Assembly: GCA_963828195.1 (NCBI GenBank)
Contig: CAWHDT010000005.1
Location: forward strand, 416,001 to 480,000
Length of the DNA: 64,000 nt
Origin: Candidatus Bathyarchaeota archaeon
GTDB lineage: Archaea > Thermoproteota > Bathyarchaeia > Bathyarchaeales > Bathycorpusculaceae
Direction: 5' to 3'
Below the pieces are notes generated by a model, which was given only the letters and a program-made list of their open reading frames with translations, did no database searches and was not told the DNA's origin. Position numbers and translations under genes: made by a program. Positions 1 to 64,000 of the stretch are shown one piece after another; positions within the stretch are counted from its first letter, which is position 1, and the number at the start of each line of letters is the position of its first letter.

Positions 1-451
1 TCTTTTTAAAACTTGCTTCTAAGTTTAGAATGGTTTGAAACATTTTTAACAGAAGCCAGTCACAAGAGGCCGATGTATTGAAAAGCTGGAGTAGACGCCT
101 TTCAAATGTTCTCGAGGCATCATAGCTTCTCTGGTTGTCCTTGCTTTGCTTGTGCCCGTGCATGGTTGATAAAAACCTGATGCAAAGCAACTGATGCTTC
201 TCCGTCTATTTTGACAGGATTTTGAGCCATCTCCTTTCCCCCCGAACTGAATCTTCTCCCTGTGTACTTACAATTTAGAATGCAATTTAAAGCAGATTTC
301 TCTTTCACTAATATTTAAAAAAATAGTATATTATGGTTTCAGAAGATTTGCAGCAAAGAAATCAACGATTCATTTAGTCGGGGTTTCTTGGAGCATTTTC
401 GTTTTGACCAGCGAAACTTATACTAATCGCGAAAAACACTGGGGCAGTTGC

Positions 452-709
452 ATGTTGGATACCATAACAATAATTGGCTTAATCGCCGCGGCTTTCACTA
501 CAGTTGCGCTTTTTCCACAGTTAATGAAGGTTTGGAAAACAAAATCAACCAAAGACATCTCAACAGGCATGTTCACGCTGTACTGCGGAGGCGTGTTTTT
601 ATGGTTCGTTTATGGAGTTTACATTAACGATTTGCCAATTATGCTAGCGAACTCTTTAGCCTTCATCCAAGCAGTCCTAATGCTAATATTCAAAGCAAAA
701 TACAAGTAA
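452..709 (+). CDS. SemiSWEET / PQ-loop (MtN3-like) small transporter
   Basis: About 85 aa, three TM segments, LFPQLMKVWKTKSTKDIS PQ-loop motif. ATG at 452 preferred over the upstream TTG. Confidence 0.85.
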   Translation: MLDTITIIGLIAAAFTTVALFPQLMKVWKTKSTKDISTGMFTLYCGGVFLWFVYGVYINDLPIMLANSLAFIQAVLMLIFKAKYK

Positions 710-711
710 GA

Positions 712-1437
712 TTACCATTTAAGAAAAACTTCAAGGTCAACGCCTATGAAAGAGTCTATCTCTCTTGCAATCGAAGGATGTGGACAATCTATGCCATACC
801 GATTCAACCAGACAGCCTTCATACCAACGCTAACCGCTGGCAAAACATCAGAATCCCAAGAGTCACCAACATAAACTGCTTCCGAAGCCCTAACATAAGC
901 CCGTTTAAGAGCTACCTCAAAAATCTCTTTGCCTGGCTTCCTGTACCCGACAGCTTCGGAAACAACGATAAAATCAATAGGCTCAGCGATCTTACATGAA
1001 CGCAATTTCTCAATTTGCGGTTGCACCAGACCGTTAGTAACCACACCCAGTATAGCTTTCTTACTTAGGGTGGTCAAGAGGTCTTTCACGCCAGGAACGG
1101 GCTGACGGTTTTTCATGTACGCTTTACTGTACAAATCTGCGGCTTTCTTGGCTTCCTCCAAATCAAGGTTTATGCCATACATCTCACTTAGTTTTCTTAT
1201 TCGCTGAGTTGTCGCATCAACAATTGAGATTTTGCCATCTAAAACTCGGTCATAATCAACACTCAAAAGTTTGTCGTGTTCTCTTTCCAACTCTTCAAGA
1301 GGGGCAGTTTTTAGTTGTGGAAGCTTCTCTTGAAGCGCTGTTAAGCCTTTTTGGCAGCTGAATTTATGGTCAAATAGTGTATCGTCCAAATCAAATAAGA
1401 CAGCTTTTACACGGGTATTATCTACCCAAAAATTCAT
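712..1437 (-). CDS. HAD-superfamily hydrolase (YjjG-like)
   Basis: Motif I FDLDDTL, motif II VVTNG, KP and GDSWDSD motifs. Confidence 0.9.
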   Translation of the reverse strand: MNFWVDNTRVKAVLFDLDDTLFDHKFSCQKGLTALQEKLPQLKTAPLEELEREHDKLLSVDYDRVLDGKISIVDATTQRIRKLSEMYGINLDLEEAKKAADLYSKAYMKNRQPVPGVKDLLTTLSKKAILGVVTNGLVQPQIEKLRSCKIAEPIDFIVVSEAVGYRKPGKEIFEVALKRAYVRASEAVYVGDSWDSDVLPAVSVGMKAVWLNRYGIDCPHPSIAREIDSFIGVDLEVFLKW

Positions 1438-1703
1438 CTAAAGACACCACTTGCCAAACCTTGCTTAACCGTGGTTGTGATATCGTTTTTAAAGTCATCA
1501 AGAAATTCACTTAATTGCTGTGCATCTTTCTTGGACATGCCTTGTGCAATCACCTGTCTTTCGAATGCTCGTCTTGCTCTACGCACTTTCCAGCCGAGGG
1601 TGAAGTACGTCCATGAGAGACTAAGCGATAAACGCACAAGATAAGGCGTTGATTTCAAAGTGCCGACGACCATTTTAGCTTCAGTCATTTTTATCCACTT
1701 CAA
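1434..1703 (-). CDS. hypothetical protein
   Basis: 89-aa ORF whose stop overlaps the HAD start (ATGA coupling). Confidence 0.65.
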   Translation of the reverse strand: MKWIKMTEAKMVVGTLKSTPYLVRLSLSLSWTYFTLGWKVRRARRAFERQVIAQGMSKKDAQQLSEFLDDFKNDITTTVKQGLASGVFR

Positions 1704-1719
1704 TAAAAAAGGGGGAGAG

Positions 1720-2037
1720 CTACTTTTCTTCCTCTTCGGAATGCATGTGTTTTCCCCAGCCGCCTCTGCCGCCGAATTTTAGCATAGAGCCGAAGTTTGT
1801 GAATGTCTGCATGTACTCTTGGGTCAGCTTTAATGCGACGTCTTCGGGTAATCCGCCTGCTTTCAGTTCTTTATAGTAGGCTGCAGCTGCTTTGCCCATG
1901 TTGCGTCCCGCTTCTTCAGAGAACACCGTGCTCACGATGCTTTTTATCATGGTTGGGACTTCAGTTGAGACAACGCTAAGTAGCTCCTTTAGGTTTTCAG
2001 GATCCATTTTATGGTTCTTTTTTTCTTCTTGAGACAT
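1720..2037 (-). CDS. hypothetical helical protein
   Basis: 105-aa ORF, first gene of an apparent three-gene operon, GAGG RBS upstream. Confidence 0.7.
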   Translation of the reverse strand: MSQEEKKNHKMDPENLKELLSVVSTEVPTMIKSIVSTVFSEEAGRNMGKAAAAYYKELKAGGLPEDVALKLTQEYMQTFTNFGSMLKFGGRGGWGKHMHSEEEEK

Positions 2038-2065
2038 TTTTTTGTTTCCTCAAAACCATAATAGG

Positions 2066-2105
2066 GTGGTCACCGAAGTTAGGTGTTCTGTGCAAAAGTG
2101 ACCAC
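2066..2105. promoter_or_regulatory. inverted-repeat operator GTGGTCAC-N24-GTGACCAC
   Basis: Perfect 8-bp arms upstream of the 2037 start; second copy with identical spacing at 2837-2874. Confidence 0.65.
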
Positions 2106-2258
2106 GCAGCTGGTTAAATTATAGCCAGCTTGAGACACCAGTAATCTAATTGCTTTTGATAGTTCGTTTAGTTTTTTTAATTATAAGTTAAAGGAATCGT
2201 AACAAGATGAAAAAAAAGAGGTGCCTCTATTTGCGTCATGTTTTATTGTTGCTTTTTG

Positions 2259-2774
2259 TTAACTAGGGCTAATCGCCGAGTTTTTTACTTTGATAAAGCT
2301 GTAGGTATGTTGCTTTTTCTTCTGAAGTTTAAACAGCCCTGCCTCAGTTATTTTGGAGGTTATGTCGTTTTCTTGCATGTGGTGATCGCTAAAAGACAAT
2401 TGACCATTTGGCTTCAGGACTCTGTAAAATTCATTCAACGCAGCATTTTGGTCGGATAAATCATGAAAAACATCATAAAGCAAAACAACGTCCAATTTTT
2501 CGTTTTTGAGCCCGGTGGCGCAATCCGAAAGAATCGTTTTCACGTTCTTCAACTTGTTTTTTGCCACAATTTTATTGACCATTTCGAGGGCAATTGGTAT
2601 GGCATCTAAAGCGTACAGTGCACCCGACAACCCTATGGCTCGCGAGACAGGTGACACGTAACCGCCTGGTCCGCAACCGTAATCCAGCACTTGAAACCCT
2701 GTCTTCAATCCTACTTCTTCTATGATTTCTTGACGGGGATGGAAATGATCTCTTATTTTAAATTCTGCCGCCAT
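2259..2774 (-). CDS. class I SAM-dependent methyltransferase
   Basis: VLDYGCGPG motif I and RVLKPNG motif; may start slightly upstream. Confidence 0.9.
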   Translation of the reverse strand: MAAEFKIRDHFHPRQEIIEEVGLKTGFQVLDYGCGPGGYVSPVSRAIGLSGALYALDAIPIALEMVNKIVAKNKLKNVKTILSDCATGLKNEKLDVVLLYDVFHDLSDQNAALNEFYRVLKPNGQLSFSDHHMQENDITSKITEAGLFKLQKKKQHTYSFIKVKNSAISPS

Positions 2775-2836
2775 GAGTCTGAACCAAATATTTGACGTCT
2801 CAAATCAACTCCAATGCTCTTTGAAAACATAATGGG

Positions 2837-2874
2837 TGGTCACCTAATTTGTGGCTTCTGCGAAAAAGTGACCA
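2837..2874. promoter_or_regulatory. inverted-repeat operator TGGTCAC-N24-GTGACCA
   Basis: Second copy of the 2066-2105 motif, upstream of the methyltransferase. Confidence 0.65.
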
Positions 2875-2876
2875 AG

Positions 2877-3323
2877 TCAGTGGGCAGCCTTGTTTGCTAA
2901 TTCGTAGGTTGGAGTTTTGCCGTCTACCTTCACGAGGACACCCAGTTGATGCAGCTTCTGAACTCTCTGCCGAACTATGCGCCTGCTTGCTTTTCCCCGC
3001 ATAGCGGACACCTGCCGCGTGATGGCTGAAATGTTAAGTGCTCCCTTCACGGCTAAAGCCTGGATTACGCAGCGTGAAATTTCATCTTGCGCGATGACCC
3101 TTTGCTGCAGAAACGCTTGTGCATCTTTTAGTCGGGCGGCGATTTTCAGCGGTTCACCGTACATGCCGACGCCTACGCGTGTAAGCCTTAACGCGGCGGT
3201 TAAGCCTTCAAACTCGGGCTTTTCCGTTATTAACTCTTCCAGCAGGTTTAGGCGGTTTAGGATCTGGTCTAGTTTTTTGCTTACTTCTTCCATGCTGTTT
3301 TCTGAGTCTGTGTTGTTGCTCAT
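2877..3323 (-). CDS. putative winged-helix transcriptional regulator
   Basis: N-terminal coiled coil, C-terminal wHTH-like segment (GALNISAITRQV...ASRRIVRQRVQKLHQLGVLVK...TYEL). Confidence 0.65.
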   Translation of the reverse strand: MSNNTDSENSMEEVSKKLDQILNRLNLLEELITEKPEFEGLTAALRLTRVGVGMYGEPLKIAARLKDAQAFLQQRVIAQDEISRCVIQALAVKGALNISAITRQVSAMRGKASRRIVRQRVQKLHQLGVLVKVDGKTPTYELANKAAH

Positions 3324-3424
3324 TGGTTCTGGCTCAGCTGATTGGAGATTTGGTGCGCTTAAGTATTTAAGTTATCATCAAATTTCACTGTCAAAAACAG
3401 GTAAAGAACGGGATAACCGAAAAA

Positions 3425-3682
3425 TCAGGTTTTCTCTATTAAAGATATGACGCTGAGGGTTGAGCTTATCCAGCGTAAGTAAGCGTTTAATGTTGAGCGC
3501 AGGGCAACTGTATCCTCGGAATCAATCGCTAACACTAAAAATAAGCCGTCTTTTTCCAGTTTAACCGTGACGCGTTTCGTTTTTGGTCCGCTGGCTTCCG
3601 GCGCCAATGCTTCAAAGATGGTGGCTGCCTGTTTGGGGGATGCAAGTTTTAAGCGGATTGTGGCTTTTGCGTTAGTCGCCGT
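3425..3682 (-). CDS. pcc1: KEOPS complex subunit Pcc1
   Basis: LAPE and DTVALRSTLNAYLRWI signature; position downstream of the exosome operon. The open frame extends upstream of TTG 3607 to an ACG at 3682. Confidence 0.85.
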   Translation of the reverse strand, partial: TATNAKATIRLKLASPKQAATIFEALAPEASGPKTKRVTVKLEKDGLFLVLAIDSEDTVALRSTLNAYLRWISSTLSVISLIEKT

Positions 3683-3746
3683 TTATTATCGCCTCGGAAT
3701 AATTTAGTGAAGCCCCAAGTAATAAACAAAAGTGAAGTCAAAACCA

Positions 3747-4010
3747 CAACTTGGCAATAACCAAGCGGAAGAAGAAGAAGAAAAATTGTTTTCACCAGCT
3801 TCTTCTTCTTTTAAAAATAATTTTTTAGATGGCTGCATTAAATCCGGGTTCTTTAGAAGAACAACATTTGAATTTTAGGTGTTGTTGTTCTTTCAAAAAA
3901 AAGTTCTCCAAAGCCGTTCACCCCAAAGATTCAAACCCCAAACCAAAAAAACAACCCAAAACAAGCTCTGAACGTTAATTCGCTACCCTATAGACCTACC
4001 TACTATTTGT
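3747..4010 (+). repeat. modular hairpin repeat R2, copy A (modules M1-M2-M3)
   Basis: GCGGAAGAAGAAGAAGAAAAATTGTTTTCACCAGCTTCTTCTTC hairpin, AAGAACAACA..TGTTGTTCTT hairpin and CCTATAGACCTACCTACTATTTG block, shared with 8505-8570 and 62800-63020. Confidence 0.85.
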
Positions 4011-4060
4011 GCAAAAAAACGCCACAAAAAAGCATAAACAAAAAATTAAAAAGGAAAAGT

Positions 4061-4399
4061 TTAGTCGGTTTCTTCTTCAGCTACCGATTCAGCAGCTTCA
4101 GCTTTCGCCGCTTCTTTTGCAACTTCTTCCACTGGCAAACCTTTAGCTGCACGTTTCGCAACTACACCCAGCTTGGTTGTTGGGGTGTAAGCTCCGCCTG
4201 AAAAAGTGAAGCTGCATTTGTTGCATTTCCAGATTCCGACGCTTTCACGTCTAACTCGGACGAAGCCGCAGCTTGGGCATTTGTGTGGTCTTTTGAGTTC
4301 GGTGATTACTTTGATGTAGCGTTTCCTAACTGTGGCACCGTAACGTGGACCGAAACCTCTTGTTGGACCGACCTTTTTTGTTCTGGGCAATTTTTTCAC
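4061..4399 (-). CDS. rpl37ae: 50S ribosomal protein L37ae (eL43)
   Basis: GPRYGATVRKR, CPSC...WKCNKC zinc ribbon, GGAYTP; acidic C-terminal tail. Confidence 0.97.
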   Translation of the reverse strand: MKKLPRTKKVGPTRGFGPRYGATVRKRYIKVITELKRPHKCPSCGFVRVRRESVGIWKCNKCSFTFSGGAYTPTTKLGVVAKRAAKGLPVEEVAKEAAKAEAAESVAEEETD

Positions 4400-5187
4400 C
4401 AATTAAGCTTCTTGCGTATTTCCACTGCTTTCTCCTGAGCAATCTTTGACGCCTCTAAAATCTGTTGCGGTGTAAAGTAGCCTGAGCCGCCTTTCTGAAC
4501 GGCGCAAATGTGTCCTTCGTCGTTGATAGCCATCGATATTCTTGAATCCATAACTTGCTCTTCCTCCAAGACGGGGTCAACTATAAGAGTATTGTTGATT
4601 TTTCCTATAGTGACGGTGACCGGGTGGTTTTTCACGGGCAGCGGAGTGTAGCCTTGCTTAATCTTTACTTCACCGTCTTTGACTTCGTAGTTGGGCATCT
4701 TTGTGTTTATTAAAGCGGCCAAAGCAGCTAAGCTTGCAGCGTCAATCAAGTTTCCATCTTGGTTAAGAACGTAAACATCCACGAATACGACGAAGACTTT
4801 TTTGCCTGGTTCGATGCATAGTTTTTCGTTGTCGATTGCTTTTGATTCACGTATTCCTCGGTCAACAACTCTTGCCAATTCAATGGAGTCTTCGTTTGGG
4901 GGACCTGCCTCATAGTTCGGCGACGCTATTGGAACAAGCTCGGCGTTAACGGTTAAGACGCCTTCGTTAGGTGTGTCGGGGAATGGTTCGCCTGTTTCAA
5001 CTTTTACGCCGACAAGAACCTGGGTGTTCCCAAGAAAAACACGGGCTGAACCTTCAGCTTTCTCAATTAAACCTTGCTCAATCTTGATTTCTCGGGTATC
5101 ACGCAAGCCTCGTTCATCTAGGCGTTTTCCCTTTTCGATAGTCTGCTCAATCTGCTTTAGTCTAACTCGGGTAACAAGTGACGACAT
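4396..5187 (-). CDS. rrp42: exosome complex component Rrp42
   Basis: RNase PH fold (AEGSARVFLGNTQV, ELARVVDRGIRES, DGNLIDA) and operon context. Confidence 0.97.
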   Translation of the reverse strand: MSSLVTRVRLKQIEQTIEKGKRLDERGLRDTREIKIEQGLIEKAEGSARVFLGNTQVLVGVKVETGEPFPDTPNEGVLTVNAELVPIASPNYEAGPPNEDSIELARVVDRGIRESKAIDNEKLCIEPGKKVFVVFVDVYVLNQDGNLIDAASLAALAALINTKMPNYEVKDGEVKIKQGYTPLPVKNHPVTVTIGKINNTLIVDPVLEEEQVMDSRISMAINDEGHICAVQKGGSGYFTPQQILEASKIAQEKAVEIRKKLNW

Positions 5188-5930
5188 TACTCTTCAGCCT
5201 CCTCTTTCTCTTTAACAACCATGTATTTAGTTTTTAATGCTTCCTTCTGCATTTCATAGATTTTTTTGCAGCCATCCATCCCCATATTCAATGCCTTCTC
5301 AAATTCTTCCGCCGTGAGATTTCCATCCATCTGAAGCAGAGTAACCGCGTTCAAATTAGGCATGTAAGCTACAGGAAGATCTGCGGCGCCAAGTTTGTCC
5401 TCAGCGTCATACAAGTCTAAAACGACAGTGTCATCAACTTTTCCAGCAGCACAAGCAACAACTAAATCGCGCATTGGAACCCCAGCGTCGGCAATGGCTA
5501 ATGCAGCGGCAGTTATGCTTGCGCAACGTGTTCCGCCGTCAGCCTGCAATACTTCAATGAACACGTCTACGCCTGTCCGCGGATAAAGCTCCAGGAACAA
5601 GGCAGGTTCTAAACATTCCTTTATCACTTTAGACAGCTCTACTTCTCTTCTTGAAGGCGCAGGTGATTTACGCTCCTGCACTGAAAAGGGAGCCATGTGA
5701 TAGCGGCACCGCAAAACCATACGGTCTGGCAACGACAGGTGCTTTGGATGCATCTCTCTTGGACCGAAAGCTGCGGCTAAAATCTTGTTTTTTCCATGTT
5801 CAATATAGGCGGATCCGTCAGCGTGTTGTAGGACGCCGACTTGAAGCTTAAGGGGTCGAAGTTCGTCTGCTTTTCGCCCATCCAATCGGATACCTTTTTT
5901 ATCAATTAATTTTTCATGTTTTTCACTCAT
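5187..5930 (-). CDS. rrp41: exosome complex exonuclease Rrp41
   Basis: [32 protein letters not shown]. Confidence 0.97.
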
Positions 5931-6642
5931 TCTTGTTTTCCTCCACTTTATCCACTTTACCTTTACTTTCTTTAAGTAACTGCGTTATGCGATCTGTCAA
6001 GCCACTTGTATGGGATTCATCCTCAATCTTTTTAATCACCTTTATCGCAAGCTCCTCTTCCTCAACGGTTTTCCCAGTGACTAAGATCATGCCGTTGAGC
6101 CCCAGAATAATTTGGCATCCTGTTTCCTGTTTAATCATGGAAATCATTGAGCCTTTCCTACCTATTATACGGGGAATCTTCGTAGGTGTCACATGAAGAA
6201 TTTGCCCACGAGTTATTTTACCTAAACCCGGTTCGCCAACAGTAAGCTGCGGATCATGGGCTCTGTCGTACGAAGCGATTTTTGCAACAATCAAGTCGCC
6301 TGCGTTTAAAACCGCGGATAACTCGTCGTTTTGAGGCTTGAAGGGTCTGCTTAAAACGTCTGATGCACGCAGGAGCGCGGTGTAGGGTGATTTAATATCG
6401 ACGGTCCAGCCGTTAAATCCGACTTCCACGACTGACCCAATTATGATGTCACCCATTTTAGGCACATAAAAAGCCCTCAATGCAACAACGTTTACTTTTT
6501 TATTATCGGTATCTACAAGCCCGATTCTTGATGCATAAATCTTGTTTTGTTCCATGTACGAGTTTTCGCCAGGCAAATATTCGCCTTCCGCAAGCAATTC
6601 TCCCGGCGTCACAAGCTGTTTTTTTTCAAAGAATACTGGCAT
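5923..6642 (-). CDS. rrp4: exosome complex RNA-binding protein Rrp4
   Basis: S1 plus KH domains ([19 protein letters not shown]); ATG 6642 follows a GGTGA RBS. Confidence 0.96.
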
Positions 6643-6667
6643 AATTTTTTCACCATCCAATTTTATC

Positions 6668-7357
6668 TTAAGAGATTATTTTTGCTTCTCCACTTCCCTT
6701 TGTTACGTCGCCAAGTTTGTTTAACAGCGAAGCGTATGACCCCGCTGGCAGTTCAATCTCTCCATACCAAGAGCCGTCCCCACGCCATTCTTCCCGTTTT
6801 ATAGTGCCCAAAGTTTTGACTGACCCATAGGCTCTTGCTGAGTACTGAGCGGGGATCTTTACTGCCACTGTCACCTGCTCGATCTTTAAGGGCAAAATCG
6901 GCCGTAACAGTTTCACTATATCCTTGGCTTGTTCTTCCACTGGCTTATATGGGTCAATTGGGTAACGGATCTGCTCCATCGCGTTTTCTATGCGCATTGG
7001 AGGATGCGGCAGATTCGTTTTTGGGTCAACTGCTTGTCTTGAAATAAAATCGATTATTTGTCTTTTTTTGTCCTCGACCATTTTACGTCTCTGCTCGGTT
7101 GTAAGCTGCAGCGTTCCTTTCTTAAGTATCAGGTCAGCAATTTTTAATGCGTCTGTGGTTCCGAAGGCTTTATGCATAGCTTCTTCGGAGACTTTGGTGC
7201 CTTTGTTTGCGTCAGAAAAAATGATTTCAGCCGCTAAAACTTCGGTTATTCCAGCGATTTTTCCGTTGCGGTACTCCAGTGCTTTTTGGGGTTTAACTAG
7301 GATTTCAAAATGCTCGTTTTCTTTTGTTAATCGTGCAACGGTGAACTTTTCACTCAT
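6668..7357 (-). CDS. ribosome maturation factor SBDS/Sdo1
   Basis: HFEILVKP, DPKTNLPHPPMRIENAM signature. Confidence 0.96.
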   Translation of the reverse strand: MSEKFTVARLTKENEHFEILVKPQKALEYRNGKIAGITEVLAAEIIFSDANKGTKVSEEAMHKAFGTTDALKIADLILKKGTLQLTTEQRRKMVEDKKRQIIDFISRQAVDPKTNLPHPPMRIENAMEQIRYPIDPYKPVEEQAKDIVKLLRPILPLKIEQVTVAVKIPAQYSARAYGSVKTLGTIKREEWRGDGSWYGEIELPAGSYASLLNKLGDVTKGSGEAKIIS

Positions 7358-7364
7358 CGAGTTT

Positions 7365-8093
7365 TCACTTGCTTGAACCCAGTTCTTTGATGTAGCCTTC
7401 GACTGCGTCGTCGCTTAACATTTCCATCTTCTTAGATGCGACAGATATGACGGCGATTTTTATTCTTGGAGGCAGCTGCCTTGCGTCCAGAGCCTTGATT
7501 AAGCATTTTACTGCGAGTCTGATGCTGTTTTCCAATGTTAAGTCTTCGCGGTATTCTTCTTTTAGAATTGAAACAACTGTTTCTCTTCCTGCGCCTAATG
7601 CTGTGGCTTTGTAGCCTCTGTATGTTCCGCTTGGATGTGTCCCGAAGACTTTGGTTCCTGTTTTGTTGACTCCTCCGAAAATCAGGGAAACGCCGAATGG
7701 TCTGACTCCTGCATGCTGCGTGTACATTTGTTGGATGTCGCAGATTCGTTTGGTTACGACTTCTACGTCTATGGGTTCGTCGTAGGTTAATTTGTTACTT
7801 TGAGCGTATATCCTTGCTTGGTCGATGAGTATTCGGGCGTCTGAGCTTAAACCCACTATAGCGGCGCCGATGTGGTCGTCTACCCGAAAGATTTTCCATG
7901 AGTAACCTGCTTCTTCAAGGACCTCTATGTTTTCTTCTGACCCGAGGACAAGCCCTTCTGGACATTGGATGCCAAGTATGGTGGCTCCGCGGTTAACTAA
8001 CTCCATTGCGTATTCGACTTGGAAGAGTCGTCCGTCAGGCGAGAAAACTGTTATCGCACGGTCATATGCTCCTGGTGCTGCAAATACTGACAT
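7365..8093 (-). CDS. psmA: proteasome subunit alpha
   Basis: YDRAITVFSPDGRLFQVEYA signature, RPFGVSL. Confidence 0.97.
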   Translation of the reverse strand: MSVFAAPGAYDRAITVFSPDGRLFQVEYAMELVNRGATILGIQCPEGLVLGSEENIEVLEEAGYSWKIFRVDDHIGAAIVGLSSDARILIDQARIYAQSNKLTYDEPIDVEVVTKRICDIQQMYTQHAGVRPFGVSLIFGGVNKTGTKVFGTHPSGTYRGYKATALGAGRETVVSILKEEYREDLTLENSIRLAVKCLIKALDARQLPPRIKIAVISVASKKMEMLSDDAVEGYIKELGSSK

Positions 8094-8232
8094 AACTTAA
8101 CCTCACTTTACACTATACACTTTTTCACAGACTCATATAAAGACTACACTAAAAACCTTTCCTATCAGGGCAAATTCAAGTTTCCCATGAATTCAAGGTT
8201 TCGGCGGCATTTTTCTGCAGAAATTTTGCTGT

Positions 8233-8710
8233 GGGATTTCCGGTTTTGATTTTTTGGATTTTCCAGATCGCGTTCGGTATGTTTTTTGCAGATATTTTTT
8301 AGTTGCGACTTTTGGGCTGGCGTAAGTTGCGACTTTCCGCCTTGGGTCTTTGCGTTTTGGGCTGCTTTTTTGGTTTGGGGTTTGAAGGTGTTTGTGTGTT
8401 GCGACTTTGGGGTGGGCGGATTGCGACTTTCCATGTTGAGTGCATGTTGGAGTTATTGTCGGTTACGGGCGGGATTTTTTGGGTTGCAGCGGCTGTTTTT
8501 CTTCAAAAGAAGAAGAAGCTGGTGAAAACAATTTTTCTTCTTCTTCTTCCGCCTGGTCATTACCACGTTGCTCAACTGAACCCACTTAATAGTTAAAAAT
8601 CTCCATGGAACAAAACCGCCCAGCCATCACCTACGCCAAAAACGGGCACTTACTGTTCAGCCACCCCCAAAAAACCCGATGACATGACCCGGGCTCCAGT
8701 TAGAAGTCAG
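8233..8710 (+). repeat. terminase-derived repeat R1, copy 1 (interrupted by an R2 module)
   Basis: Four TTGCGACTT motifs shared with 17701 and 23040. The 3' part reads LKISMEQNRPAITYAKNGHLLFSHPQKT then a frameshift to DDM. Confidence 0.8.
8505..8570 (-). repeat. R2 copy B (module M1 only)
   Basis: Reverse-complement near-match to 3747-3812. Confidence 0.85.
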
Positions 8711-8791
8711 CAACAACGCCGTGGACCAACACGATACTTAAAATCCTCAAAAGGAATTCGGAGAAAAGCCATTCTCTGACATTTGCAGTTG

Positions 8792-8930
8792 CTAAAGTTT
8801 TTCGTAAATCCAGTTCATGATTGTTTAAAGTGTGTCTTTAGTGAATCCAATGTGTCCAGCTTCGTAGAATCGGGCGCATTTTGGGCTTCCGTGTTCAAGA
8901 AGCAGATAGTAATCTTTTATGGGGAACTCT
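8792..8930 (-). pseudogene. C-terminal fragment of an alpha/beta hydrolase (FrsA/esterase-like)
   Basis: Minus frame reads EFPIKDYYLLLEHGSPKCARFYEAGHIGFTKDTL*TIMNWIYEKL*; internal stop, no start. Confidence 0.5.
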
Positions 8931-9011
8931 GGGGTACTATGTATTGCATACGCTCATAACCACGAGCAGACAAATATCCACAAGTTGCTTGTATGTAAAA
9001 CAGGTGATTGA

Positions 9012-9233
9012 ATGGAACCGATGGATAGAATAACGATCGACCCTGAAGTTATGGTTGGTAAACCAGTCATCAAGGGTACCCGCATCACAGTGCAGCTGAT
9101 TGTTCAACTTTTGGCAAATGGGGCAACAGAAGCTGAAATACTAAATGACTACCCAGACTTGAAAAAAGAAGACATTAAAGCTGCCCTCTTATATGCATCC
9201 GAATGCCTTGGTCGCGAAGTTATTCCTGTTTAA
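9012..9233 (+). CDS. DUF433 antitoxin
   Basis: RITIDPEVMVGKPVIKGTRI...YPDL..EDIKAAL signature. Confidence 0.92.
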   Translation: MEPMDRITIDPEVMVGKPVIKGTRITVQLIVQLLANGATEAEILNDYPDLKKEDIKAALLYASECLGREVIPV

Positions 9234-9242
9234 GCCCAAAAT

Positions 9243-9288
9243 CAACTTGTGATTATCACTGAAAGGAGAATTCGCATAGTTTCATAAT
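9243..9288 (+). pseudogene. possible C-terminal remnant of a DUF5615 PIN toxin
   Basis: QLVIITERRIRIVS* directly after DUF433 resembles the usual C-terminus of its partner toxin. Confidence 0.4.
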
Positions 9289-9527
9289 CGGTCACATTCC
9301 ATGTAGCGCGGACATTACCTCTTATGGAGACACTTTAACCCTCAACTTGTTCCTTTAATTTGTTCTTTTTGTTGTGATTGTGATTATAAAAACAGTTTTT
9401 GTAAAAAACATGTAACGTGAGTTTTGTGATGATTGTGGAGTTCGCTGCGCCCTTTGGGTTTTGCTTTGAGATAGAAACGGAAATTAAGATTTGTGTGTTA
9501 ATATCCTAGAGCGTTTTTGGTGTTGTT

Positions 9528-10250
9528 ATGCCACGTTTTATAGAGGAAAACGTTAGGGGTCAGTTGGTTGCGGCTTTTGAGAACTTGGTTAATCCTGTGG
9601 ATCTTGTTTTCTTTACCCAAAAAGATTGCGCTGCCTGCGTATATCAGGGGGAGCTGTTACGAGAAGTCAGTTCATTATCAAGCAAATTGACCCTGAAAAG
9701 TTATGACTTCGTTTTAAACGGCGATGAAGCTATGAATTACAAAATAGATAAGATTCCGGCAACAGCAGTTGTTGGCAAACGTGACTATAGAATCCGCTTC
9801 TTTGGTTTAACCGCGGGCTTTGAATTTAAAACGCTTATAGAAGACATCATCATGGTCTCGAGCGAACGCACAGGTCTCGACCCAAGACTCGAAATTTTAG
9901 TGAAGGCACTTCCAAATCCAGTGCACCTGCAAGTAATGGCGTCCCTGACTTGTCCACACTGCCCAAAGGCAGTGCAGGCTGCGCATCGCTTCGCTTTTCT
10001 TAACGAAAATATCCGTTCAGACATGGTTGACCTCAGCGTATTTCCCTATATAGCACAAAAATACAACGTAACGGGAACACCTAAGACCATCATAAACGAA
10101 AGCTAATCATTTGTAGGCGCATACCCTGAAGCCGCCCTTTATCTGGAGATACTAAAAGCAGTAGACCCACAGCAATACCAGAAAGTCGTAGAAGAAATCA
10201 CGAAAGAAGCCAACTTAGCTCAGGGCATGAGCACAGCCTACCCACTTTAG
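9528..10250 (+). pseudogene. protein-disulfide oxidoreductase (two thioredoxin folds) with an in-frame TAA
   Basis: CAAC and CPHC motifs. After TAA at 10104-10106 the frame continues SFVGAYPEAALYLEILKAV... to TAG 10250. Confidence 0.8.
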
Positions 10251-10458
10251 CATTCGGCGGCAGGATTTTTTAGCTGTTAATTTACAAAAATGGAAAGCCG
10301 AAGGAAAAAACCTTAGAAATTTCTGTATCTGATTATGCGGATACTGTTAAGTTATTTGTCAGGGGATTTTCCAGTTTATTTTCTCTAGTTAGTCAACTAG
10401 TAAAAAGTTTTTGGAAACTAATGAAAATCTAAAATAGATCTTCAGCAAACTCTATTCT

Positions 10459-10941
10459 ATGAGAAAAAGGAAATATGTTTTCCTCATAATTGCAATAGCT
10501 GTACTTATAGTACTTCTATCCGTTTCGCTTTTTGTTATCAATCCTGTTCTTGACCAAAAAAAGCAAGAACCAAAAGCAACTCCAAATAGTAGTAGTTTTC
10601 CATCGCCCTCGCTGGTAACAATAACAGGTGAAATTCAACTAGACTCTAGCTTCTTTATAGAATTAGGTACCCCCCTAGAAGGTGGAGGGTCACATTATTA
10701 TCTGCAAGACCAACAATCAGGCATTAAATATTATTTGCTTAATGGTGACGGAACATTTTTTAGCGGTTTGGATTCACCTCAAATAGGTTGGACAGGGGAT
10801 AATAGTTCTGGAAAACAATTTCAAGTTTCTGGATTTGTAAGCGCTGGAATGTATCGATGCGTCAATCTTACGAACTCAGGACCAAATGGTTTGCAATTAT
10901 TAAATACTCTGACGATAGTTAATGGAACAGAAATATCCTAA
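10459..10941 (+). CDS. hypothetical membrane-anchored exported protein
   Basis: Basic N-terminus, TM helix, Ser/Pro linker, then an OB-like beta domain. Confidence 0.7.
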   Translation: MRKRKYVFLIIAIAVLIVLLSVSLFVINPVLDQKKQEPKATPNSSSFPSPSLVTITGEIQLDSSFFIELGTPLEGGGSHYYLQDQQSGIKYYLLNGDGTFFSGLDSPQIGWTGDNSSGKQFQVSGFVSAGMYRCVNLTNSGPNGLQLLNTLTIVNGTEIS

Positions 10942-11114
10942 TCTCTGGTTACCTTTCATATTGCTAATTCTTGGCAGCCTAAAAAGAGTCATGACAAATA
11001 ACTTAACAGTATCGATTATGCGTAATGCTTTTAAGAATGGCGAGTTAAATGCAACAGACATCGATCAGCCAGTTAACTATCTATTAGTTTATCGTTTATA
11101 CGGGGAGTTTAAAA

Positions 11115-12305
11115 ATGCAGTATAGAACTGTACCTAAAAACGGCGATAAGTTGTCAGCTCTTGGATTTGGAGCCATGCGGTTACCGCTAAAGGGACAAAA
11201 CCTCGATGAAGAACGCGCAATAAAACAAATTCGTTATGCAATCGACAACGGCGTAAACTATGTTGATTCAGCGCCACCCTATCATGGTGGTGAGAGCGAG
11301 AAGGTGCTTGGAAAAGCCTTGTTGGATGGCTACCGCAAAAAAGTAAAGATAGCCACAAAACTTACCCCGTTTCTGCTAAGTAAAGCCGAAGACATGGACA
11401 GAATATTAAATGCATCGCTGCAAAAACTGCAAACTGATCACATTGACTATTACCTTCTGCATGGGCTTGAAGAAGAGGTTTGGAAAAAACTGCGAGCCTT
11501 TAACGTTTTACAATTTTTGGAAAAAGCAAAAGCCGATGGAAAAATCGTCAACATAGGCTTTTCATTTCACGGGTCCATTGAAACCTTCAAAGAAATCATA
11601 GATGCAAATGACTGGACGATGTGTCAAATGCAATATAATTTTATGGATGAAAAAGTGCAGGCGGGAACGGCAGGCCTGAAGTATGCTGCTTCGAAGAATC
11701 TTGCGGTTATGGTTATGGAGCCGCTGAGGGGCGGAGCATTAACCGATAAGCTTCCAAATGAAGTAAAGCAACTTTACGATGACGCTAAAATTCTGAGGTC
11801 TCCGGCTGAGTGGGGTCTTCGCTGGGTGTGGAATCATCCGGAAGTGACGGTTGTTCTTTCAGGAATGAATATGAAGAAACAAGTTGCCGAAAACGTTAAA
11901 ACCGCGGAGACAGCGTTTCCATGCTCAATGGAACCCACCGAGCTTGCAACTATCAAAAATGTAGCTGAAGCTTATAGGCGCCTTATCAAGGTTTCATGCA
12001 CGGGCTGCCGATACTGTATGCCGTGCCCTTCCGGAGTCAATATTCCCGCCAACTTCAGAATCTACAATGACTACTGCATGTTCAGCGATAAAAAAAGATC
12101 AAGACTGATGTATGCGTTGATGTTAATGGGGGGATTCGGCGGTAAACGGTCCGATGCCTCACTATGTATAGAATGCAAAAAATGCGTAGAACTTTGCCCC
12201 CAGCACATAGATATTCCTCAACAGCTTAAATCGGTTTTAAAAGATATAGGTGGCTCCAAAACTGAATCGGTAATTGCCACACGAAGTAGCGTGCTTCGAA
12301 AATAA
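11115..12305 (+). CDS. aldo/keto reductase with C-terminal 4Fe-4S dicluster
   Basis: SALGFGAMRLP, MEPLRGG, CTGCRYCMPCP and CIECKKCVELCP. Confidence 0.93.
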   Translation: MQYRTVPKNGDKLSALGFGAMRLPLKGQNLDEERAIKQIRYAIDNGVNYVDSAPPYHGGESEKVLGKALLDGYRKKVKIATKLTPFLLSKAEDMDRILNASLQKLQTDHIDYYLLHGLEEEVWKKLRAFNVLQFLEKAKADGKIVNIGFSFHGSIETFKEIIDANDWTMCQMQYNFMDEKVQAGTAGLKYAASKNLAVMVMEPLRGGALTDKLPNEVKQLYDDAKILRSPAEWGLRWVWNHPEVTVVLSGMNMKKQVAENVKTAETAFPCSMEPTELATIKNVAEAYRRLIKVSCTGCRYCMPCPSGVNIPANFRIYNDYCMFSDKKRSRLMYALMLMGGFGGKRSDASLCIECKKCVELCPQHIDIPQQLKSVLKDIGGSKTESVIATRSSVLRK

Positions 12306-12436
12306 CGTTCAAAACCTGCATGAAAACGTTTTTTAGCCGTTTGTTATTCACAGAACAATGTCACTATGGGCAACCCAAAATACTGTTTCAGTAAGTGTTA
12401 AATTTTGGTTAAGACGCCATTTTATACGGTGAAAGT

Positions 12437-13006
12437 TTGTCACAAGTTGAAAAAGGGCACGGCGCAAAAGGATCAGACGAAGCTAACTTAAACGCTGTTT
12501 TGAATGCTGCAAAAAAGCGGGCGGAGCAGTTGGGAATCAAGTCTGTTGTTGTGGCGTCCACCAGTGGAGATACAGGAGTGAAAGCGGTGAAAATGTTTAC
12601 AGGATATAACGTTGTTGTGGTAACGCATAGCACTGGCTTTAGTGGACCAGATGTTCAAGAGTTGATACCGGAGAATCGGGAACTGATTCTTAAGGCTGGT
12701 GGCAAAATCTTGACCACGACCCACGCGTTTGGAGGATTAGGTCGGGCAGTTAGAAGAAAGTTTAACACGTACCAAACCGATGAAATCGTTGCGAATACGT
12801 TGCGGGTTTTTGGTCAAGGAACCAAAGTTGCGGTTGAAATCGCAATGATGGCGGCTGATTCTGGGCTCATAAGCGTAAAAGAAGATGTAATTTCCATAGG
12901 AGGATCAGGCAGTGGAGCTGACACGGCGCTTGTGATTCAACCAGCCAATGTTCAAGATTTCTTCGATGTAAAAGTTCGGGAAATCATTTGCAAACCCTGG
13001 CTCTAA
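12437..13006 (+). CDS. pyruvate-kinase alpha/beta domain protein (MTH1675-like)
   Basis: VVVASTSGDT, VVVTH, GQGTKVAVEIAMMAADSG, GADTA. Confidence 0.85.
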   Translation: MSQVEKGHGAKGSDEANLNAVLNAAKKRAEQLGIKSVVVASTSGDTGVKAVKMFTGYNVVVVTHSTGFSGPDVQELIPENRELILKAGGKILTTTHAFGGLGRAVRRKFNTYQTDEIVANTLRVFGQGTKVAVEIAMMAADSGLISVKEDVISIGGSGSGADTALVIQPANVQDFFDVKVREIICKPWL

Positions 13007-13458
13007 AAAAACTGGAAGCGTGTGTACGCTCCCACTTAGCTGCTTATGGTAGGTTAAAATTTTGATCAAACTATAGCTTGTTAATCGTGACTTCACACTG
13101 TGACAACAAAGCTCAATATAACCGTGTTTTCTCTCATTGTATTGAAGAAAACAGCCAGAAAGAATTGTTTTTCTGGATATGGTGAAAAGCGTAAGAGCTG
13201 CGATAGACCGAGGCTGAGAAGGCTCTGGTAAATCCATTTTATCAGAACAATTAGATTTTGCATTTTTATTTTCCTCCCAAAGTTCCAGAGCCTCAGCATA
13301 CTCTTTAGGAAATTGATTTATTCATTTAGTTTTTCGTGGTCTCTTCTTTAAACCCAGTGTCTTGGTATAAGAAAAAATTTATCAAATTTTCTTCGTTTTA
13401 GAACATTAACCTCTGATGTGCAGTGGAATGATAGAATAGATTCCATCTCAAAACGTCT

Positions 13459-13779
13459 TCAAACATCATTACTTTTTAAAATTCTGCTCAAGGCATCAAG
13501 CCAGAAACCAAATTTTTCTTTACTATCAACTGATAATATCTTGTTATCTTTATCAACAACCATTTCTACAACGCCATTCAAAATTACCATAGGTAAGGGC
13601 TCTGATTTTTGTTCACCGTCAAGTTTTTGCCTCTCAACTTTAACAATTTGAATACCGTCAGCTTTGATGAAGGTATTTTTATCCAGCCAAAACCCTTCTT
13701 GACATTCATCCAAGCTATTCCAGCCCAAATGTTCCTTCAGCAGTTCCTGCGTTGTCTTCTTATCGAGACCTTTTCTCAA
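13459..13779 (-). CDS. hypothetical protein
   Basis: 106-aa ORF with protein-like composition and GGAG upstream. Confidence 0.55.
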   Translation of the reverse strand: MRKGLDKKTTQELLKEHLGWNSLDECQEGFWLDKNTFIKADGIQIVKVERQKLDGEQKSEPLPMVILNGVVEMVVDKDNKILSVDSKEKFGFWLDALSRILKSNDV

Positions 13780-14149
13780 AACACCACTCTCCCATCATTT
13801 GCCAATCGCTTATTTTAGTTTTTGTAAAATTGTGGGGTTTAACACAAAATACAAAACTGGGTTAAAATCTCATGAATAGCCAGGAATATAGGTTGCAAGC
13901 TTTTGCCATGGGTTTAACAAAGTATTGGTTACAATCTCAGCTTAAATTTATTTTAGATCTCCGATGAAAAATAAATGGCTAAGCAGGGGTCGGATTTGAC
14001 TCCTTGAAAAGTGGAAAACATAACCCGCATGCCCCCTTTTTCTGTCATTCAATCCATATTTGGGGCTGCCAGGTTAATTATGACTTGAATCTGAGTAGCT
14101 TTTAAATAGATAGAATTGTGCATTATTATACAATTAGAGTTGGCGACAC

Positions 14150-14482
14150 TTGCTGTTTAAACATAAGAGCGTCGTAAAAGTTCAAATGGCGGATTTGGAC
14201 GGCGAGAAAGAAAACCTCGCGAATTTTTTGCGTAGCCAATCCAAACTGAATTCATCAATAACTTCCGAGGGATTGGAACTGAATATAACGGATGTTTCCG
14301 CCCATGCATTGGCAAGAATGGTAACAAAGTTTGTTTACCACAAGAATTTAAACGGCACGCATTGGGTTACCGTGGAAAACAACGTGGTAAAAATCAGCAG
14401 GTTCAAAGTCACAGCTAAGAAAAAAGAAAAACATGAGAAAAGCAAGCCCCATCAAAACATTGTACAAAGCTGGGGATTGTAA
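14150..14482 (+). CDS. ribosomal protein eL22-like protein
   Basis: LANFLRS...SAHALARMVTKFVYHKNLNGTHWVTV...KISRF parallels eL22 ([25 protein letters not shown]...YELRYF). Confidence 0.6.
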   Translation: MLFKHKSVVKVQMADLDGEKENLANFLRSQSKLNSSITSEGLELNITDVSAHALARMVTKFVYHKNLNGTHWVTVENNVVKISRFKVTAKKKEKHEKSKPHQNIVQSWGL

Positions 14483-14572
14483 AACGCATTTCTTATTATT
14501 ATGTAGTCTTGGTGTCAGCTGCAATTCTCTTTTTACTTAAAATCAGTTGTATCTGACAAGTGCGTTTCTGGC

Positions 14573-14920
14573 TTATCCGGATTCTCTTCTGGTGGTTTTG
14601 CATTTTGTGCATCTGAAGAATGTAATTGTTGAATGAATAGTCTCGTCTGCAGCTTCAACAGACCAAGTTTCGCTTTCGGTATTTCCGCATTTTTCGCAGA
14701 CCACATGGATTGTTGGAAGCAGCCTAAGCATTGCCTCTTTGCTTTGGTCTATAACAGCGATTTCAGCTCCTTTGCCAAGATGTAGGCTTATTTTTTTGTT
14801 TGATTCTTTAGGCTCCGTTGGTTTTTGGTATTTGCATTTTGGGCATCTAAGTGTGGAGGAGTCTTTTTTCGTTGTTTGAAGTATAGATCCGCATTTTGGG
14901 CAGAAGTCCATTGCATTCAC
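14573..14920 (-). CDS. transcription factor S (TFS/RpoM)-like paralogue
   Basis: FCPKCGS..CPKC and CEKC...ADE...TFFRCTKC zinc ribbons. Confidence 0.85.
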   Translation of the reverse strand: MNAMDFCPKCGSILQTTKKDSSTLRCPKCKYQKPTEPKESNKKISLHLGKGAEIAVIDQSKEAMLRLLPTIHVVCEKCGNTESETWSVEAADETIHSTITFFRCTKCKTTRRESG

Positions 14921-15326
14921 CTGAGTGGAGGCTTTTTAGCTAAAATGATTCTTATGTATTGCGACTCTTACGTTACAAATAATTCAATTAATGTTCTATT
15001 TGGTGCAAATGGTACCTAAATCGAGCGGAAACACAGATGCATTCCCTTTTTTATGTCGGTTGAAGCTTGTTTAATCAGCCTTGTTCACTAGGCTGAATCA
15101 ATAAAGTTTTTATTTTAACTCTGAAATATTCTCTATTAGGCATGAAGAACCAAAAAAAGAACCGCAAAGAAATCTTGGCCGATATTCTAAATCAACAAAG
15201 TCCATAGCGGTTCGTAAAATATTGAATTCTTAAACGAGAACATGCGCCTTAGGTTCTGGCAAAGGCGGCAGTTAGTGGATGTACCAAATCTTATAACTTC
15301 ATCCATGAAGGAAAACATCTCGCAGA

Positions 15327-16094
15327 TTAACCCAAGTCTATTCGGAGCAACTTACCTATTAATAATTCAAGTTCGCTGAACCTTTCTCTATCCAATATAC
15401 AGTCTGCTTTGAATTTGGCTTCATTAAAGTTAGCAGTTGAATTTCTTATCAGGATAGTTTTCATACCTATTTGTTCTGCACCAGCAACATCCACAGCAGG
15501 GTTATCTCCAACATACACGCAACTTGCAGGCGCGATTTTTAGAAGATCACAGATTTTGATAAATGGTTGCTTGTGAGGTTTTGTTTCCTTTGTGTCCTCT
15601 CCTGAAACAACAATTGCATCAAAAAATTCGATTAGTCCAGACGAGCATAGCCTTTGATATTTCATTCCTTTTAGCCCATCAGTATCGCTAACCATTCCTA
15701 AATGCATATTCTTCATCTTAAGAGAAACAAGCAAATCCACCGCTCCAGGATATGGAAGAGAATATTTGACTATGGTACGCCAGTAGCTCAGAACGGCTTC
15801 AGATAAGACTTGCCGGGGCAGCTTCAAAGCGGGAGTGCAGTATCTTTTAACTGCTTCTGAAAACCAAACTTTTCTATCATAAATCAGCTTTGCAGACATT
15901 TCCCTATCAACATCAGAAATAAGGGCAACCATAGCTTCTTTGTTTATTTTGCAACCTCGTTCTTTTCCATAATCTGCAAGAATATTGGCAACTTCAATGT
16001 GGGCAAGTTCTCTACAAGTATAAGAGTCCATTAATGTGCCATCAAAATCGAATATTACCCCAAATTGTGAGGGCGCTCTAGCGGCTTCCAACAC
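15327..16094 (-). CDS. HAD-superfamily hydrolase
   Basis: FDFDGTL, KP, YVGDNPAVDVAGA. Confidence 0.9.
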   Translation of the reverse strand: MLEAARAPSQFGVIFDFDGTLMDSYTCRELAHIEVANILADYGKERGCKINKEAMVALISDVDREMSAKLIYDRKVWFSEAVKRYCTPALKLPRQVLSEAVLSYWRTIVKYSLPYPGAVDLLVSLKMKNMHLGMVSDTDGLKGMKYQRLCSSGLIEFFDAIVVSGEDTKETKPHKQPFIKICDLLKIAPASCVYVGDNPAVDVAGAEQIGMKTILIRNSTANFNEAKFKADCILDRERFSELELLIGKLLRIDLG

Positions 16095-16140
16095 ATCAAC
16101 TCACTGTCTTCTGCATACTTTTTCCAGCCCGCACTTTGCG

Positions 16141-16824
16141 CTATTTGTCAAAGCCAAGTATCATATTGAGCTTATCCAAAGCTCGGTCTGAGGCTTCTTT
16201 GTCTGGAAACTCAAGGTCATCTTCCTTTGGTTCGGTGCCGGCAAAAAGGCAAAGTGCCTCAATACCCTTTCGTTTTGACAAGCCAAATACCAACCCTGAG
16301 AAGCCCATGAAGGGTCCTTTGTATCTTATGTCGATGCTGTATTTTTCTTTCATCTCAGCGACTAATTCTTTGCTGGTAGCAGCGCAGCATATTTTCTTGT
16401 CCTTTGAACCGTAACCTGCAATAACTATTATTCTTTTCACGTGGTTTTCAGCTAGGAAATCTAGAACTTTTATGGCAACTTCATATTGGCCTTCAAAATT
16501 TGCGTGATATCCCTTTGTAATGATTAAAGAAGGGGAGAAACTAGTGTAGAACTCGACTTTGGGAAAGTCTGCTTCGCCGGATTCAACAATAACTCCTCCA
16601 AAGCCAGGCAACGTTGGATCGGCAGCATAAGAAGGCTTAGTTTCGTAGATGGAAGGCATATGCATGGAATACAGGTCTGCAATTTTCGTTGCTTTGGTTT
16701 TCGCTATGAGACTATCCATAACAAGTTTGCCTATAGACCTCAACCCGGGCGATCCAACAACAGCTATGGGGTCGATAACTTTGGCGTCGCCGCGGCGTTC
16801 TATCCACGTTTCTTTTTTCATCAA
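16141..16824 (-). CDS. PAC2-family proteasome assembly chaperone
   Basis: GSPGLRSIGKL, GQYEVA, GFSGLVFGL..GIEALCLFAGT. Confidence 0.85.
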   Translation of the reverse strand: MMKKETWIERRGDAKVIDPIAVVGSPGLRSIGKLVMDSLIAKTKATKIADLYSMHMPSIYETKPSYAADPTLPGFGGVIVESGEADFPKVEFYTSFSPSLIITKGYHANFEGQYEVAIKVLDFLAENHVKRIIVIAGYGSKDKKICCAATSKELVAEMKEKYSIDIRYKGPFMGFSGLVFGLSKRKGIEALCLFAGTEPKEDDLEFPDKEASDRALDKLNMILGFDK

Positions 16825-16835
16825 TGCATCCTCAG

Positions 16836-17621
16836 TTAAGTGACGTAGGCGGGCTTCTTACCTGAACCGGCCATTTGTTCTCTTATTCGACGCTCAATTT
16901 CAACCAATTTCGCAATTGTCTCATCCATTTGCGCCACTTGCTTGTCCATCGGCTCCATATCTACTTTCAAATTCAACATTGAAGACAAAACTTTCAAAGC
17001 CGCCTTCGCCGCCCGGGGATCTATAACGTATTCTCCAGTGGGAGTTTGGTACCCGTGAGTTTCCGCAAGCAAACAGGCTCCTTCCACGTTTTTCTTTTTG
17101 GCAAGACCTGTTATTATGCCGTTTTCGCCACCGATGACTCCATCCTCCAGAAACTGGGCTCCATGCGTTTTAGCTTCTTCAAGTAGAGCTAATGTTGTCG
17201 TGGTACAGTAAACGTTTGGTGCCTCAAAGGGTCTCTCAGTTACGTAGGCTGCAACGGAGTATATTCTCTGCACGCTATTTTTGATTGCCCAATCCAACAC
17301 CGCATCCGCAACCTCGTACTGGCCTTCAGGAGAATAAGCCTGCGAGTTGCCCGTGAGAAAAACGATTGTTCGTCCCGATTCTTCTTTGAATAGGTGGAGT
17401 TCGTTTCGAAGAAGCTCAACAAGTCCGTCTTCTTTAATAACGACAAAGGGCGGAAAATACTTTGAGTAAACTTCCCCAACCAGTTCAGCTTTGAGTTGCT
17501 GAATGAGGTAGTCAACTGAAAGTTTCCCAATGTAAGCTGTTCCAGGCAACCCACACACGAGTATTAATTGATTAGGCGTAAACTCCTTTAGCATTTTGAT
17601 TTCAACACTCATAAGATGCAA
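16836..17621 (-). CDS. PAC2-family proteasome assembly chaperone
   Basis: GLPGTAYIGKL, FPPFV, GQYEVA, CLLAETHG..DPRAAKAAL. Confidence 0.9.
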   Translation of the reverse strand: MHLMSVEIKMLKEFTPNQLILVCGLPGTAYIGKLSVDYLIQQLKAELVGEVYSKYFPPFVVIKEDGLVELLRNELHLFKEESGRTIVFLTGNSQAYSPEGQYEVADAVLDWAIKNSVQRIYSVAAYVTERPFEAPNVYCTTTTLALLEEAKTHGAQFLEDGVIGGENGIITGLAKKKNVEGACLLAETHGYQTPTGEYVIDPRAAKAALKVLSSMLNLKVDMEPMDKQVAQMDETIAKLVEIERRIREQMAGSGKKPAYVT

Positions 17622-17700
17622 ACCAACTTCGATTCAAGATAAGTAGTGACACAAATGAACTTTTTGTTTGAACCCCTGCAGAACACCCAAAAGCACCCGC

Positions 17701-18225
17701 TTTCCAGATCACGTTGGTGTGTTTTTGGCAGATATTTTTAAGTTGCGACTTTTGGGCTGGCGTAAGTTGCGACTTTCCGTTTTGGGTCTTTGCGTTTTGG
17801 GTTGCTTTGGTTGTTTGGGGTTGAAAAGGCTTTGTTTGTTGCGACTTTGGGATGGGCGGATGCGACTTTCCATGTTGAATCTATGTTGACGGCACTGTCG
17901 CGTATGGGCGGGTGCCGGGGGATTCTTTGTTCGCCGGGCAACATGAAAGACCGTGAACACCAACAATTCGACGCCGCCACCAGCACAAACAAAGAAAAGC
18001 TTACACCGGCTAAACCGCCACAGAACAAAACCGTCCAGCAACCCCCCGCCACCGACAAAACCCAACAACTAAACAAACAACAACAACACCTACACCAAAA
18101 AACAAACGCCTAATGTTTAGCCATTCCCAGAACAGCCACGATGACATGACTTGGGCGCTGGCTTGGCAGTTTCGCGGTGCATGCAAACAGGTCTTCTGGT
18201 TGTTGGTGCAGTGCTTCCACACTGA
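17701..18225 (+). repeat. terminase-derived repeat R1, copy 2
   Basis: Highly similar to 23040-23596. The 3' end reads MFSHSQNSHDDMTWALA then a frameshift to AVS...GAVLPH*. Confidence 0.85.
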
Positions 18226-18337
18226 GATAAAGCCGAGCCTTTTCCGTCTCCGCTTTTTAGACTTTTATGTTGCTTTGTAGGTTTTTGTTGCGGCAAAGTT
18301 AAGTAGTACTTTTGTTAAGTTGTACTTGTGTTAAGGC

Positions 18338-18565
18338 ATGACTGAAGTTGTAGTTACCAGGAAGGGGCAGGTAACCATACCCATAGAGATAAGAAAAAAG
18401 TTTGGCATAGAGGAGAGCTCAAAAGTAGAGATTGTTGAGCAAAACGGCATGATCGTGATTAAAAAGCGCCCGAGCATTTTTGATTTGGCAGGCAGCGGCG
18501 CTGGAAAAGGCAACGTTGCCGAGTTGAAAAAGATGCTGGATCAAATGAGGGACGAAGATGCCTGA
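18338..18565 (+). CDS. AbrB/MazE-family antitoxin
   Basis: VTRKGQVTIPIEIRKKFGI; overlaps vapC. Confidence 0.92.
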   Translation: MTEVVVTRKGQVTIPIEIRKKFGIEESSKVEIVEQNGMIVIKKRPSIFDLAGSGAGKGNVAELKKMLDQMRDEDA

Positions 18566-18947
18566 CAGGCGTCTATATGACACCCGCTTTTTTGTTGAGT
18601 ACTTCTACAGCGAGGATGGAGAGCGTTTAAGAAAGCTCAAGGAGGAATTGCGGTTAGTTAAGGAAAGGATGGTTTCATCATTAACCGTCCATGAGATTCA
18701 CCGCATCAATTTTCTGCGGCAGGGAAAAGATGTTGCAGACCTTAGAAGCAGCACGATAAGACGCGACTTTAAAGTCATCGACGTCGATTACCAGACAGCA
18801 ATAAAAAGTGCGGAAATAAGAACCAAACACAAAATGCCAATGGCTGACAGCGTAATCGCAGCAACAGCCCAAATCTATGAATGCACCCTATTTTCAGACG
18901 ACAATCACTTTAAAGAAATAGAGAACCTAAAAACAAAATGGTGCTAA
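18558..18947 (+). CDS. vapC: VapC PIN-domain toxin
   Basis: YDT, E, ADSVIAATA, SDD.HF acidic residues intact. Confidence 0.92.
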   Translation: MPDRRLYDTRFFVEYFYSEDGERLRKLKEELRLVKERMVSSLTVHEIHRINFLRQGKDVADLRSSTIRRDFKVIDVDYQTAIKSAEIRTKHKMPMADSVIAATAQIYECTLFSDDNHFKEIENLKTKWC

Positions 18948-18994
18948 ATGACCTTATTCACCCAATCGCTCAGTTATCGCACATTTGCCGCTGT

Positions 18995-19097
18995 CCAGCA
19001 ACTGAATAAACAACCAATATACCTACACCAAAAACAGAGACCTACAATAATGCCACCGCAAAACAGCCTCAACATGATTTGTGCGCTATCGCTCTTT
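18995..19097 (+). repeat. terminase-derived repeat R1, short copy 4
   Basis: Frameshifted QQLNKQ/YTYTKNRDLQ/PQNS/NMICALSL; homologous to the 3' ends of copies 2 and 3. Confidence 0.65.
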
Positions 19098-19156
19098 GAG
19101 AAGCAGCTTTTTCAAATTTATAAGACGCTTCCTGCATTCATATCAAGTAGTGATCT

Positions 19157-19378
19157 TTGATGGCGAAGACAGTACACTTAGATGAGGAAGATCGTAAACT
19201 TCTCGCTGAAACCAAGCAAAAGCTCGATGAAGCAACCAAGCTTATGGGGGAACGGATGGAAACCTTCGAAATTTTAAGCGACCCCGAAATGGTAAAAGCC
19301 ATAGAGGAAGGGCAAGCAGACATTAAAGCTGGAAGAGTAAAAGAGTTACGGACACTTCTAAAGGAAGACGCCTGTTGA
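19157..19378 (+). CDS. RelB/Phd-like antitoxin
   Basis: ETFEILSDPEMVKAIEEGQADIKAGRV C-terminal antitoxin motif. Confidence 0.75.
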   Translation: MMAKTVHLDEEDRKLLAETKQKLDEATKLMGERMETFEILSDPEMVKAIEEGQADIKAGRVKELRTLLKEDAC

Positions 19379-19425
19379 AACCCAAGTGCACGGTTGTTTT
19401 ATCCAGACAAGCAGAGCATTTCTAG
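19375..19425 (+). pseudogene. N-terminal stub of a RelE/ParE toxin
   Basis: TTG overlapping the antitoxin stop, reads MKPKCTVVLSRQAEHF*; ends at the helicase stop codon. Confidence 0.55.
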
Positions 19426-21695
19426 CCTTCCAGCATCACTAAAAGCCTTTTCAGAATTATGCTTGCTGCTTTCTTGTCTAAGGGTTTGTTTTCGTTTCCG
19501 CATTTGGGCGAGTAGATGCATGAGGGACAACCGTCTTTGCACTCGCAATTCTCAATCAGCTCTAAGGTTTTTTCGAGTAAGGGTTTTATGTTTTGGTAGA
19601 GGTTTTCTGAAATTCCGATCCCGCCTTCAAAGCCGTCATAAATGAAAATCGTTGGGTTCCCCGTGTCCGGATGCAGAGGAGTCGATAAGCCTCCAATGTC
19701 CCATCGGTCACACATCGCAAAAATCGGCGACATCGCAATCATCGCATGCTCAACCGCGTGAATTCCCCCGTCAAAATCGAGCTCGCCATCTTCGATTTCC
19801 CTCTTGATCTCCTCAGGAATAATAAACCACATGCCAACCGTTGAAAACGATAACGGCGGGAGATTAAGCGGTTTTCTCTCAACAACCTCATCATATGATT
19901 TGGTGACATAGGTGTGGTAAAATTCCGTTGTAATTAATTCGCCTAAGCCAACCTGGATTCCGATTTGTTTTTCTTCAAGAGTTCTCTTTATGGCGACATC
20001 AACGGTTTTTAGTGCTTCCGTGTAGTAGTTGACGTTTTCCTGTGTGACTTTAGCTGTTAATTTGTTGAGGTCTAATTCTTCAGAGATGTAAGTTTCGCCC
20101 TGATGAAGCAAAACTGCGCCCGCGTATGCTTCCTCGTAGGCCTTGTTTAAGGAGAGGGTTTCAAGTACGGTTCCGTTACAGGTTACGGTGACGGTTTTGT
20201 CGGAGATACTCTCCAACGTTACAACCTCGACAGGCCTTGCAGTTCCCGAATAGACGTATCCCCTCGGCGTTTTGCGAACCAGATTTTGTCGTTCCAGAGC
20301 TTGAACGCTTTCTTGGAATAGTTCGGGGAAATATTTTTTGTCGGCCTCTGTCAGGGGCAGCTCGCTTGCCGCACACATAATGTGCCCCAAAGAAATGTAG
20401 CGGTTATGCAAATCAATAATGGCTTGTTCATGTGACCTTCCAAAGAAGTCTTTGGGATGCTTCATGAAGTATTGGTCAAGAGGGTTCTGAAAAGCAACCA
20501 GCGTTACAAGTGAATCTGCGTTGGTTCTGCCTGCTCTTCCCGCCTGCTGCCAAGTCGATATGACAGTTCCCGGGTAACCAGAGATAATCACTGAATCCAA
20601 AGAACCAATATCGATGCCCAATTCGAGTGCGTTGGTTGACACAACACCGATCAAGCTTTTTGTCTTTAGCCTGTTCTCTATTTCCCGCCGTTCTTGAGGC
20701 AGATAACCTGCTCGGTAAGCTGTAACGGAGTTGGCTAGTTTTGGTGATCTTTTTTTGAGGTCTTCTTTGGTCCATCTTGTTATAAGCTCAGCCATTTGGC
20801 GGGATGTTGTAAAGCAGAGGGTTTGGAGGTTTTTTGTGATGTTTAGGGTTAGGAGGTCTTTGGTTTCTTGATGAGTGGATCTTCGTGTGGTGTTGGTGTC
20901 GTCGATGAATGGTGGGTTCCAGAAGAGGAATGATTTTTTTCCTCTTGGGGCGCCGTCGTTTGAGATGATTTCGAAGTCTTTTCCCGTCAGTTTCTTGGCG
21001 TGTTCTTGGGGGTTTGCGATGGTGGCTGATGAGAGGATGATTTGTGGGTCGGCGTGGTAATAATTGCATACTCTCATAAGACGTCTTAGGAGCATGGCTA
21101 CGTTTGAGCCAAATACGCCGCGGTAAACGTGGGCTTCATCGATTATGACGAATTTGAGGTTTCCAAGAAAGCTTCGCCACTTATAGTGCCATGGAAGGTA
21201 CTGGTGGAGCCCATATGGGTTGCTTAAGATGATTTTACTGTTTTCTCTTATGTTTGCCCTTTGACTTTGAGGAGTATCACCATCGTAAACGTTAGGGTAA
21301 GCTTGGATGCCCGTTTCTTTTTCCAGTTCTCTTAGAACCTTTAGCTGGTCATTTGTGAGCGCCTTAGTCGGGTAAAGGTAAAGTGCAGTCGCTTTGGGAT
21401 CTTTTGTGAGAGCTTCGAGGACAGGAATGTTGAAAGCTAAGGTTTTTCCTGAAGCTGTCGGAGTGACAATCGCCACGTTCTTGCCCGCTCTTGCTTTGTT
21501 TATGGCTTCAGCCTGATGCGAATAAAGATGGATGTCTCGGGTCAATAAGCAATTTTGAATATTTTGCGGCAGGGATTTTTCTAACTCGCCAAAACATGCT
21601 TCGTGCGGGGGAATTTCTTGTATGTGCACTATCTGTTTTTTGTAGCCTTGCATGTGCTTTATGCTTCGGATAAAGTCGTCTATCAAAGGTTCCAC
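19422..21695 (-). CDS. DEAH-box helicase with DUF1998 (MrfA/SftH/Hrq1 family)
   Basis: PTASGKT, DEAH, SAT, QQAGRAGR and C-terminal CECKDGCPSC. Confidence 0.95.
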   Translation of the reverse strand: MEPLIDDFIRSIKHMQGYKKQIVHIQEIPPHEACFGELEKSLPQNIQNCLLTRDIHLYSHQAEAINKARAGKNVAIVTPTASGKTLAFNIPVLEALTKDPKATALYLYPTKALTNDQLKVLRELEKETGIQAYPNVYDGDTPQSQRANIRENSKIILSNPYGLHQYLPWHYKWRSFLGNLKFVIIDEAHVYRGVFGSNVAMLLRRLMRVCNYYHADPQIILSSATIANPQEHAKKLTGKDFEIISNDGAPRGKKSFLFWNPPFIDDTNTTRRSTHQETKDLLTLNITKNLQTLCFTTSRQMAELITRWTKEDLKKRSPKLANSVTAYRAGYLPQERREIENRLKTKSLIGVVSTNALELGIDIGSLDSVIISGYPGTVISTWQQAGRAGRTNADSLVTLVAFQNPLDQYFMKHPKDFFGRSHEQAIIDLHNRYISLGHIMCAASELPLTEADKKYFPELFQESVQALERQNLVRKTPRGYVYSGTARPVEVVTLESISDKTVTVTCNGTVLETLSLNKAYEEAYAGAVLLHQGETYISEELDLNKLTAKVTQENVNYYTEALKTVDVAIKRTLEEKQIGIQVGLGELITTEFYHTYVTKSYDEVVERKPLNLPPLSFSTVGMWFIIPEEIKREIEDGELDFDGGIHAVEHAMIAMSPIFAMCDRWDIGGLSTPLHPDTGNPTIFIYDGFEGGIGISENLYQNIKPLLEKTLELIENCECKDGCPSCIYSPKCGNENKPLDKKAASIILKRLLVMLEG

Positions 21696-22981
21696 TCCTC
21701 ATAAAGCTTGGAAAATAATGTTCCGAGGGTTAGCAGGTCTTGCCGGTTGTGCTCAACAATTGCGACGAGCGGTCCAGCATTTTTTGTTCTCAAGTAAGTT
21801 TCGTAGAAGTGAGGAACCAAGGCGCCCGGAATGTTGATGTCTCGCTTTATTCCGATGTATTGTTCGACGGTTTCTAGTTTACAATCCGCTAGTTTGTGAC
21901 GCAGTGCCCGTCTGGTGAAGTGGAGAACATCAAAATGCGGGTTATCCAGCGGCGCATCTAACCCATAGTAAGCTAATCTTTGCTTAATGTATGGAATATC
22001 AAAGCTTCTGCCATTATAGGTTATGAGTGACAAGTTGGGTTCAAGCTGCGAAATAAGCGCCCAAATCGCGCTGGGTTCATCCTGAATGTCTCTTAGCAAA
22101 AACTGGCTTGTGCAAACATGAGTTTTGGCTGGTTTAGCTATGCCTAGTAGAATTATGGGTCGCTCTGACAGCCCTAAGGTTTCGATGTCTACGATGGCGA
22201 AGTCTTGATCTTGGCAGAACCCGGCTAAATAATGAAGCAGCGGATGCGATTTGGGGAAGCGTTGCCATAGCCATTTTTGAATTTGGGGGATTTCTTTTTT
22301 GTTTATTATTTTCATGAAGTCATGGGCTTGTTTTTTCCAAAGGGGGTGATTTTCAAGGTCTACTATTGTTGTGTATCCTTGTTGTTTTAGGGTTTGTTCG
22401 CGTGCAGGTCCTATTCCGGGAAGAGCTTTCAGGTCTGAGATGATTTGTTGTCTGCTTTCCTGGTAAGTTGCTTTTTTAAAGGCAGAAATGCGCGAAGCTG
22501 AGATGTGGTAACATTCTCCCTGTTGATTTGAAACAATCTCGCCAGCTATGGCGTCTTGGAGGTTTTTGCCTTCGTATTGTTTGATGAGTTTCTTTTCAAG
22601 GTTCAATGCCTCGTCGTATTCGCTGCTCCAAATCCAGCTTTCAACCGCCGATTCAGCGGGGTGTTCCGTGGTTTTTTCTGTTTCAGAAATTACCTCATAC
22701 TCTTTTGAACGAGCAATTCTCTCGCTTAGACTTTCAGCCGCCCGTGTCAACGCGATTTTTTCTTTGAAAGAACCATTCTCGCCAATTGCGGAAGCTTGAT
22801 TGCCAAAGCTTTTTTGAGCCAACATTTGAGCATAACGGTCATCCCTAAAACTTCGCAGCAGAAAAGAACCGCACACCTTGCAAAACCTGCTCTGCTCATA
22901 CTCCAGATTCGAATAGGTTTTGTTGCACTTTCTGCAAACGTATTCTATTGGCAATTTATGTTCTGCCTTAAGTCTGTGCAA
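21683..22981 (-). CDS. RNase H-like exonuclease (YprB/MrfB family) with N-terminal zinc ribbon and HhH
   Basis: DIETLGL, TYNGRSFDIP, HFD, HNRQD; CRKC..CKVC; PGIGP. Confidence 0.9.
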   Translation of the reverse strand: MHRLKAEHKLPIEYVCRKCNKTYSNLEYEQSRFCKVCGSFLLRSFRDDRYAQMLAQKSFGNQASAIGENGSFKEKIALTRAAESLSERIARSKEYEVISETEKTTEHPAESAVESWIWSSEYDEALNLEKKLIKQYEGKNLQDAIAGEIVSNQQGECYHISASRISAFKKATYQESRQQIISDLKALPGIGPAREQTLKQQGYTTIVDLENHPLWKKQAHDFMKIINKKEIPQIQKWLWQRFPKSHPLLHYLAGFCQDQDFAIVDIETLGLSERPIILLGIAKPAKTHVCTSQFLLRDIQDEPSAIWALISQLEPNLSLITYNGRSFDIPYIKQRLAYYGLDAPLDNPHFDVLHFTRRALRHKLADCKLETVEQYIGIKRDINIPGALVPHFYETYLRTKNAGPLVAIVEHNRQDLLTLGTLFSKLYEEWNL

Positions 22982-23039
22982 TGATTATAAAAGCCATTCT
23001 TTTATTTGGCCAAAAAGCCGAGGATAGCGTATTTAGCTG

Positions 23040-23596
23040 GGGATTTTTCAGTCTTAATTTTTTTAGATTTTCGAGATTTCGTTGGTGGGTTTTTGCAGAT
23101 ATTTTTAAGTTGCGACTTTTGGGCTGGCGTAAGTTGCGACTTTCCGCTCTGGGTCTTTGCGTTTTGGGTTGCTTTGGTTGTTTGGGGTTGGAAGGCGTTT
23201 GCGGGTTGCGACTTTAGGATGGGCGAATGCGACTTTCCATGTTGAATCTATGTTGACGGCACTGTCGCGTACGGACGGATGCCGAGGATCCTTTGTTCGC
23301 CGGGCAACATGAAAGACCGTGAACACCAACAATTCAGCGCCGCCACCCAGCACAAACAAAGAAAATCTCACACCAGCTAAACCACCACAGAACAAAACCG
23401 CCCAGCCACCCCCACCACCGCCAACCACGCCAACAACAAAACAAACAACAACACACCCACACCAAAAACAAACACCTACAACCTCAGCCACCCGCAAAAC
23501 AGCCACAACAACATGACATAGGCACTAACTTTAGCGGTTTCCTGCAGTATGCAGGTGCCTCCTACGGGTGCAGGAGTTGTAATGCTTGCACACTAA
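23040..23596 (+). repeat. terminase-derived repeat R1, copy 3
   Basis: Four iteron motifs. The 3' end reads NKQQHTHTKNKHLQ/SHPQNSHNNMT*ALTLAVSCSMQVPPTGAGVVMLAH*. Confidence 0.85.
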
Positions 23597-23646
23597 AGGA
23601 AAGGATTACGCCCTGTCGAGATATTATAAAACAAAGTCTAATCACA

Positions 23647-23692
23647 CTGCTTCTTACAAGGCAGCCGCTCTACTGGGCTGAGCTGTCAAGGC
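23647..23692 (-). pseudogene. degenerate 5' half of tRNA-Thr(TGT)
   Basis: GCCTTGACAGCTCAGCCCAGTAGAGCGGCTGCCTTGTAAGAAGCAG: D arm GCTC/GAGC, anticodon loop CTTGTAA, no T arm. Confidence 0.65.
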
Positions 23693-23758
23693 ACCAGATT
23701 CCACCAACAAATAAAAACCAACCCAAATAAAAGTCACTCTTAAAGTTATCAGACTGTG

Positions 23759-25267
23759 CTATGGAAAAAGAGCCTCTACGTTAATCTTCAAATAATCGCC
23801 CTCTTTCTCAACAAATCCAGAGAATTCCAAACTATTTACCGCAGCCAATACATTGATGCTTCCGTCGATTTCCGCGATTTTCTCACGGAGATTTGCAATA
23901 TCTTGCTTTCTTTCTGATAAATAATACAAAACCATTGCGGATATGAAATCTTCTTTTTCAATTTTAGTACGCTTAAAGTGTTCCATGAGTTTTTTTGTAA
24001 TTTTACCTAATTTGGTAAGCACTTGCCTATTTTCAAGTTGCTTTAAGAGAATGAATTTCGCTATTAGTTTGCGAGCACCAGGACTAGATTGCAGCCCAAA
24101 AGTTCTAGCGAAGTTTCTGCGGACAACAGTCTCAATTTTTGTAACCAATTTTGTTTCCACATTTTGACTTTCGTTTAGTATAACCTTGAATTTTTCTTTT
24201 GCACATTGAATAAGCTCGGAATTCTTGCTAACAAAAGCCGATTCGGTATTCTCTCGCCAGTACCCTTTTGTTGTGTGAAAGCCCAAATTCATCTTGTTGA
24301 GGTTTATCGAACTAACTACCAACGCTTTATCAGTTAACAGAAGCTTTGCATGTAATTCTTGATTGGTTATCCTCACGTCTATTCCATGCGCTAAAAGATC
24401 ACGAAGCATATTTTCCGTTCTATCGGTAAAATCCATGCTTGTACCACCAGTTAATATGGTAATTTGTATCTTTTTATTTACAGCAGTTGCAACTAGAAAT
24501 TCACAAAAGTCAGTGTCAGTAAATGTTTCTGTAGAAATATATGCATACTGATCAGCATTATCGATTAAGCCGTTCAGCAGTTCACGCCCAATACAATCGA
24601 AGGGCGTCAGGTATAGCTTTTCAAGAATATCTTGACTAGATGCGCATATTTCCAAAGGATATTCTCTAATCCAATGATCAATGTGCTCTTTTCCAATATT
24701 TTTGGGCAACTCAAAAATCTTGCCGTTTTGATCCGGTTTTGCTTGAAATATTTTTTCCTTTACCGAACCATCTGAAGAGCCGTTTCTCAACACAAAAAGA
24801 TTGATCAACCGATCAAATTGATTGTTTAACTCCTTTATTCTCGTTTCATCGTTTTTAAAGACAATCATCGCATCTAATTCTTGTTCTTCAGTTAAGTTAG
24901 CGGATAATACAATAGCACTCTTCTCAGTAACTATGAATTTACCATGGAAGGAATACCATCTTCCGACTGCAGTTGTGGTTCTACTGGGATCACCGATATT
25001 CCATCTATCGAAGTAAAATATCGCACCATTTTTCTGCAATTCACTTAACAGCGGCTCCACCCTTGACCTAATATCTCGGTTAATACTATCAAATGGGAGC
25101 GTGAAAATTTCTATTTTTAACCCTTCGGCAAGTTTTTTGTTAAGGCTGTCGATTACCGCTTTGTTGTGTAATTGAAAAATTGCAATACGAACATATTTTT
25201 CAGCTGAGTATATTTCTTTAATAATTGATGGAATGACGTTGATACTGAAGTCAAAGTTGATAGACAC
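23759..25267 (-). CDS. phospholipase D-family nuclease with two HKD-like motifs, putative restriction endonuclease
   Basis: HGKFIVTE..SANLT and HAKLLLTD..SSINL; AT-rich; follows a DNA methyltransferase. Confidence 0.75.
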   Translation of the reverse strand: MSINFDFSINVIPSIIKEIYSAEKYVRIAIFQLHNKAVIDSLNKKLAEGLKIEIFTLPFDSINRDIRSRVEPLLSELQKNGAIFYFDRWNIGDPSRTTTAVGRWYSFHGKFIVTEKSAIVLSANLTEEQELDAMIVFKNDETRIKELNNQFDRLINLFVLRNGSSDGSVKEKIFQAKPDQNGKIFELPKNIGKEHIDHWIREYPLEICASSQDILEKLYLTPFDCIGRELLNGLIDNADQYAYISTETFTDTDFCEFLVATAVNKKIQITILTGGTSMDFTDRTENMLRDLLAHGIDVRITNQELHAKLLLTDKALVVSSINLNKMNLGFHTTKGYWRENTESAFVSKNSELIQCAKEKFKVILNESQNVETKLVTKIETVVRRNFARTFGLQSSPGARKLIAKFILLKQLENRQVLTKLGKITKKLMEHFKRTKIEKEDFISAMVLYYLSERKQDIANLREKIAEIDGSINVLAAVNSLEFSGFVEKEGDYLKINVEALFP

Positions 25268-25359
25268 TGCTTAGGCCTCTTTATTACATCTAGGCTTTTG
25301 CTTATAAGCTATTTTGGCTTTGATCCGCTCACTTGCTATTTATTGAATGAGAATCTATG

Positions 25360-26598
25360 TTACAGAAGTTCCCTTTGCTTTCCAACAATCTTACTTCTTT
25401 GCCAAATATCGTCGAGATGCGCGGTAAACCGGTAGTAATCACGTAGTTGGTGTATGCTGTCAGACGCTCTTGGAACAGCCAAACGGCAATTAATTAATTT
25501 CACATGTGCGGGGTCAATTTCTATTCCAATTGAGTTTCTTTTTAGCTGTTTTGCAACCACTAAAGCAGTGCCCGTCCCCGCAGTTGGATCAAATACCACA
25601 TCGCCTTGATGAGATGAGGATAGAATTATTCTCAAAAGTAACGCTACTGGCGTTTGTTGAACATGTATTCTCTTGCCACTTTCGTCCCTTAGTGCTTCAT
25701 CTCCAGCAAAATATCCGGATGTTAGTTCTCTAATATCATCCCACACATCTGTTAAATAAACGCCATTTTCGTGTTGGTATTTGTGCTCGGGTAAAGGCGG
25801 TGGATCTATTCGCACTTTGTTAAAAACTCTTGGCTTATTCCCTTTAATGGCATATACAATTATCTGATACTGTTTTGAAAACCTTGTTTCAATGGGAACA
25901 GCAGACGTCTTTTTTTTCCAAATGATTAGATTTTGGAAATTCCAACCAGTTTCTCTTAATATTTTGAGTATGATTTCAGCATTTTTTTCCCTATGCATGA
26001 AATATATACATCCACCGTCTGAGGTGTTTTTGTAAACGCCTTCTATAATTGCTTTTATCCAGTTCCAGTATTTGTCAACCGATTGATTATCATCGAAAAA
26101 TCGATATTCTTTGCCTTGGAGATAAGGTGGGTCAAAAAAAGTAAGATGTACGGTACCAACAGTTCCTTTGTTGAGATGTTCTATGCAGTCACCTTCAAGC
26201 ATTTTATACCAAGTTTTATTTTGCTCAAAATCATTTTCAGGTTCTGAGATACAATCATTTACTTCGGTATTGCTTGCTGTACTTAGCTTTGGCTGTTCAT
26301 CTAATATTTCCGTGGACTCAGAGATAGAGGGCACATGCTCCAGCCCGTTTAATTTAACTTCAAATCCATTTTCATTTCTTGTTACGATAACCTCAGAATT
26401 AATTGGAAATTTACTTTTCAATAATTTAGAACAACGAAGTCTTCCTTCTTTATCCCATTCAGCCGGTTCATCATTTAGTTTTGTGGTAAAGGGTGGCGTT
26501 AAACCTTGCAAAAGTTCCAGTCTGTTTTCAACTGGTATGTAAATGAATCCTATTTCGACTTCTTTCTTTTTCAGTACCTTTGTGACCATAGTCACCAA
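25360..26598 (-). CDS. N4-C/N6-A DNA methyltransferase (beta class) with an extra N-terminal domain
   Basis: DPPY precedes VFDPTAGTGT; ~125-aa N-terminal extension. Confidence 0.92.
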   Translation of the reverse strand: MVTMVTKVLKKKEVEIGFIYIPVENRLELLQGLTPPFTTKLNDEPAEWDKEGRLRCSKLLKSKFPINSEVIVTRNENGFEVKLNGLEHVPSISESTEILDEQPKLSTASNTEVNDCISEPENDFEQNKTWYKMLEGDCIEHLNKGTVGTVHLTFFDPPYLQGKEYRFFDDNQSVDKYWNWIKAIIEGVYKNTSDGGCIYFMHREKNAEIILKILRETGWNFQNLIIWKKKTSAVPIETRFSKQYQIIVYAIKGNKPRVFNKVRIDPPPLPEHKYQHENGVYLTDVWDDIRELTSGYFAGDEALRDESGKRIHVQQTPVALLLRIILSSSHQGDVVFDPTAGTGTALVVAKQLKRNSIGIEIDPAHVKLINCRLAVPRASDSIHQLRDYYRFTAHLDDIWQRSKIVGKQRELL

Positions 26599-26756
26599 TT
26601 CTGTTATCCAGTATGTTCTTAGCTATAAATTTAATCTTATTATAAGATTATTATGAAAGATTACTTTTTCTCAATACGCAAAAAAATTTTCTACAATATG
26701 CTTAGAATTTTATTAGTGTTTGTTCCCATTCAAATATTGGGTGCTTTTTGTTCTTC

Positions 26757-27215
26757 TCAAATTAACCAATTATGCCACCAGAAGTTGTTGGCTTCTTCGT
26801 CTCCGAGCACAATGCCGTAATACAAGGTTCTGGGCATGGTGGTTTCTATAACAGTTTTGCCTTTGAGTAGCCATGTGTGCTGTCGCCAAATACCGTCAGC
26901 GCTCAATGCCCACCCAGTTGCAATTCTGTAGGTTTTAGGGTGCTTGTCCCAGAATTGGGCACAGTTGCTATGGCATTGGCATGGTGCAATTGGTTTAAAA
27001 ATAACCTTGCCTTTGACGAGTTGACCTTTGTCTAGGAGAGTTTCGAGGTCGGGCTCAGGTTGAAGTGCTACCCAATCGCCGCCAAGGGACAACAGTCTAT
27101 CTTGCAGCAGCTTGAGTTCAGGCATCATTTCAAGATTTTTTTCGGTTTTGCTCAGTGCCCACTTTACCCATTCTGGGTCTTCCATTGCTCGAGTGGCTTT
27201 AGCCAGTTTAGGCAC
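26757..27215 (-). CDS. hypothetical protein, possible transglutaminase-like fold
   Basis: CHSN...ATGWAL...QHTW...IETT pattern. Confidence 0.7.
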   Translation of the reverse strand: MPKLAKATRAMEDPEWVKWALSKTEKNLEMMPELKLLQDRLLSLGGDWVALQPEPDLETLLDKGQLVKGKVIFKPIAPCQCHSNCAQFWDKHPKTYRIATGWALSADGIWRQHTWLLKGKTVIETTMPRTLYYGIVLGDEEANNFWWHNWLI

Positions 27216-27657
27216 GATTCCTGTTCCTCAACTATCCGGAGTGTATCTGGTCTAACTATTCAAGCTTATCAGGTTTTGATTAGTTCTGATGCGTATTTTT
27301 GTACTGTGTAGTTTATGGCCTTTGTATTCACATATCAGAGCTTTTTTGATACTTTTCATCGTTTCTGATTTACACTTTTTTTCCATTTTGTGTTTTGTAT
27401 GGGTGGCTTGTTTACGGGTTGTTTGTGGGTTTTGTTGATGTTGCCCGTTTCGCCTGTCGCGAATTTCCAGCTGTGAGATAGCTTGGTTGCTTGTCTATTT
27501 GGATCCTATAGATGTGCCTATTTGGTTCATCTATTAAGCCGAGGGGGTAGTCTGTGAGAGAGACAGATCTCGGGGGTAGATCCGTGTTCTGTTTGTGGAG
27601 CGCTGCTAGTAAAAACTTCTTAAGCAGACCATTGCTTACAATTATGATGGTGAAGTT

Positions 27658-27861
27658 GTGATGTCAAAAAAACAGAAGGAAGAAGTTGGAATATTCGAAA
27701 CCATTGAAGTTGTTGTTAACAAGAAACGTGATAAAGCAAATTTTGAAATTATGCATGATGTTAATGGAAAAGAAACCATGGCTATAACTTGCAAAGATGA
27801 AAAGGGTAAAGAAGTTAGAATAGAGGTTCCATGGGAAAAAATTAAACAATTAAAGAAATAA
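27658..27861 (+). CDS. small hypothetical protein
   Basis: 67-aa charged ORF with GGTGA RBS. Confidence 0.6.
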   Translation: MMSKKQKEEVGIFETIEVVVNKKRDKANFEIMHDVNGKETMAITCKDEKGKEVRIEVPWEKIKQLKK

Positions 27862-27972
27862 ATCTTCATACAATTCCGAACAAGCGGTTCTGTTGTTGGT
27901 TTCAGTTTGTGACAACATTATTTTATATTCTCTTTGAGGGATAATGGGTGACAAGAGCCAGCGGTTGTTTAT

Positions 27973-28070
27973 GCGGGTTCGGCTGCTAATAGAAGATAAG
28001 GTTCCCCCCCTCTTCTTTTTGCCTTATCTCTGTTAGCGCAAGGCTAAATCCGTTTAACACTAATTTTTGC
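27973..28070 (+). ncRNA. candidate structured ncRNA, copy A
   Basis: ~28-bp stem with 4-nt 3' bulge, GATAAGG/CCTTATC closing a pyrimidine loop; paralogue at 48150 with compensatory changes. Confidence 0.55.
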
Positions 28071-28249
28071 CCATTAACTCAACATTAGCGTGCGACCAAA
28101 AATTATATCTGTTGTTTCTGTGCCCGGCTCGTCCATGTAGCGTTTGAGGATTGCGCTTGTTCAGCTTTCCATTTCAGCATAACATCTTTGGAAATGGGTA
28201 AACTTAAAACTGCACCCCGCATATTTTTCTCTCTAACTGGTGCATTCAC

Positions 28250-29095
28250 TTGGCGTTTCTCGTAACCAAAGCAGACGGATCCAAACAATCGTTTAACAGA
28301 GAAAAAATCGTTCAGACATGCTTGAGAATGGGCGCAGACAGCTACATCGCTAATGAAGTTGCGGAGCGGGTTGAAAGAAGACTTTACGAAGGCATAACTA
28401 CAGAGGCGATTCTTAAGCTTATTTTCACGTATATGAGGAAATACCGGCCTGCTGTCAGCCACCTTTACGACTTAAAACGGGGTATAAGCCTGATGGAGCC
28501 CAAGCCGGAGTTTGAATTGTTCATACAGGTTTTGTTGGCGCACACCGGTTTTGAGGTCACGCCTAATCAGGTTCTCAGGGGGAAATGCGGGGAACATGAG
28601 GTGGATGGCATTGCAAGGAAGGACGGAGTCACCTACTTTGTTGAGGTTAAACATCATTTAAGCTACCACGCCTTAACGGGGCTGGATGAAAGCCGAATAG
28701 CTTGGGCAGTGCTCGAAGACGTTACAGACGCCTTCTCGCTTGGCTTAACAGACCTAAAAATTGACCGCGCCGTTATAGTCACCAACACCAGATACTCGGA
28801 ACATGCAATACGGTACGGCAAATGCAAAAACCTCATACAGATAGGATGGACTTCACCTGAACACTTCGGATTAAGAGAAGCCATTGAAAAAAACAAGTTA
28901 TACCCGTTAAGCTGCCTTAGAGGAGTAAGCGTTGAAGCAAGGCAGAGGCTGGTTAACTCGGGGATAGTTCTCATAAAACAGTTGCTTAACCAAGACAGAT
29001 TGACAATTGAAAGGAAAACAGGATTATCCCAAGCAACCGTGCTATCGATCATGGAAGAGGCCAGACACAGCGCAAACACGCTTTGGGACTTTTAG
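28250..29095 (+). CDS. ATP-cone plus Mrr-like PD-(D/E)XK nuclease domain protein
   Basis: VTKADGSKQSFNREKI ATP cone; FE...EVDGIA...VEVKHH. Confidence 0.88.
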   Translation: MAFLVTKADGSKQSFNREKIVQTCLRMGADSYIANEVAERVERRLYEGITTEAILKLIFTYMRKYRPAVSHLYDLKRGISLMEPKPEFELFIQVLLAHTGFEVTPNQVLRGKCGEHEVDGIARKDGVTYFVEVKHHLSYHALTGLDESRIAWAVLEDVTDAFSLGLTDLKIDRAVIVTNTRYSEHAIRYGKCKNLIQIGWTSPEHFGLREAIEKNKLYPLSCLRGVSVEARQRLVNSGIVLIKQLLNQDRLTIERKTGLSQATVLSIMEEARHSANTLWDF

Positions 29096-29187
29096 CCAGA
29101 CTACCGGACAATACTAGAGGTCTGTAATAAGTTAATATGGCGGACAAAGACTTTCCCGCTTGAAAATTCAAGGAACTTGCGGCGCGC

Positions 29188-29460
29188 TTAAGTTGAAGTT
29201 TTGATTGTTTCTTTTGAAGGCAGGATATTAAAGAAAGTTAAAACAGTAATTCCTGAAGGAGCTATAGTATATCTTTGAGTTATATTGCCTCTTGATAGCT
29301 CAGTGATTATCTCATTTTTTACTAAAAAATCAAGGTCTCTCTTCAAAGATGCCTTGTTAGGATTCTTTAAGAATAAACTCAATTGGTTGAATGTTTGGGG
29401 ACCATTCTCTGTGAGAAACTTTGAGATTTGTATGTAGTGCCCTAATTTGTTATTTAGCAT
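29188..29460 (-). CDS. winged-helix domain protein
   Basis: GPQTFNQL...LKRDLDFLVKNEII...YTIAPSG; start at ATG 29460 preferred. Confidence 0.65.
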   Translation of the reverse strand: MLNNKLGHYIQISKFLTENGPQTFNQLSLFLKNPNKASLKRDLDFLVKNEIITELSRGNITQRYTIAPSGITVLTFFNILPSKETIKTST

Positions 29461-29530
29461 ATTAGCCCAATACCGTAAAATGCGCTGTAATAAAAATATA
29501 AATCTTGCTATACAAGACTCAGACCGATGA

Positions 29531-29764
29531 CTAGCTTGACCCAGTAATTGATGTTTTTGCAATTTCAATAATGACTTTTTGAGTTAATTGCTCTTCTATT
29601 CTATCATGCTCAGCTTGTTTTTTTAAAGGATCCATTTCCTTTTGTACATGCAGTTTGGCATGTTCCTCAATACAATTAGCCATCTCTTTCAGGTCAGGAA
29701 TAATCAGAATTTCTTCGCCACATTCGCAAACAACTGTTAACATGTGCCTAAATTGTTTTTTCAT
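29531..29764 (-). CDS. small hypothetical protein, possible zinc binder (CxC...HxxxH)
   Basis: VCECGEEILIIPDL...IEEHAKLH. Confidence 0.7.
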   Translation of the reverse strand: MKKQFRHMLTVVCECGEEILIIPDLKEMANCIEEHAKLHVQKEMDPLKKQAEHDRIEEQLTQKVIIEIAKTSITGSS

Positions 29765-29974
29765 TTATTTAGTCATCGCTGGAACTGAGACTTGGACAGA
29801 GTGTGAATAATAAATGTTGTCTATTGCAGAGGATAAATAGGGCTACTGCGCAGCGCACTAGTGCTTAAAGTAAATTCAAACGTACAAAGTAAAATAGGGC
29901 GATGAAGACTTCCAAATAGAATTCTAAGGAAATCGAAAAAGAAGGATGTTGTAACAGCATTTGTTCATTAGACT

Positions 29975-30415
29975 TTAGAGTTTGTTCCGTTTTTCTTCTA
30001 TTGCTTTCTTTGCCAAAGCCACTGCATCTTCTCTTGTTTTGCCATATAATGCACCGATTTTGTCGGCATCCTCTTTGTCTACAGCTGCACCGCCTATCAT
30101 GACTGCAACTTTGCCCTTTAGTCCTTCAGCTTCTAAAGCAGAAATCAGTTTTAGAAGATTCTCTTTAGCGCCAGAAATACTGATAGTAACGACAATTATG
30201 TCAGGGTTTGCCTCTTTGACTTTTGAAATAAAATCTGCAACAGAAACATCTTTCCCTGCATCTACAGTTTTAAATTGGGCAGTTTTAAGTGATTTTCTAA
30301 CCATCTCTTTGGCAGTATCGATGATGTCAGGGTGAAGAGTGCCTATAACAATTGTTCCAATAGGATTTGCCGGTTCAGGCGGCTCTTTTTCTCTCATAGC
30401 TTTTAACCAAGACAT
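29975..30415 (-). CDS. stand-alone cobalamin-binding (B12-BD) domain protein
   Basis: IVIGTL.PDI..., VDAGKDVS, VMIGGAAV, IGA. Confidence 0.85.
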   Translation of the reverse strand: MSWLKAMREKEPPEPANPIGTIVIGTLHPDIIDTAKEMVRKSLKTAQFKTVDAGKDVSVADFISKVKEANPDIIVVTISISGAKENLLKLISALEAEGLKGKVAVMIGGAAVDKEDADKIGALYGKTREDAVALAKKAIEEKRNKL

Positions 30416-30580
30416 ACAAAAATCAATCCGTTATCTTCTAAATCGCTGTTTCAGAGATATTTGTGTTAAAACTGTATAATTAAGCATTTGCACATTCATG
30501 GAAAAGATACAAGTTTTGATGTACAGACTTTACCTGTATTTTCTGATGGATATGCAGAGTTAAAAAAAGAAAAACTGGGT

Positions 30581-30875
30581 TTAGTAGGGGATTGCTGCTT
30601 GGTTTCGTGTTTCCTCAACTATGGGGAGCACCTGTTTTAGTTCTTTGAAGTATTTCAGAACGGTTATTCCACGCTGCGTCACGGCGTAAACTACACGTTC
30701 TTTCCCTCAGTGTGCGTTGTTCGACTAAGCCTTGTTTTATGAGGAAGTCAAGGTACTCTTTTAGGACACAGCAGTTAACGTTTGCTTTATACATTACGTG
30801 AGTCAGCTTTAGGGGTCCTTTATGGGCAAGAACCGAGAGGATGTCAACATACATTTCTAGTTTGGAGCGTCTCAT
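30581..30875 (-). pseudogene. HTH_45-type winged-helix regulator with a 1-nt frameshift
   Basis: MRRSKLEMYVDIL...LTHVMYKANVN. Near 30705 an extra base; the alternative frame gives KERVVYAVTQRGITVLKYFKELKQVLPI...*. Confidence 0.8.
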
Positions 30876-31034
30876 ACTTGATCGTTCCACTATTAAGCTG
30901 AAATCAGAATTAACGATATGTGTGTCGCAAAAAACATAGCCATTTGGCTACGGCTTGTGTATTTCTGTTGTACACATCTACAAGTTGAATTTGCGGTTCA
31001 TAACGTTTATTTTTGGCCCAGCGTTGGAGAGGAT

Positions 31035-31199
31035 ATGTTGCAGCGGCAGAGCGCTAAAAAGCTGCATGCGCCTTCAGAGGGCTCGTTAAAGAGGGTTCTT
31101 GCCGATTCCGGATATTCCGAGGAAACAGCGTATAAGATCTGGAAATGGTATAACCCCAAAACCGATCTTGGTCCACTCAAAGAGGCTAATCAGCTTTAG
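31035..31199 (+). CDS. small hypothetical protein
   Basis: 54 aa after a GGAGAGG RBS (SGYSEETAYKIWKWY). Confidence 0.5.
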   Translation: MLQRQSAKKLHAPSEGSLKRVLADSGYSEETAYKIWKWYNPKTDLGPLKEANQL

Positions 31200-31359
31200 A
31201 ATTGAATAAACCTAATACCGCACCTTGCAGAGAAGTTTCAACTAAAAGGGCTTTTTCCACGCAGTTTATGGTGCAACTTAACATAAGGAAGTTTTTCCTA
31301 AAAATACAAACGCTTTTTAATGGTAGGGTTTGCTATTATGAACTAAAACGGGGTTAGTC

Positions 31360-31926
31360 ATGAACGCTGATAAGTTGGTTGTTGGTTTAGCTGGGATGCC
31401 TGGGGCAGGCAAATCGTTAGTTGTTGAAGCGGCAGTTGACTATGGTTACTCCATTGTTGTTATGGGCGACGTGGTCAGGGAGGAAACTAGGAAGCTTGGT
31501 TTGGATTTGACTCCGCAGAATGTGGGGAAAGTGATGCTTCAGCTGCGGGCAGATGGCGGAGTTGGCGTGGTCGCTCAGAAATGTATTCCTAAAATTGAAG
31601 CACAAACCGGCGGCAGGGTTCTTGTGGATGGTTTAAGAAGTCTATACGAGGTTGACGCGTTCAAAGCGTATTTTGCCAGGTTCAGCGTTGTCGCTGTGCA
31701 TGCTTCGCCTGAAGCAAGGTTTAATCGTCTTTTTAATCGCCGCCGAAGCGATGACCCAAGCGGATGGGCCGTTTTCCTTGATCGGGATACAAGGGAGCTT
31801 AGCGTTGGCTTGGGCAACGTGATAGCGTTGGCTGAGCAGATGATAGTTAACGATAATAGTGTTGAGGAGGTTAAGCCTAAAGTTGCGGAGGCTCTGAGGA
31901 GGATTGAGGCGAAATGGCTGAAGTAA
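31360..31926 (+). CDS. P-loop kinase, UPF0200 / dephospho-CoA kinase-like
   Basis: GMPGAGKS, MGDVVRE, DGLRS..E, R.RSDD. Confidence 0.88.
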   Translation: MNADKLVVGLAGMPGAGKSLVVEAAVDYGYSIVVMGDVVREETRKLGLDLTPQNVGKVMLQLRADGGVGVVAQKCIPKIEAQTGGRVLVDGLRSLYEVDAFKAYFARFSVVAVHASPEARFNRLFNRRRSDDPSGWAVFLDRDTRELSVGLGNVIALAEQMIVNDNSVEEVKPKVAEALRRIEAKWLK

Positions 31927-32318
31927 CTGTTCATGCCCAAGCTGAAGTTAACCCGACGGAGAGCGAAGAAAAGGTGAAGACGGCGGTCACTAACGTTTTA
32001 GGAAACGCCTCCATAACGGTTAAGCCGTCTGGCAGAGCAAACATTTTGACGGCTGAAGCTAAAGGACAAGATTCTCTTTTTAAACTGCGCAACATTCTGC
32101 GCAGTGACAGGATTCGTGATGCCTCCCGAAGGGCGCTTTTTCACAGTATAAGAGGGAACACCATTGGTTTCTGCTTAAACAAGCAAGTCGCGTTTGCGGG
32201 GCACGTCTCCTTTTCGGAAGAAACCGCGGAATCACCCTTAGGTCCTATACAGGTAACGATTGAAACTGACGATCCGCTGCAGCTTATCGAGTGGCTGGCA
32301 GAAAAAACCGAGAGATAG
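31914..32318 (+). CDS. UPF0201/DUF54 putative RNA-binding protein
   Basis: VNPTESEEKV, LNKQVAFAG, ESPLGPI. Confidence 0.88.
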   Translation: MAEVTVHAQAEVNPTESEEKVKTAVTNVLGNASITVKPSGRANILTAEAKGQDSLFKLRNILRSDRIRDASRRALFHSIRGNTIGFCLNKQVAFAGHVSFSEETAESPLGPIQVTIETDDPLQLIEWLAEKTER

Positions 32319-32330
32319 AAGGCACACGGC

Positions 32331-33347
32331 TTGTCTGCTAGGGCTCAGGTAACGAAAAACGGCGCGGTTTTGCTTGGCGACAGCGTCGCCTGCGACGCTT
32401 TCAGCGAGAGGCCTTTGCGGATTGTAACTCATGCACACGCGGACCATCTCGGTGGACTGCGGAAGAGTTTGAGTTGCTGTGAGAAGGTTTTGATGACTAA
32501 AGCCACCCGAGACCTCGCGGAGACGCTTGATGACTCGCTCAAGCTTCGGGATGCCGCAGTTGAAACGTTGGAGTACGGAAAAAGCATGAGGTTCGGCGAA
32601 GAGCAAATTACGCTGCTAAAGGCGGATCACATTTTGGGTGCAGCGCAGGTGCTTGTTGAGGATGCTGGCGGAATACGGGTTGCTTACAGCGGCGACTTCA
32701 GAATTGACGATACTCCGGTGGTTGAATGTGATGTTTTGGTTGTTGACGCAACTTATGGGAGCCCCTCTTTCAGGCGCTCTTTTGATGTTGATGTGCGGGA
32801 GCTTTTAGTCAGCATGATTGAGAAGCGTTTACGCGGCGGCACAGTGTATGTTTTTGGTTATCACGGCAAACTGCAGGAAATCATGCAGCTCCTCAGAAAC
32901 GCGGATGTTTCTGTGCCTTTTGTTATGCCGGAGCGGGTTTATCAAGTTACGAAGGTTTGCGAGCAACACGGGATGCAGTTGGGTTGCCTGTCCCTCTCAA
33001 CTGATGATGATGGGCGCGAACTTTTAGGCGGGAACCTTCCATGCGTCGCGTTTTACCACATGAATTCCCGCGGGTACGTTGGCTTGAATAATTCTCGCAT
33101 CTGCGTCAGCGGCTGGGAATTCAATTCGGCGTGCAGGCAGATTGGCGACCGAGAATACTTAGTTGCCTTAAGCGACCACTCAGATTTTGACGGGGTACTA
33201 GAATATGTTAAACGCACAAAAGCCAAAAAAGTCATCACAGACAATTACCGCGGGGGACATGGCACAATTTTAGCTAAAGAAATTCATAAGCGCCTCGGCG
33301 TTTCGGCAGTGGCAATGCCAAGAGCCAAAGGGCAAACCACACTGTAA
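32331..33347 (+). CDS. metallo-beta-lactamase fold nuclease (beta-CASP-like)
   Basis: THAHADH, HILGAAQ, YSGD, DATYG, LSDHSDF. Confidence 0.88.
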   Translation: MSARAQVTKNGAVLLGDSVACDAFSERPLRIVTHAHADHLGGLRKSLSCCEKVLMTKATRDLAETLDDSLKLRDAAVETLEYGKSMRFGEEQITLLKADHILGAAQVLVEDAGGIRVAYSGDFRIDDTPVVECDVLVVDATYGSPSFRRSFDVDVRELLVSMIEKRLRGGTVYVFGYHGKLQEIMQLLRNADVSVPFVMPERVYQVTKVCEQHGMQLGCLSLSTDDDGRELLGGNLPCVAFYHMNSRGYVGLNNSRICVSGWEFNSACRQIGDREYLVALSDHSDFDGVLEYVKRTKAKKVITDNYRGGHGTILAKEIHKRLGVSAVAMPRAKGQTTL

Positions 33348-33413
33348 GCCACCAAGTTTGCCTTAAAGCTTAAAAGCGAAAAATCAGACTAATCATTCTC
33401 AACTTACAGGTAA

Positions 33414-34700
33414 ATGAAGGAAGGAAATATGGCTAAAACATCAGTTATTTCAGGTTTCTACAAGCTTTCGGCGAAAGAGCGGTTAGCGATAGTGAAGGAT
33501 TTTGCAGGCTTAACCGACGAGGAAGTCCACTTGCTTGAGAACACGGGTTCAGTGCCCTTCGAACTGGTTGATCACATGGTGGAAAACGTTATCGGCGTCC
33601 TCCCTGAACCTTTGGGTCTTGCAGTCAACTTTCAAATTAACGGTAAAGACTATTTGATTCCGATGGCTACGGAGGAGCCAAGCGTTATCGCCGCTGCCTG
33701 CTACGCTGCTAAAATGGTTCGCGACGGCGGAGGATTCCACACCAGCAGCACAACGCCGATTATGATTGGTCAAGTTCAAGTCGTCGGCTTAAAAGACCCC
33801 AAGCTTGCTCAAAAGAAAGTTTTAGATGCAAAAGCTGAAATCCTAAAGAAAGCAAACGACCAAGATCCAGTTTTGAACTCTTTCGGCGGCGGAGCCAAAG
33901 ATTTGGGTGCGAAAATCATCGATACGTCGATGGGGCAAATGTTGATTGTTGAATTGTATGTTGATTGCCGTGACGCTATGGGCGGCAACGCGGTTAACAC
34001 TATGGCTGAAGCAGTAGCGCCGATGCTTGAGCAGCTAACAGGCGGACACGTTTACCTGCGCATCATCTCTAACTTAGCGACTAAACGGATGGCGAAAGCA
34101 TGGTGCACCGTACCCAAAGAATCTCTTGGCGGAGAAGCAGCTGTGGACGGCATCGCTTACGCCTCGGCTTTTGCGGAAGCTGACCCGTACCGCGCTGCAA
34201 CCCACAACAAAGGCGCAATGAACGGCATAATCGCTGTGGTTTTGGCAACAGGCAACGACCACCGCGCCATCGAAGCCGGAGGACACGCCTACGCTGCGCT
34301 GAATGGACAATACACGAGCTTTTCAAAGTGGACAAAAAACAAAAACGGAGACTTAGAAGGCGTAATCGAGTTGCCGATGGCGGTAGGCTTAATCGGCGGC
34401 GCAGTAAAAACCCATCCCATAGCAAGAATCGCAATGAAAATCTTAAACGTCAAAACAGCCAACGAATTCGCAGAAGTCCTGGCGGCAGTCGGCTTAGCCC
34501 AAAACCTAGGCGCCCTACGAGCGCTGGCAAACGAAGGAATCCAACGCGGCCACATGAACCTGCACGCAAGAAACATAGCCATCACCGCAGGCGCCAAAGA
34601 CGACATGGTTGACAAGGTTGCAGCACAGATGGTTAAAGAACGCAAAGTCCGAGTGGACAGAGCCAAAGAAATCCTAGAAGAACTAACAAAAAAACAATAA
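33414..34700 (+). CDS. mvaA: HMG-CoA reductase, class II
   Basis: ENVIG, PMATEEPSV, DAMGGN, ATHNKG, EGIQRGHM.LH. Confidence 0.95.
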   Translation: MKEGNMAKTSVISGFYKLSAKERLAIVKDFAGLTDEEVHLLENTGSVPFELVDHMVENVIGVLPEPLGLAVNFQINGKDYLIPMATEEPSVIAAACYAAKMVRDGGGFHTSSTTPIMIGQVQVVGLKDPKLAQKKVLDAKAEILKKANDQDPVLNSFGGGAKDLGAKIIDTSMGQMLIVELYVDCRDAMGGNAVNTMAEAVAPMLEQLTGGHVYLRIISNLATKRMAKAWCTVPKESLGGEAAVDGIAYASAFAEADPYRAATHNKGAMNGIIAVVLATGNDHRAIEAGGHAYAALNGQYTSFSKWTKNKNGDLEGVIELPMAVGLIGGAVKTHPIARIAMKILNVKTANEFAEVLAAVGLAQNLGALRALANEGIQRGHMNLHARNIAITAGAKDDMVDKVAAQMVKERKVRVDRAKEILEELTKKQ

Positions 34701-34800
34701 CCCCCTTTCTTTTCCACTAGCCTGATTAGTCGAGTACCAGAAACCAGAAGGCGGGTTACAACCAACATACCAGCCTCCTAAAACGTAAAATACTTTGTAA

Positions 34801-35176
34801 TTAGACGATTCTTATGTTGTCTTTGCCAACATTGGCGAGTTTTTGATCCCTCGTTAACAATACTTCATCGTGTGCCAGTGAAATGCCCGCGATAAGCAAA
34901 TCGTTCTCATTGACCGTTCTTCCAGCATCCTGTAATTTTTCAAAAAGGAGGGCGGCTTCTTTGGCGGCGGCTCTGTCGAAAGAGTAAACCGCTGCTCCAG
35001 ACAGGAACCTTTCAGCCGCTTGTTTCTTTATTTTAACCTTGTGCCTGAGCAATTCATACTCAGTTATCGTTGTGGTTTTGACGTCTTCTTTCGTGGAGAG
35101 TTCTCTCATTAAAGCAACAATTTTTTGGTCGCCAGTCAAAGAAATCTATTATGACGCTGGTATCGAGAAGTGTCAC
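34801..35176 (-). pseudogene. vapC: VapC toxin with a 1-nt frameshift near the 5' end
   Basis: GTG at 35176 gives MTLLDTSVIIDF, then an extra T before LTGDQKI...DLLIAG..LLTRD; span is 376 nt. Confidence 0.8.
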
Positions 35177-35400
35177 TCAAATGTCCGTCCGTAATTTGCT
35201 TCTCTTTCTGCGGCTATTTGGGCTTTCAACCGCTCAAGTTCTTCTTTATCATCCTTTAAGATGCCCGCTAAGCTCATAATATCAAATTTTTCTTCTTTGT
35301 GACAGAGGCTTTCTTTAATTACCTGCGAAAAACTCTTCTTGCCTTTTCGTTTTAAGAGCAGTTCGTAGACTTCGTTTGAGACTGAAATCTGTCTTGCCAT
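35173..35400 (-). CDS. VapB-family antitoxin
   Basis: RQISVSNEVYELL...KSFSQVI; overlaps the vapC start. Confidence 0.88.
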   Translation of the reverse strand: MARQISVSNEVYELLLKRKGKKSFSQVIKESLCHKEEKFDIMSLAGILKDDKEELERLKAQIAAEREANYGRTFE

Positions 35401-35488
35401 AACTCCACTGATACATAAATGTATACATGCTTCCGATAAATCTTCCCGGATGAAGCCTCCACCTAAAGGGAGAATAAAATTAACTCTT

Positions 35489-35905
35489 TCAGGTACCCCT
35501 GTTTTTTAAATAATCTTTAATCATTTTGTCGTGTTCAAACGCCAGTGGGGAAGGAAGCTCGTTTAGATTGAAAATTTGGATTTCTTGTATTTCGCTTTCC
35601 TGCCGCTTTATTTCTCCGCCGACCATTTTAACAAGAAAACACGCTGGGTAATACTCGTAATCCACGTCGTCTTTGACTCCTTTCTCAATGTACTCGCCGA
35701 TTTTGCGGACAATGGTTACGTCAAGACCCGTTTCCTCTTTGACCTCGCGGACGATGGTTTGCTCGACGGTTTCGCCTGGATCCATTCTGCCGCCGGGCAA
35801 AGCCCAGTAACCCTTGAAGGGCACAGTGTCCCTTTTGACAAGCAGAATTTTATCGTTGGGAAACGGTATTATTGCAGTTGCGGTTTTACCAGTATATTTC
35901 TTCAT
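35489..35905 (-). CDS. NUDIX hydrolase
   Basis: PGGRMDPGE......REVKEETGL Nudix box. Confidence 0.95.
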   Translation of the reverse strand: MKKYTGKTATAIIPFPNDKILLVKRDTVPFKGYWALPGGRMDPGETVEQTIVREVKEETGLDVTIVRKIGEYIEKGVKDDVDYEYYPACFLVKMVGGEIKRQESEIQEIQIFNLNELPSPLAFEHDKMIKDYLKNRGT

Positions 35906-36002
35906 AACTCCACCGACTAAACAGTTAATTCAGGCTCTTGGGTAGCAATAAGTTTTTTGAAATGGACATTTGGGGATTTGCCGAAAAAAAGAAAAGGGTG
36001 GT

Positions 36003-36881
36003 TTATGCGTTTTGGTCTTGTTTCAATGTGCTTGTAAATGTATCAACAATGTTTTCGCTGGCGGTGCCGACGTTAAATGGGATGGTTACCTGTAAGTTGC
36101 TTTGGATCTGTTTGCAGGTGCCGTATTCCAAGTATGATTGTCCTGAAAGATTCAAGCTTTCATCTGAGAGGGGGGTTGAGTTTTGTGTCGCTGAGAAGTC
36201 GATTCTGAAGACTTTGTAGGTTCCTGCTGGAACAGTTAAACTTTGAATGTCTTTGAAGGTGACTGTCAAGTTTGTAGGTGGAACAGAGCTTGATGCTTCA
36301 GTATTTAACGGAACTTGCCATGTGTCTCCAACTTTGGCTTGTGACTGATCAAAGGCTGCCGACATCACTGGACTTGTGCTGGTAGAGTTCAAAGCCAAAT
36401 CTGTTAACTGTAGTCCAACAGGTAACAAAGCGAGAACAGTGACCATCTCACTGGATTTCACCGCTATAACTTGTGAACTTGTCATGGAGTAGCCGCCCTC
36501 GGACGTGACGCTTGTGTAGTTCAGCGTATAGGTTTGCCCATCAAAACTAACTACATCCACAGTTAAGGTGCTTTGTGAACTTACGTTGGAGGAGGAGTTT
36601 CCAGTTTGAGTAGACATGGAATTTGTCACGTCGTAAGTCAGTTTTTCGCCGGCAGAATATTGCACCCCAAGAGATATTACATCAGCAGTGCCCTGGGGGA
36701 TAAGCAGCACCGATGCAACAAGAATAACTGCGATGGCTGCGATTGCAGCGATGGTGATGTACAGTTTCTTTCCAAATCGCTTCTTAGATGGCGCTTGCGC
36801 CGTCGGCTGTTCCGGAGGCAGAGAAGTTGGTGGCGCTTCTGAAGCAGCAGAACCAAAAAGTTGTTTTATCATTTGATTCAC
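36003..36881 (-). CDS. membrane-anchored exported protein
   Basis: Single TM, Ser/Thr-rich beta domain, VPAGTY motif. Confidence 0.75.
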   Translation of the reverse strand: MNQMIKQLFGSAASEAPPTSLPPEQPTAQAPSKKRFGKKLYITIAAIAAIAVILVASVLLIPQGTADVISLGVQYSAGEKLTYDVTNSMSTQTGNSSSNVSSQSTLTVDVVSFDGQTYTLNYTSVTSEGGYSMTSSQVIAVKSSEMVTVLALLPVGLQLTDLALNSTSTSPVMSAAFDQSQAKVGDTWQVPLNTEASSSVPPTNLTVTFKDIQSLTVPAGTYKVFRIDFSATQNSTPLSDESLNLSGQSYLEYGTCKQIQSNLQVTIPFNVGTASENIVDTFTSTLKQDQNA

Positions 36882-36953
36882 ATCGTGTTCTTCCAGTTTG
36901 TTTGTCTATTCTTATAAGACTTTTCTTAAGTTTTATTCGGGCAAGAATTGCGT

Positions 36954-38576
36954 TTATAGCGTGTCGTTTAAAACCTGATATTCTTTGTCTGAGAGCCAAC
37001 CTTCACGGTTCAAGTAAACCAAGCCTTTAGCTACGTTGTCATGGGCAGCTTTTGTGTTTAAGAAGTTATTTTTTTCTCCTAAATTTTTGATTTCACCATC
37101 TAATAAGCTGTCTTGTTTAGCAAGCACTTGAACCTTGACAATAAGAGCTGTTATCTCTTTGAACCGCGGGATAAAAAGTTCTTTAATTTTTGACCTGCCG
37201 AATGCACCCTTAAGTTTGGCGGCTAAACTGATGGGGCTTATCATTGATGGCGGCAAAAAAATGTAACGTCTGCTTAATCCTGCTTGATAGCAAGCAACGT
37301 AGAAGGGCACATAAAACAACGCTGGGCTCTTTAACTGCTGCTCCTTAGTGCCAACCATTTCAAACCTTGCGTTAACTGCTTCGCCCATTTTGATGACGCT
37401 GCTAAGACCGTCTTTTACGGGTTTTTCCAGTTTAAGCAAAGTCTCAGTTTTCTGTTTAAAAACAAGCACTTTAGCGTCGCGGGCAGCTTCAAGGTCAAGC
37501 AGAGGTTGACGAGCCAACTTGATTTCTGCGTCAAGGTCAAGCTGCATCTTCGATGTTTTCTTAGTTTTTTGCGTGTTTAAGTTTTTGATGCTGTTTTCAA
37601 TGCGTTTTAGCTCTTTTTTTAGTCCGTCAAGTTCTTTTTTTGCGTGACGGCTTTTTTCTTTCCATGATTTTTCATAAATTGAATGGTTTTTTTCTGCTTG
37701 GACCTTTGCTTCTTTGTTGAAAAGCTTGATTTTTTCTTCGTTGTCTTCCATGAATTTTGTTGTTTTGGCTTTTAATTTTTCGAGACTTTCAAGTTCTTCA
37801 TTAAAGCTTCTGGTAACCTGCGCGATTTGCCGTTTGTACTCGCTGTTTAGCTTGGCAATTTTGGGGTTGACAAGTTCCTCTTGAGCGTTGATTTTTGCGT
37901 TCGCCTCGTCCCTTACCGCTTCAGCTGCGTAATCAAGCTCGGTCATGTATTGGCTGGTTGTCTTATTTACGAATCTTTGGCATTCTGAAAGCTCCTCAGC
38001 GTCTTCCTTGAGGAACGATTGTAACTTACCCATTTCATCTAACATCGAAGAAACAGTTGCCGCTTCCAATGTTGGGGATAGCAGAGTTAACTTTGCCGCC
38101 TGATCTGTTACCTCTACTGCTTCTTTGCGGTAAACGCTGAACTCTTTTTTAAAATTCAAATCTGCAATTATGCTTCTCAGCAGGAACGTTTTCTCTTTTT
38201 GAGGCTGCTTAAAGTAACTGTTGTGGTCAGACAAAAAAGCCATGTAATCTTCCATAGTCTTCGAGTTACTCTCAAGGCTCTCCAGAAACGCTTTAGCCGG
38301 GGGCAAATCAGCATAGTTCAGGTTATAATTGTAACTGTCTAAGCCGTCGAACATATAGGCGGTTTCGCTCTTGGGAAACAGCCACAGCGGATAACCCATT
38401 TTCACGATGAAAAGAAGTTTCTCTTCCGGCTGCTTCACTATTAAGCCGCCGCCTTTCGCTCGTTCAAACTTAGCAAGCGCGTAAACAGCAGCCGCTTCCA
38501 CTTCAGAACCAAATGTTGCTGTGCTTTTCTCAGGAGAAAAAGTTAAGATGTATCGTTTAACTGCAGAGTTTAACAT
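36954..38576 (-). CDS. long coiled-coil hypothetical protein
   Basis: 540 aa; central Lys/Glu heptads flanked by YPLW and YVPFY globular parts. Confidence 0.75.
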   Translation of the reverse strand: MLNSAVKRYILTFSPEKSTATFGSEVEAAAVYALAKFERAKGGGLIVKQPEEKLLFIVKMGYPLWLFPKSETAYMFDGLDSYNYNLNYADLPPAKAFLESLESNSKTMEDYMAFLSDHNSYFKQPQKEKTFLLRSIIADLNFKKEFSVYRKEAVEVTDQAAKLTLLSPTLEAATVSSMLDEMGKLQSFLKEDAEELSECQRFVNKTTSQYMTELDYAAEAVRDEANAKINAQEELVNPKIAKLNSEYKRQIAQVTRSFNEELESLEKLKAKTTKFMEDNEEKIKLFNKEAKVQAEKNHSIYEKSWKEKSRHAKKELDGLKKELKRIENSIKNLNTQKTKKTSKMQLDLDAEIKLARQPLLDLEAARDAKVLVFKQKTETLLKLEKPVKDGLSSVIKMGEAVNARFEMVGTKEQQLKSPALFYVPFYVACYQAGLSRRYIFLPPSMISPISLAAKLKGAFGRSKIKELFIPRFKEITALIVKVQVLAKQDSLLDGEIKNLGEKNNFLNTKAAHDNVAKGLVYLNREGWLSDKEYQVLNDTL

Positions 38577-38627
38577 TGAAAGTCAGCACAAAGTATAGGA
38601 GACTACTTTTTTAAAATTTGTCCTTGC

Positions 38628-39968
38628 CTAAGCCTTAAAAAAATCCGATATTTTCTTTTGGAACAGCGCACGCTTTAAAAGTTCGCTTTGCAGTATCCAT
38701 CTTTGAATCGGGATTTCGAATCTTCCGCTAATGAACTGCAAGGATTCAGCGAGGTTTTTGAAAAGAAACGGTTTTTGCCGCATTGCGTTCCTCACGTTTT
38801 CCCGCACTTGCCAGACGCCAATGGGCATAATGTACCCCGGTCGAGCTTCTCTGAGCACGATGGCGGTTGCTTGGCGCTGCTCTTTGACTAATTGCTCGCA
38901 AACTGCAAGACGCGCCGAATAGTAGCAGCCGCCTATCTGCGCGTAAGTGGTTCTTCCAGCGTTGCCTTCCCAATCAGAAAAAATCGCTACGCTTTTCCCA
39001 TTAGGGTTCCAAACGGTGCCTGGATACCAAGCTTCCATAGACTCGTAGCTCCACTGCTGCGGAATCATCAAAATCTCAAAAACGTTATCCATGTAGATTG
39101 ACTCGTAAACTCTGTACTCGTTGATTTCGCGAAAAGTCTTCACTTTTTCCCTGAGGCTTTTGGAGATGGTGTCATCGACAGCTGTTATGCTCCACCTTGT
39201 AGGAACCAACCGCCTGTTTTTTTCCAGTCCGAAGGCGCCGACGCTGAAGGCTTTCTGAATCTTCGTAACCATGACTCCGCGGTCGTAGAGTTCCAAAACT
39301 GCATTCTTAGCCCGCAAATCCGTATCATAATACGCCTTCTCAATCTTGTCATCGTACCGGGCGTTGCCCACGTGCAGGTCTCGGATGGGGGCTGAAGGAC
39401 CAAAGGGTTGAACATTATCGTCAAGAAAAATTGACCCCCGAGGCTTTTTTGTAAGGTTCAATTCTATGTCTACGCTGCTGTCTGCAAGGGCTAACTCCCG
39501 CGTTTGATCCAGGATTTTCCCCGCATCCATAAACTTCTGCACGTTAACCCGATGTTTACCGCGCACAAGCATGCTTCGGAAGCCAACAATTTCATCCATA
39601 GATTTCCCAAACCAACGTTCAGGCAAATCGTAGATGCTGGTGTCTTCATGTATAGGCGGCACAAGGGGTCCCGCGTAAACGTTGGGGTAGCCGATTCGTC
39701 CAATGAAAACGCTTGGCGGAGACATGCCGTTGATGTCTTCGGTCGCCATCAGCGGCACGCTTTTGAGGAAATAGTTGACTTTAACCATGATTGGGCAACG
39801 GGTTTTTCCGCATAGATTCCTGGCGCCTTTGCACAGGACACATAAGCTGTCGTCTCTGGCTCGGGTAACAATTTGGTCATTAACCTGCGAGTTGCTGTTT
39901 TTCAGGATGTCTTTTAACCAGTTTTCTGAGGCATGAATGCTTTGGGGGAGTTTTGAAGTAATGGTCAT
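38628..39968 (-). CDS. nreA: Nre family DNA repair protein
   Basis: CxxCKG..LCG..CP, SPPSVFIG, LVPTRWSITAVD, C-terminal PIP box QKKISDFF. Confidence 0.93.
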   Translation of the reverse strand: MTITSKLPQSIHASENWLKDILKNSNSQVNDQIVTRARDDSLCVLCKGARNLCGKTRCPIMVKVNYFLKSVPLMATEDINGMSPPSVFIGRIGYPNVYAGPLVPPIHEDTSIYDLPERWFGKSMDEIVGFRSMLVRGKHRVNVQKFMDAGKILDQTRELALADSSVDIELNLTKKPRGSIFLDDNVQPFGPSAPIRDLHVGNARYDDKIEKAYYDTDLRAKNAVLELYDRGVMVTKIQKAFSVGAFGLEKNRRLVPTRWSITAVDDTISKSLREKVKTFREINEYRVYESIYMDNVFEILMIPQQWSYESMEAWYPGTVWNPNGKSVAIFSDWEGNAGRTTYAQIGGCYYSARLAVCEQLVKEQRQATAIVLREARPGYIMPIGVWQVRENVRNAMRQKPFLFKNLAESLQFISGRFEIPIQRWILQSELLKRALFQKKISDFFKA

Positions 39969-40055
39969 TTACATTTTCATGATGAATGCTTCAGCTTGAT
40001 ATGTTTTCCGCATAGCAAAATGTAAAAAAGACACAAATCCAACCTGCAGGCTTTC

Positions 40056-40640
40056 TTAACTTCCTCTAACGGAGGCTATCAACCGCGTTTTTCTTATTGC
40101 TTTTCTGATGGGCGGCGGCAACCCTAGCTTAATGACATCAGCGGTTTTCCATAGCCCATAAAGCCCCGGGGGCGCGGTGCTGGCGTCGATGATTTTCAAG
40201 TTACCGTTCACGACTCTTATGTTATCGCAGGTGATATCCAGCAAACCGTATTGGTAAGCTATGGCTCTAAGCTGAGCAATGTCTTCAGCTGGAACATCTG
40301 CTTCAACGCCGTATTCCTGCAGAAGACAATACTTGGTGTGCCAAAATAGCCTCGCGAAATAGGCATGTCTGATGCTCGGAGGCATTTTCTTGTAAGCTTC
40401 GTGGTCACGCTCTATTGAATCGGATCTCCCAACCTTTAACGCCAACTCATGGCTCTTATGCCGCAGAAAGAAAACAAGTTTATGCAAACCATAATTGCTC
40501 AAATGAGCCTCAGGAAAAATCGCTGTCACAATCTGCTCCAAATCTTTCATTGGGGCAAAACTGCCATTTTCTTTTTTTATGTACTCATCTATTGAGGCGT
40601 CCACAAGCTTGGCTTTTTCATGCAGCGATTTGAATTTCAC
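40056..40640 (-). CDS. hypothetical protein with a minimal protein-kinase-like pattern
   Basis: LALKV, LLQEY, DITCDNI, KIID. Confidence 0.6.
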   Translation of the reverse strand: MKFKSLHEKAKLVDASIDEYIKKENGSFAPMKDLEQIVTAIFPEAHLSNYGLHKLVFFLRHKSHELALKVGRSDSIERDHEAYKKMPPSIRHAYFARLFWHTKYCLLQEYGVEADVPAEDIAQLRAIAYQYGLLDITCDNIRVVNGNLKIIDASTAPPGLYGLWKTADVIKLGLPPPIRKAIRKTRLIASVRGS

Positions 40641-40761
40641 GCGTAACTCAAAGTTCTTGACGTAATTTTAGATATGTGACTGCTAAAACACAGCCACAAC
40701 GCAAAGACATGGCGTTACTCAGATTTGTAAAAACTCTTTTTGTTGCCACCAGATGTGGTTT

Positions 40762-41325
40762 TCAATGAAAGGTTTTGCCTTCCTCAAGCATATCAATAAT
40801 ATACTTTATCTTCGCACGCCTACTCTCAGCGCTTTTTGCGTTTTCAATCCTGAAAATAATTGCGTACCTGTTTAACTTGTTTATTGTTTTAAAGAAAGCT
40901 TTAGCTTTCAGATTTTTGTTTAGCTCTTTTACAAAATCTTCAGGCAACAGCGCATTTTTCTGTGGTTGATATGCCCTGTCCCACCTGCCATCTCGTTTTG
41001 CCTCTTCTATTTGTTTCATACCCTCAGGCTTCATTCTTCCTGCTCTGACTAGTTTTTCCGCGAGCTCCGTATTACGCTTTGACCATATGCTGTTTGGTCT
41101 TCGTGGAACATACTTTGCAATCCACGATTTATCATCACATGGTTTAGCCTGACCCGTTATCCAACCGTAGGAAAGGGCCACTTCAAGTGCTTCAAAGGTA
41201 GTTACTGACGCTACTCCAGAATCCTTCTTAAAATGGCGTATCCAAATGCCTTCAGAACTTGGATGGTTATCAGATAGCCAGTCTTCCCATTCTTTAGCCG
41301 ATTCGAACGTTAAAATATCGTCCAT
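40762..41325 (-). CDS. YdeI/OmpD-associated family protein
   Basis: EWEDWL, GWI.G, PRRPNSIWSKRN, AKRDGRW. Confidence 0.9.
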   Translation of the reverse strand: MDDILTFESAKEWEDWLSDNHPSSEGIWIRHFKKDSGVASVTTFEALEVALSYGWITGQAKPCDDKSWIAKYVPRRPNSIWSKRNTELAEKLVRAGRMKPEGMKQIEEAKRDGRWDRAYQPQKNALLPEDFVKELNKNLKAKAFFKTINKLNRYAIIFRIENAKSAESRRAKIKYIIDMLEEGKTFH

Positions 41326-41676
41326 ACATTAATCATGATTTGGCTTTAAAATATTAAGGTGCTTGACCAAACTCAAAGAGAAAGGTTTTGCGTAATTATA
41401 TAGTTAAATCGGTATATTGGAAAAATTTAAAATTCCAAGTTTCAAATTGTGATGAAGCCTTTTGCTGTTTGATTTCAGCTGTTATTTGCAACTCATCTAA
41501 AACTACTTCCTGCATAAGGTCTACGCGTTAATTTTCAAGTAGAGATAGCCATGTTCACCACCGTTTCATTCATTATTTTGGAAAGAAAAAAATTACCATA
41601 ATAAGTCAAAGCTAAATACGGTTTAATCCTTTAATATTTAAGCTGAAACCTCAATAAGAATAATGGTGAGAGTTAA

Positions 41677-41976
41677 ATGCAAAAGCTTGAAGACATAAGA
41701 GCCAAACTGGAAAAGCTCAAGCCAGTCCTAAAAGAGCGATACCAAGTGGAAACCATAGGGTTCTTTGGTTCCTATGCCCGCGGAGAGCAAAACAAAAAAA
41801 GCGACGTGGATGTTCTTGTGGAGTTTTCTCAGCCCAACACGATTGACCTCTTAGACTTCATTGAGCTTGAAGAATTTTTAAGCAAAAAACTCGGGATCAA
41901 AGTAGATCTAGTTACGAAAAATGCTCTTAAGCCAATGATTAAAGACCAGATATTGAAAGAGACGATTTATGCTTGA
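41677..41976 (+). CDS. minimal nucleotidyltransferase (MNT) antitoxin
   Basis: FGSYARGEQ...SDVDVLV. Confidence 0.93.
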   Translation: MQKLEDIRAKLEKLKPVLKERYQVETIGFFGSYARGEQNKKSDVDVLVEFSQPNTIDLLDFIELEEFLSKKLGIKVDLVTKNALKPMIKDQILKETIYA

Positions 41977-42323
41977 AGCGAACCTATCGGCTTTATCTAA
42001 ACGATATTTTGGAAGCCATAGAAAGAATAGAAAACTATGTAGAAGGAAGGACTTTCGAGGAATTCTCGAAGAATACTCTTGTTATAGATGCCGTGGTGAG
42101 GAATTTTGAAATTATCGGCGAAGCAACAAAACACATACCTTCAGAAGTAAAGTCAGAACATCCGCTTATTAAGTGGAAAGAAATGGCGGGGATGCGAGAT
42201 AAATTGGCTCACGAATATTTTGGGGTAAACATCGAGATTCTGTGGAAAACAGCAAAGAACCGTTTGCCTGTTTTAAAGCCCTTAATCGAAGAGCTTTCAA
42301 AAAATAGTGAAGAAACAATGTAA
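41973..42323 (+). CDS. HEPN (DUF86) toxin
   Basis: EIIGEA and RDKLAHEY (RX4HXY). Confidence 0.93.
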   Translation: MKRTYRLYLNDILEAIERIENYVEGRTFEEFSKNTLVIDAVVRNFEIIGEATKHIPSEVKSEHPLIKWKEMAGMRDKLAHEYFGVNIEILWKTAKNRLPVLKPLIEELSKNSEETM

Positions 42324-42371
42324 GGACAATAATTGGATTATAGTTCTGGTTTAATCATTCGAAATGACTGT

Positions 42372-43541
42372 TTAATGTTTCGCATAATAATCTGCTACAG
42401 CCTTAAACGACTCTTTAGGCTCCCACGGCAGATCCGGATATGTCACTCCGTGCTCGCCCAGCGGACCTGAAAAAACATCCAGAACGTGAGGGTCGAGGTC
42501 CACCCCCAATATTTCCTTAGCCCCGCGAATGGCCTGTCTCCTGAACTCCGCCTCAGTTTCTGCCTCGGGGAAGCTCTTCACCAAGCTAAAGTTCGCCATG
42601 TCGGCATCGTACCTGGGGTCCGAGCGGTATGGGGAGTTAGGAACCACGAAGGTGTGCACGAAGGCACCTTCAACCCCCGCTGCGTCAAGCACCCCCAACT
42701 GATCAGCTATCTCCCGTGCCTGGAGCTCCTCGTCACGGATGTAGTGCCCGTCAGCTCGGGGCGGAACATGCGCCATATTCAAGAACAACTTAGGAAACTT
42801 CTGGTTTGGCCCGAGGAGACCTTCCATCATCCCGAAGGTTATCATGAAGCCGCTGCCGCCGAGCAGGTCCGCGCCCCGGAAAGTGCAGCACCCGAACTCT
42901 CCTATGACGACAGGCTTGCCGAATGCTTTGTACTTGCTTATCATCTGCCCATAGGAGTCTTTGATCCGCGCGTCCCTGTAATGGTCTACTCCGACGAAAT
43001 CGAACGGTTTCCAGTTGACAGCTTCGAACGGTACGGAGAAGTAGGTCAGCGGACCACGGAACAACTTCGCGGCCTCGCTCAGACTCGACAGGTACGCATT
43101 AAGCGGGCTGTTATGCTTCCCAGCCATTATATCTCCCCAGAACGAGGGACGCAACATCCGGTCAAAGACGCTCTTGCCCTCGATAATCCCCTGAGAGAAG
43201 AGGGTCAGCTCAGAGCCCACACTGAAGACCAGCTTTCCAGGCCATTTTTGCCTCAACTCTTCTGCCGCCGCAGCAGCTTTAGTGATGTATTGAAGTGTTT
43301 CCTCTTGGCTTTTGTCCCACATTTCTGGCGAAAGCCACACTTCCAGACCCTGTTTTAAAGCGTCCTCGCCAGCAATCATCAGCCGGTCGATGTCGAGGCC
43401 ACAGATCCTTACGGCATTGCAGTGCAGGTCATTCTTGATGATCTCAAGTTCGCGGTTCACAACTCGTGCATCAAAGTTAGGGCGCCAATTAACTCCAAGC
43501 AAGACACGCCCCACATCATAGCAAACTCCTTTTCGTTTCAT
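42372..43541 (-). CDS. glycoside-hydrolase-like TIM-barrel protein
   Basis: GVCYDVG, LHCNAVRI, GSE, VDHY, GEFGCC; visibly GC-richer than its neighbours. Confidence 0.7.
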   Translation of the reverse strand: MKRKGVCYDVGRVLLGVNWRPNFDARVVNRELEIIKNDLHCNAVRICGLDIDRLMIAGEDALKQGLEVWLSPEMWDKSQEETLQYITKAAAAAEELRQKWPGKLVFSVGSELTLFSQGIIEGKSVFDRMLRPSFWGDIMAGKHNSPLNAYLSSLSEAAKLFRGPLTYFSVPFEAVNWKPFDFVGVDHYRDARIKDSYGQMISKYKAFGKPVVIGEFGCCTFRGADLLGGSGFMITFGMMEGLLGPNQKFPKLFLNMAHVPPRADGHYIRDEELQAREIADQLGVLDAAGVEGAFVHTFVVPNSPYRSDPRYDADMANFSLVKSFPEAETEAEFRRQAIRGAKEILGVDLDPHVLDVFSGPLGEHGVTYPDLPWEPKESFKAVADYYAKH

Positions 43542-43542
43542 A

Positions 43543-44160
43543 TCAGCTGCTCTCCTTCGTGTCGGGTTTGAGCATCCGCAAAATAATTTTTGCTTCAGGA
43601 AAATGCTTTTTTGCGTCCTCAGGGTTAAGCATGGTGGCTCTTTTCATTAATCCATTAATGCACGCCATTAGAGCAACCATTAACTGGTCAGGATCGTCAT
43701 TGGTGATTTCGCCCGTAGCTTGACCTTCAACGATAAGTTGACGAATAATGTCTTGGATAATTTTGCCATTCTTTAGAACAAGTTGTCGTAGTTCGCTAGG
43801 CGTTTTGTCGTCAGCTAAAACTTGGCTAAAAATTTGGGAAAATCCAGGGTTAGTTTTGTTTTCTGCTAATATGTATGAAATCAAGAGTGCAAGGCGCGTT
43901 CCTGGCGTCCCTTGTATTTGCTTAATACGTTCGGCTGGTCCGCCGCTGGATTCTGTCGCCTGCTTTATCAGGATGGTGAAGATTTCTTCTTTGCTTGCGA
44001 AGTACCGATACGCTAATCCTTGGCTGACGCCGGCTTCGGAAGCTACATCAGCTATTGTGGCGGCGCTGCCTTTTCTTGCAAAGACGTTTCGGGCTGCTGT
44101 GAGGATTTTTGCTCGCTGTTCTTCGCGGATTTGTTGGTTTGTTTCTTCTGTTCTCGGCAT
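43543..44160 (-). CDS. TetR/AcrR transcriptional regulator
   Basis: TIADVASEAGVSQGLAYRYFASKEE. Confidence 0.93.
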   Translation of the reverse strand: MPRTEETNQQIREEQRAKILTAARNVFARKGSAATIADVASEAGVSQGLAYRYFASKEEIFTILIKQATESSGGPAERIKQIQGTPGTRLALLISYILAENKTNPGFSQIFSQVLADDKTPSELRQLVLKNGKIIQDIIRQLIVEGQATGEITNDDPDQLMVALMACINGLMKRATMLNPEDAKKHFPEAKIILRMLKPDTKESS

Positions 44161-44265
44161 TTTTCAATGACCTTGCAGATGAATGAATTGTTCATTCATC
44201 TTATAAGGGTATCGCAACTTCAAAAATCAAAAAAAGAAACAAAACAGGAACTCAAGAGCCCAAAA

Positions 44266-44538
44266 CTAAGCAGGGTACACCCAATGCACTGACCTGTGCT
44301 GTCGGGTTCCCCAAATTACCCACATTAAACCGATCAGTAACCCAGCGATGGCCAATGAAACTATCGTCACTATAACGTTCTGAAATAGGCTGTAGCCTCT
44401 TGACCAGAAGAGGGCGTAGAAAAGGATGAATAAAAGCCAAGCTATTACGCCGACGAATGTAGATATGATGGGTGCGATGGGGCCTGCGTGCCTCCATTGA
44501 GGTTGGGAAGGTTCGGCGCTGGAAACATGATTTGCCAA
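44266..44538 (-). CDS. small two-TM membrane protein
   Basis: Two hydrophobic helices joined by YSLFQN. Confidence 0.7.
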   Translation of the reverse strand: MANHVSSAEPSQPQWRHAGPIAPIISTFVGVIAWLLFILFYALFWSRGYSLFQNVIVTIVSLAIAGLLIGLMWVIWGTRQHRSVHWVYPA

Positions 44539-44609
44539 TTTCGTTCACCTAAGGGTAAATGTCGATTTTTCGCTTATAAAACCATCGTTGGCTAAACCCT
44601 TCATCGCGA

Positions 44610-45614
44610 TTATACTGATTTGCTTTTTCTTAATGTCTCAACTGCTTTTTCCGCCCACTGATAATCTCTCCAAAACGCTCTGCCTACAGCCACCAAATCA
44701 ACTTTTCCCTCACTCACCAACCTATCTGCGAGTTCCGCCTCCCTGATTCCGCCCACACCAATTACGGGAACCATCACCGCCTTCTTGACCTCAATTGCCT
44801 GCGGAACAAAATAGCCCTTAATTTGACGCAGCTGCCTTGGTTCACTTCCGCACATGCCCCCTGACACGTCAACGATGTCCACGTCGGATTGCTCAAGCTT
44901 CTTTGCAAAAATAACGGAATCCTCAATATGAGTTCCATTAGGAGCCAAATCGTCAGAGCCTAATCTGTAGAGTAAAAGTTTGCCCTTGAGCCGTTCATGC
45001 ACCTTTTCAACCACAAGCAGGGGAAAACGCACCCGATTATCCAAAGAACCCCCGTATTTGTCATCTCGCTTGTTAAAAAGGGGCGAGTAGAACTGGTTAA
45101 GCAAGTAGCCGTGAGCTCCATGAACCTCAACCCCGTCAAACCCAGCCTTAACCGCACGTTCGGCAGCCAAAGCAAAGTCGTCGGCTAACGCTTCTATTTC
45201 GCTTATTTCTATCATTCGCGATTTCTCTCTGGGGGAGGGACCGGCGGGTTCGGCGCCGATGACTTTTTTGTTTGTAACCGCGCCGGCATGAGATATCTGT
45301 ATAACCGCAGTAGCATCGATCTCATGTAAAGCCTTTGCAAGCTTCTCAAGACCACCAATTAACGAGTCATCGTGGATTCCAAGTTGTTTTGGACCGATCT
45401 TTCCAGTCGGAGAAACATAAGCGTGCTCAACAATAGTTAAGCCTAAAGCAGCGGCACGTCGAACGTAAAAGTTGATCAGTTTGGTGGTTACGGCGCCTTC
45501 AAAATTTGCCCTGCCAGTCTGCATAGGAGGCAAAACAATGCGGTTCCGAAGAGTATACCCCTTCACTTTCAAAGGATCAATCAGCCCAGGCAAACACGAC
45601 ACCGTTTCAATCAA
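44610..45614 (-). CDS. NADH:flavin oxidoreductase (Old Yellow Enzyme family)
   Basis: LRNRIVLPPM, GFDGVEVHGAHGYLL, R.DKYGGS. Confidence 0.95.
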   Translation of the reverse strand: MIETVSCLPGLIDPLKVKGYTLRNRIVLPPMQTGRANFEGAVTTKLINFYVRRAAALGLTIVEHAYVSPTGKIGPKQLGIHDDSLIGGLEKLAKALHEIDATAVIQISHAGAVTNKKVIGAEPAGPSPREKSRMIEISEIEALADDFALAAERAVKAGFDGVEVHGAHGYLLNQFYSPLFNKRDDKYGGSLDNRVRFPLLVVEKVHERLKGKLLLYRLGSDDLAPNGTHIEDSVIFAKKLEQSDVDIVDVSGGMCGSEPRQLRQIKGYFVPQAIEVKKAVMVPVIGVGGIREAELADRLVSEGKVDLVAVGRAFWRDYQWAEKAVETLRKSKSV

Positions 45615-45756
45615 TGGGTGATACAGCGCTATAATAACATATCAATTAACCTGAATTTTTCTGTCACCCGTTGGGCAGTTAAATTGAATAAGCAAAACAA
45701 CGTGTCTTTGCTCAAAAAGTTTATTTTGCTTGTCAGTTTAATGATGAGTGATTGTT

Positions 45757-46524
45757 ATGGATATTCTCGAGGTTAAAGATTTGAGCGTTAAGGTTGAGGG
45801 AAAGCATATTCTCGAAGGAGTAACTTTCAACCTTAAGTGTGGCGAAAGCCATATTCTTTTCGGGCCCAATGGTTCTGGAAAAACAACCCTCATAAGCGCG
45901 CTTATGGGTCTTCCAACTTACGAAGCAACTGGCGGAACAATAAAGTTCGATGGAACCGACATCACAGCTAAGACTGTAGAGGAAAGAGCAAAGCTCGGGA
46001 TGGCTGTCAGCTTCCAAAATCCTCCTGAAATCACGGGTGTAAAGCTCGTGGACCTGTTGAAGCTTTGTCTTGGCAAGAAAACGGACGATTCCTTCAGCGC
46101 GGAGGAACAGCGGCTTATTGAAGTTTTCAGGTTAACCGACTTCTTAAACAGGGACCTCAACGTTGGATTCTCGGGCGGCGAAAGAAAACGCTCTGAAATT
46201 CTTCAGTTGATTTTCCTCAAGCCTAAGCTGCTGCTTCTGGATGAGCCAGACTCGGGTGTGGATGTGGAAAGCCTGAAGTTGATTGCCACTGAAATCGAGC
46301 GTTACGTAGAACAAAGCAAAAGCTCAGCGTTGATTATAACTCACAAAGGCGATATTTTGGAATATATTAAAGCGAAGTATGGATGCATCCTTTTAGATGG
46401 AAAATTTCACTGCTTTACTCATCCCATGAGCATCTATGAGGACATCAAAAAAGTGGGTTACGAAGAATGCGTAGCCTGCAGAAGAAGAACAGTAGGAGGC
46501 TGGAAAAATGACAGAAGAGAGTGA
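45757..46524 (+). CDS. sufC: Fe-S assembly ABC ATPase (SufC/SmsC)
   Basis: GPNGSGKT, FSGGERKR, DEPDSGVD, C-terminal CxxC. Confidence 0.92.
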   Translation: MDILEVKDLSVKVEGKHILEGVTFNLKCGESHILFGPNGSGKTTLISALMGLPTYEATGGTIKFDGTDITAKTVEERAKLGMAVSFQNPPEITGVKLVDLLKLCLGKKTDDSFSAEEQRLIEVFRLTDFLNRDLNVGFSGGERKRSEILQLIFLKPKLLLLDEPDSGVDVESLKLIATEIERYVEQSKSSALIITHKGDILEYIKAKYGCILLDGKFHCFTHPMSIYEDIKKVGYEECVACRRRTVGGWKNDRRE

Positions 46525-47632
46525 ATTAACAAGACTTCCGCATAAAATTCTTGAAGAAGCACAAAGGGCCGGCATTGAATCAGACGACAAGAATCGTTCA
46601 GGCACCTTTTTGCACTTAGACCAAACAACCGTGCAGGCTACAGTCAACGAGCTTTTTGAAGGAAAAATCGAGCTTATGGACATTAAGGCGGCGCTGAAAA
46701 AATACTCCTGGCTTAGCGATTACATGTGGAAAGTAGTTGACAAGAATAAAGACGAGTACACCAAAAAGGTAGCTGAAGACTACAGCGGAGGTTACTTCAT
46801 TCGGATTCTCCCAGGCGCTGAAGTCGCGTTTCCTCTCCAGTCATGCCTCCTTATAACGCAGAAAAATCTTGAACAAAAAGTTCACAACATAATAATAGCA
46901 GAGGAAAACTCAAATGCGCACATAATCACCAGCTGCCTCCAACACTCAACCGTTGCAAGCGCATCGCATCTGGGCATATCCGAAATCTACGTTAAAAAAG
47001 GAGCAATGCTCAACTTCACCATGATTCACCAATGGAGCGAGAACACGCTGGTGCGACCCCGAAGCGCCGCGGAAGTAGCTGACAAAGCCACGTTCGTATC
47101 CAACTACGTGTGTATGCGTCCTGTTAGGGATATTCAAATGTATCCTGCCGCATTCTGCAAAGGTGAGGATTCGCGGGTTAGCTTCAACAGCATCTTGTAT
47201 GGGCACAAAAATTCGCAGCTAGACATTGGATCAAAAGCTGTTCTGACGGGGAAAGGAAGCAAAGCGGAGATGGTTAGCCGCGCCATCTCGCGTGAAGGCT
47301 CAAAAATGATAATCAGAGGTATGATAGAAGGTGACAGTTCAGACTGCAAGGGTCATTTGGAATGCCGCGGCTTGCTGATGGATGACGAATCATTTATGCA
47401 GTCTATACCGGAGCTAATCGCAAAAAGGAAGGGTGTAGAGATCACCCATGAGGCAGCGGTTGGGAAAATCTCAGAAAAAGAAATCACCTATCTCATGACA
47501 CGCAAACTGTCGCGTGACCAAGCAGTTTCAGTGATTATACGCGGCTTCATGGATGTAGGCATACTTGGCTTGCCAGATGCATTAAACGCTGAGATTAAGA
47601 AAATAGTGGAAGCCTCTACGGAAAACACATAG
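46508..47632 (+). CDS. sufB: SufB/SufD-family Fe-S scaffold (SmsB-like)
   Basis: PLQSC, GHLECRGL, THEAAVGKI, IIRGF. Confidence 0.9.
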   Translation: MTEESELTRLPHKILEEAQRAGIESDDKNRSGTFLHLDQTTVQATVNELFEGKIELMDIKAALKKYSWLSDYMWKVVDKNKDEYTKKVAEDYSGGYFIRILPGAEVAFPLQSCLLITQKNLEQKVHNIIIAEENSNAHIITSCLQHSTVASASHLGISEIYVKKGAMLNFTMIHQWSENTLVRPRSAAEVADKATFVSNYVCMRPVRDIQMYPAAFCKGEDSRVSFNSILYGHKNSQLDIGSKAVLTGKGSKAEMVSRAISREGSKMIIRGMIEGDSSDCKGHLECRGLLMDDESFMQSIPELIAKRKGVEITHEAAVGKISEKEITYLMTRKLSRDQAVSVIIRGFMDVGILGLPDALNAEIKKIVEASTENT

Positions 47633-47786
47633 CGCACAAAGGTATGAAGTAAACCGAAACGGGCAAAGCGCAGAAGCCTGCCCACCCATATTTTATTCCC
47701 TAAAGTGGCCGCTAACGTTTGTTGTTCTTGGTTGAGACAACAAGTTTTCATATAGTTTAACTGGCATAATAAGCAAGTTGACTTTC

Positions 47787-47936
47787 ATGATTTCGTGTTG
47801 CCACAGAGTGCATTGCTCAAAATGCGGAAATGAGCTTACTAAACCCGACAAAAAACTGGAAAACTCCGTCTTCTACGTAGCGATTTACACATGCAATAAG
47901 TGTGGAACATCAGTTAAGTATTCTAAATCTTTTTAA
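47787..47936 (+). CDS. 49-aa zinc-ribbon microprotein (below the ORF-track cutoff)
   Basis: MISCCHRVHCSKCGNEL...YTCNKCGTSVKYSKSF*: two CxxCG knuckles. Confidence 0.6.
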   Translation: MISCCHRVHCSKCGNELTKPDKKLENSVFYVAIYTCNKCGTSVKYSKSF

Positions 47937-48149
47937 CTATTTTGAATCATGTTTCACTAACTCGTGTTCTTGGCTGTAAAAACCGGGGTTCCATAAATAA
48001 CAGGGTTTCGGGCACCAAATAAATAGATTAAGGGGCGAGGACTCAGAAGCTAGCAATTTTGTGCTTTGTTGCTTCAGGTTGCGACAACATTAATTTTTAT
48101 TCCATGAAAACAATGATTTGATGAACACAGAAGGGCGCACCCATTTTAG

Positions 48150-48255
48150 GTGGGTCTGGCTGCTAAAACCGATAAGGTTTTTCTTGTCTCCTTCAAGTTT
48201 TTTCCTTATCGATTTCAGCACTCGGCTAGACCCACTTAACCAAACTTTTTGCCTA
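48150..48255 (+). ncRNA. candidate structured ncRNA, copy B
   Basis: Same stem/bulge/loop architecture and flanks as 27973-28070. Confidence 0.55.
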
Positions 48256-48302
48256 AGCCAATTTTATTTAAAACCGCTTAGCTTTGGAAAATAGAAAGGT
48301 TT

Positions 48303-48380
48303 TGGCGCCCAGGCCGGGATTTGGACCCGGGTCCTGCGGGCGACAGCCGCATATACTGGACCAGACTATACTACCTGGGC
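48303..48380 (-). tRNA. tRNA-Asp(GTC), CCA encoded
   Basis: Cloverleaf: acceptor GCCCAGG/CCTGGGC, anticodon arm TGCGG-CTGTCGC-CCGCA, T arm CCGGG-TCCAAAT-CCCGG. Confidence 0.95.
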
Positions 48381-48500
48381 ATAAGCGCCGCATCAATACA
48401 CGATAATTTAACTAATTAATCTTTTCTAAAAATTGATTTAAACACTAATTAAGAAACCGCTCTCCTGCCGTTCACCAATTGAAAAAAACTTTAAACATGA

Positions 48501-49745
48501 CTAAACGAGGACGTGGACGTCGGGGAACTTGTTGATTGCAATGACGCCCCAGGCGTTAACTACTATTCCAAGGATGATGAGGACTTTATGGTACCATTTG
48601 AGTTTGGTGCCCATGCCTTTAACTGTGAGGACAAACAGGAACGGGTAGAAATCCATTGCGTAGCGGTAGCCGAAGCCCCATCCTGTAGCGGCATTCGTGA
48701 AGATGACAGCGGCTATCGAGAAAACTGCGGTCCAGCTCCACCACGTAACAGGGTCTTTTATCTTAGATTTTAACGCAAAAATGAACGCGGGCGTTGTAAG
48801 CCATATTGCTATCCCCTCCATTGGAACTTGAATGTAAGGTGCGGTGGCTGTGAGCGATGGGAGCCCCAGAAGGAACGGGTGCAGATTGGCTGGTATATAC
48901 AAGAGGCTGAATCGTCCATGACTGAACCATGACTCGCTCATTAGGCCAGGAATCAGCCAGTAAGCGACATCAAAAATCGTGCCGAACCGAACATAATTGT
49001 AGATGAAGTCAGCTATCACAAAGACCCCAGCGCCCGCCGCCATTTTCGCAAGCGAAGGCAAAGATGACTTAAACTTGCCTGTCCAGTCAACGTTCTCTTG
49101 TTTAGAAATGGTTAATCCTGCAAAGAAAAAGATGCCCAGCATCGTTGGAAGCCTGCACCAATATGAACACCCAACAAGCAGACCTACAAGCAGCGGACGG
49201 TTCTTATTGAAAGCTTCGTAGAGTGCAAGAAACAGGAAGAAAGCAGAGATGACTTGAGCGATAAGCCAAACAGAACCTATGCTTGCCAAATACCAGAAAA
49301 GAGTGCTAAATCCAAAAAGCACTGCAAACCAAACATATGCGATATCAAATTTAGGCTGAGTTTCTTTCGGTTTTTTGCTGACATCCATGGCGACAAGGTA
49401 AGCAAGGGGCACGGTGGCTGCGGCAAAGAAGAACCCGAAGAGGGTTTGGTTAAAGTTTAAACCCCATATGGCAACAAAGGGAGCCATTAGAAAAGCGGGC
49501 AGCGGTGGGTAAACCACGTACCATCCCGGTCCATGAGGGTTAGGTATAAGCTCGTTCAGCCAACTGGGATTTGAAAGCAAATAGAGGCGTCCATGAAGAA
49601 AAGCGTCCGAAAGCCGCACATAATAGTTGTAATAGGTTGCGTATCCTTCACTTGTAGCCCAATAAACAACGAACGCAACTATGAACAAAGCAATAAGTAT
49701 CAGCGCTGTTTTGTTCAAGTTGAAAGGAAGCTTTCTGCTTTCCAT
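48501..49745 (-). CDS. multi-pass membrane protein, GT-C glycosyltransferase-like
   Basis: About 10 TMs; YPPLPA, YNYVRFG, FGYRYAMD. Confidence 0.75.
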   Translation of the reverse strand: MESRKLPFNLNKTALILIALFIVAFVVYWATSEGYATYYNYYVRLSDAFLHGRLYLLSNPSWLNELIPNPHGPGWYVVYPPLPAFLMAPFVAIWGLNFNQTLFGFFFAAATVPLAYLVAMDVSKKPKETQPKFDIAYVWFAVLFGFSTLFWYLASIGSVWLIAQVISAFFLFLALYEAFNKNRPLLVGLLVGCSYWCRLPTMLGIFFFAGLTISKQENVDWTGKFKSSLPSLAKMAAGAGVFVIADFIYNYVRFGTIFDVAYWLIPGLMSESWFSHGRFSLLYIPANLHPFLLGLPSLTATAPYIQVPMEGIAIWLTTPAFIFALKSKIKDPVTWWSWTAVFSIAAVIFTNAATGWGFGYRYAMDFYPFLFVLTVKGMGTKLKWYHKVLIILGIVVNAWGVIAINKFPDVHVLV

Positions 49746-49864
49746 ATACTTTCCAATTGCTACCTCGTAGCAAGCCATTTAAGAGTTTCCAAAAAACAAC
49801 GGAAAACACAGGGAACCGCAAAGAAAGAAGAAATCTTTTGCAGAGGCTGCTAAAGAAGGTGTTT

Positions 49865-50356
49865 TTAGGAAGCAGCTGTTTTAGGGCTCTGATGCTTTTT
49901 GCCCGACATGTAATCAATATCGATTCTGCCCATCGTTAGCGACGCGAGTTTTTCTGGCTTAATCTTAGAAAGCTTTGCCTCTGGATTAAATGCAACCTGC
50001 CGCACCAGAACTTCTATGGCATGTTGCTTCTCGCTTAAATCGTCAATTAGCATGATTTTACCCGAGAAATGAACTGATGTGTAAGCATAGTCACATTCGT
50101 CGGTTACCCCGAAATCCAGAACTGCTTGACCCCAAATCTTGCTGTTGGCTTTTAGGTAGACTAGTTTTTTGCCTTCAGGTGCACAGTGAAAGTAAAGGCA
50201 ATTCTTGGCTTCGTCGTAGCCATAGTTTAATGAGACAAGGTATGGCTCATTGTTCATGCAGAGGGCAACGGTAATGTACTTGGTGGTTTTTAGAATTTGC
50301 CTTAGCTCGTTTGGGTCAGTGATTTCTCGGTCTTTGCGTCTAACATGAAAAGACAT
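49865..50356 (-). CDS. pyridoxamine 5'-phosphate oxidase-like flavin-binding protein (NimA family)
   Basis: RRKDREI, PYLVSLNY, LYFHCAPEGKK, SGK. Confidence 0.88.
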   Translation of the reverse strand: MSFHVRRKDREITDPNELRQILKTTKYITVALCMNNEPYLVSLNYGYDEAKNCLYFHCAPEGKKLVYLKANSKIWGQAVLDFGVTDECDYAYTSVHFSGKIMLIDDLSEKQHAIEVLVRQVAFNPEAKLSKIKPEKLASLTMGRIDIDYMSGKKHQSPKTAAS

Positions 50357-50520
50357 GCTTACAAGTAAGCAACCAAAACAATATTAACTTTTTATCTTTA
50401 GAACCAACCCAAAAAGCTGAAGCTCCAGCGTAAACCAAGTTAACGCTCAGCAACGCTTAATATTCAAATAAAAGAGTTATATGTAATAATTTGGGCATTA
50501 ATCTGAGGATGTGAGGTTGT

Positions 50521-51792
50521 ATGGTGGAATCATTTGATGTTGATAAAACTGTCCTCGAAATGATTTTAGAGGATGATGTGGCTAAAAAAAGATCAATAGC
50601 TAAAAAGGTTTTAGAAGCTGCCTCTGCGCGGGGGACTTATCCTGCAAGTATTTATGATTTTTATATGGCTCGTGGAAGAGGAGAATTCTCGGGTTTCACG
50701 GTTCCCGCCATAAACTTGCGGAGCATGACTTATGATTTGGCTCGTGCAATATTCCGTGTGGCGGAAAAAAATGATTCTGGCGCCTTTATTTTTGAGATTG
50801 CCCGCTCAGAGATAGGTTACACTAATCAGCCGCCTGTTGAATTTGCAAGCATGGTTTTGGCAGCTGCAGTAAAAGAGAACTATTCTGGCCCAGTCTTTAT
50901 TCAAGGAGACCACTTTCAAGCCAACCCAGCAAAGTACAAAGAAAATCCGACTAAGGAAATTGAAAGCTTACAAGCTTTGATCAGCGACGCCGTAAATTCG
51001 GGTTTTTTCAACATCGACATTGATTCATCAACCCTTGTCGATTTAACTAAGCCAACCTTCAAAGAACAACAGCTTCTCAACTACGAAGTCTGCGCCAAGC
51101 TCACGCAGTTTATCCGCAATGTTGAGCCAAAGGGAACCACGATTTCGGTCGGCGGAGAAATCGGCGAAATCGGGCATCAAAATTCAACTCCTGAAGACCT
51201 GCATGTCTTTATGGATGGGCTTAAAGAGAAGTTGCCGAAGGGTTTAGTTGGGATTAGCAAGATTTCTGTTCAGACGGGAACCACTCACGGCGGCATAGTC
51301 CTTCCAGACGGGTCAATCGCGCAAATCAGCTTGGACTTCGACACACTAAAAACGCTGTCCCACGTTGCCCGAAGCAAATATGGGTTGGCGGGGGCGGTTC
51401 AGCATGGAGCGTCAACGTTGCCTCCCCAAGACTTCCACAAGTTCGTCGAATGCGAAACCGCAGAGGTACACTTAGCCACTGAATTCCAAAACATGATCTA
51501 CGAATCAAAACATTTCCCAGTTGACCTGAAGAAGAAAATTTATGCGTGGCTAAAAGTCCACGCGGCAAACGAGGCGAAACCGGGCGAAACTGAAGATCAA
51601 TTCATATATAAAACCCGCAAAAAAGGTTTAGGTCCCTTCAAGAAAGAAATCATTAGGCTGCCGCAGGAGACGCGCGATGCAATTGCAGCTGAAATTGAGG
51701 CAAAGTTTGATTTCCTCTTTAAACAACTAAATGTTGTAAACAAGAGAAATCTGCTGAATAAATACGTACAAGCCTCAGCTGCTCCATCATGA
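50521..51792 (+). CDS. fba: class II fructose-bisphosphate aldolase family
   Basis: VPAIN, QGDH, GEIGEIG, GTTHGG, VQHGAS. Confidence 0.88.
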   Translation: MVESFDVDKTVLEMILEDDVAKKRSIAKKVLEAASARGTYPASIYDFYMARGRGEFSGFTVPAINLRSMTYDLARAIFRVAEKNDSGAFIFEIARSEIGYTNQPPVEFASMVLAAAVKENYSGPVFIQGDHFQANPAKYKENPTKEIESLQALISDAVNSGFFNIDIDSSTLVDLTKPTFKEQQLLNYEVCAKLTQFIRNVEPKGTTISVGGEIGEIGHQNSTPEDLHVFMDGLKEKLPKGLVGISKISVQTGTTHGGIVLPDGSIAQISLDFDTLKTLSHVARSKYGLAGAVQHGASTLPPQDFHKFVECETAEVHLATEFQNMIYESKHFPVDLKKKIYAWLKVHAANEAKPGETEDQFIYKTRKKGLGPFKKEIIRLPQETRDAIAAEIEAKFDFLFKQLNVVNKRNLLNKYVQASAAPS

Positions 51793-51890
51793 TTCGACGG
51801 GCACTCGACAGCAAACCTTTTTTTTAAGAAATCTTCTGAGTTATGGAAAGTCAGTTCAATGGCAATAAAGAAAAAGAAAGTTAGGAAAGT

Positions 51891-51977
51891 TTATTCTTCT
51901 TCGTCTTCGCAGTCTTCACAGTCGCAGTCTTCTTCGCAATCCTCTTCTTCTTCGCTAACAAATTTGTACATTACCAT
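51891..51977 (-). CDS. 28-aa acidic Cys-rich peptide
   Basis: MVMYKFVSEEEEDCEEDCDCEDCEDEEE*; TTATAT box ~35 nt upstream, T-rich tract downstream. Confidence 0.5.
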   Translation of the reverse strand: MVMYKFVSEEEEDCEEDCDCEDCEDEEE

Positions 51978-52120
51978 CTTAAAAACCAAAATAGGTTAAC
52001 AAAGGCGACATATAAGTCTTTACAACATAGGCGAATTTTTACCCCTAAACAGCCTTCTTCTGAAAACGTGCTGCCGCTTTGCCTATATCGTTAAGTAGAC
52101 GTCTAACTTATTTTATTTTT

Positions 52121-53719
52121 ATGTCAAAAGCTGGTTCTCCAAAGATAACTTACGTAACTTTGTCCACTGATGAGAGCATTCACCCCAAATATGAGGCTGC
52201 TCTTAAAAAATTTGAGAAGGCACTTGGGCAGCATTACCCAGTGTACATCGGGGAAAAAGAAGTTTGGTCACAAGAGGGAGAGTTCGAGCACCATAGCCCC
52301 TTTGACACATCAATAACAGTTGGTTTCTTCCAAGTCGGCACTTCAGCCCACGCCAAACTTGCTATAGCGGCAGCCAAAGAAGCGTTCCCATTGTGGAGTG
52401 AAAAAAGCTGGCGGGAAAGAATCAGCATCATGAACAGAGCCGCTGATCTTATTGACGAACGAAAGTTTGACATTGCAGCAGTCGTCACCTATGAAGTCGG
52501 GAAGAACCGACTCGAAGCCTTAGCTGAGTGCTGGGAAGCCATAGATGCCATAAAGTTTTACTCAAAAATCATGGAGAAAAACAATGGATACGTTGAAAAA
52601 ATGAGGCAGGGCGGCCCCGGCGAGGACTGCACGGTGGTTTCGAAACCCTTCGGCGTCTGGCCAGTGATTCCGCCTTTCAACTTTCCCTTCATGCTCGCAA
52701 ACGGAATGGCCCTCGGCGCTCTCCTCACCGGGAACACCATCATACTGAAGCCAACCAGCGAAGCCCCACTTACAGGCTTGTTACTGTACAAAGTTTTCAG
52801 GGATGCCGGAGTCCCAGCGGGAGCAATCAACTACGTTACGGGTCCAGGAAACAACTTCGGGAAGGAATTTGTTTCAAACAGGGATGTGGCAGGCATTGCC
52901 TTCACAGGCTCCAGAGACGTGGGGATGAACCTGTTCCACGAGTTCTTGACTCAGCAGCCGTACCCTAAGCCGATTGTGCTTGAGTTGGGAAGCAAGAACC
53001 CAGTGGTTGTGACCGCCTCAGCAAACCTCGATAAAGCTGTTGAAGGCACGGTCAGGTCGGCTTTTGGCTACGGGGGACAGAAGTGTAGCGCAACATCAAG
53101 GATCTACGTGCAGAGCACAATCCGAGACAAATTCCTGAAAACTCTCAAAGAACGCGTCGAAAAAATAGTTGTCGGTGATCCAAGAGAAAAAGACGTTTTC
53201 ATGGGACCTGTAATCAACGAAGTGGTGCTGAAAAAATTCATTGTGGCGAAGTCAGATGCAAGCAAAGCTGGTGGAGAGGTGATTGCGGGCGGGGAGGTGC
53301 TTAAGACGGGCAAATTCAGTAATGGATACTTCCTTTCGCCAACAATTATCGTTGGATTGCCACAGGCTAATCGGCTCTTTAGAGAAGAGCTGTTTATGCC
53401 GCTTGTCGTGATTGGTGAATTCAAAACCATGGCGGAAGCCGTCGCCAAAGTCAACGATACGGAGTTCGGATTGACCGCAGGCATCTTCTCAGAAAACCCA
53501 GAGGAAATACAAACTTTCATGAATCAAGTGCAGTTCGGCGTTCTCTACGCGAACCGAAGCGGCGGAGCAACTACGGGAGCTTGGCCAGGCGCTCAATCCT
53601 TCACAGGCTGGAACGCAAGCGGCGCAACAGGGCGAGGCATAGGAGGGGAACACTATCTCCTCAATTTTCTACGCGACCAATCCCAAACACTGGTTTCTGA
53701 TCAATCGCTGAAAAAATAG
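52121..53719 (+). CDS. aldehyde dehydrogenase (glutamate-semialdehyde/P5C dehydrogenase-like)
   Basis: PFNFP, FTGS, ELGSKNP, GQKCSA, EELF.P. Confidence 0.92.
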   Translation: MSKAGSPKITYVTLSTDESIHPKYEAALKKFEKALGQHYPVYIGEKEVWSQEGEFEHHSPFDTSITVGFFQVGTSAHAKLAIAAAKEAFPLWSEKSWRERISIMNRAADLIDERKFDIAAVVTYEVGKNRLEALAECWEAIDAIKFYSKIMEKNNGYVEKMRQGGPGEDCTVVSKPFGVWPVIPPFNFPFMLANGMALGALLTGNTIILKPTSEAPLTGLLLYKVFRDAGVPAGAINYVTGPGNNFGKEFVSNRDVAGIAFTGSRDVGMNLFHEFLTQQPYPKPIVLELGSKNPVVVTASANLDKAVEGTVRSAFGYGGQKCSATSRIYVQSTIRDKFLKTLKERVEKIVVGDPREKDVFMGPVINEVVLKKFIVAKSDASKAGGEVIAGGEVLKTGKFSNGYFLSPTIIVGLPQANRLFREELFMPLVVIGEFKTMAEAVAKVNDTEFGLTAGIFSENPEEIQTFMNQVQFGVLYANRSGGATTGAWPGAQSFTGWNASGATGRGIGGEHYLLNFLRDQSQTLVSDQSLKK

Positions 53720-54025
53720 AGGAAACAGGGCAAGTTTTTGCGAAGAATTTTAGCCTTAACTTCTATGTTGCGTTGACGTATTAGAGCTCAAGTGCCGCCC
53801 CGCATTTTGCCCAGTTCTGTTTATGAACGGGAACCGCTTGTTTCTTATTGTGCCCCAAAAAACGTTCTTTAGGGGAGAATCACAGAGAATGTAAGCTTAA
53901 AAAGAAAAATAAACCTGAATGAACAATAATAAGCATAAATAAACTGTTATGAACAATATTATACTAAAAGAAGCTCAGAAACGCTTTTATTTATCTGGGA
54001 ATTATGAAGTGTTCAGAAACTTGAG

Positions 54026-54853
54026 ATGATTAAAATGAAAACAACCATTGCAGCAATAATCTTAACCGCAATAGCGGTAATGGGCTTAAGCTTCGCGGGA
54101 GCATTCGCAAGTGTGACACCAACAGTCGCTTCACCGACACCAGCCTGCTCAGCTGTACCTCCAATATCCATAATTCCGATCCAAAGCAACTGGGTAAGAA
54201 TAGACGGCAACATAAACTCATTTGGATCCCAAGTGTATCCAGCAGTCAACGGCACCCTAACAGTAATGTCGGCGACCACAAGCAAAAACGGGGTTCCGTC
54301 AACCTGGGTTGACTCAGCGACTGCACTCTGGACTAACACAACCAACTATAGACAGGACGGCAACATCTCCTACAGCTACTATGCAGCTAGGCTTGTGAAA
54401 TCCAACTTCACCGCGACTAACTTCCAAGGAAACGACTTCTACCTCAACGGCACGTGGAGCGTCGCGAACATCACAATCACACGAACAGTAATCAAAGAAG
54501 ACGGTAGCACAAACATCCAATCCAACACCAACATTACGCCCCTTGAAGTCAGAGTGTACGGCGAACTGAACGTAACCGACTCATGGACTCAGTTCACGCT
54601 AAACATCACCGGAGTGCCTCTACTTGACGGCACAGTACAGCGATCAGTAGAGAGACAGGTGATGCTAAACAGATTCGACATAATCAACGGTGGAACAAGC
54701 ACAACAGTTACACGGGCAGACCTGACAACCATAGAAAACGCCTATGGAGCAGTACCCGGCAATGCGAACTATCAAGAAAGCATGGACTTCCACGGCACAT
54801 ATCAAATAGACATCTGTGACATATCAACTGTAGCAGCCAACGTACAACCCTAA
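54026..54853 (+). CDS. secreted protein with a C-terminal dockerin-like domain
   Basis: Signal peptide; DLTTIENAYGAVPG..NY...DFHGTYQIDICDI. Confidence 0.75.
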   Translation: MIKMKTTIAAIILTAIAVMGLSFAGAFASVTPTVASPTPACSAVPPISIIPIQSNWVRIDGNINSFGSQVYPAVNGTLTVMSATTSKNGVPSTWVDSATALWTNTTNYRQDGNISYSYYAARLVKSNFTATNFQGNDFYLNGTWSVANITITRTVIKEDGSTNIQSNTNITPLEVRVYGELNVTDSWTQFTLNITGVPLLDGTVQRSVERQVMLNRFDIINGGTSTTVTRADLTTIENAYGAVPGNANYQESMDFHGTYQIDICDISTVAANVQP

Positions 54854-54855
54854 AC

Positions 54856-54880
54856 TTTTACCCTTCTTTTTCTTTTTTCT
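54856..54880 (+). terminator. pyrimidine/oligo-T terminator
   Basis: CTTTTACCCTTCTTTTTCTTTTTTCT directly after the stop. Confidence 0.5.
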
Positions 54881-54959
54881 ACCATCTGAAACCAGCGTAG
54901 CTAGCATGAATGGCAAATTAATTTCATTCCAAGTTGCCTATGAGCCTTGGGTTCTCAAT

Positions 54960-55553
54960 TCATTTTAAAGATTTCACTGTTTTTAGCCAATCCAAAAAAT
55001 TTTCTCGTAGTTTCTGCAGGTTTTCCAGCACATGCACGTCTTCTGTTTTTTCCAGTTTTCTGACCTGCTCTGCCTCTTCTTTGCGTACCCTTAGTTTCAT
55101 TTCTTTGCCGTTGGGAAGTTTCGTATAAACTATGCTCTCCCTATAGTCTGTGGGTAGGATGTAGACGGGTTTGAAGGCTTTGAGGCTCATTATTGCGGCG
55201 TTTGTTAGCATGGTGTCGCTTATGCCGTTGACGATTTTCGCGACGGAGTTTGATGAGCACGGGGCGATGAGCAGGAACTCGTATTTTCCGCTTTGCATCC
55301 AAGCCGCAAGAAACGGTGAATTCGCGTTAACTTCAACCATTACCTTGCCAAAGCTCTTTTTCACATCTTCATCTAACCTGTAGAACTTGAGCATTGTGTC
55401 GGCGGCTTTGGATATGTAGACGTCAATGTCAACCACATCCTCAGACTGCTTCTTCAGTTCCTTCATAACCTCAACAATTTCAGCAATTTTGTCGCCGGCG
55501 CCCGTTATACCCCAGGCAACTTTAATTTTCTTAACTTTAACTTCTTCAGCCAA
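54960..55553 (-). CDS. afpA: archaeoflavoprotein AfpA
   Basis: AWGITGAGD, NANSPF, SNSVAKI..GISDT, ILPTD. Confidence 0.88.
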   Translation of the reverse strand: MAEEVKVKKIKVAWGITGAGDKIAEIVEVMKELKKQSEDVVDIDVYISKAADTMLKFYRLDEDVKKSFGKVMVEVNANSPFLAAWMQSGKYEFLLIAPCSSNSVAKIVNGISDTMLTNAAIMSLKAFKPVYILPTDYRESIVYTKLPNGKEMKLRVRKEEAEQVRKLEKTEDVHVLENLQKLRENFLDWLKTVKSLK

Positions 55554-55563
55554 CCATACTCAC

Positions 55564-56160
55564 CTATTTTTCTCCATATTTCTCAACATATTCAGCAAAC
55601 CGCTTCACGGTCTTCTTAAGGCTCCTGAAGCCTTCCTCATCCAACTTGACACCTTCCAACGTGTCCTTGCTCCAAAAAGTTGCCCCTAAATTTCCTCCAA
55701 AAAACCCGCCGCTCACAGGAATAGCGCCGTTAAGAATGTAGAATGTATGAATCTGCGTCAATGCAGCTTCTTGCCCGCCTGCTCGGTCGCCGCCGCAAGC
55801 GATGCCCATGCCGATTTTGCCCTTGAAAAAGTCTTTGTTACCGGCAACAGCAGCTCTGCAACGGTCCATTATTGCTTTTGTTTGTGCGCTGACACCGCCA
55901 TTGTAAACTGGTGTCGCAAAAATTATTCCTGTAGCGTCTTTTAGCAGTGCGTAGACTTCTTGCATGTCGTCTTTGTACACGCATTCCTTGTGTGTGAGGC
56001 AATAGTTGTTGTGTGTGCAAAAACTAATGCGTTTTCCCCTGATTGCCCAAAATCGAGTTTGAAACCCTTTTTCCTCCAGCATTCGCAGGGCTTCTTTCAA
56101 AACATAATCCGTAGCTTGCTCTCTTGGGCTCCCGCAAATTCCAACTATCATAATCGTCAA
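55564..56160 (-). CDS. iron-sulfur flavoprotein (Isf) / multimeric flavodoxin
   Basis: GSPR, KDDM, TPVY, GGQE. Confidence 0.9.
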   Translation of the reverse strand: MTIMIVGICGSPREQATDYVLKEALRMLEEKGFQTRFWAIRGKRISFCTHNNYCLTHKECVYKDDMQEVYALLKDATGIIFATPVYNGGVSAQTKAIMDRCRAAVAGNKDFFKGKIGMGIACGGDRAGGQEAALTQIHTFYILNGAIPVSGGFFGGNLGATFWSKDTLEGVKLDEEGFRSLKKTVKRFAEYVEKYGEK

Positions 56161-56215
56161 TGAAAGTTAACTGTTAATTTGCATTAAAGCATTACGCAAA
56201 CTGCCAATCTCCGGC

Positions 56216-57679
56216 TTACATGGTTGCGCGGAATCCCCTGAGCACTTCCCTGATAGATTGTGCAAGAGGATGCTTGACCTGTACGGGCTCGTTTAGTTTT
56301 TCTAGTCGGTTTACTCGCCAGTATATGGGCGGGTGCGCGTCTAATTTGAGCCATTCTTGGAAACGGTAACCCGGTATGCGTTCATATAGGAGGCGCCGGA
56401 AACCGATTTTTTCCAGTGCGTTCGCCAAGATTTTGGGTTGCCCCATCATTATGGCGGACGTTAGGTCAGCTCGGGCTTCAAAGAATTTAGCTATCAAGAA
56501 TATAAGCGTCATAACTGCGAAGAAGTAGACGAGGAACAGTAAAGAGAATAAGAAAGAGGAAAGTATCTCGGGGAATAGTGCGAGTAGGACGTAGAATCGA
56601 AATATGAATTCGGCGCTTAATAATCCAAAGAGAATGAGGGGATCTCTGCCTTTGAGGTGCCCGAATTCGTGCCCTAAGACGCTTACGACTTCGGGTTCAT
56701 CAAGCTGCACAAGCAGCCCAGTGGTTATAAGCACTATTCCCCGTTTAGGGCTTGGTCCAGAAGCGGCGGCGTTAGGAACCATAGTGTTTGAAATAACTAT
56801 TTTTGGCACCTTATAGCCGAAGCGGTCAGCCACCTTTTTCACCAGTTCGTAGACATTGATTTTTTTAGCTACCAAACTGCCTTGCCTGCAAGATACGTTG
56901 TATTTGTAGAAGACGCTTTCGGCTTCAGTGCAGTCGATTTGGCCGTTTTTAGCTATAATTTTGTCGTAGATTTCCTTTTTGAGTGCTAAGAGCTGTTCAG
57001 GCGGGATTTGTTGGTAGTCGTCAATGGTGCCAAGTGAACCGATTGGCGGCTGGTACTCTAAGAAGTGTATCGTGGGGTTGTCTTTAGTGATGACCCAGTC
57101 AGCCGATCTAGCTATAATTCTGCCCGAGTAGAAAAAGAACACGGATTGTGACGCGATTAGGATTATCGGTGCGATCCAGAAATACGGATGGTAATACTCG
57201 TAAAATACTATGAATAAGCCCAAGCCTAAAACTATGAATACGAAGATGAGGAGAACTTGAGTTTCCAAAAAGATGCGTTGGAAACTTTTTGGGCGAAGCG
57301 TAGCTTTTTCAGGAACGATTTTTTCTCCCTCCTGCCACGCGAAGAACCATGTGGCATTGCGGGCTTTTTCCTCAAACGTCCGCGTAGCAATAACCACGTC
57401 CTGTCGAGCCTCGGCTCTCGCATCTTCAGACACCTGCGGGTCCAGAGGCGTTATAGTCATGTTCACGGAGTCAATACCCACAACATCCACTTGTAAACTC
57501 TGCTTTCTATGTTCGTCTAGGATAACGTATGAGATGCGGTTGCTGTTCGGAGTTATTTCTTTGGTTAGGTTGGAGAACCGTTGTTGCTGAGGATCCAAAA
57601 AAAGCCAGTAAATGTAGTCAAATAGTTTTTCGTAGTAACTGGGCGGAACTTGAGTGTCAATCTTGTAAGAAACAGCCAA
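56216..57679 (-). CDS. M48 (HtpX-like) membrane zinc metalloprotease with N-terminal extension
   Basis: PNAAA, HEFGH, EARAD, HPP. Confidence 0.9.
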
Positions 57680-57819
57680 TGAATACCTTCTAAAAAATTA
57701 AAGCGCTTCAACTTAAAATATGCTCTGTTTAACCAAATAACCCCGTAAATATTGCGTTCAAAAGTACTCACTAACGCTAAACCTAAGTTGTTTATTCCTA
57801 AAAATAAAAGAAAAGATTT

Positions 57820-59031
57820 TTAGATGCTGGGATTTTCACCTGCATTTTGGTCGGTTTTTGAGCGCTTACCTGCATTTTTCGGAGCACTTTCAGTGGTATT
57901 GGAGCTCTCAATTAGGGATGCCGATTCTGAGATTGTGGAACTACCGGCTTGAGGGGCGTGGATTTGTGATCCGTCCTTCAAGATTTCACCTTTGAAACCA
58001 ATCTTTTCGTATCCCTTATGTCGATAATACAACATAGCAACAATCCAAGCAGTCAAAAACGTCCCAATCACCACGTAGCCAATCTGCCCGAAATCAAGCG
58101 CATTCAGAACAGCCCAAAAGCCAGTCGTGTAACCTAGTTCACTTCCAAACACCTGAAGCATTTCAATTCCTCCAATGACAAAGGCGACAAGCACCGAAAT
58201 CACTGTAATCGTCAAGTTATAGTAGACCTTCCTAATCGGTCTCAGAAATGCCCAGCTATAAGCAGACCGCATGACCACGCCGTCAGTTGAATCAACAGTA
58301 ACCATTCCAGCAGTGAATAAACAAGGCAGCACAATAATTGTCCACAGGGGGACTGTACCGGAAACACCGACAGTAGCAGCTATAAGAGCAACCTGCGTTG
58401 CAGTATCAAAACCTAAACCGAACAATATGCCTATAGGAAATATTTGCCAGGGTTCATTAATGAGTTTAAATAATCTGCCAGCAACCCTTCCTGTAACAGT
58501 TTTCTCGTTCAGATTTTTATTCATTTCCTCGTTAGAAATGGTACCTGCCTTGCATTGTTTAAATGTTTTATAGACGTCTCGTACGATAAACAAGTTAAGC
58601 AGCCCAATAATGAACAGGAACAAACCGCTAAGTCCAGTGCCCAATACGTTACCGCCTGACTCAAATCCAGGTACAGCACTTACTATTTCTTTAGCTGCAA
58701 CAACCAAACCCAGCGTGATCCCAATGACAATAACTGAGTGGCCCAAAGAAAACCACATACCAGTAGTTACAGGCCGTTTCCCCTGCTGAAGCAACTTCCG
58801 CGTAGTATTATCAATCGCAGCAATATGGTCAGCATCGACGGCATGCTGCAACCCCAAGATATAGGAATAGAGTGCAAGACTGCCGATCAAAATATATTTG
58901 AATCCTATCATAGTTGCGGAAATGAAACAGAACACAGTGAAAGCTGCAAGAGCGCCATAAAGGCTGGCTATCTTTATTTTCTCTCGTCTGGTATAACCTA
59001 ACCGATCTTCTTGTTCATTTTTATCTGCCAT
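57820..59031 (-). CDS. NiCoT (HoxN/NixA) nickel/cobalt transporter
   Basis: HAVDADHIAAID, FSLGHS, LFGLGFDTA. Confidence 0.95.
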   Translation of the reverse strand: MADKNEQEDRLGYTRREKIKIASLYGALAAFTVFCFISATMIGFKYILIGSLALYSYILGLQHAVDADHIAAIDNTTRKLLQQGKRPVTTGMWFSLGHSVIVIGITLGLVVAAKEIVSAVPGFESGGNVLGTGLSGLFLFIIGLLNLFIVRDVYKTFKQCKAGTISNEEMNKNLNEKTVTGRVAGRLFKLINEPWQIFPIGILFGLGFDTATQVALIAATVGVSGTVPLWTIIVLPCLFTAGMVTVDSTDGVVMRSAYSWAFLRPIRKVYYNLTITVISVLVAFVIGGIEMLQVFGSELGYTTGFWAVLNALDFGQIGYVVIGTFLTAWIVAMLYYRHKGYEKIGFKGEILKDGSQIHAPQAGSSTISESASLIESSNTTESAPKNAGKRSKTDQNAGENPSI

Positions 59032-59166
59032 TTTATACCAACCCTTTGCCCGTTAATGTTAAACCCAATCTACCGCATTGTTCTCGTAGTCTTTGATGTT
59101 CTTCTGCCGACACCCTGCCCATTCCCCTTTAACTTTGATGGATGGATTATCCTGCCCAGGAACATA

Positions 59167-59191
59167 TTAACTTTAGCTTAACTAAAGTTAA
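59167..59191. promoter_or_regulatory. perfect inverted repeat TTAACTTTAG-N5-CTAAAGTTAA
   Basis: 10-bp arms in the divergent NiCoT/csoR intergenic region. Confidence 0.6.
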
Positions 59192-59376
59192 GTGCAGGTT
59201 GAATTAAATTTTGGTTAAAAATTCGTTAACGTTGTTCAGAAGTATGCCTTTGATGATGATTTTCGCCGTCAGCCTTTTCATCGCTCATCACTCACCTTAC
59301 CCGTTACACAAAAAGTTTAGCAGAGACAAAAAAAGTTCATTCACATGCTCATAGTCAGAAATGTTTATGAAGAGCG

Positions 59377-59400
59377 TATCCCATCCCCCCTGAGGGGATA
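59377..59400. promoter_or_regulatory. CsoR/RcnR-type operator (TATCCC...GGGATA with C/G tracts)
   Basis: Lies immediately before the csoR-family ATG; G/C-tract palindromes are typical of this family. Confidence 0.7.
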
Positions 59401-59405
59401 GGTTT

Positions 59406-59678
59406 ATGCACAAGGCAGAGCACAAAAGGCGAAAAGAAGTTTTAGACCGTTTAGCCAGAATAGAAGGCCATGTTCACGGGCTCCGAAAAATGGTCGAGGA
59501 AGACAAATCCTGCCCAGAAATTCTCCTGCAAGTTGCCGCAATACGAGCAGCACTAAATAAAGTGTCCCGCATAGTTCTGGAGGACCATATGGAAACCTGC
59601 ATGAAAGATGCAGCCTCGTCAGGAGACACAGAGCAACACCTCGAAGAACTCAAAGACGCACTATCCAAACTGATATAG
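59406..59678 (+). CDS. CsoR/RcnR-family metal-sensing repressor
   Basis: RLARIEGHVHGLRKM, C.EIL.Q, HMETC. Confidence 0.93.
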   Translation: MHKAEHKRRKEVLDRLARIEGHVHGLRKMVEEDKSCPEILLQVAAIRAALNKVSRIVLEDHMETCMKDAASSGDTEQHLEELKDALSKLI

Positions 59679-59689
59679 CCCAGTGAAAA

Positions 59690-61531
59690 ATGAAAATGCA
59701 AATATCACCCAAGCCTGCCCTTATTGCCGTTTTCGCCACTTTGGCTTTAGTAGGCTATATCTCAGCAACATTCGGACTTCTGCATTCGCCAATACCTCTT
59801 TATCTTCAGCTTTCAGGCGCCATTCTCGCATTATGCACTATCGGGGGTAACGCGGCTAAGAGCCTTCACGAACGATCTTTGAGTATGGACCTTTTGGCAA
59901 CAGTAGCCATATTAGCGTCGATTGTCAGCGGGGAATATTTACCTGCAACCATAGTGGGCATAATGCTGCTTGGCGGGGAAATGCTGGAGGATTACGCTCA
60001 GCAACGAAGCACAAGAGCTATACAAAAACTCATGGAAGGGCAACCTCAAACCGCAACGGTTTTGAGAAACGGCCAAGAAGTCCAGATTAAACCCGAGGAC
60101 GTGAAGCTTGGAGAGACAGTCATTGTTAAACCTGGCGCAAAAATCCCCGTGGATGGGATTATCCAAAAGGGTCACGCGTCAATCAATCAGGCTTCGGTAA
60201 CGGGCGAATCGGTTCCTGCTGAAAAATCGGAAGGAGCAAATGTTTACAGTGGAACCATAGTTCAGCAAGGTGCAATTTATTTAACCGCAACGGCAGTCGG
60301 CGAAAAAAGCACCTACGGCAGAATAATCACGATGGTTAAGGAAGCTGAAGAGAAAAAAGCGCCGATAGAACGTACAGCAGATAAATACGCAAAATACTTC
60401 ACACCAACCATATTGATAATAGGTTTAGTTGTATTCGCTTTAACACAGAACATGCTAAGAGTCGCAGCAGTATTCATAATCGCTTGTCCCTGCGCACTAA
60501 TATTATCGACACCGTCCGCCATTGTAGCGAGCATTGGAAATGCGGCGAAAAAAGGAATCCTGATTCGAAATGGAGAAAGCTTGGAAAAAATGGCTAAAAC
60601 CGACGTACTTGTTGTAGATAAAACCGGGACGATCACGAAGGGGAAACTTGAAGTTACAAACATAAAGAGCTTCAGCAATTACTCGTCTAAAGAAATTCTG
60701 CAGTTTGCGGCCACAGCCGAAAAATGTTCGGAACACCCCTTTGCGAAAGCCATTATAGAAAAAGCTCTTCAAGACGGATGCAATCCGCTGGATTCGGAAT
60801 GTTTTGAGCATTATCCAGGTTTGGGGGTTCATGTAGGTAACGGTGCAGCAGGCATTACCGCTGGAAACGAGCGCCTTCTCCAAAAATACGCAGTTCCAAT
60901 GACTCTCGAAGTCCAAAGTTACATTGCGGAACAAGAAATGAATACCGTTGTTTTAGTCGCAAAAGAAAGCTCCCTTGTCGGCGCCATAAGTTTGGCGGAT
61001 CAACCGAGGGATAACGTTAGGAGTATAATGGCGGATGTAAGGGCAAATGGGGTTCCGCGGGTCATAATGTTAACTGGGGACAACAAAAACGTGGCGGAAA
61101 AAGTTGCTGCAGCCTGCGCAATCGACGAGGCCGTATCCAACATGATGCCAGCTGACAAAGTTGATAAAATCAGTGAGCTGAAAAGCCGAGGTTTAACGGT
61201 TGCAATGGTTGGGGATGGAATTAACGATGCTCCCGCTCTTGCTAAGTCGGATGTTGGGGTCGCTATGGGGTTGGGTACGGATGTGGCGATTGAAACCGCT
61301 GGCGTAGTCTTGGTTTCGGATGATTTGGCACGGTTGCCTCAAATGTTTAAGATTGGAAAAACAACGATGTCTGTGATTAAGCAGAACATCGCGTTTGCCT
61401 TGACAGTAGATGCGATCGGCATAGTTTTGTGCAGTCAAGGGTTAATATCGCCTCTGTTTGCTGCCATCATCCATGAAAGTAACGCGCTGATTGTGATGGC
61501 GAACTCGCTGAGGCTTCTCAGAGTCAAATAG
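59690..61531 (+). CDS. heavy-metal P1B-type ATPase lacking an N-terminal metal-binding domain
   Basis: TGES, CPC, DKTGT, SEHP, GDGINDAP, HESNAL. Confidence 0.95.
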   Translation: MKMQISPKPALIAVFATLALVGYISATFGLLHSPIPLYLQLSGAILALCTIGGNAAKSLHERSLSMDLLATVAILASIVSGEYLPATIVGIMLLGGEMLEDYAQQRSTRAIQKLMEGQPQTATVLRNGQEVQIKPEDVKLGETVIVKPGAKIPVDGIIQKGHASINQASVTGESVPAEKSEGANVYSGTIVQQGAIYLTATAVGEKSTYGRIITMVKEAEEKKAPIERTADKYAKYFTPTILIIGLVVFALTQNMLRVAAVFIIACPCALILSTPSAIVASIGNAAKKGILIRNGESLEKMAKTDVLVVDKTGTITKGKLEVTNIKSFSNYSSKEILQFAATAEKCSEHPFAKAIIEKALQDGCNPLDSECFEHYPGLGVHVGNGAAGITAGNERLLQKYAVPMTLEVQSYIAEQEMNTVVLVAKESSLVGAISLADQPRDNVRSIMADVRANGVPRVIMLTGDNKNVAEKVAAACAIDEAVSNMMPADKVDKISELKSRGLTVAMVGDGINDAPALAKSDVGVAMGLGTDVAIETAGVVLVSDDLARLPQMFKIGKTTMSVIKQNIAFALTVDAIGIVLCSQGLISPLFAAIIHESNALIVMANSLRLLRVK

Positions 61532-61600
61532 TGTAGAGCTTGTTTGAATCGGAAAAACTGAAAGTTTATAAATATTCATTTAACTGAAGTTAAAGTCAGG

Positions 61601-62449
61601 TTGAATAATTTGCCCAAGAAAAACCAAACCCTTCTGTTGCGAAACAAAGGTGAATTTACTAAATTCCAAATCCTCCTCGAAGTCATGCACAACCAGCCCC
61701 ACATAAAACAAAAAGAAATCGCTGACACAATGGGAGTCACCATACAAGCCATCTCAAAATACTTTAAAAAACTCACTAAAGAAGGATTTCTCGAAGCTGG
61801 GTCAGGGCGTGCGGATTACCACTTGACTCCTAAAGGCGTAGGTAAACTTCATGATGACCTAAAGAGTCTGGAACGCTACGTTACTTCAGTTAAAAGCGAG
61901 ATAAAGGTTGAACACGCTTGGCCCGCCATAGCTACTCAACCAGTCAAAGCAGGGCAAACAGTTGGTTTAATCGTCAAAGAAGGCGTGATGCATACTGTTG
62001 ATCTGGGGAGTCCAGATACGGAATTAAAAGGGGTAGCCTTGACAGATGCTGAAGTTGGAGAAGATTTGGGGTTAAGTAACCTTCAGGGCAAAATGAACCT
62101 TAAACATGGCAAAATCCTCATCGTTAAATTGCCAAGCATCAGGCAAGGCGGCTCCAGAGCAGTGGACATCGCAAAAGTAAAAGCACTCTACAAAGAGTTC
62201 AAGCCTGATAGGGTAGCGGTGATGGGTGCGGTTGGCAGAGCGGTTCTGAACAAGCTGGGGGTGAAGGCGGACATCGAATTCGGCATCAGCCGAGCCGTCG
62301 CCATAGCAGCTTCTCGCGGGTTAAACGTGTTTGTGCTTGTTGTTGGCAGAATGACCAATCGCATGACCCAAGAGATAGATAATGTGAACATGAAAAGCGC
62401 AGCCAACATAAGCTACGAAGTAAGAGACGCAAAAAATCTCACAGCATAG
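61601..62449 (+). CDS. winged-helix transcriptional regulator (COG1497-like)
   Basis: TKFQILLE, QKEIADTMGVTIQAISKY; C-terminal GGSR. Confidence 0.8.
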   Translation: MNNLPKKNQTLLLRNKGEFTKFQILLEVMHNQPHIKQKEIADTMGVTIQAISKYFKKLTKEGFLEAGSGRADYHLTPKGVGKLHDDLKSLERYVTSVKSEIKVEHAWPAIATQPVKAGQTVGLIVKEGVMHTVDLGSPDTELKGVALTDAEVGEDLGLSNLQGKMNLKHGKILIVKLPSIRQGGSRAVDIAKVKALYKEFKPDRVAVMGAVGRAVLNKLGVKADIEFGISRAVAIAASRGLNVFVLVVGRMTNRMTQEIDNVNMKSAANISYEVRDAKNLTA

Positions 62450-62799
62450 CTCACATATGAAAAGGAATGAAATGCTGATTTTTTATGAGTCCTTGGCATT
62501 TTCTAGTTAAAAAAGAGTTTTTTCTGCATCTTAATTTTTAAGCTATCGCCCTTGCATAGATACGCACTATCCGCAAGTTTCGATGAAACAATCTATTTAT
62601 TTGCAACTTAACGGGATCATGGCAGGCACGAATAATTCAATAGTTTCTGCATCAGATCTTTTCGTTTGTTTTCTTTGCTGCAGTTGTTCTGCCAAATCTC
62701 GAGTTTGGTGATTTAGTAGAGAGCACATGGTTGTGATTTGGGGCTTTATCTTATTAGGGTTTATGAATTATTGATATACTAAAACCAACAGTCAAATCC

Positions 62800-63020
62800 T
62801 TGATTTAAACCCTAAACCAGAAAAACAACCGCAAACAAGCCCTGACCAAAAACCGCGCCTACCTATAGACCTACCTACTATTTGCGCCAAAAAACCAACA
62901 CAAATATGGAAGGCGGAAGAAGAAGAAGAAAAATTGTTTTCATCAGCTTCTTCTTCTTCTTTTGAAATATTGCCAAGAAGAACAACAGTTGCTCTCCGGG
63001 TGTTGTTGTTCTTTCAAAAT
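62800..63020 (+). repeat. modular hairpin repeat R2, copy C (modules M3-M1-M2)
   Basis: Same three blocks as 3747-4010 in permuted order. Confidence 0.85.
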
Positions 63021-63205
63021 TTAAAATCGGTAAAAAAATTCAGCCACAAAAAACATTAAGGCAAAAATAAGCCCATCAGAAAAGGGAGAGAAGAGAGCTA
63101 CTTACCGTTGAAATAACCATGTTAAAGGCGTAAGGGCTACTATTTTGGATTAAAGCGTCAGATAACTGCATTACAAATTAAGAAAAGGGATGTGGGGGAG
63201 GTTGT

Positions 63206-64000
63206 TTATTCTTTCTCGAAGTATTCTTCTGGTTTTGGCGGGGTTGGTGGTAGACCTCTGCGCTCGCGAATCTTCTTAATTGTATCAGCTTGCATCTGCT
63301 CTGGAACTGGTGCCCAGCGACTAAACTGTGTTGCCCAGAAAGCTCTACCCGAAGTTGAACCTCGCAATTCATCAGCGATGCCGAAGCTTTCGGAGACGGG
63401 CATTTCAGCTTTTACAGTGATCATGTCTTCTTCAGATGGCATGTCAAGGATTTTTCCTCGCCTTTTGTTAAGCATTGTGATGACTGCGCTGACGAATTCG
63501 CTTGGAACTTTACATTCGAAACTCATGAGTGGTTCAAGTATTTTTGGGTCGCTCAGCAGTATACAGCAGTATATTGGTCGCCAGGTCATTGGAATAGCTT
63601 GTGCTGGTCCACGGTGGACTGGGTCTTCATGCAGCACTATGTCTTCTAGGTTGATTTTCAAGCCGTAAGCTGGTTCTTTAGCTAATGGCGATGTATGGAC
63701 TGCTTCACGGAACCCACCTTTAATGTGGTCTAAAATTTCCTCGACATATTGTCTTCCATGAATGCGATTGACAAGGATGCAGTTTTCTTCTACAGCAACT
63801 GCGCCTTTTGCTTCGTCTGCTTCCCATCCTAAAGCCCGCAAGGTTTTCGTTCTCTCATCTTTGCTCTGCATATCACTAATTTTATCAGACTTTATAGCTT
63901 CAATCACTTCATCTGATAACTTCTCAATAGTTATCCAAAGTTTGTTATGTTTGTTGGGGCTTTTACCCATGATCGCTGGACCGCGGTAGTCATGACTGAT
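63206..64000 (-). CDS. fusA: translation elongation factor EF-2 family, 3' part (5' end outside the window)
   Basis: KSPNKHNK, HEDPVHRGPAQ, LRGSTSGRAFW, IRERRGL. Confidence 0.92.
   Translation of the reverse strand: MSHDYRGPAIMGKSPNKHNKLWITIEKLSDEVIEAIKSDKISDMQSKDERTKTLRALGWEADEAKGAVAVEENCILVNRIHGRQYVEEILDHIKGGFREAVHTSPLAKEPAYGLKINLEDIVLHEDPVHRGPAQAIPMTWRPIYCCILLSDPKILEPLMSFECKVPSEFVSAVITMLNKRRGKILDMPSEEDMITVKAEMPVSESFGIADELRGSTSGRAFWATQFSRWAPVPEQMQADTIKKIRERRGLPPTPPKPEEYFEKE

Follow-up and report, generated by a model that had tools for sequence, protein, structure and literature searches.

Viral terminase gene ends joined to a dispersed intergenic repeat in a Bathyarchaeia genome: decayed relics of a putative landing site for toxin-antitoxin cassettes

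The window, that is the whole stretch of 64,000 nucleotides analysed, belongs to a Candidatus Bathyarchaeota archaeon (genome G000) and contains a repeat, R1, with three copies of ~0.5 kb (8233-8710, 17701-18225 and 23040-23596) and a short one (18995-19097), all on the plus strand. These positions were given by a first-pass annotation and are borne out by a repeat search and by blastn. Each long copy comprises a 5' part, called here module A, and a 3' part, called here the tail, matched by the end of a gene for the viral terminase large subunit (TerL). The features of the locus are the following:

7365-8093, minus strand: psmA (proteasome alpha; Pfam Proteasome, 2.9e-48), divergent from R1 copy 1 and first gene of the psmA-SBDS-Rrp4-Rrp41-Rrp42 operon
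8283-8480, plus strand: module A of copy 1, G+T-rich, with four TTGCGACTTT boxes
8490-8557, no strand: small hairpin repeat (GAAGAAGAAG...CTTCTTCTTC) between module A and tail of copy 1
8593-8710, plus strand: TerL tail of copy 1, equal to TerL aa ~394-438, with a 45-nt internal deletion and the 3' end lost
16836-17621, minus strand: PAC2-family gene (proteasome assembly chaperone family; Pfam PAC2, 1.1e-44), divergent from copy 2
17723-17920, plus strand: module A of copy 2, with a leader of ~22 nt from 17701 common to copies 1 and 3
17921-17980, plus strand: linker between module A and tail, in copies 2 and 3 only (95% identity)
17981-18262, plus strand: TerL tail of copy 2, TerL aa ~376/385-465, stop codon at 18223-18225
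18338-18565, plus strand: vapB (AbrB/MazE-type antitoxin, by Pfam)
18558-18947, plus strand: vapC (PIN toxin, by Pfam)
18995-19097, plus strand: short TerL tail, comprising the core alone; it forms the distal repeat of the vapBC cassette and has 72% identity to the tail of copy 2
21683-22981, minus strand: RNase_H_2-domain gene (by Pfam), divergent from copy 3 and first of an operon with a MrfA/Hrq1-like helicase
23090-23287, plus strand: module A of copy 3, with a leader common to copy 1 from ~23031
23327-23596, plus strand: TerL tail of copy 3, TerL aa 378-463/465

The repeat search in the window identified a 198-nt family at 8283-8480 (70%), 17723-17920 (the reference) and 23090-23287 (92%), and two more two-copy blocks with 91-95% identity linking copies 2 and 3. 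In blastn against the own genome, copies 2 and 3 are 86.8% identical over 478 nt (E 2.4e-156) and copies 1 and 2 are 86% identical over 214 nt; in alignment, the short copy corresponds to the 3' part of the long ones. The vapBC cassette (18338-18947) is located between the copy 2 tail, which carries a ~40-nt extension past its stop codon common to other relic tails, and the short tail. The hairpin repeat at 8490-8557 is separate from R1 and inserted in copy 1, with ~65 further matches genome-wide by blastn. A tRNA-like stretch suspected at ~23640-23720 found no support in ARAGORN or Rfam. Among the window ORFs, none gives an intact reading frame to any R1 copy, and R1 is a non-coding composite of two unrelated pieces, module A and the TerL tail.

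A terminase origin, claimed by the first-pass annotation for the whole unit, holds for the 3' half. The TerL of the same genome (465 aa) matched by tblastn copy 2 (aa 385-465, E 1.9e-10), copy 3 (aa 378-463, E 1.4e-7), copy 1 (aa 394-438, E 1e-3) and a further copy on contig C5 at 580-581 kb, referred to as c580 (aa 421-465, E 6.7e-13), and the peptide LKI.MEQNR.AI.Y ... QQLN.QQ.TY...GHL.FSHPQNSHDDM.WAL.LAV...LPH* read from the 3' half is essentially the C-terminus of that protein. On these alignments, the 3' ~200-270 nt of each R1 copy is homologous to the C-terminal end of TerL. Profile searches behaved differently: with Terminase_6C, Terminase_3C and TerL_nuclease in six frames the R1 copies were undetected; PF17289 (Terminase_6C), searched over the whole genome in six stop-tolerant frames at E<=10, matched only the intact gene on contig C6 (24.5 bits) and no R1 copy; and the PF17288 and PF20441 searches gave no matches. 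At profile level this is an outcome that the first-pass annotation had named as refuting, but the claim survives through the direct comparison with the genome's own TerL. Of the 465 codons the copies retain only the last ~70-90, which is less than the entire RNase H-like domain that had been proposed, and the tail is the decayed end of the TerL gene of a head-tailed provirus plus ~40 nt past the stop codon.

The 5' half has another origin. Module A has no tblastn match to TerL and, judged from its sequence, is not terminase-derived; the readings CDFWAGV..DF and IYVDGT reported there are not supported, and the GxD/VDxT nuclease motifs are thus a chance reading of a repeat. Module A is an intergenic, G+T-rich element of ~195 nt with 23 copies in this genome. 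It has an internal duplication and contains two pairs of quasi-palindromic AAGTTGCGACTT, giving four TTGCGACTTT boxes per module; in the 23-copy alignment the boxes are nearly invariant and the spacers variable. Indels of 1 nt between copies rule out a conserved frame, and a gene for a small basic protein on the minus strand was rejected on the same grounds. A structured RNA was likewise rejected: RNAalifold on the 23 copies gave 18 pairs, of which one shows a compensatory change, and the covariation term was +0.19; fold z-scores of 0.41 and -0.18 indicate no excess over shuffles, which also disposes of a long GT-rich/CA-rich hairpin across R1; and Rfam identified only a tRNA-Asp elsewhere in the window, with 0 matches in E-value mode over copies 2 and 3.

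In copies 2 and 3 most indels are private, and the divergence from better-kept tails is ~25%, as expected for neutral decay; the frameshifts, whose sharing between copies was to be checked, are in the majority private. Both copies have a common truncated junction across which they remain alignable, and they were therefore duplicated after coding was lost, in agreement with the first-pass annotation. Strand-biased hypermutation as the cause of the C+A-rich tails was rejected, the substitutions in copies 2 and 3 being mixed transitions; the 3' end of the parental TerL is already C+A-rich. The lack of viral genes nearby was also confirmed: by Pfam, none of the 19 window ORFs spanning 4.4-26.6 kb is a terminase, portal, capsid or integrase gene, and tblastn with viral proteins gave no other match in the window. 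The three window copies are decayed relics with no sign of a present function.

These data weigh on the model of the first-pass annotation, in which the whole ~0.5 kb is one pseudogenised terminase nuclease domain, domesticated as a functional non-coding element and then multiplied. The terminase-derived tail agrees with it, as do the duplication of copies 2 and 3 after truncation and a tail core that is very well kept even in the relics of two relatives. However, its 5' half is contradicted, since 18 of the 23 module A copies have no tail (only five loci have a tail with module A upstream, the short copy apart), module A shows no similarity to TerL, and at the intact gene a distance of 1.1 kb, with two ORFs in it, separates it from the TerL start downstream. 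The lack of fold excess, covariation and Rfam matches leaves domestication unsupported, and the decay of copies 2 and 3 looks neutral. The model is therefore considered improbable.

The intact TerL (phrog_2, E 4.5e-42; Terminase_6N, 1.7e-14) is preceded on contig C6 by a TerS-like ORF. A homologue of this ORF stands immediately before TerL in each of the 12 related IMG/VR contigs; one of these also contains portal, scaffold and major head protein genes. A module A copy precedes this TerS-TerL pair. A role as viral pac/cos (TerS-binding) site is not supported, neither module A nor the box array being present in any of the 12 related viral contigs (0/12) or upstream of the intact TerS-TerL in relative G047. 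The genome contains several terminase genes and provirus modules; besides the isolated TerS-TerL pair there are a distinct portal-to-capsid module and one more provirus. This richness would fit a second model, where each R1 copy is the remnant of a separate provirus insertion decayed in place, and so would the c580 copy, whose breakpoint differs and at whose site G047 keeps an intact TerS-TerL. Against it, copies 2 and 3 have 87% identity over the junction of module A, linker and tail; neither provirus gene remnants flanking the window copies nor distinct junctions in copies 2 and 3 were seen, and the surroundings of the window copies contain no other viral gene; and the post-stop extension is common to relic tails of several genomes and absent after the intact TerL genes inspected. 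Independent insertions are accordingly given little credence.

Most module A copies are located 70-350 nt upstream of divergently transcribed genes; in 17 of the 23 copies such a gene lies no more than 350 nt away on the side of box 1. The same orientation bias was identified in 27 of 37 distinct metagenome sites with an ORF there (a 38th site had no ORF). The neighbours comprise EF-1alpha, EF-2, the rpL3 operon, secE/Spt5, TFE-alpha, SSB, psmA, PAC2 and GcvH. Among 92 metagenome matches, in 80 loci retrieved out of 110 stretches found, 23 adjoin the same genes as in G000 and the other 69 are elsewhere or have a neighbour without identification; the GcvH and L15 sites are common to relatives G016 and G004. 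These observations, together with the nearly invariant boxes, favour a third reading, which assigns function or mobility to module A and makes the tail a mere passenger. In one variant (a), module A would act in cis as a regulatory platform, its four operator-like palindromic boxes standing before strongly expressed genes, or would be a small divergent RNA gene; in the other (b), it would be a mobile but non-autonomous element targeting promoter-proximal DNA. However, 67 of 78 occurrences of the 10-mer box are inside module A, so that the box as a general operator motif was rejected and there is no independent regulon signal; each neighbouring gene has, by eye, its own TATA-like box close to the start codon; no terminal inverted repeats were seen at the module ends in the repeat search or the 23-copy alignment; and, by BLAST among 31 genomes, the full-length module was identified in G000 only. 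As a complete account this third reading is possible but doubtful, and module A is best described as a candidate, either for a regulatory module or for a promoter-seeking mobile element.

In congeners, TerL tails flank toxin-antitoxin (TA) cassettes and form tail-cassette-tail arrays, as follows:

G047: TerS-TerL-AbiE(ii)-relic tail
G004, psmA locus: four tails with PIN/MazE-type cassettes between them
G004, SSB locus: tail-RHH/PIN-tail
G043, G031, G010, G035, G047 and G016: tails adjoining MazE/CcdA+PIN, MazF or DUF2283 genes

In our own tally, with adjacency judged from crude ORF calls, a Pfam-supported TA gene was present within ~1 kb of a tail in 12 of 18 relic-bearing loci examined; in the other 6, the vicinity of the tail holds only small ORFs without annotation, or no TA gene supported by Pfam. 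For comparison, G000 contains 30 PIN matches in 2.83 Mb. The cassette ORFs are AbiEii, PIN, MazE/AbrB, RHH, CcdA, MazF, DUF2283 or unannotated. No recombinase gene was identified in any cassette among the listed ORFs of the relatives' arrays, and none of the 5 Phage_integrase (tyrosine-recombinase) matches of G000 is in the window or adjoins R1 or a tail.

Of 7 pairs of cassette-flanking tails examined, 3 share a stretch of ~90-110 nt with 97-100% identity: the intact TerL and the relic in G047, t1/t2 on contig C1 of G004 and t2/t3 of its psmA array. The 3' parts of these three pairs are only 67-87% identical. Such near-identical cores look like attachment-site repeats, going by the alignments, although gene conversion between neighbouring repeats could mimic the signature. 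The other 4 pairs have no identical core, including that of the window (copy 2 tail and short tail, 72%), and the attachment-site signature, an insert flanked by direct repeats with an identical core, therefore rests on the relatives. At their 5' ends the tails begin at various points of TerL (aa ~376-418), a looser arrangement than a classical site-specific att site.

The window copies differ in distribution. The psmA copy (copy 1) is common to two other species, G004 and G031, where R1 occupies the orthologous site with better preserved tails, and the PAC2 and RNase_H_2/helicase-operon copies are lineage-specific. Module A and tails are absent at the PAC2 site in 4 of 4, and at the RNase_H_2-operon site in 8 of 8, of the relatives fetched with orthologues, and at both sites homology to relatives breaks off upstream of the genes, at a distance of ~35-60 nt. 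Over 910 nt, the block 18049-18948 shares 82.5% identity with a tail+vapBC unit of the G004 psmA array; this unit is upstream of PAC2 in G000, but within the psmA array in G004. At the relatives' psmA, PAC2 and RNase_H_2-operon loci, homology is lost ~35-125 nt upstream of the genes and is not resumed on the far side, and for none of the window copies was an empty site seen in which both flanks are conserved. Metagenome DNA from four runs yielded at the window short contigs and cross-mapping between repeat copies, with no usable empty-site joint; among these contigs, too short to be decisive, neither circular nor excised forms of a cassette were seen.

The explanation preferred here, to which we give somewhat more than even credence, combines the module A repeat with a terminase-tail landing site for TA cassettes and regards the window copies as relics. 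The 3' end of the terminase gene would be a recombination target in this Bathyarchaeia genus, the tails being putative active recombination sites. Small TA cassettes would enter it by recombination within the ~100-nt core, each entry duplicating the tail and leaving the cassette between two tails, and repeated entry would generate the arrays. The exchange may be carried out by the homologous recombination of the host or by a trans-acting recombinase. Once the terminase body is deleted the arrays would remain, a persistence plausibly due to the addictive nature of TA modules, which makes them hard to lose. The window would comprise three decayed array heads: an old one at psmA, one at PAC2 still holding one vapBC cassette and its distal tail, and one at the RNase_H_2/helicase operon. 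The last two would have arisen from one already-truncated unit, most likely by ectopic recombination or duplication through repeat homology since they sit at synteny breaks.

A broader proposal is more tentative and rather doubtful as it stands: the genus might run an integrase-less, integron-like system with the ~100-nt TerL 3' core as recombination site, capturing TA (perhaps other defence) cassettes and shuffling them between dispersed tails, module A marking the platform at promoters of essential, highly expressed genes and the window copies being worn-out platforms. If the landing site is real, it would be a new route for archaeal genomes and proviruses to collect and exchange TA or defence modules, with a recombination sequence recruited from a virus gene and no need for an element-encoded integrase, and it would explain one viral gene end scattered beside essential genes in many Bathyarchaeia genomes. 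This would be relevant to provirus prediction and MAG annotation. As a repeat, module A is clean and orientation-biased, lying in front of genes for translation, transcription and the proteasome in a lineage that is uncultured. The outcome for the window is sobering: its three copies are worn remains.

Among known systems, tRNA genes are the textbook 3'-end targets of integrative elements in archaea and bacteria, with attL/attR repeats and tandem accretion. The R1 system resembles these elements in having an insert flanked by directly repeated copies of the 3' end of its target gene, a tail core near-identical with diverged distal parts, and several cassettes in tandem at one site. Unlike them, the target is a viral terminase gene, the inserts are TA cassettes of 0.8-1.7 kb without their own integrase, the repeats are long (~100-nt core, 190-270 nt overall) with variable 5' ends, and arrays are still present where the target gene is gone. 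Short dispersed intergenic repeats, MITE-like ones among them, occur in prokaryotes, and module A and the hairpin repeat are similar to them, with tens of non-coding intergenic copies of 60-200 nt and a lineage-specific expansion; unlike in MITEs, no terminal inverted repeats were seen in module A, and it presents a strong orientation bias to the neighbour gene, an internal duplication and four conserved boxes.

Viruses and proviruses of Bathyarchaeia have been described (bioRxiv 10.1101/2023.08.24.554615; PMC11697101), and the available parts of these papers make no mention of such a multiplied gene end. As in decaying archaeal provirus remnants, the tail derives from a Caudoviricetes-type TerL; unlike in these, what has multiplied is a single defined gene end, which is joined to an unrelated repeat and accompanied by TA cassettes. 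No description of terminase-tail repeats or module A was found in the accessible portions of the literature, whose supplements might list such proviruses.

Integron cassette arrays and CALINs are reported in Archaea, the arrays commonly without a nearby integrase, and TA is the leading annotated cassette function, with 10.5% of annotated archaeal cassette proteins, according to the portion of the source available (PMC9668308). Unlike in integrons, the tail repeat is derived from coding sequence and is not an attC-type palindrome: single-stranded DNA folding of six 150-nt tails gave no common hairpin (z-scores -2.6, -2.1, 0.4, -0.4, 0.2 and -1.0; range -2.62 to +0.42), and neither IntI nor attI was seen adjoining tails in G000 or, over the listed ORFs, in the relatives' arrays. 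Like integrons and CALINs, as far as the same portion describes them (PMC9668308), the system has no nearby integrase and presents small, promoter-proximal, TA-rich cassettes with a repeated recombination sequence between them.

The repeat R1 is real. A repeat search of the window recovered it as a 198-nt family, and its copies all lie on the plus strand:

8283-8480, plus strand: copy 1, at the psmA site, 70% identical to the middle copy
17723-17920, plus strand: copy 2, at the PAC2 site, the middle copy
23090-23287, plus strand: copy 3, at the RNase_H_2/helicase-operon site, 92% identical to the middle copy
18995-19097, plus strand: short copy, matching the 3' part of the other R1 copies

Two further repeat blocks link copies 2 and 3 at 91-95% identity. 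By blastn within the genome, identity is 86.8% over 478 nt between copies 2 and 3 (E 2.4e-156) and 86% over 214 nt between copies 1 and 2; no long open frame conserved among the copies was found. R1 is two things joined, module A (the 5' half of about 195 nt, with four boxes) and a terminase tail. Genome-wide blastn placed module A at 23 sites, which fall on both strands and on 8 of the 9 contigs. Much rarer is the 3' part: besides the three window copies and the short one, it was identified at a locus at 581 kb of contig C5 (c580) and at one place on contig C6. The host is a Bathyarchaeia MAG. Of 20 sequence-pattern matches, half were in congeners titled Bathyarchaeota or Bathyarchaeia, and the other 10 were in unrelated bacteria, chance-like in appearance.

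At the C6 place it forms the 3' end of an intact ORF of 465 aa, the sole match to Pfam Terminase_6C in a six-frame genome search, which also matches Terminase_6N (1.7e-14) and PHROG phrog_2, terminase large subunit (4.5e-42). The C-terminus of this TerL reads ...LKIAMEQNRLAIPYHRRLCQQLNEQQYTYSKSGHLQFSHPQNSHDDMTWALTLAV...VLPH and is the peptide that the first-pass annotation had pieced together from the R1 copies and correctly recognised as terminase. With this TerL as tblastn query, matches were obtained in copy 2 (aa 385-465, E 1.9e-10), copy 3 (aa 378-463, E 1.4e-7), copy 1 (aa 394-438, E 1e-3) and c580 (aa 421-465, E 6.7e-13) and none in module A, so that the terminase origin claimed for the whole unit holds for the 3' half only, that is, the last ~70-90 of 465 codons. 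The DFWAGV and VDGT motifs read in the 5' half are a chance reading of a repeated box, since at the intact locus the TerL start is 1.1 kb downstream of module A. Domestication of R1 had been inferred without support.

The order at the intact locus is module A, a 133-aa ORF, a TerS-like 174-aa ORF, which by reading of its sequence may contain a Myb-like HTH, and TerL. Twelve IMG/VR contigs encode TerL at 62-76% identity, all with a homologue of the 174-aa ORF directly upstream, and in the closest one the portal, scaffold and major head protein genes come next. The terminase is viral. The idea of module A as a viral packaging site was dropped because neither module A nor its box array was identified in any of these 12 contigs. 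The matching portal-to-capsid module of the source genome lies elsewhere (C5:566-576 kb, portal 81.5% identical), and downstream of the C6 TerS-TerL pair come an RNase H gene and an IS transposase, indicating a dismembered provirus. The genome also holds another provirus-like region with its own TerL and integrase, and one TerL N-terminal fragment.

The pair stands alone in C6:20900-24500 (12900-16500 of fetched locus L002), with no portal or capsid gene; the RNase H is of the RVT_3 type and the transposase of the IS240 type. The 133-aa ORF has two paralogues elsewhere in the genome (72-75% aa identity). In two IMG/VR loci (L040 ~7330-7440, L043 ~7350-7400) a candidate tRNA T-arm/acceptor-like sequence (GGTTCAAATCCC...) comes right after the TerL stop, suggesting that the terminase gene of these proviruses borders an attachment site at the provirus end.

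Locus c580 lies within a ~3.5-kb insertion that interrupts the ribosomal protein operon between rpL30 and rpL15; at this place G047, a related genome, has an intact TerS-TerL and G016, another, a tail relic. The insertion holds module A, a MazF-type pair, the TerL tail, and EVE-domain, bPH and Hsp20-like genes; in the same region (locus L004, C5:572000-584000) a provirus portal-scaffold-capsid module stands directly after secY.

The 23 module A copies have a mean column identity of 76%, with four nearly invariant boxes and variable spacers. The box 10-mer occurs 78 times in the genome, 67 of them inside module A (~5 expected by composition). The box, AAGTTGCGACTT, is a quasi-palindrome, hence the pairing of box 1 with box 2 by RNAalifold, which found no covariation for it. 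At 17 of the 23 sites there is a gene no more than 350 nt from the box-1 end whose transcription runs away from that end. The genes beside this end include:

psmA, PAC2, EF-1alpha, EF-2 and rpL3
secE/Spt5, TFE-alpha, an SSB-like gene, GcvH and thioredoxin

These neighbours seem to retain a TATA-like box of their own close to the start codon, which would place module A upstream of the core promoter. Module A may be a regulatory platform or a promoter-seeking mobile repeat. Among the 31 genomes searched by BLAST it was found full-length only in the source genome; partial copies turned up in 6 of 18 congeners, and the 12 other genera gave none. The box-pair pattern was found in 110 metagenome stretches; 80 of them were fetched, and nhmmer counted 92 module A matches in this set. 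Crude ORF calls at 38 distinct sites with enough flank put the nearest ORF as divergent in 27, co-directional in 10 and absent in 1. One relative's locus (L006, G004:C39, ~1400-3000) reads as an almost perfect fold-back palindrome with its centre close to locus position 2205, so the two inverted module A copies there probably represent a single copy and an assembly artefact.

The last 90 TerL residues were searched in 41 genomes of the genus, the source genome included, and matched in 33. Among the matches, intact terminase genes are many, and short relics that contain stops or have short frames are numerous too. Many of these genomes have 4-8 matches, mostly in open frames of 460-500 aa. From relatives, 22 regions were fetched and the 16 with a relic tail were inspected. 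The recurring layout is tail, cassette, tail, the cassettes carrying toxin-antitoxin (TA) genes:

G047: TerS-TerL, AbiEii-type pair, relic tail
G004, upstream of psmA: four tails with PIN/MazE-type cassettes in between
G004, upstream of the SSB-like gene: tail, RHH+PIN, tail
G035: tail, MazE+PIN, tail
G010, G043, G031, G016 and a second G047 site: tails beside MazE/CcdA+PIN, MazF or DUF2283 genes

Counting these 16 loci together with c580 and copy 2, a Pfam-supported TA gene lies within ~1 kb of the tail in 12 of 18; near the tail of the remaining 6 there are only unannotated small ORFs or no TA gene with Pfam support. By comparison, PIN matches number 30 across the 2.83 Mb of the source genome. 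Relic tails beside TA pairs also occur in a second TerL clade (G010, G035), and the phenomenon is therefore not confined to one virus lineage. About 40 nt past the stop codon are common to relic tails of different genomes and were not found after the intact TerL genes inspected, which makes the relics a family of their own.

Copy 2 comprises module A, a 60-nt linker, a long tail, vapB-vapC and a short tail, the layout of an array head with one cassette. Over 910 nt its tail and vapBC block (18049-18948) matches a unit of the G004 psmA array at 82.5% identity, and remnants of its vapC were identified in the psmA regions of G043 and G031; the same cassette thus occupies different loci across species. 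Copy 1 is old. At the orthologous psmA place the tail is better preserved in G004 and G031, with module A boxes 1-2 kept in G031 and a weak module A match in G004; the close relative G016 has neither tail nor module A there. In the source genome copy 1 has lost part of its tail and gained an unrelated hairpin repeat.

This palindromic repeat of ~55-68 nt (GAAGAAGAAG ... CTTCTTCTTC) is present in the window at 8490-8557, ~3747-3815 and ~62911-62958, with about 65 further matches on all nine contigs; in G004 it also separates tails from module A or from promoter regions. These hairpins may form a MITE-like or terminator-like family.

The module A-linker-tail junction is common to copies 2 and 3, which were therefore duplicated after truncation. 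Most frameshifts are not common to the two, each having since gained mostly private indels. The tail 3' end of copy 2 lacks 3 nt, like C6, and copy 3 has them, like c580 and the G004 tails, which suggests recombination among tails. Neither module A nor a tail was identified at the PAC2 site in the 4 of 20 relatives with orthologous PAC2, or at the 8 loci used for the RNase_H_2 site (12 of 20 relatives matched). Homology with relatives ends 35-60 nt upstream of both genes and resumes elsewhere in the genome, placing the two copies at rearrangement breakpoints; no clean empty site for either was found among the relatives compared. Two adjacent PAC2-family genes occupy 16141-17621 of the window and a third lies at C1:242.8-243.6 kb; module A is on the upstream side of the PAC2 genes in both places, ~100 nt away in the window and ~800 nt on C1. 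A second proteasome-alpha paralogue is located at C5:135 kb.

In the best-supported reading, R1 fuses a dispersed promoter-proximal repeat with the decayed head of a terminase-tail/TA-cassette array. The interesting part is the proposed mechanism, in which TA cassettes would integrate at terminase tails; judging from the relatives, we consider it slightly favoured. No description of such integration was found in the portion of the literature available. No recombinase is encoded among the cassette ORFs scanned. For each of three cassettes, the two bounding tails are 97-100% identical over a core of ~90-110 nt and 67-87% identical in their 3' parts (G047 intact TerL and relic; G004 C1 tails 1 and 2; G004 psmA tails 2 and 3). 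Four other tail pairs, the window's own included, have no identical core and look older. In their folding the tails are unlike integron attC sites. The three pairs with the core show the same pattern as attL/attR repeats, that of an incoming element recombining with its target.

Follow-up and report, generated by a model that had tools for sequence, protein, structure and literature searches.

The window, a stretch of 64,000 nt (64 kb) from a contig of a Candidatus Bathyarchaeota archaeon, holds an abrB-vapC gene pair that lies between two copies of an A+C-rich sequence, here called T. Four copies of T were found in the window, three of them within a longer repeat, R1, which is present in three copies in direct orientation. 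The left part of each R1 copy is a block of ~215 nt, L, placed beside the start of a diverging gene or operon (the core gene of that copy), and the side of L opposite to the core gene is here called the far side. The features of the locus are as follows.

7365-8093, minus strand: psmA, core gene of L copy 1; its orthologue at locus L043 of a relative is 91% identical (protein).
8278-8491, plus strand: L copy 1 (nhmmer E 2.9e-55), 209 nt upstream of psmA and directed away from it.
8491-8570, no strand assigned: hairpin repeat GAAGAAGAAG...CTTCTTCTTC, between L and T of copy 1.
8626-8710, plus strand: T core, copy 1 (nhmmer E 3.2e-19).
8828-8953, minus strand: hydrolase fragment (PDB match to the C-terminus of an Ayg1-type hydrolase, E 0.006).
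9012-9233, plus strand: DUF433 gene, antitoxin-like (PF04255, E 6.8e-27).
16836-17621, minus strand: PAC2 proteasome-assembly chaperone gene, core gene of L copy 2 (PF09754, E 1.1e-44).
17716-17930, plus strand: L copy 2; a profile of 24 L copies (nhmmer) matches 17720-17913, E 2.5e-52.
17931-18032, plus strand: M segment, an A+C-rich linker (G+T 0.26).
18033-18165, plus strand: T core, copy 2, A+C-rich and non-coding (nhmmer E 4.2e-34), without a single-strand fold.
18166-18268, plus strand: T extension, behind the T core in copies 2 and 3 and at locus L037.
18338-18565, plus strand: AbrB/MazE-type antitoxin gene (PF04014, E 2.1e-13; TIGR01439, E 1.9e-11).
18558-18947, plus strand: PIN-domain (VapC-type) toxin gene (PF01850, E 3.5e-15).
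18971-19100, plus strand: T' core, repeating the T core in direct orientation (nhmmer E 2.9e-31).
19160-19378, plus strand: gene for a 72-aa Phd/RelB-like small protein (homologues; weak PDB match to RelB).
19375-19425, plus strand: 16-codon ORF that overlaps the stop codon of the preceding antitoxin-like gene and ends against the stop codon of a helicase gene.
21683-22981, minus strand: RNase_H_2-like gene (Pfam/NCBIfam), core gene of L copy 3, at the head of an operon with a DEAH helicase.
23087-23287, plus strand: L copy 3 (nhmmer E 1.1e-54), 128 nt upstream of the RNase_H_2-like gene.
23400-23603, plus strand: T core and T extension, copy 3 (profile and pairwise alignment), without a tRNA match.
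23759-25267, minus strand: PLD-like nuclease gene (PF13091, E 2.1e-25), on the far side of copy 3.
25360-26598, minus strand: N6_N4 DNA methyltransferase gene (PF01555, E 9e-45), on the far side of copy 3.

R1 copies 2 and 3 (17701-18232 and 23069-23603) share 83% identity over 540 aligned nt, and copies 1 and 2 (8260-8473 and 17701-17912) share 86% over 214 nt, in agreement with an earlier description of the repeats made from the letters of the DNA alone (the sequence-only reading). The same reading had taken the repeats for tails of a phage terminase gene, an identity that is contradicted by the sequence comparisons: none of 23 pieces of the R1 reading frames matched any PHROG at E up to 0.01, the frames had no match in Pfam or NCBIfam, a blastn search with 17690-18330 found nothing among 50,697 phage records, and no Pfam terminase, integrase, recombinase or transposase catalytic family was found among the 83 ORFs of the window. 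The copies do not share a reading frame, as copy 3 differs from copy 2 by an indel of 1 nt, which puts the sole long plus-strand frame out of register, and the tblastx likeness of R1 to locus L037 occurs in all frames and thus exists at the DNA level only. The long open frames in R1 (ORFs of 107-133 aa, up to 139 aa from stop to stop) are the one feature that favors the idea of terminase 3' fragments retained as decoys or antisense RNA templates linked to toxins, the search tools lending no support, and we consider this proposal almost certainly wrong; its antiviral decoy or antisense part falls together with the terminase identity. A coding repeat of any other kind was likewise rejected, as Pfam, NCBIfam and PHROGs were blank on every frame.

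On sequence grounds, R1 is instead a composite non-coding repeat of two parts, L and M/T, and no gene fragment. The two parts show a sharp strand asymmetry, with a top-strand G+T content of 71-77% in L and 14-37% in M/T. M/T is specific to the lineage; its M segment is common to copies 2 and 3 only and was not found in any locus fetched from relatives. The hairpin repeat between L and T of copy 1 has further copies at 3747-3820 and 62911-62974, as found by comparing the window with itself for inverted pairs and direct repeats.

The abrB and vapC genes overlap by 8 nt, and in domains, gene order and overlap the pair resembles known VapBC modules; the PIN protein is a predicted toxin. VapC has 515 homologues, the best non-self match being 91% identical. 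The T' core begins 23 nt past the vapC stop codon, and it resembles the other T copies more than expected by chance: none of 500 dinucleotide shuffles scored as high in any of four comparisons, those of T' with T copies 1, 2 and 3 included. The bracketing of an intact AbrB/VapC pair by direct repeats, as described in the sequence-only reading, is thus real with respect to the pair and its two flanking T copies, but the repeats are not terminase sequence.

A second toxin-antitoxin module, relB with a truncated relE, had been proposed behind T'. The 72-aa protein encoded there is highly conserved in Bathyarchaeia (411 homologues, with 74-99% identity among the 120 listed) and far better conserved than VapC, the nearest relatives being 96-99% identical as against 91%. 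Some homologues carry the name PHD/YefM antitoxin in one source, and a weak PDB match to RelB was found (E 0.087 over 28 residues); Pfam gave DUF2683 alone at E 0.007, weaker than the cut-off, and NCBIfam no antitoxin family. The gene is a weakly supported candidate for an antitoxin gene of the RelBE or Phd-Doc kind, and in place of a toxin gene only the 16-codon stub is found before the helicase stop codon, and this ORF may be a toxin remnant.

The neighbors of the other copies were confirmed in part. The DUF433 gene after copy 1 is present as described and stands without a partner downstream, where 9233-9530 has stop codons; at locus L020, DUF433 and DUF5615 genes form a pair. The hydrolase fragment in front of it is backed by its weak PDB match but has no match in Pfam. 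At copy 3, the nuclease/methyltransferase pair is borne out by strong Pfam matches, whereas the tRNA fragment claimed for the junction was found neither in Rfam at E up to 10 (23520-23720) nor by ARAGORN with introns allowed. An integrated element targeted to a tRNA gene was rejected for the window, which has no tRNA at the junction and no integrase.

The L part of R1 is G+T-rich (0.75 in copy 2) and carries four direct TTGCGACTTT sites, which in copy 2 start at 17743, 17767, 17839 and 17860, the last one reading TGCGACTTT. The second site forms a perfect palindrome, GAAAGT-TGCG-ACTTTC. Outside R1, the only match to the motif in the window is one at 9567 with a single mismatch. The sites do not vary among the 24 aligned copies, the spacers between them are constant in length and variable in sequence, and shortened copies (L041, L048, L067, L018, L020 and L109) retain both operon-proximal sites. 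The blocks between the sites also show conservation in the 24-copy alignment, which a plain set of binding sites would not need. In the same alignment, the left edge of L is T-rich and poorly defined, and its right end is ragged. L as a structured RNA was rejected: single-sequence folds of the two strands gave z-scores of +0.43 and -0.02, compensatory changes supported 0 of 22 pairs predicted by RNAalifold from 24 copies, and Rfam gave no match to R1.

A profile search (nhmmer) found L in at least 32 of 116 fetched loci and in at least 11 Bathyarchaeia assemblies, all relatives being metagenome-assembled genomes, with one locus (L039) bearing a bacterial label. One assembly carries at least seven L loci, and the closest matches to the window copies among the contigs of relatives are 74-82% identical. 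In a tree of L copies, the genome labels require 9 changes, compared to a mean of 16.2 for shuffled labels, with 0 of 200 shuffles as low; the three window copies form one clade (support 97/85). The L copies thus group by genome rather than by locus, that is, they evolve in concert. Among literature listings and the openings of abstracts, no such element was found described in Bathyarchaeia or other archaea, and the motif strings matched only primers and unrelated sequences.

In 20 of 23 annotated loci L lies beside the start of a diverging core gene, counts that omit L032 (partial L only) and eight loci of at most 728 nt, and in all three window copies, and the side and orientation of L are constant in the same sets; L010, L036 and L070 have no diverging core gene. 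The operon heads beside L include psmA, TFE, rpoH, rpoB, L3, L22, secE-nusG and SUI1, and in the window the distance from L copy 2 to the downstream PAC2 start is 121 nt, with L directed away from this gene. The same locus is occupied across species for TFE (four assemblies), SUI1 (three), and psmA, rpoH, rpoB, L3 and the PolB side (two each). The distance from L site 1 to the predicted start codon varies from 20 to 603 nt, and the interval does not align between loci, save for each gene's own conserved promoter: a BRE/TATA-like stretch about 70 nt or less from the start codon, between L and the gene. For psmA, this stretch (8100-8164) is 84.6% identical to that of L043.

In 14 of 14 locus pairs with a homologous core-side flank (1.7-1.96 kb), the far sides are unrelated or nearly so (0 nt aligned in ten pairs, 75-200 nt in the other four), where the core side is an uneven control since it begins inside an operon and synteny is expected there. 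Homologous far sides joined to unrelated core sides were also found, in L036/L070 (904 nt, 89%), L026/L052 (2.4 kb aligned) and window copies 2/3. The conserved L part of R1 thus marks a synteny breakpoint. Of 23 loci, 12 have toxin-antitoxin families on the far side and none has them on the core side, an enrichment gauged against the core side and against the rough density in the window (5 toxin-antitoxin loci in 64 kb). The far side often has a tRNA as well: one lies on the same strand within 500 nt of L in 4 of 24 loci scanned with Rfam, and a T-loop motif was found beside L in 8 of 29 loci. At the psmA locus of L043, ~1.7 kb including an ATPase_2/DUF234 gene separates L and T, which are nearly adjacent in the window. 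The earlier proposal that R1 is a recurrent anchor at which cargo is gained or swapped therefore survives in a broad sense, through the far-side breaks, though the anchor is no terminase 3' end; orthologous loci were not seen to carry the same cargo, because the far-side flanks differ between loci with homologous core sides.

The reading that we favor, with about even confidence, is that L is an element conserved at the heads of operons to bind a protein and also, being a dispersed repeat, a recombination breakpoint at which selfish cargo turns over. L has the repeated, invariant and partly palindromic sites at constant mutual spacing that are expected of a binding array, and we infer that it is a putative site array for a sequence-specific, probably dimeric, DNA-binding protein. 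Selection would hold it a short way upstream of the promoters that drive core information-processing and proteostasis operons, always directed away from the operon, where its role may be regulatory or insulating. As a ~200-nt repeat scattered on the chromosome, its copies would trade sequence within a genome, and its operon-distal edge would be where chromosomal rearrangements and insertions stop, so that the DNA beyond (tRNA, toxin-antitoxin and restriction-modification genes) would turn over fast while the operon side stays fixed. The two direct T copies around abrB-vapC may be the trace of a T-bearing piece inserted or excised by T x T recombination. What the comparisons show is the build, conservation and placement of L, its concerted evolution and the turnover of its flank; protein binding, a role in regulation and the route of recombination are inferred.

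Known systems resemble L in part. Arrays of Fis sites in E. coli and of Ptr2 sites in Methanocaldococcus likewise consist of motif copies with fixed spacing to one another, upstream of translation and transcription operons and tRNA genes; L differs in its variable distance to the promoter and in that the whole 200-nt block is conserved, spacers included, and activation by L is putative. Archaeal activator sites adjoin the BRE/TATA, unlike L, whose distance to the promoter varies widely. REP/BIME, ERIC and Correia elements share with L that they are multi-copy, intergenic and non-coding, are homogenized within a genome, may affect the transcription of neighbors and are substrates for recombination. 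L is, however, not palindromic overall, forms no hairpin, is far longer than REP, and has a fixed orientation towards a specific class of operon and the same loci in different species.

Two other explanations of L were weighed against the binding-element reading. The L part, facing the core operon, and T, facing the cargo, could be transcribed into A+C-rich, unstructured 5' leaders or small RNAs, with the motif as the site of an RNA-binding regulator, or the T-tract-rich strand could act as a one-way transcription stop. The G+T asymmetry fits this, as it makes the sense strand of each faced gene A+C-rich and free of T runs, and so do the five runs of at least four T on the L strand directed away from the operon and the TATA-like TTTTTAA that adjoins site 1; yet each core gene keeps its own BRE/TATA-like stretch between L and the gene, and neither structure, covariation nor Rfam gave a signal, which makes a transcribed element unlikely in our view. 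Alternatively, L might be a non-autonomous, MITE-like element that inserts upstream of strong promoters, always in the same orientation, with the likeness within genomes reflecting recent bursts of transposition. Such an origin would account for the grouping by genome, the several copies per genome (up to the assembly with seven or more loci) and the occurrence of L with its far flank at different core loci (L036/L070, L026/L052). It is harder to reconcile with the filling of the same loci in different species, as for TFE and SUI1, with fuzzy or ragged boundaries at which no inverted-repeat pair was reported for R1, and with a window devoid of transposase families, and we regard it as quite improbable.

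The T part bears on whether the locus is a cassette array, as the sequence-only reading had suggested in calling it integron-like, though lacking an integrase within the window. Integron cassette arrays and CALINs have been reported in Archaea as well, the latter being recognized by at least two attC sites less than 4 kb apart, each with a conserved single-strand hairpin fold (PMC9668308). Like such arrays, the locus has small promoter-poor genes, often toxin-antitoxin pairs, in a row beside a fixed platform and with repeated non-coding sites between them, and one cargo unit (abrB-vapC) is flanked by direct repeats. The absence of an integrase from the window holds, as neither PF00589 nor any other recombinase family is encoded among its 83 ORFs, so that IntI is missing there, and a core operon head takes the place of the integrase gene as platform. 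Only two T copies lie within 4 kb (copy 2 and T', ~0.9 kb apart), and T lacks an attC hairpin: as single-stranded DNA, the four T copies gave z-scores of -1.1 to +1.5 in eight folds with no common hairpin. The two cargo units in the window share one orientation, but across genomes cargo beside L has no common one (4 same and 8 opposite). An integron-like mechanism is therefore not upheld. T as attC was rejected on the missing fold, the weak G-U-dependent pairs that RNAalifold found from three T sequences not being counted as evidence, as was an origin of T or its extension from a decayed tRNA region, since neither resembles the flanks of 19 loci that bear tRNA genes, and M/T as the decayed 3' end of the L043 ATPase_2 gene (tblastx gave DNA-level T matches only).

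T was found in 2 of the 116 fetched loci, and the layout there is what a dedicated site-specific system would predict, in which cassettes of T extension, cargo and T core move at T and the L platform while the recombinase gene lies elsewhere. In L043, the part of T copy 1 at 8629-8670 is 85.7% identical to a T core behind the ATPase_2 gene, and 18212-18266, within the T extension, matches +351..+409 (75% identity), upstream of the cargo gene and not after the T core. The order T-extension piece, cargo, T core thus occurs twice, around abrB-vapC in the window and around the unrelated ATPase_2/DUF234 gene in L043, and the latter cargo is missing from the orthologous psmA locus of the window. In copy 2, copy 3 and L037 (67% identity to 18063-18268 over 215 nt), core and extension are contiguous, the permutation expected if a circular cassette joins at the core/extension boundary, and L037 has the layout L, T and a CcdA-like/PIN pair, as in the window. 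These are, however, only two units, T occurs at just 2 of the fetched loci, the stretch past T' is no T extension, and the missing fold, the unbiased cargo orientation and the lack of an integrase, recombinase or transposase family in the window count against such a system as they do against an integron. The layout could also arise if T extension and T core are non-coding flanks of a gene unit duplicated by ordinary recombination, and we judge a dedicated system to be improbable. A wider form of the idea, which we likewise hold to be rather improbable, is that L and T make up a previously undescribed cassette platform of Bathyarchaeia at the heads of essential operons, where small genes of a selfish or defense type, in units made of T extension, cargo and T core, would be taken up, exchanged among L sites and lost through an unknown recombinase or homologous recombination, the essential neighbors shielding these genes from deletion.

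Bathyarchaeia are abundant, uncultured archaea, and to our knowledge nothing is known about their gene regulation. L stands at the head of operons for RNA polymerase, TFE, ribosomal proteins, aIF1, the proteasome and the exosome, and as the favored binding element it could lead directly to a putative master regulator of these core functions. L marks both breaks in gene order and sites where toxin-antitoxin genes gather, and therefore provides a concrete, testable case of dispersed repeats shaping the plasticity of archaeal genomes. Should the cassette reading prove true, the locus would represent a gene-capture system distinct from integrons.

The composite repeat R1 occurs three times in the window, all in direct orientation, and its right end recurs as a partial fourth copy (T'), which starts 23 nt past the vapC stop codon.

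Repeat copies in the window
8260-8473: R1 copy 1, at psmA; shares just the first ~214 nt (86%) plus a later 85-nt piece
17701-18232: R1 copy 2, at PAC2; 83% to copy 3 over 540 nt (alignment)
18971-19100: T', the right end of R1 alone
23069-23603: R1 copy 3, at the RNase_H_2-like/helicase operon; 83% to copy 2 over 540 nt (alignment)
3747-3820, 8491-8570, 62911-62974, and also 3855-3898, 62976-63019: hairpin repeats

The likeness of the A+C-rich T' to R1 is not a by-product of composition, since the observed local alignment score was reached by 0/500 dinucleotide shuffles in each of four comparisons. R1 itself consists of two dissimilar halves, the left 215 nt (L) with 71–77% G+T, followed by a linker (M) and a right part (T) with 14–37% G+T. 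L contains four direct copies of TTGCGACTTT, spaced 24, 72 and 21 nt, a sequence confined to R1 within the window except for one match with a single mismatch at 9567. Folding of R1 was no better than that of shuffled sequences on either strand (z +0.43 and -0.02). Copy 1 has, instead of M, a GAAGAAGAAG...CTTCTTCTTC hairpin repeat exactly between L and T, with further copies at 3747-3820 and 62911-62974. Together with AGAAGAACAACA...TGTTGTTCTT, this makes two families of hairpin-forming intergenic repeats, whose other copies lie within the exosome superoperon as well as between two convergent genes. In appearance they resemble terminators or mobile hairpins of small size.

The sequence-only reading had taken R1 for terminase 3' tails, an identification that we reject. 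None of the 23 stop-to-stop frame pieces of the R1 copies matched PHROG, no R1 match was found in 50,697 phage records, and the Pfam search of the frame translations gave no significant family (the sole match, SfLAP, E 0.0019, was below its cut-off). A 1-nt indel between copies 2 and 3 breaks the only long plus-strand frame, and the similarity of R1 to a related locus is present in all six frames and is thus a likeness at the DNA level.

By gene content the 64-kb window is archaeal chromosome, with an exosome superoperon (psmA, SBDS, Rrp4, Rrp41, Rrp42, L37ae, Pcc1), two PAC2 genes, a TFS-like zinc-ribbon protein, HMG-CoA reductase, Nre and a single tRNA-Asp; for two of its proteins, homologues are found in records named Candidatus Bathyarchaeia. 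Other genes of selfish or defence type, namely a VapB/PIN pair (34801-35400), an MNT/HepT pair (41677-42323) and an Mrr-type endonuclease that has an ATP-cone domain (28250-29095), are remote from the R1 copies. The operon headed by the L of copy 3 (19422-22981, minus strand) encodes a member of the RNase_H_2 superfamily together with a DEAH helicase, which has a zinc-binding domain of the MrfA type and matches TIGR03817 with E 8e-239, slightly below the model cut-off.

A two-site pattern scan of a collection of genome contigs returned at least 116 stretches; among the 116 listed, 32 loci in 11 assemblies matched the L profile, one assembly holding at least seven. Among the matches listed, the best identity to the window L was 74–82%, M had no match outside the window, T was found outside it only at L037 and L043 (L numbers denote loci fetched from other assemblies), and the titles were Bathyarchaeota or Bathyarchaeia throughout except for L039. 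The latter (DATHCJ010000038.1), whose assembly bears the title Candidatus Limnocylindrales bacterium, carries a full L, encodes archaeal TFIIB and SUI1, and has a core-side flank (the flank holding the operon head) homologous to two Bathyarchaeota loci; the contig is probably archaeal and was placed in a bacterial bin. The pattern also matched at least eight contigs of one proteobacterial assembly (JAEZKX01; L003, L011, L021, L027, L031, L055, L071, L096), where the fixed match length of 30 nt suggests an unrelated repeat family.

When 24 L copies were aligned, all four sites proved invariant, as did some other blocks, and the spacers were constant in length and variable in sequence. Site 2 is a palindrome with six-base arms (GAAAGT-TGCG-ACTTTC). 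RNAalifold gave 22 pairs with zero compensatory changes (covariation term +0.07). Conservation of this kind is what one would expect of DNA bound by protein, rather than of an RNA. Known elements with which L may be compared are REP/BIME, Correia, Fis and Ptr2 sites; motif-string and word searches of titles and abstract openings found no description of an L-like element.

The position of L was assessed in 23 loci with flanks of ~2 kb, leaving out L032 (partial L) and eight loci no longer than 728 nt. In 20 of these, the gene at the site-1 end lies on the opposite strand with its start facing L, and all three window copies obey the same orientation (psmA, PAC2 and the RNase_H_2-like/helicase operon). 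The diverging genes are core genes: TFE (4 loci), SUI1/aIF1 (3, one by flank homology only), rpoH (2), rpoB (2) and L3 (2), and further L22, secE-nusG-L11-L1, HSP20-L15-secY, psmA, FKBP, an Fe-ADH_2 gene and an M48 peptidase. They have their own conserved BRE/TATA-like stretch ~70 nt or less from the start codon, and L lies outside it, with 20 to 603 nt from site 1 to the predicted start. Truncated L copies (L041, L048, L067, L018, L020, L109) keep the two operon-proximal sites. At L057 (32-893, plus strand) the ribosomal protein L3 gene is split over two ORFs, by a frameshift or else by misassembly of that record.

In a maximum-likelihood tree of the 24 copies, genome labels needed 9 changes versus a shuffled mean of 16.2, a value as low being reached in 0/200 shuffles. 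The three window copies formed one clade (support 97/85), and copies from the same locus type (TFE, psmA) did not group. The L copies thus evolve together, either by gene conversion among copies or through recent spread.

The two sides of L differ in conservation. In 14 locus pairs of seven locus types the core-side flanks align over 1.7–1.96 kb, whereas the far sides of the same pairs gave 0 nt aligned in 10 and 75–200 nt, consisting of tRNA or L extension, in 4. Toxin-antitoxin families (PIN, PemK, TumE, AbiEii, HicB, CcdA-like, DUF433/DUF5615) were found on the far side in 12/23 loci versus 0/23 on the core side, in the same orientation as L in 4 and the opposite in 8. This asymmetry is suggestive, the comparison being uncontrolled because the core side starts inside an operon, where synteny is expected, and only L-bearing heads were compared. 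The opposite case, far-side sequence in common next to unrelated core sides, also occurs: L036 and L070 have in common a TumE-bearing flank (904 nt at 89%), L026 and L052, from one genome, share 2.4 kb, and in the window M and T are common to copies 2 and 3.

A same-strand tRNA lies less than 500 nt from L in 4/24 loci (Rfam), and a T-loop motif at +287 to +528 in 8/29. In L015, L019, L026, L045, L056 and L116, ~+230 to +560 past L, there are sequences resembling tRNAs, in which the T-arm and the acceptor 3' end are canonical but Rfam scores are low, partial or absent, and some include a 56–110-nt stretch common to different loci (80–95% identity); they may be intron-bearing tRNAs or tRNA 3' fragments.

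Much of the cargo named in the sequence-only reading was recovered in the window. The abrB (PF04014, E 2.1e-13) and PIN (PF01850, E 3.5e-15) genes overlap by 8 nt and are predicted to be a standard VapBC-type pair, and DUF433, the PLD-like gene and the methyltransferase were all confirmed. In the proposed relB-truncated relE module, the 72-aa ORF (19160-19378) is weakly antitoxin-like, with 411 homologues, some called PHD/YefM antitoxin by one source, and a weak likeness to a solved RelB structure (E 0.087). The ORF after it, with 16 codons too short for a family assignment, overlaps the stop codon of the antitoxin-like gene and abuts that of the helicase; it may be the stub of a toxin. The hydrolase fragment near copy 1 came down to a weak PDB match (E 0.006), and neither Rfam (E up to 10) nor ARAGORN gave a match for the tRNA fragment near copy 3. 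Among the matches listed, the 72-aa gene has relatives that are 96–99% identical to it, versus 91% for the closest vapC relative, a hint that abrB-vapC could be the variable piece; the gap might also arise if the two proteins evolve at unequal rates. The window DUF433 gene (9012-9233) has no partner gene 3' of it, and the downstream stretch contains stop codons; in L020 (2007-2597, minus strand), a DUF433 73% identical to it is paired with a DUF5615 PIN-like gene by a short L at the rpoB locus.

A dedicated cassette system built on T, akin to the integron-like anchor proposed earlier, is in our view improbable. The psmA loci of the window and L043 are orthologous (psmA protein 91% identical, promoter stretch 84.6%), and the distance from L to T is ~130 nt in the window versus ~1.7 kb, with an ATPase_2/DUF234 gene, in L043. 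There, that gene has a piece of T extension ~105 nt upstream and the T core ~107 nt downstream, an order also seen around abrB-vapC. The extension directly follows the core in copy 2, copy 3 and L037. Such a permutation is expected from a circular piece joining at the core/extension boundary, but also if ordinary recombination has copied a gene unit whose non-coding parts, upstream and downstream, are simply these segments. The low rating of a cassette system reflects that there are only two cases, that T has no attC-like fold, that cargo orientation is unbiased and that, as the sequence-only reading had already remarked for integrases, Pfam matched no recombinase among the 83 window ORF translations, nor any terminase, integrase or transposase catalytic family. 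The integron criteria applied to T were taken from a published account (PMC9668308).

The explanation that we prefer, while giving it only an even chance, is that L is both a conserved binding-site array and a recombining dispersed repeat beside which cargo turns over. L would be kept as such an array where the promoter regions of core operons have their outer edge and, being a dispersed 200-nt repeat, would recombine with its own copies, so that rearrangements and insertions stop at L. Selfish toxin-antitoxin genes and tRNA-linked DNA would therefore accumulate and turn over beside it, and the T repeats of the source genome could offer an extra local route by which abrB-vapC is gained or lost. 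Protein binding by L, its regulatory role and the recombination route are what we infer.

At the two rpoH loci, from two Bathyarchaeia assemblies (L045, 2321-2878, and L057, 2114-2665, both plus strand), the Rpb5 C-terminal domain is preceded by an N-terminal Mrr_cat/NA-iREase1 restriction-endonuclease-like domain. An archaeal RpoH with such an N-terminal extension could be relevant to how the N-domain of eukaryotic Rpb5 arose.

Follow-up and report, generated by a model that had tools for sequence, protein, structure and literature searches.

Two intergenic loci of the window (the whole 64-kb stretch of DNA that was analysed), here termed copies A and B, share one gene layout (Table 1). From 5' to 3', each comprises a promoter-like box followed by a TATA-like tract, a variable purine-rich leader and an imperfect hairpin of ~95 nt, with YTAAC...TTTTTGCC as the tail. 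Invariant internal modules are combined in the hairpin with a variable pyrimidine loop of 20–26 nt. The two copies aligned with 76% mean column identity over 238 columns. When up to three mismatches were permitted, the box TTCAGKTTGYGACAACATTA matched only at 27901 and 48073 in the 64-kb window (chance expectation 0.04 matches; 0 of 100 shuffles reached two), and a covariance model found no third copy in the window, also when the search was repeated with filters off.

Table 1. Features of copies A and B. Helices are listed from the outside in.
Feature	Position	Strand	Remarks
Copy A upstream conserved region	27871..27920	+	inverted repeat TGTTGT..ACAACA; box at 27901-27920; read as a putative transcription-factor site plus BRE
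Copy A TATA-like tract TTTTATATT	27921..27929	+	60 nt upstream of GGCTGCT
Copy A predicted 5' leader	27950..27965	+	purine-rich; start ~27950 predicted from TATA spacing
Copy A hairpin	27966..28059	+	corrected span, approximate; folds and pair counts; 98.1 bits on +, 16.9 bits on −
Copy A helices		+	outer GUU../..AAC; basal stem 27973-27979 with 28047-28053; C-A mismatch; invariant GGCU/GGCU 27981-27984 with 28042-28045; GCUAAUAGA helix; GAUAAGG/CCUUAUC helix
Copy A apical loop	28002..28021	+	20 nt, 95% pyrimidine, T5-G at end
Copy A bulge GCAA	28038..28041	+	4 nt, 3' strand; bulge at same place in 16/16 members
Copy A 3' tail	28060..28086	+	AC-TAA-TTTTT-GCC, then CATTAACTCAACATT; oligo-T 28064-28068 read as a putative terminator
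Copy B upstream conserved region	48053..48092	+	box at 48073-48092
Copy B TATA-like tract ATTTTTATT	48093..48101	+	
Copy B predicted leader	48120..48145	+	start ~48120 predicted
Copy B hairpin	48146..48239	+	corrected span, approximate; folds; 87.8 bits on +, 34.7 bits on −
Copy B helices		+	basal stem 48150-48157 with 48228-48235; GGCU 48158-48161 with 48224-48227; GAUAAGG 48171-48177 with CCUUAUC 48204-48210
Copy B apical loop	48178..48203	+	26 nt, 85% pyrimidine, has CUCC, T6 at end
Copy B bulge ACTC	48220..48223	+	4 nt, 3' strand
Copy B 3' tail	48240..48253	+	TTTTT (48246-48250) and GCC

The first-pass annotation had located both copies correctly and given their sequences correctly. The conserved islands that it described (box, GGCTGCTAA, GATAAGG, CCTTATC, GGCT, TTAAC and TTTTTGCC) were recovered in the alignment, and both copies have the 4-nt bulge that it reported for the 3' strand. 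The sequence between box and stem, described there as not conserved, could not be aligned between A and B, nor could the loop. The stem that it outlined is real and was drawn too short: GUU.. upstream pairs with ..UAAC downstream in all 16 folded members, and TTAAC, which was thought merely to follow the hairpin, instead belongs to the stem. An RNA length of ~120–130 nt is a reasonable estimate for A (about 27950–28068) and B (about 48120–48250), based on the predicted start sites and on the oligo-T tracts read as terminators.

A scan with the hairpin core as the only query (23 bases, box not included, one genome per species) returned 17 loci, 15 in Bathyarchaeota/Bathyarchaeia MAGs and two in bacteria. 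Besides the genome analysed here, at least 13 Bathyarchaeia MAGs have the family, and Bathyarchaeia, the lineage that the first-pass annotation had named for a search, was the correct one. The two bacterial matches were attributed to chance, as all other features were absent and the covariance model gave 12.5 bits or nothing. All 15 archaeal loci carry the box and TATA tract, 59–79 nt upstream of the GGCTGCT core. The search pattern contained no outer or basal stem, bulge or YTAAC tail, yet 14 of 14 untruncated hairpins have all four, with covariation in the basal stem; the fifteenth archaeal locus runs off the fetched stretch and was left out of this count. Across the family, a single-stranded leader of 17–37 nt precedes an imperfect hairpin of ~95–105 nt, and a short tail ends in oligo-U.

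The + strand folded at −33.4 kcal/mol for copy A (z −6.2) and −38.5 kcal/mol for copy B (z −8.2), with none of 200 shuffles as good in either case. The − strand of copy A folded no better than shuffles (z −0.8), which confirms that the G-U pairs of this copy work on + only. The covariance model scored 79–108 bits in the sense and 17–37 bits in the antisense orientation, and a hand tally of the pair-type tables gave ~54 G-U cells versus ~8 A-C cells. Judged by the G-U pairs and the model scores, the + strand is the RNA strand.

Standard pairs made up 90.8% of 445 pair cells in the family alignment, versus 31–50% with the partners slid. Changes on both sides occurred at eight pairs, compared to 4.3 ± 1.1 in shuffles (0 of 500 reached eight) and 0–2 in slid controls; column 20/95, for example, is C-G in eight sequences and U-A in five, and column 29/82 is A-U in 14 and G-C in one. 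These compensatory and wobble changes bear out the earlier observation that the stems differ in sequence and keep pairing. The core helices were required exactly by the scan and were unable to vary in this data set, and the aligned sequences are related. The covariation evidence, supplied mostly by the basal and middle stems because of the exact core, is moderate rather than decisive. Columns 90 and 93 hold a wobble base in 16/16 sequences, although a Watson-Crick partner would pair too, which points to a role in recognition rather than mere pairing. In every copy, a G-U wobble closes both ends of the GGCU/GGCU helix.

The TATA-like tract is invariant or nearly so in 16/16 aligned members. A pyrimidine-to-purine step lies 18–23 nt past it in 17/17 copies, where the purine-rich leader starts, and the first 12 nt of the leader are 83% purine on average (17 copies). 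The type A block, 27871–28086, has 90% identity in three species: identity to the orthologues L005 and L006 is 41% upstream of 27871 and 34% past 28086, so that sequence comparison showed the predicted RNA unit to be conserved as a block between unconserved flanks. For the type C paralogue, the conservation profile over four species was 0.82 in the promoter, 0.51 in the leader, 0.97 in the 5' arm, 0.62 in the loop, 0.87 in the 3' arm, 0.56 in the tail and 0.28 past the tail. Conservation is highest in the arms and, among the transcribed parts, lowest in the loop and leader, which differ between paralogues and are partly retained among orthologues. Loop length drifts even in close orthologues (18, 18, 20 and 23 nt), and the type C orthologues share the loop core CUU(U)GCCCA in 6/6 species. 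A run of five or six T lies inside 8 of 17 loops. In many archaea, such oligo-T runs are expected to end transcription; those in the loops would be expected to terminate it inside the hairpin, which counts against our best explanation.

The type C RNA has a fixed position, S2-Memo-[RNA]-mevalonate kinase, with both Memo and mevalonate kinase flanking it in five species and Memo only kept in a sixth (L009). A TATA-like tract belonging to the mevalonate kinase gene lies between the RNA and the start codon of that gene. No recurrent neighbour protein family was found beside the RNA in the non-syntenic loci. From the neighbour coordinates, together with the window ORFs and the tRNA, we read a co-directional downstream gene at ~8 loci (68–341 nt away) and a convergent one at ~7; that of copy B is the convergent tRNA-Asp. 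The RNA unit is not linked to any one of its neighbour genes.

The Rfam check proposed with the first-pass annotation was run, and no copy matched any Rfam family. Nor is the hairpin family accounted for by a tRNA, by a C/D or H/ACA signature, by MITE features, by a conserved ORF or by a gene that recurs next to it. The original proposal of a new archaeal ncRNA family, with two paralogues and their own promoters, is supported by independent comparative evidence from 15 Bathyarchaeia loci, all with the box. By its sequences, this hairpin RNA family is a previously undescribed one, each predicted gene having its own strongly conserved promoter. The structured RNA gene family is very probably real, and its members are probably stand-alone and trans-acting. 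Our main reading is that both intergenic loci are paralogues within a family of small, structured, stand-alone RNA genes ('sibling' sRNAs) that is specific to Bathyarchaeia; with the mechanism outlined below included, we give it a probability of about 0.5.

According to the proposed mechanism, the invariant irregular helix (the GGCU/GGCU helix with the 4-nt bulge next to it, plus the GCUAAUA and GAUAAGG helices) would be held as a handle by a dedicated RNA-binding protein. Specificity would lie with the pyrimidine-rich apical loop of each sibling, perhaps together with its purine-rich 5' leader; these parts would most likely pair with purine-rich (Shine-Dalgarno-like) or pyrimidine-rich stretches in other RNAs. 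The shared promoter box, an inverted repeat read as a regulator site and followed by BRE/TATA, would place all siblings under one regulator. The combination of a protein handle with a variable specificity element is suggested tentatively, at somewhat less than even odds. No candidate binding protein was found, and none is encoded beside the RNA.

That the loop acts specifically as an anti-Shine-Dalgarno sequence is unlikely. Some observations make RNA pairing plausible: archaeal sRNAs with anti-RBS loops exist (see below), GAGG is the top enriched 4-mer upstream of start codons in the window (7-fold), a Shine-Dalgarno-like word is present at 21 of the 58 window ORFs, and the loop of copy B could form 21 pairs across the Shine-Dalgarno sequence and AUG of a sufBD-like gene at 46508 (−21.1 kcal/mol). 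That match is equalled by 6% of shuffled loops; the best match of loop A is ordinary, being equalled by 85% of them. Compared with coding controls, the 58 translation-start regions of the window were not generally preferred by either loop (Mann-Whitney p = 0.27 for A and 0.75 for B). The seed is usually the most strongly conserved segment of a base-pairing sRNA; the low conservation of loop and leader runs opposite to this pattern and counts against a pairing mechanism.

The best-surviving rival, which we consider somewhat unlikely, is a protein-titrating or scaffold RNA that has no base-pairing targets and works in the manner of Y RNA, 6S or RsmX/Y/Z. Proteins would bind to the invariant stem, and possibly also to the pyrimidine loop and the U-tract (an Sm-like protein could, for instance, occupy the A-U5-G tail), and would be sequestered or assembled by the RNA. 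Conservation that peaks in the double-stranded arms and not in single-stranded parts fits this explanation, as do the invariant wobble pairs in 16/16 sequences and paralogue loops that keep their composition (82% pyrimidine, U-rich on the 3' side) but not their sequence, with varying length. Most members also have an A-U(4-5)-G-C-C tail, which we take to resemble an Sm site, and several paralogues with one promoter type are likewise found among Y RNAs and Rsm RNAs. However, the type C loop core in all six species exceeds what a rule of composition needs, the failure to find a binding protein weighs on this explanation too, and the Rfam Y_RNA and 6S models gave no match at E up to 10.

It is very unlikely that the RNA serves the downstream gene (e.g., mevalonate kinase for type C) as a cis-regulatory 5' leader or attenuator, with termination at the T run setting read-through. 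The co-directional genes and the T runs in the loop and after the hairpin would suit such a leader, but the downstream genes are mutually unrelated, those of the convergent loci (tRNA-Asp after copy B included) face the RNA, and the mevalonate kinase has a TATA-like tract of its own. Slightly less probable again is a precursor hairpin whose conserved arms are the product, processed in a microRNA-like way into small RNAs derived from the duplex, for example guides for an Argonaute-type protein. The saddle-shaped profile (arms 0.87–0.97 versus loop 0.62) and the nearly invariant 5'-arm stretch GGCUGCUAAUAGAAGAUAAGG of 21 nt resemble such a precursor, but arm invariance is partly imposed by the search pattern. 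The sole weak Rfam similarities were to microRNA precursor models, and these reflect a generic hairpin shape at 12–23 bits, far below thresholds of 66–99. No dicing enzyme or Argonaute was found in the window, and archaea are not known to have a hairpin-dicing pathway.

An element that acts as DNA, be it a MITE or another mobile repeat, an integron attC-like recombination site or a protein-binding palindrome, is very unlikely and has little to recommend it beyond an imperfect palindrome with GTTRRRY / RYYYAAC-like ends and several copies per genome. The conserved block lacks bounding terminal inverted repeats and target-site duplications, which speaks against the MITE that the first-pass annotation had named as the alternative, and its G-U wobbles fit one strand only, the copy A − strand not folding. 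Paralogues differ by compensating changes instead of being near-identical, only two copies lie in 64 kb, the type C position is fixed in six species, no similarity was found in plasmid or phage collections, and the order of the end motifs is reversed relative to attC, with no cassette arrays. Least likely of all is a small protein-coding gene (leader peptide or toxin) overlapping the hairpin: some leaders do contain an SD-like GAGG with an ATG, and L004 and L010 would yield 15-residue peptides ending ..W.VWLLI, but the ORF is destroyed in the close orthologues L007 (no ATG), L015 (ATG then TGA) and L012 (10-nt deletion, different frame), loop lengths of 17–26 nt are not multiples of three, and no frame on either strand is consistently open across the loop in 16/16 sequences.

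Compared with known RNAs, the sibling family resembles archaeal H/ACA guide sRNAs in its single-hairpin architecture and in an ACA within the 12-nt tail of 11/16 members. Unlike them, it lacks a pseudouridylation pocket as well as any K-turn or K-loop, its tail AAC is paired in 16/16 folds, and the Rfam H/ACA models gave no match. Archaeal sRNAs with anti-RBS loops are represented by sRNA154 and sRNA41 of Methanosarcina mazei, which, according to a review, are stand-alone RNAs of ~100–150 nt whose stem-loops are complementary to ribosome-binding sites and mask them, including sites inside polycistronic mRNAs (PMC5867862). The loops of the hairpin family are C/U-rich, often with CCUC or CUCC, in a genome that uses GAGG-type Shine-Dalgarno sequences; their anti-Shine-Dalgarno action is putative only. 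There is no sequence or model similarity to the two M. mazei RNAs, and the hairpin family differs from them in having one long hairpin with invariant stem modules, several paralogues and a shared promoter box.

Y RNAs are Ro60-associated RNAs of ~100 nt. As in the hairpin family, their long stem includes a conserved bulged helix (the protein-binding site in Y RNAs), the loop is pyrimidine-rich and variable, the RNA ends in a 3' oligo-U tail, and there are several paralogues whose promoters are of one kind. Unlike Y RNAs, the hairpin family has a 17–37-nt 5' leader before the stem, in addition to the lack of a Y_RNA model match, and no Ro/TROVE gene was found near any copy. Qrr1-5 and RsmX/Y/Z are bacterial families of sibling sRNAs with a shared upstream regulator site. 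Like these, the hairpin family has paralogous sRNA genes in one genome, with the same promoter layout, an upstream palindromic site and a common scaffold, but it belongs to another domain of life and uses another promoter type. The Qrr RNAs conserve a single-stranded seed, whereas the hairpin family conserves its stem.

Both hairpin RNA loci of the window, copy A and copy B, were confirmed at the positions and with the sequences described in the first-pass annotation; they are intergenic and lie 20 kb apart. In an alignment of 238 columns the two copies showed a mean column identity of 76%, which was concentrated in a 20-nt promoter-like box, the TATA-like tract that follows it, GGCTGCTAA, GATAAGG, CCTTATC, GGCT, TTAAC, and TTTTTGCC. 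The stretch from the TATA-like tract to the stem and the apical loop could not be aligned between them. With up to three mismatches allowed, the box was found at only two sites in the 64-kb window (chance expectation 0.04; two matches in 0 of 100 shuffles), and it was absent upstream of the tRNA-Asp gene and elsewhere in the window. The + strand folds of copies A and B had z scores of -6.2 and -8.2, respectively, and none of 200 dinucleotide shuffles was as good. Since the - strand fold of copy A was no better than shuffles (z -0.8), its G-U pairs would function on the + strand only. Together with compensating changes between copies A and B, this agrees with the proposal that the stems differ in sequence yet remain paired, with G-U pairs on the + strand. 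A covariance-model search with filters off added no copy in the window, and the model added none in the 17 loci of the genome scan described below.

Homologous loci were sought in one scan of a representative-genome collection, using only the hairpin core as query (GGCTGCTRA, a short gap, GATAAGG, a loop gap, and CCTTATC) and requiring the 23-base core exactly. The scan returned 17 loci, 15 of them in 13 Bathyarchaeota/Bathyarchaeia MAGs and two in bacteria. The bacterial loci were chance matches, being without all other features and scoring 12.5 bits or nothing with the covariance model. All 15 archaeal loci carried the box-plus-TATA promoter, 59–79 nt upstream of GGCTGCT, which was absent from the scan query, supporting the first-pass claim of a new archaeal ncRNA family with two paralogues that have their own promoter. 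The 14 archaeal loci with complete hairpins all had a complementary basal stem, the 3'-strand bulge, an invariant second GGCT, and a YTAAC tail, and an A-U(4-5)-GCC tract was usual among them; the hairpin of the fifteenth, L003, runs past the end of its fetched stretch. Two loci came from each of two MAGs and two lie in the window, indicating that the family is multi-copy per genome.

In type A (copy A and its orthologues L005 and L006), the block matching window positions 27871-28086 was 90% identical and both flanks were 34–41% identical. For type C, a paralogue syntenic in six species, the conservation profile of four diverse species was 0.82 for the promoter, 0.62 from the TATA tract to the start site, 0.51 for the leader (the predicted purine-rich 5' stretch before the hairpin), 0.97 for the 5' arm, 0.62 for the loop, 0.87 for the 3' arm, 0.56 for the tail, and 0.28 for the next 60 nt. 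Constraint is therefore strongest in the arms and the promoter; the leader, loop, and tail vary far more freely, although still conserved above background. In 17 of 17 copies, the predicted leader start coincides with a pyrimidine-to-purine step 18–23 nt past the TATA tract, and the first 12 nt of the leader are on average 83% purine. The loops of the same 17 copies are on average 82% pyrimidine, with a U-rich 3' side. T runs of 5–6 lie inside eight of the 17 loops, so some termination within the hairpin would be expected, which is a problem for any RNA model.

Short repeats were also observed in and around copy A. The sequence CAACATTA, which closes the promoter box (27913-27920), reappears at 28080-28087 at the extreme 3' end of the conserved block, and this 3' repeat is retained in L005 and L006 as CAACATTA and CAACATTG. 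The second CAACATTA may be a regulator half-site or the trace of a tandem duplication. U5-G-CC occurs twice in copy A, at the junction of loop and 3' arm (28016-28022) and in the tail (28064-28071), and likewise in other family members; these repeats and the loop T runs are candidate Sm-like protein sites or partial terminators. A pairing of TAATGGGT (27942-27949) with GCCCATTA (28068-28075) was rejected, as its 5' part precedes the predicted start site and the complementarity is lost in L006.

An alignment of 16 complete hairpins (A3) supports a single long imperfect hairpin as the predicted fold. From the base inward, it consists of an outer helix of GUU(K).. with ..(Y)UAAC, present in all 16 individual folds; a basal stem of 7–8 bp; a 1x1 mismatch; an invariant 4-bp GGCU/GGCU helix; an adjoining 4-nt bulge (RCNN) on the 3' strand; a GCUAAUA-type helix interrupted by a small bulge or internal loop; and a GAUAAGG/CCUUAUC helix closing an apical loop of 17–26 nt. 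Standard pairs filled 90.8% of the 445 cells of the 28-pair structure, compared to 31–50% when the 3' partners were slid by 1–3 columns. Changes on both sides were found at eight pairs, compared to 4.3 ± 1.1 in shuffles (0 of 500 reached eight) and 0–2 in the slid controls. Because the three core words were fixed by the scan query, and hence unable to vary, and because the sequences are related, the covariation is rated as moderate. Covariance-model scores were 79–108 bits for the sense strand and 17–37 bits for the antisense strand. A wobble base closed both ends of the GGCU/GGCU helix in 16 of 16 hairpins, though a Watson-Crick partner was also possible opposite the fixed 5' strand; such invariant wobble ends would be expected of a recognition element, not of a mere stem.

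Additional long-range pairings were not supported as family features. For a leader-loop pseudoknot, which inspection of several copies had suggested, the own-pair duplex energies were no better than those with shuffled loops (mean z +0.17, 17 copies), and the complementarity of leader and loop was at composition level only. A leader-tail helix extending the rod had a mean z of -0.21 over 16 copies. The single exception was L017 (6300-6450), where, unlike in other members, strong complementarity links the leader AGAAGCUAAGA and the 3' tail UUUUAGCUUCU (-17 kcal/mol, z -4.4).

The six type C members (L004, L007, L009, L010, L012, and L015) occupy one chromosomal position, in the order ribosomal protein S2, Memo, the RNA, mevalonate kinase, and a UbiD-like gene. 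Only the Memo side is retained in L009, and extra ORFs are inserted at the locus in some species. The downstream mevalonate kinase gene retains its own TATA-like tract. In three species, homologous ORFs of 217–259 aa without a convincing family lie between Memo and the RNA; they are divergent from the RNA and therefore have a common upstream region with it. Copy B and L008 are probably orthologous loci, because a zinc-ribbon ORF lies upstream of the RNA in both. The loci outside these two groups had unrelated neighbours. Homologous ORFs of 212–214 aa, without a family match, adjoin the RNA in the otherwise non-syntenic L012 and L016. As read from neighbour coordinates, the downstream gene was co-directional in ~8 loci and convergent in ~7, and no protein family recurred beside the RNA as a partner candidate outside the syntenic groups. 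The unrelated neighbours, the mixed downstream orientation, and the lack of a recurring protein point to a stand-alone RNA gene rather than to a 5' leader or a mobile element.

The window is archaeal chromosome with 43.6% G+C, and its genes include an exosome/proteasome/SBDS/L37ae cluster, Nre, HMG-CoA reductase, SufC/SufBD, and toxin-antitoxin pairs. A defence-island-like gene run lies left of and around copy A (19422-29095) and includes the Mrr/ATP-cone gene; we take this gene combination to resemble DISARM-type systems. The 20 kb separating the copies could be imagined as a mobile island bounded by repeats, but the stretch is filled with housekeeping genes (HMG-CoA reductase, Nre, and SufBD) and is ordinary chromosome.

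Coordinates of the RNA loci and of genes in their surroundings.
Feature	Locus	Position	Strand	Remarks
Copy A	window	27966-28059	+	hairpin RNA locus
Copy B	window	48146-48239	+	hairpin RNA locus
Promoter-like box, copy A	window	27901-27920		20 nt
Promoter-like box, copy B	window	48073-48092		20 nt
Proteasome alpha, SBDS, Rrp4, two RNase PH-type exosome subunits (Rrp41/Rrp42-like), ribosomal protein L37ae	window	4061-8093	-	classic archaeal cluster
Toxin-antitoxin-type genes: nucleotidyltransferase (MNT) + HepT pair, two PIN-domain proteins	window	41677-42323; 18558-18947; 34801-35139		
DEAD/Helicase_C protein with MrfA Zn-binding (DUF1998-type) domain	window	19422-21695	-	
RNase_H_2/PolB-exo-like protein	window	21683-22981	-	
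PLD-family nuclease	window	23759-25267	-	
N6/N4 DNA methylase	window	25360-26598	-	
Mrr-like endonuclease with ATP-cone	window	28250-29095	+	co-directional, ~190 nt downstream of copy A
Zinc-ribbon ORF, four-cysteine, 52 aa	window	47778-47936	+	weak DUF7479 and DUF7836 matches; just upstream of copy B
tRNA-Asp	window	48306-48380	-	convergent, downstream of copy B
Zinc-ribbon ORF homologue	L008	2403-2651	-	just upstream of RNA; 56% identity over 39 residues to the copy B neighbour
ORF between Memo and type C RNA	L007	314-1015	-	
ORF between Memo and type C RNA	L009	5651-6304	-	
ORF between Memo and type C RNA	L015	871-1650	-	
212-214-aa ORFs	L012; L016	2127-2771; 930-1568	+; +	one convergent downstream of RNA, other co-directional upstream

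The RNA family is outside every known family tested. At gathering thresholds, Rfam 15 (4227 models) matched only the tRNA-Asp in the window and a single tRNA, in L017, among the fifteen homologous loci, so the Rfam search suggested in the first-pass annotation left copy A, copy B, and their homologues without a family. In copy A, copy B, and L010, permissive Rfam scans picked up nothing beyond hairpin-shaped microRNA-precursor matches of 12–23 bits, against thresholds of 52–99, and other sub-threshold noise. Among the known classes, an H/ACA sRNA has a single-stranded ACA box just 3' of the lower stem. ACA occurs in the 12-nt tail of 11 of 16 members; however, it is missing in five, and all 16 folds pair the AAC that comes before it. 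The folds lack a pseudouridylation pocket (a large internal loop separating the lower and upper stems), showing just the 1x1 mismatch, the 4-nt bulge, and bulges of 1–3 nt, and they have no K-turn or K-loop, with the upper GAUAAGG/CCUUAUC stem leading into a pyrimidine loop and no GA/AG beside a 3-nt bulge. A MITE or other mobile repeat is disfavoured by the ends of the conserved block, which show neither terminal inverted repeats nor the target-site duplications that the first-pass annotation had named as evidence for such an element. Moreover, type C is syntenic in six species, the window has two copies in 64 kb that are 76% alike and differ by compensating changes, and plasmid and phage collections contained no similarity to the RNA unit. 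In integron attC sites, RYYYAAC is the 5' and GTTRRRY the 3' end motif; the sites form arrays flanking gene cassettes and lie near an integron integrase. The motif order is reversed here (GTTRRRY-like 5', RYYYAAC-like 3'), each copy stands alone, separated from the other by 20 kb that hold housekeeping genes, and there is no integrase in the window. A bulge-helix-bulge motif has two 3-nt bulges on opposite strands with a 4-bp helix between them, but the GGCU/GGCU helix is flanked on one side by a 4-nt bulge and on the other by a 1x1 mismatch. Against a coding gene, the short leader ORFs of some members are disrupted in close orthologues, loop length does not follow multiples of three, and no frame is consistently open across the loop. 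C/D box sRNAs were dismissed because none of 16 predicted transcripts has a C box (RUGAUGA) and a single one has a D box (CUGA); Y RNAs because the Y_RNA model gave no hit with E values up to 10 and none of the 69 window and 54 flanking proteins has a TROVE domain; and tRNA or tmRNA, including odd forms, because ARAGORN and the Rfam tRNA model detected none in the copies (the sole tRNA of the window being tRNA-Asp).

Base pairing of the loops with Shine-Dalgarno sequences was considered as a possible function. GAGG-type Shine-Dalgarno sequences are used by this genome, and CCUC or CUCC is present in many loops; masking of ribosome-binding sites by loop sequences has been described for archaeal sRNAs (PMC5867862). 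In the window, loops A and B did not favour 58 start regions when compared with coding controls (p 0.27 and 0.75, respectively). Loop B (26 nt, 48178-48203) could form 21 pairs in three helices with 46483-46512 (-21.1 kcal/mol), a stretch that includes both the Shine-Dalgarno sequence (AGGAGG) and the start codon (AUG) of the neighbouring sufBD-like gene, which lies 1.6 kb upstream. This energy was equalled by ~0.05% of random 30-nt windows and reached by 6% of shuffled loops against the 58 start regions. No suf genes were found in the fetched loci of other species. As for local antisense targets, 9–11-nt words complementary to each loop occurred at chance number in its own locus. The type C loops have the core CUU(U)GCCCA in six of six species.

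Taken together, these sequence comparisons show a conserved, strand-specific unit with a predicted structure and promoter, and support a new lineage-specific family of predicted sibling small RNA genes in Bathyarchaeia from soil and peat. Members of this class are uncultured archaea that abound in soils, peat, and sediments, and our literature searches returned nothing on regulatory or structured RNAs specific to them. The family offers a concrete handle on RNA-based regulation in this group: it is recognisable from sequence alone, its promoter is sharply delimited, its structural core is invariant, there are at least three paralogous loci, and existing peat and soil metatranscriptomes can be searched for it directly. 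The promoter box defines a candidate regulon, and the invariant helix could be used as bait for a partner protein. The family would enlarge RNA databases, where lineage-specific archaeal families are few, by one.

The invariant irregular helix, the selected wobble pairs, and the freer single-stranded parts suggest that the helix may be a protein-binding handle. The loop, which differs between paralogues yet keeps its core in orthologues, may be the specificity element of each sibling RNA. We propose tentatively, with a probability of roughly 15%, that the hairpins are the RNA half of a new Bathyarchaeia guide-type RNP, with a constant helix handle, a sibling-specific guide, and a shared promoter-box switch. 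In such an RNP, a dedicated protein would recognise the wobble-closed GGCU/GGCU helix and the 4-nt bulge, the hypervariable pyrimidine loop, possibly with the purine leader, would set which nucleic acid is bound by each sibling, and the shared box would turn on all siblings together. This logic of a constant handle plus a variable guide is comparable in principle to that of C/D RNPs and crRNPs, but the proposed RNP would be unrelated to either.
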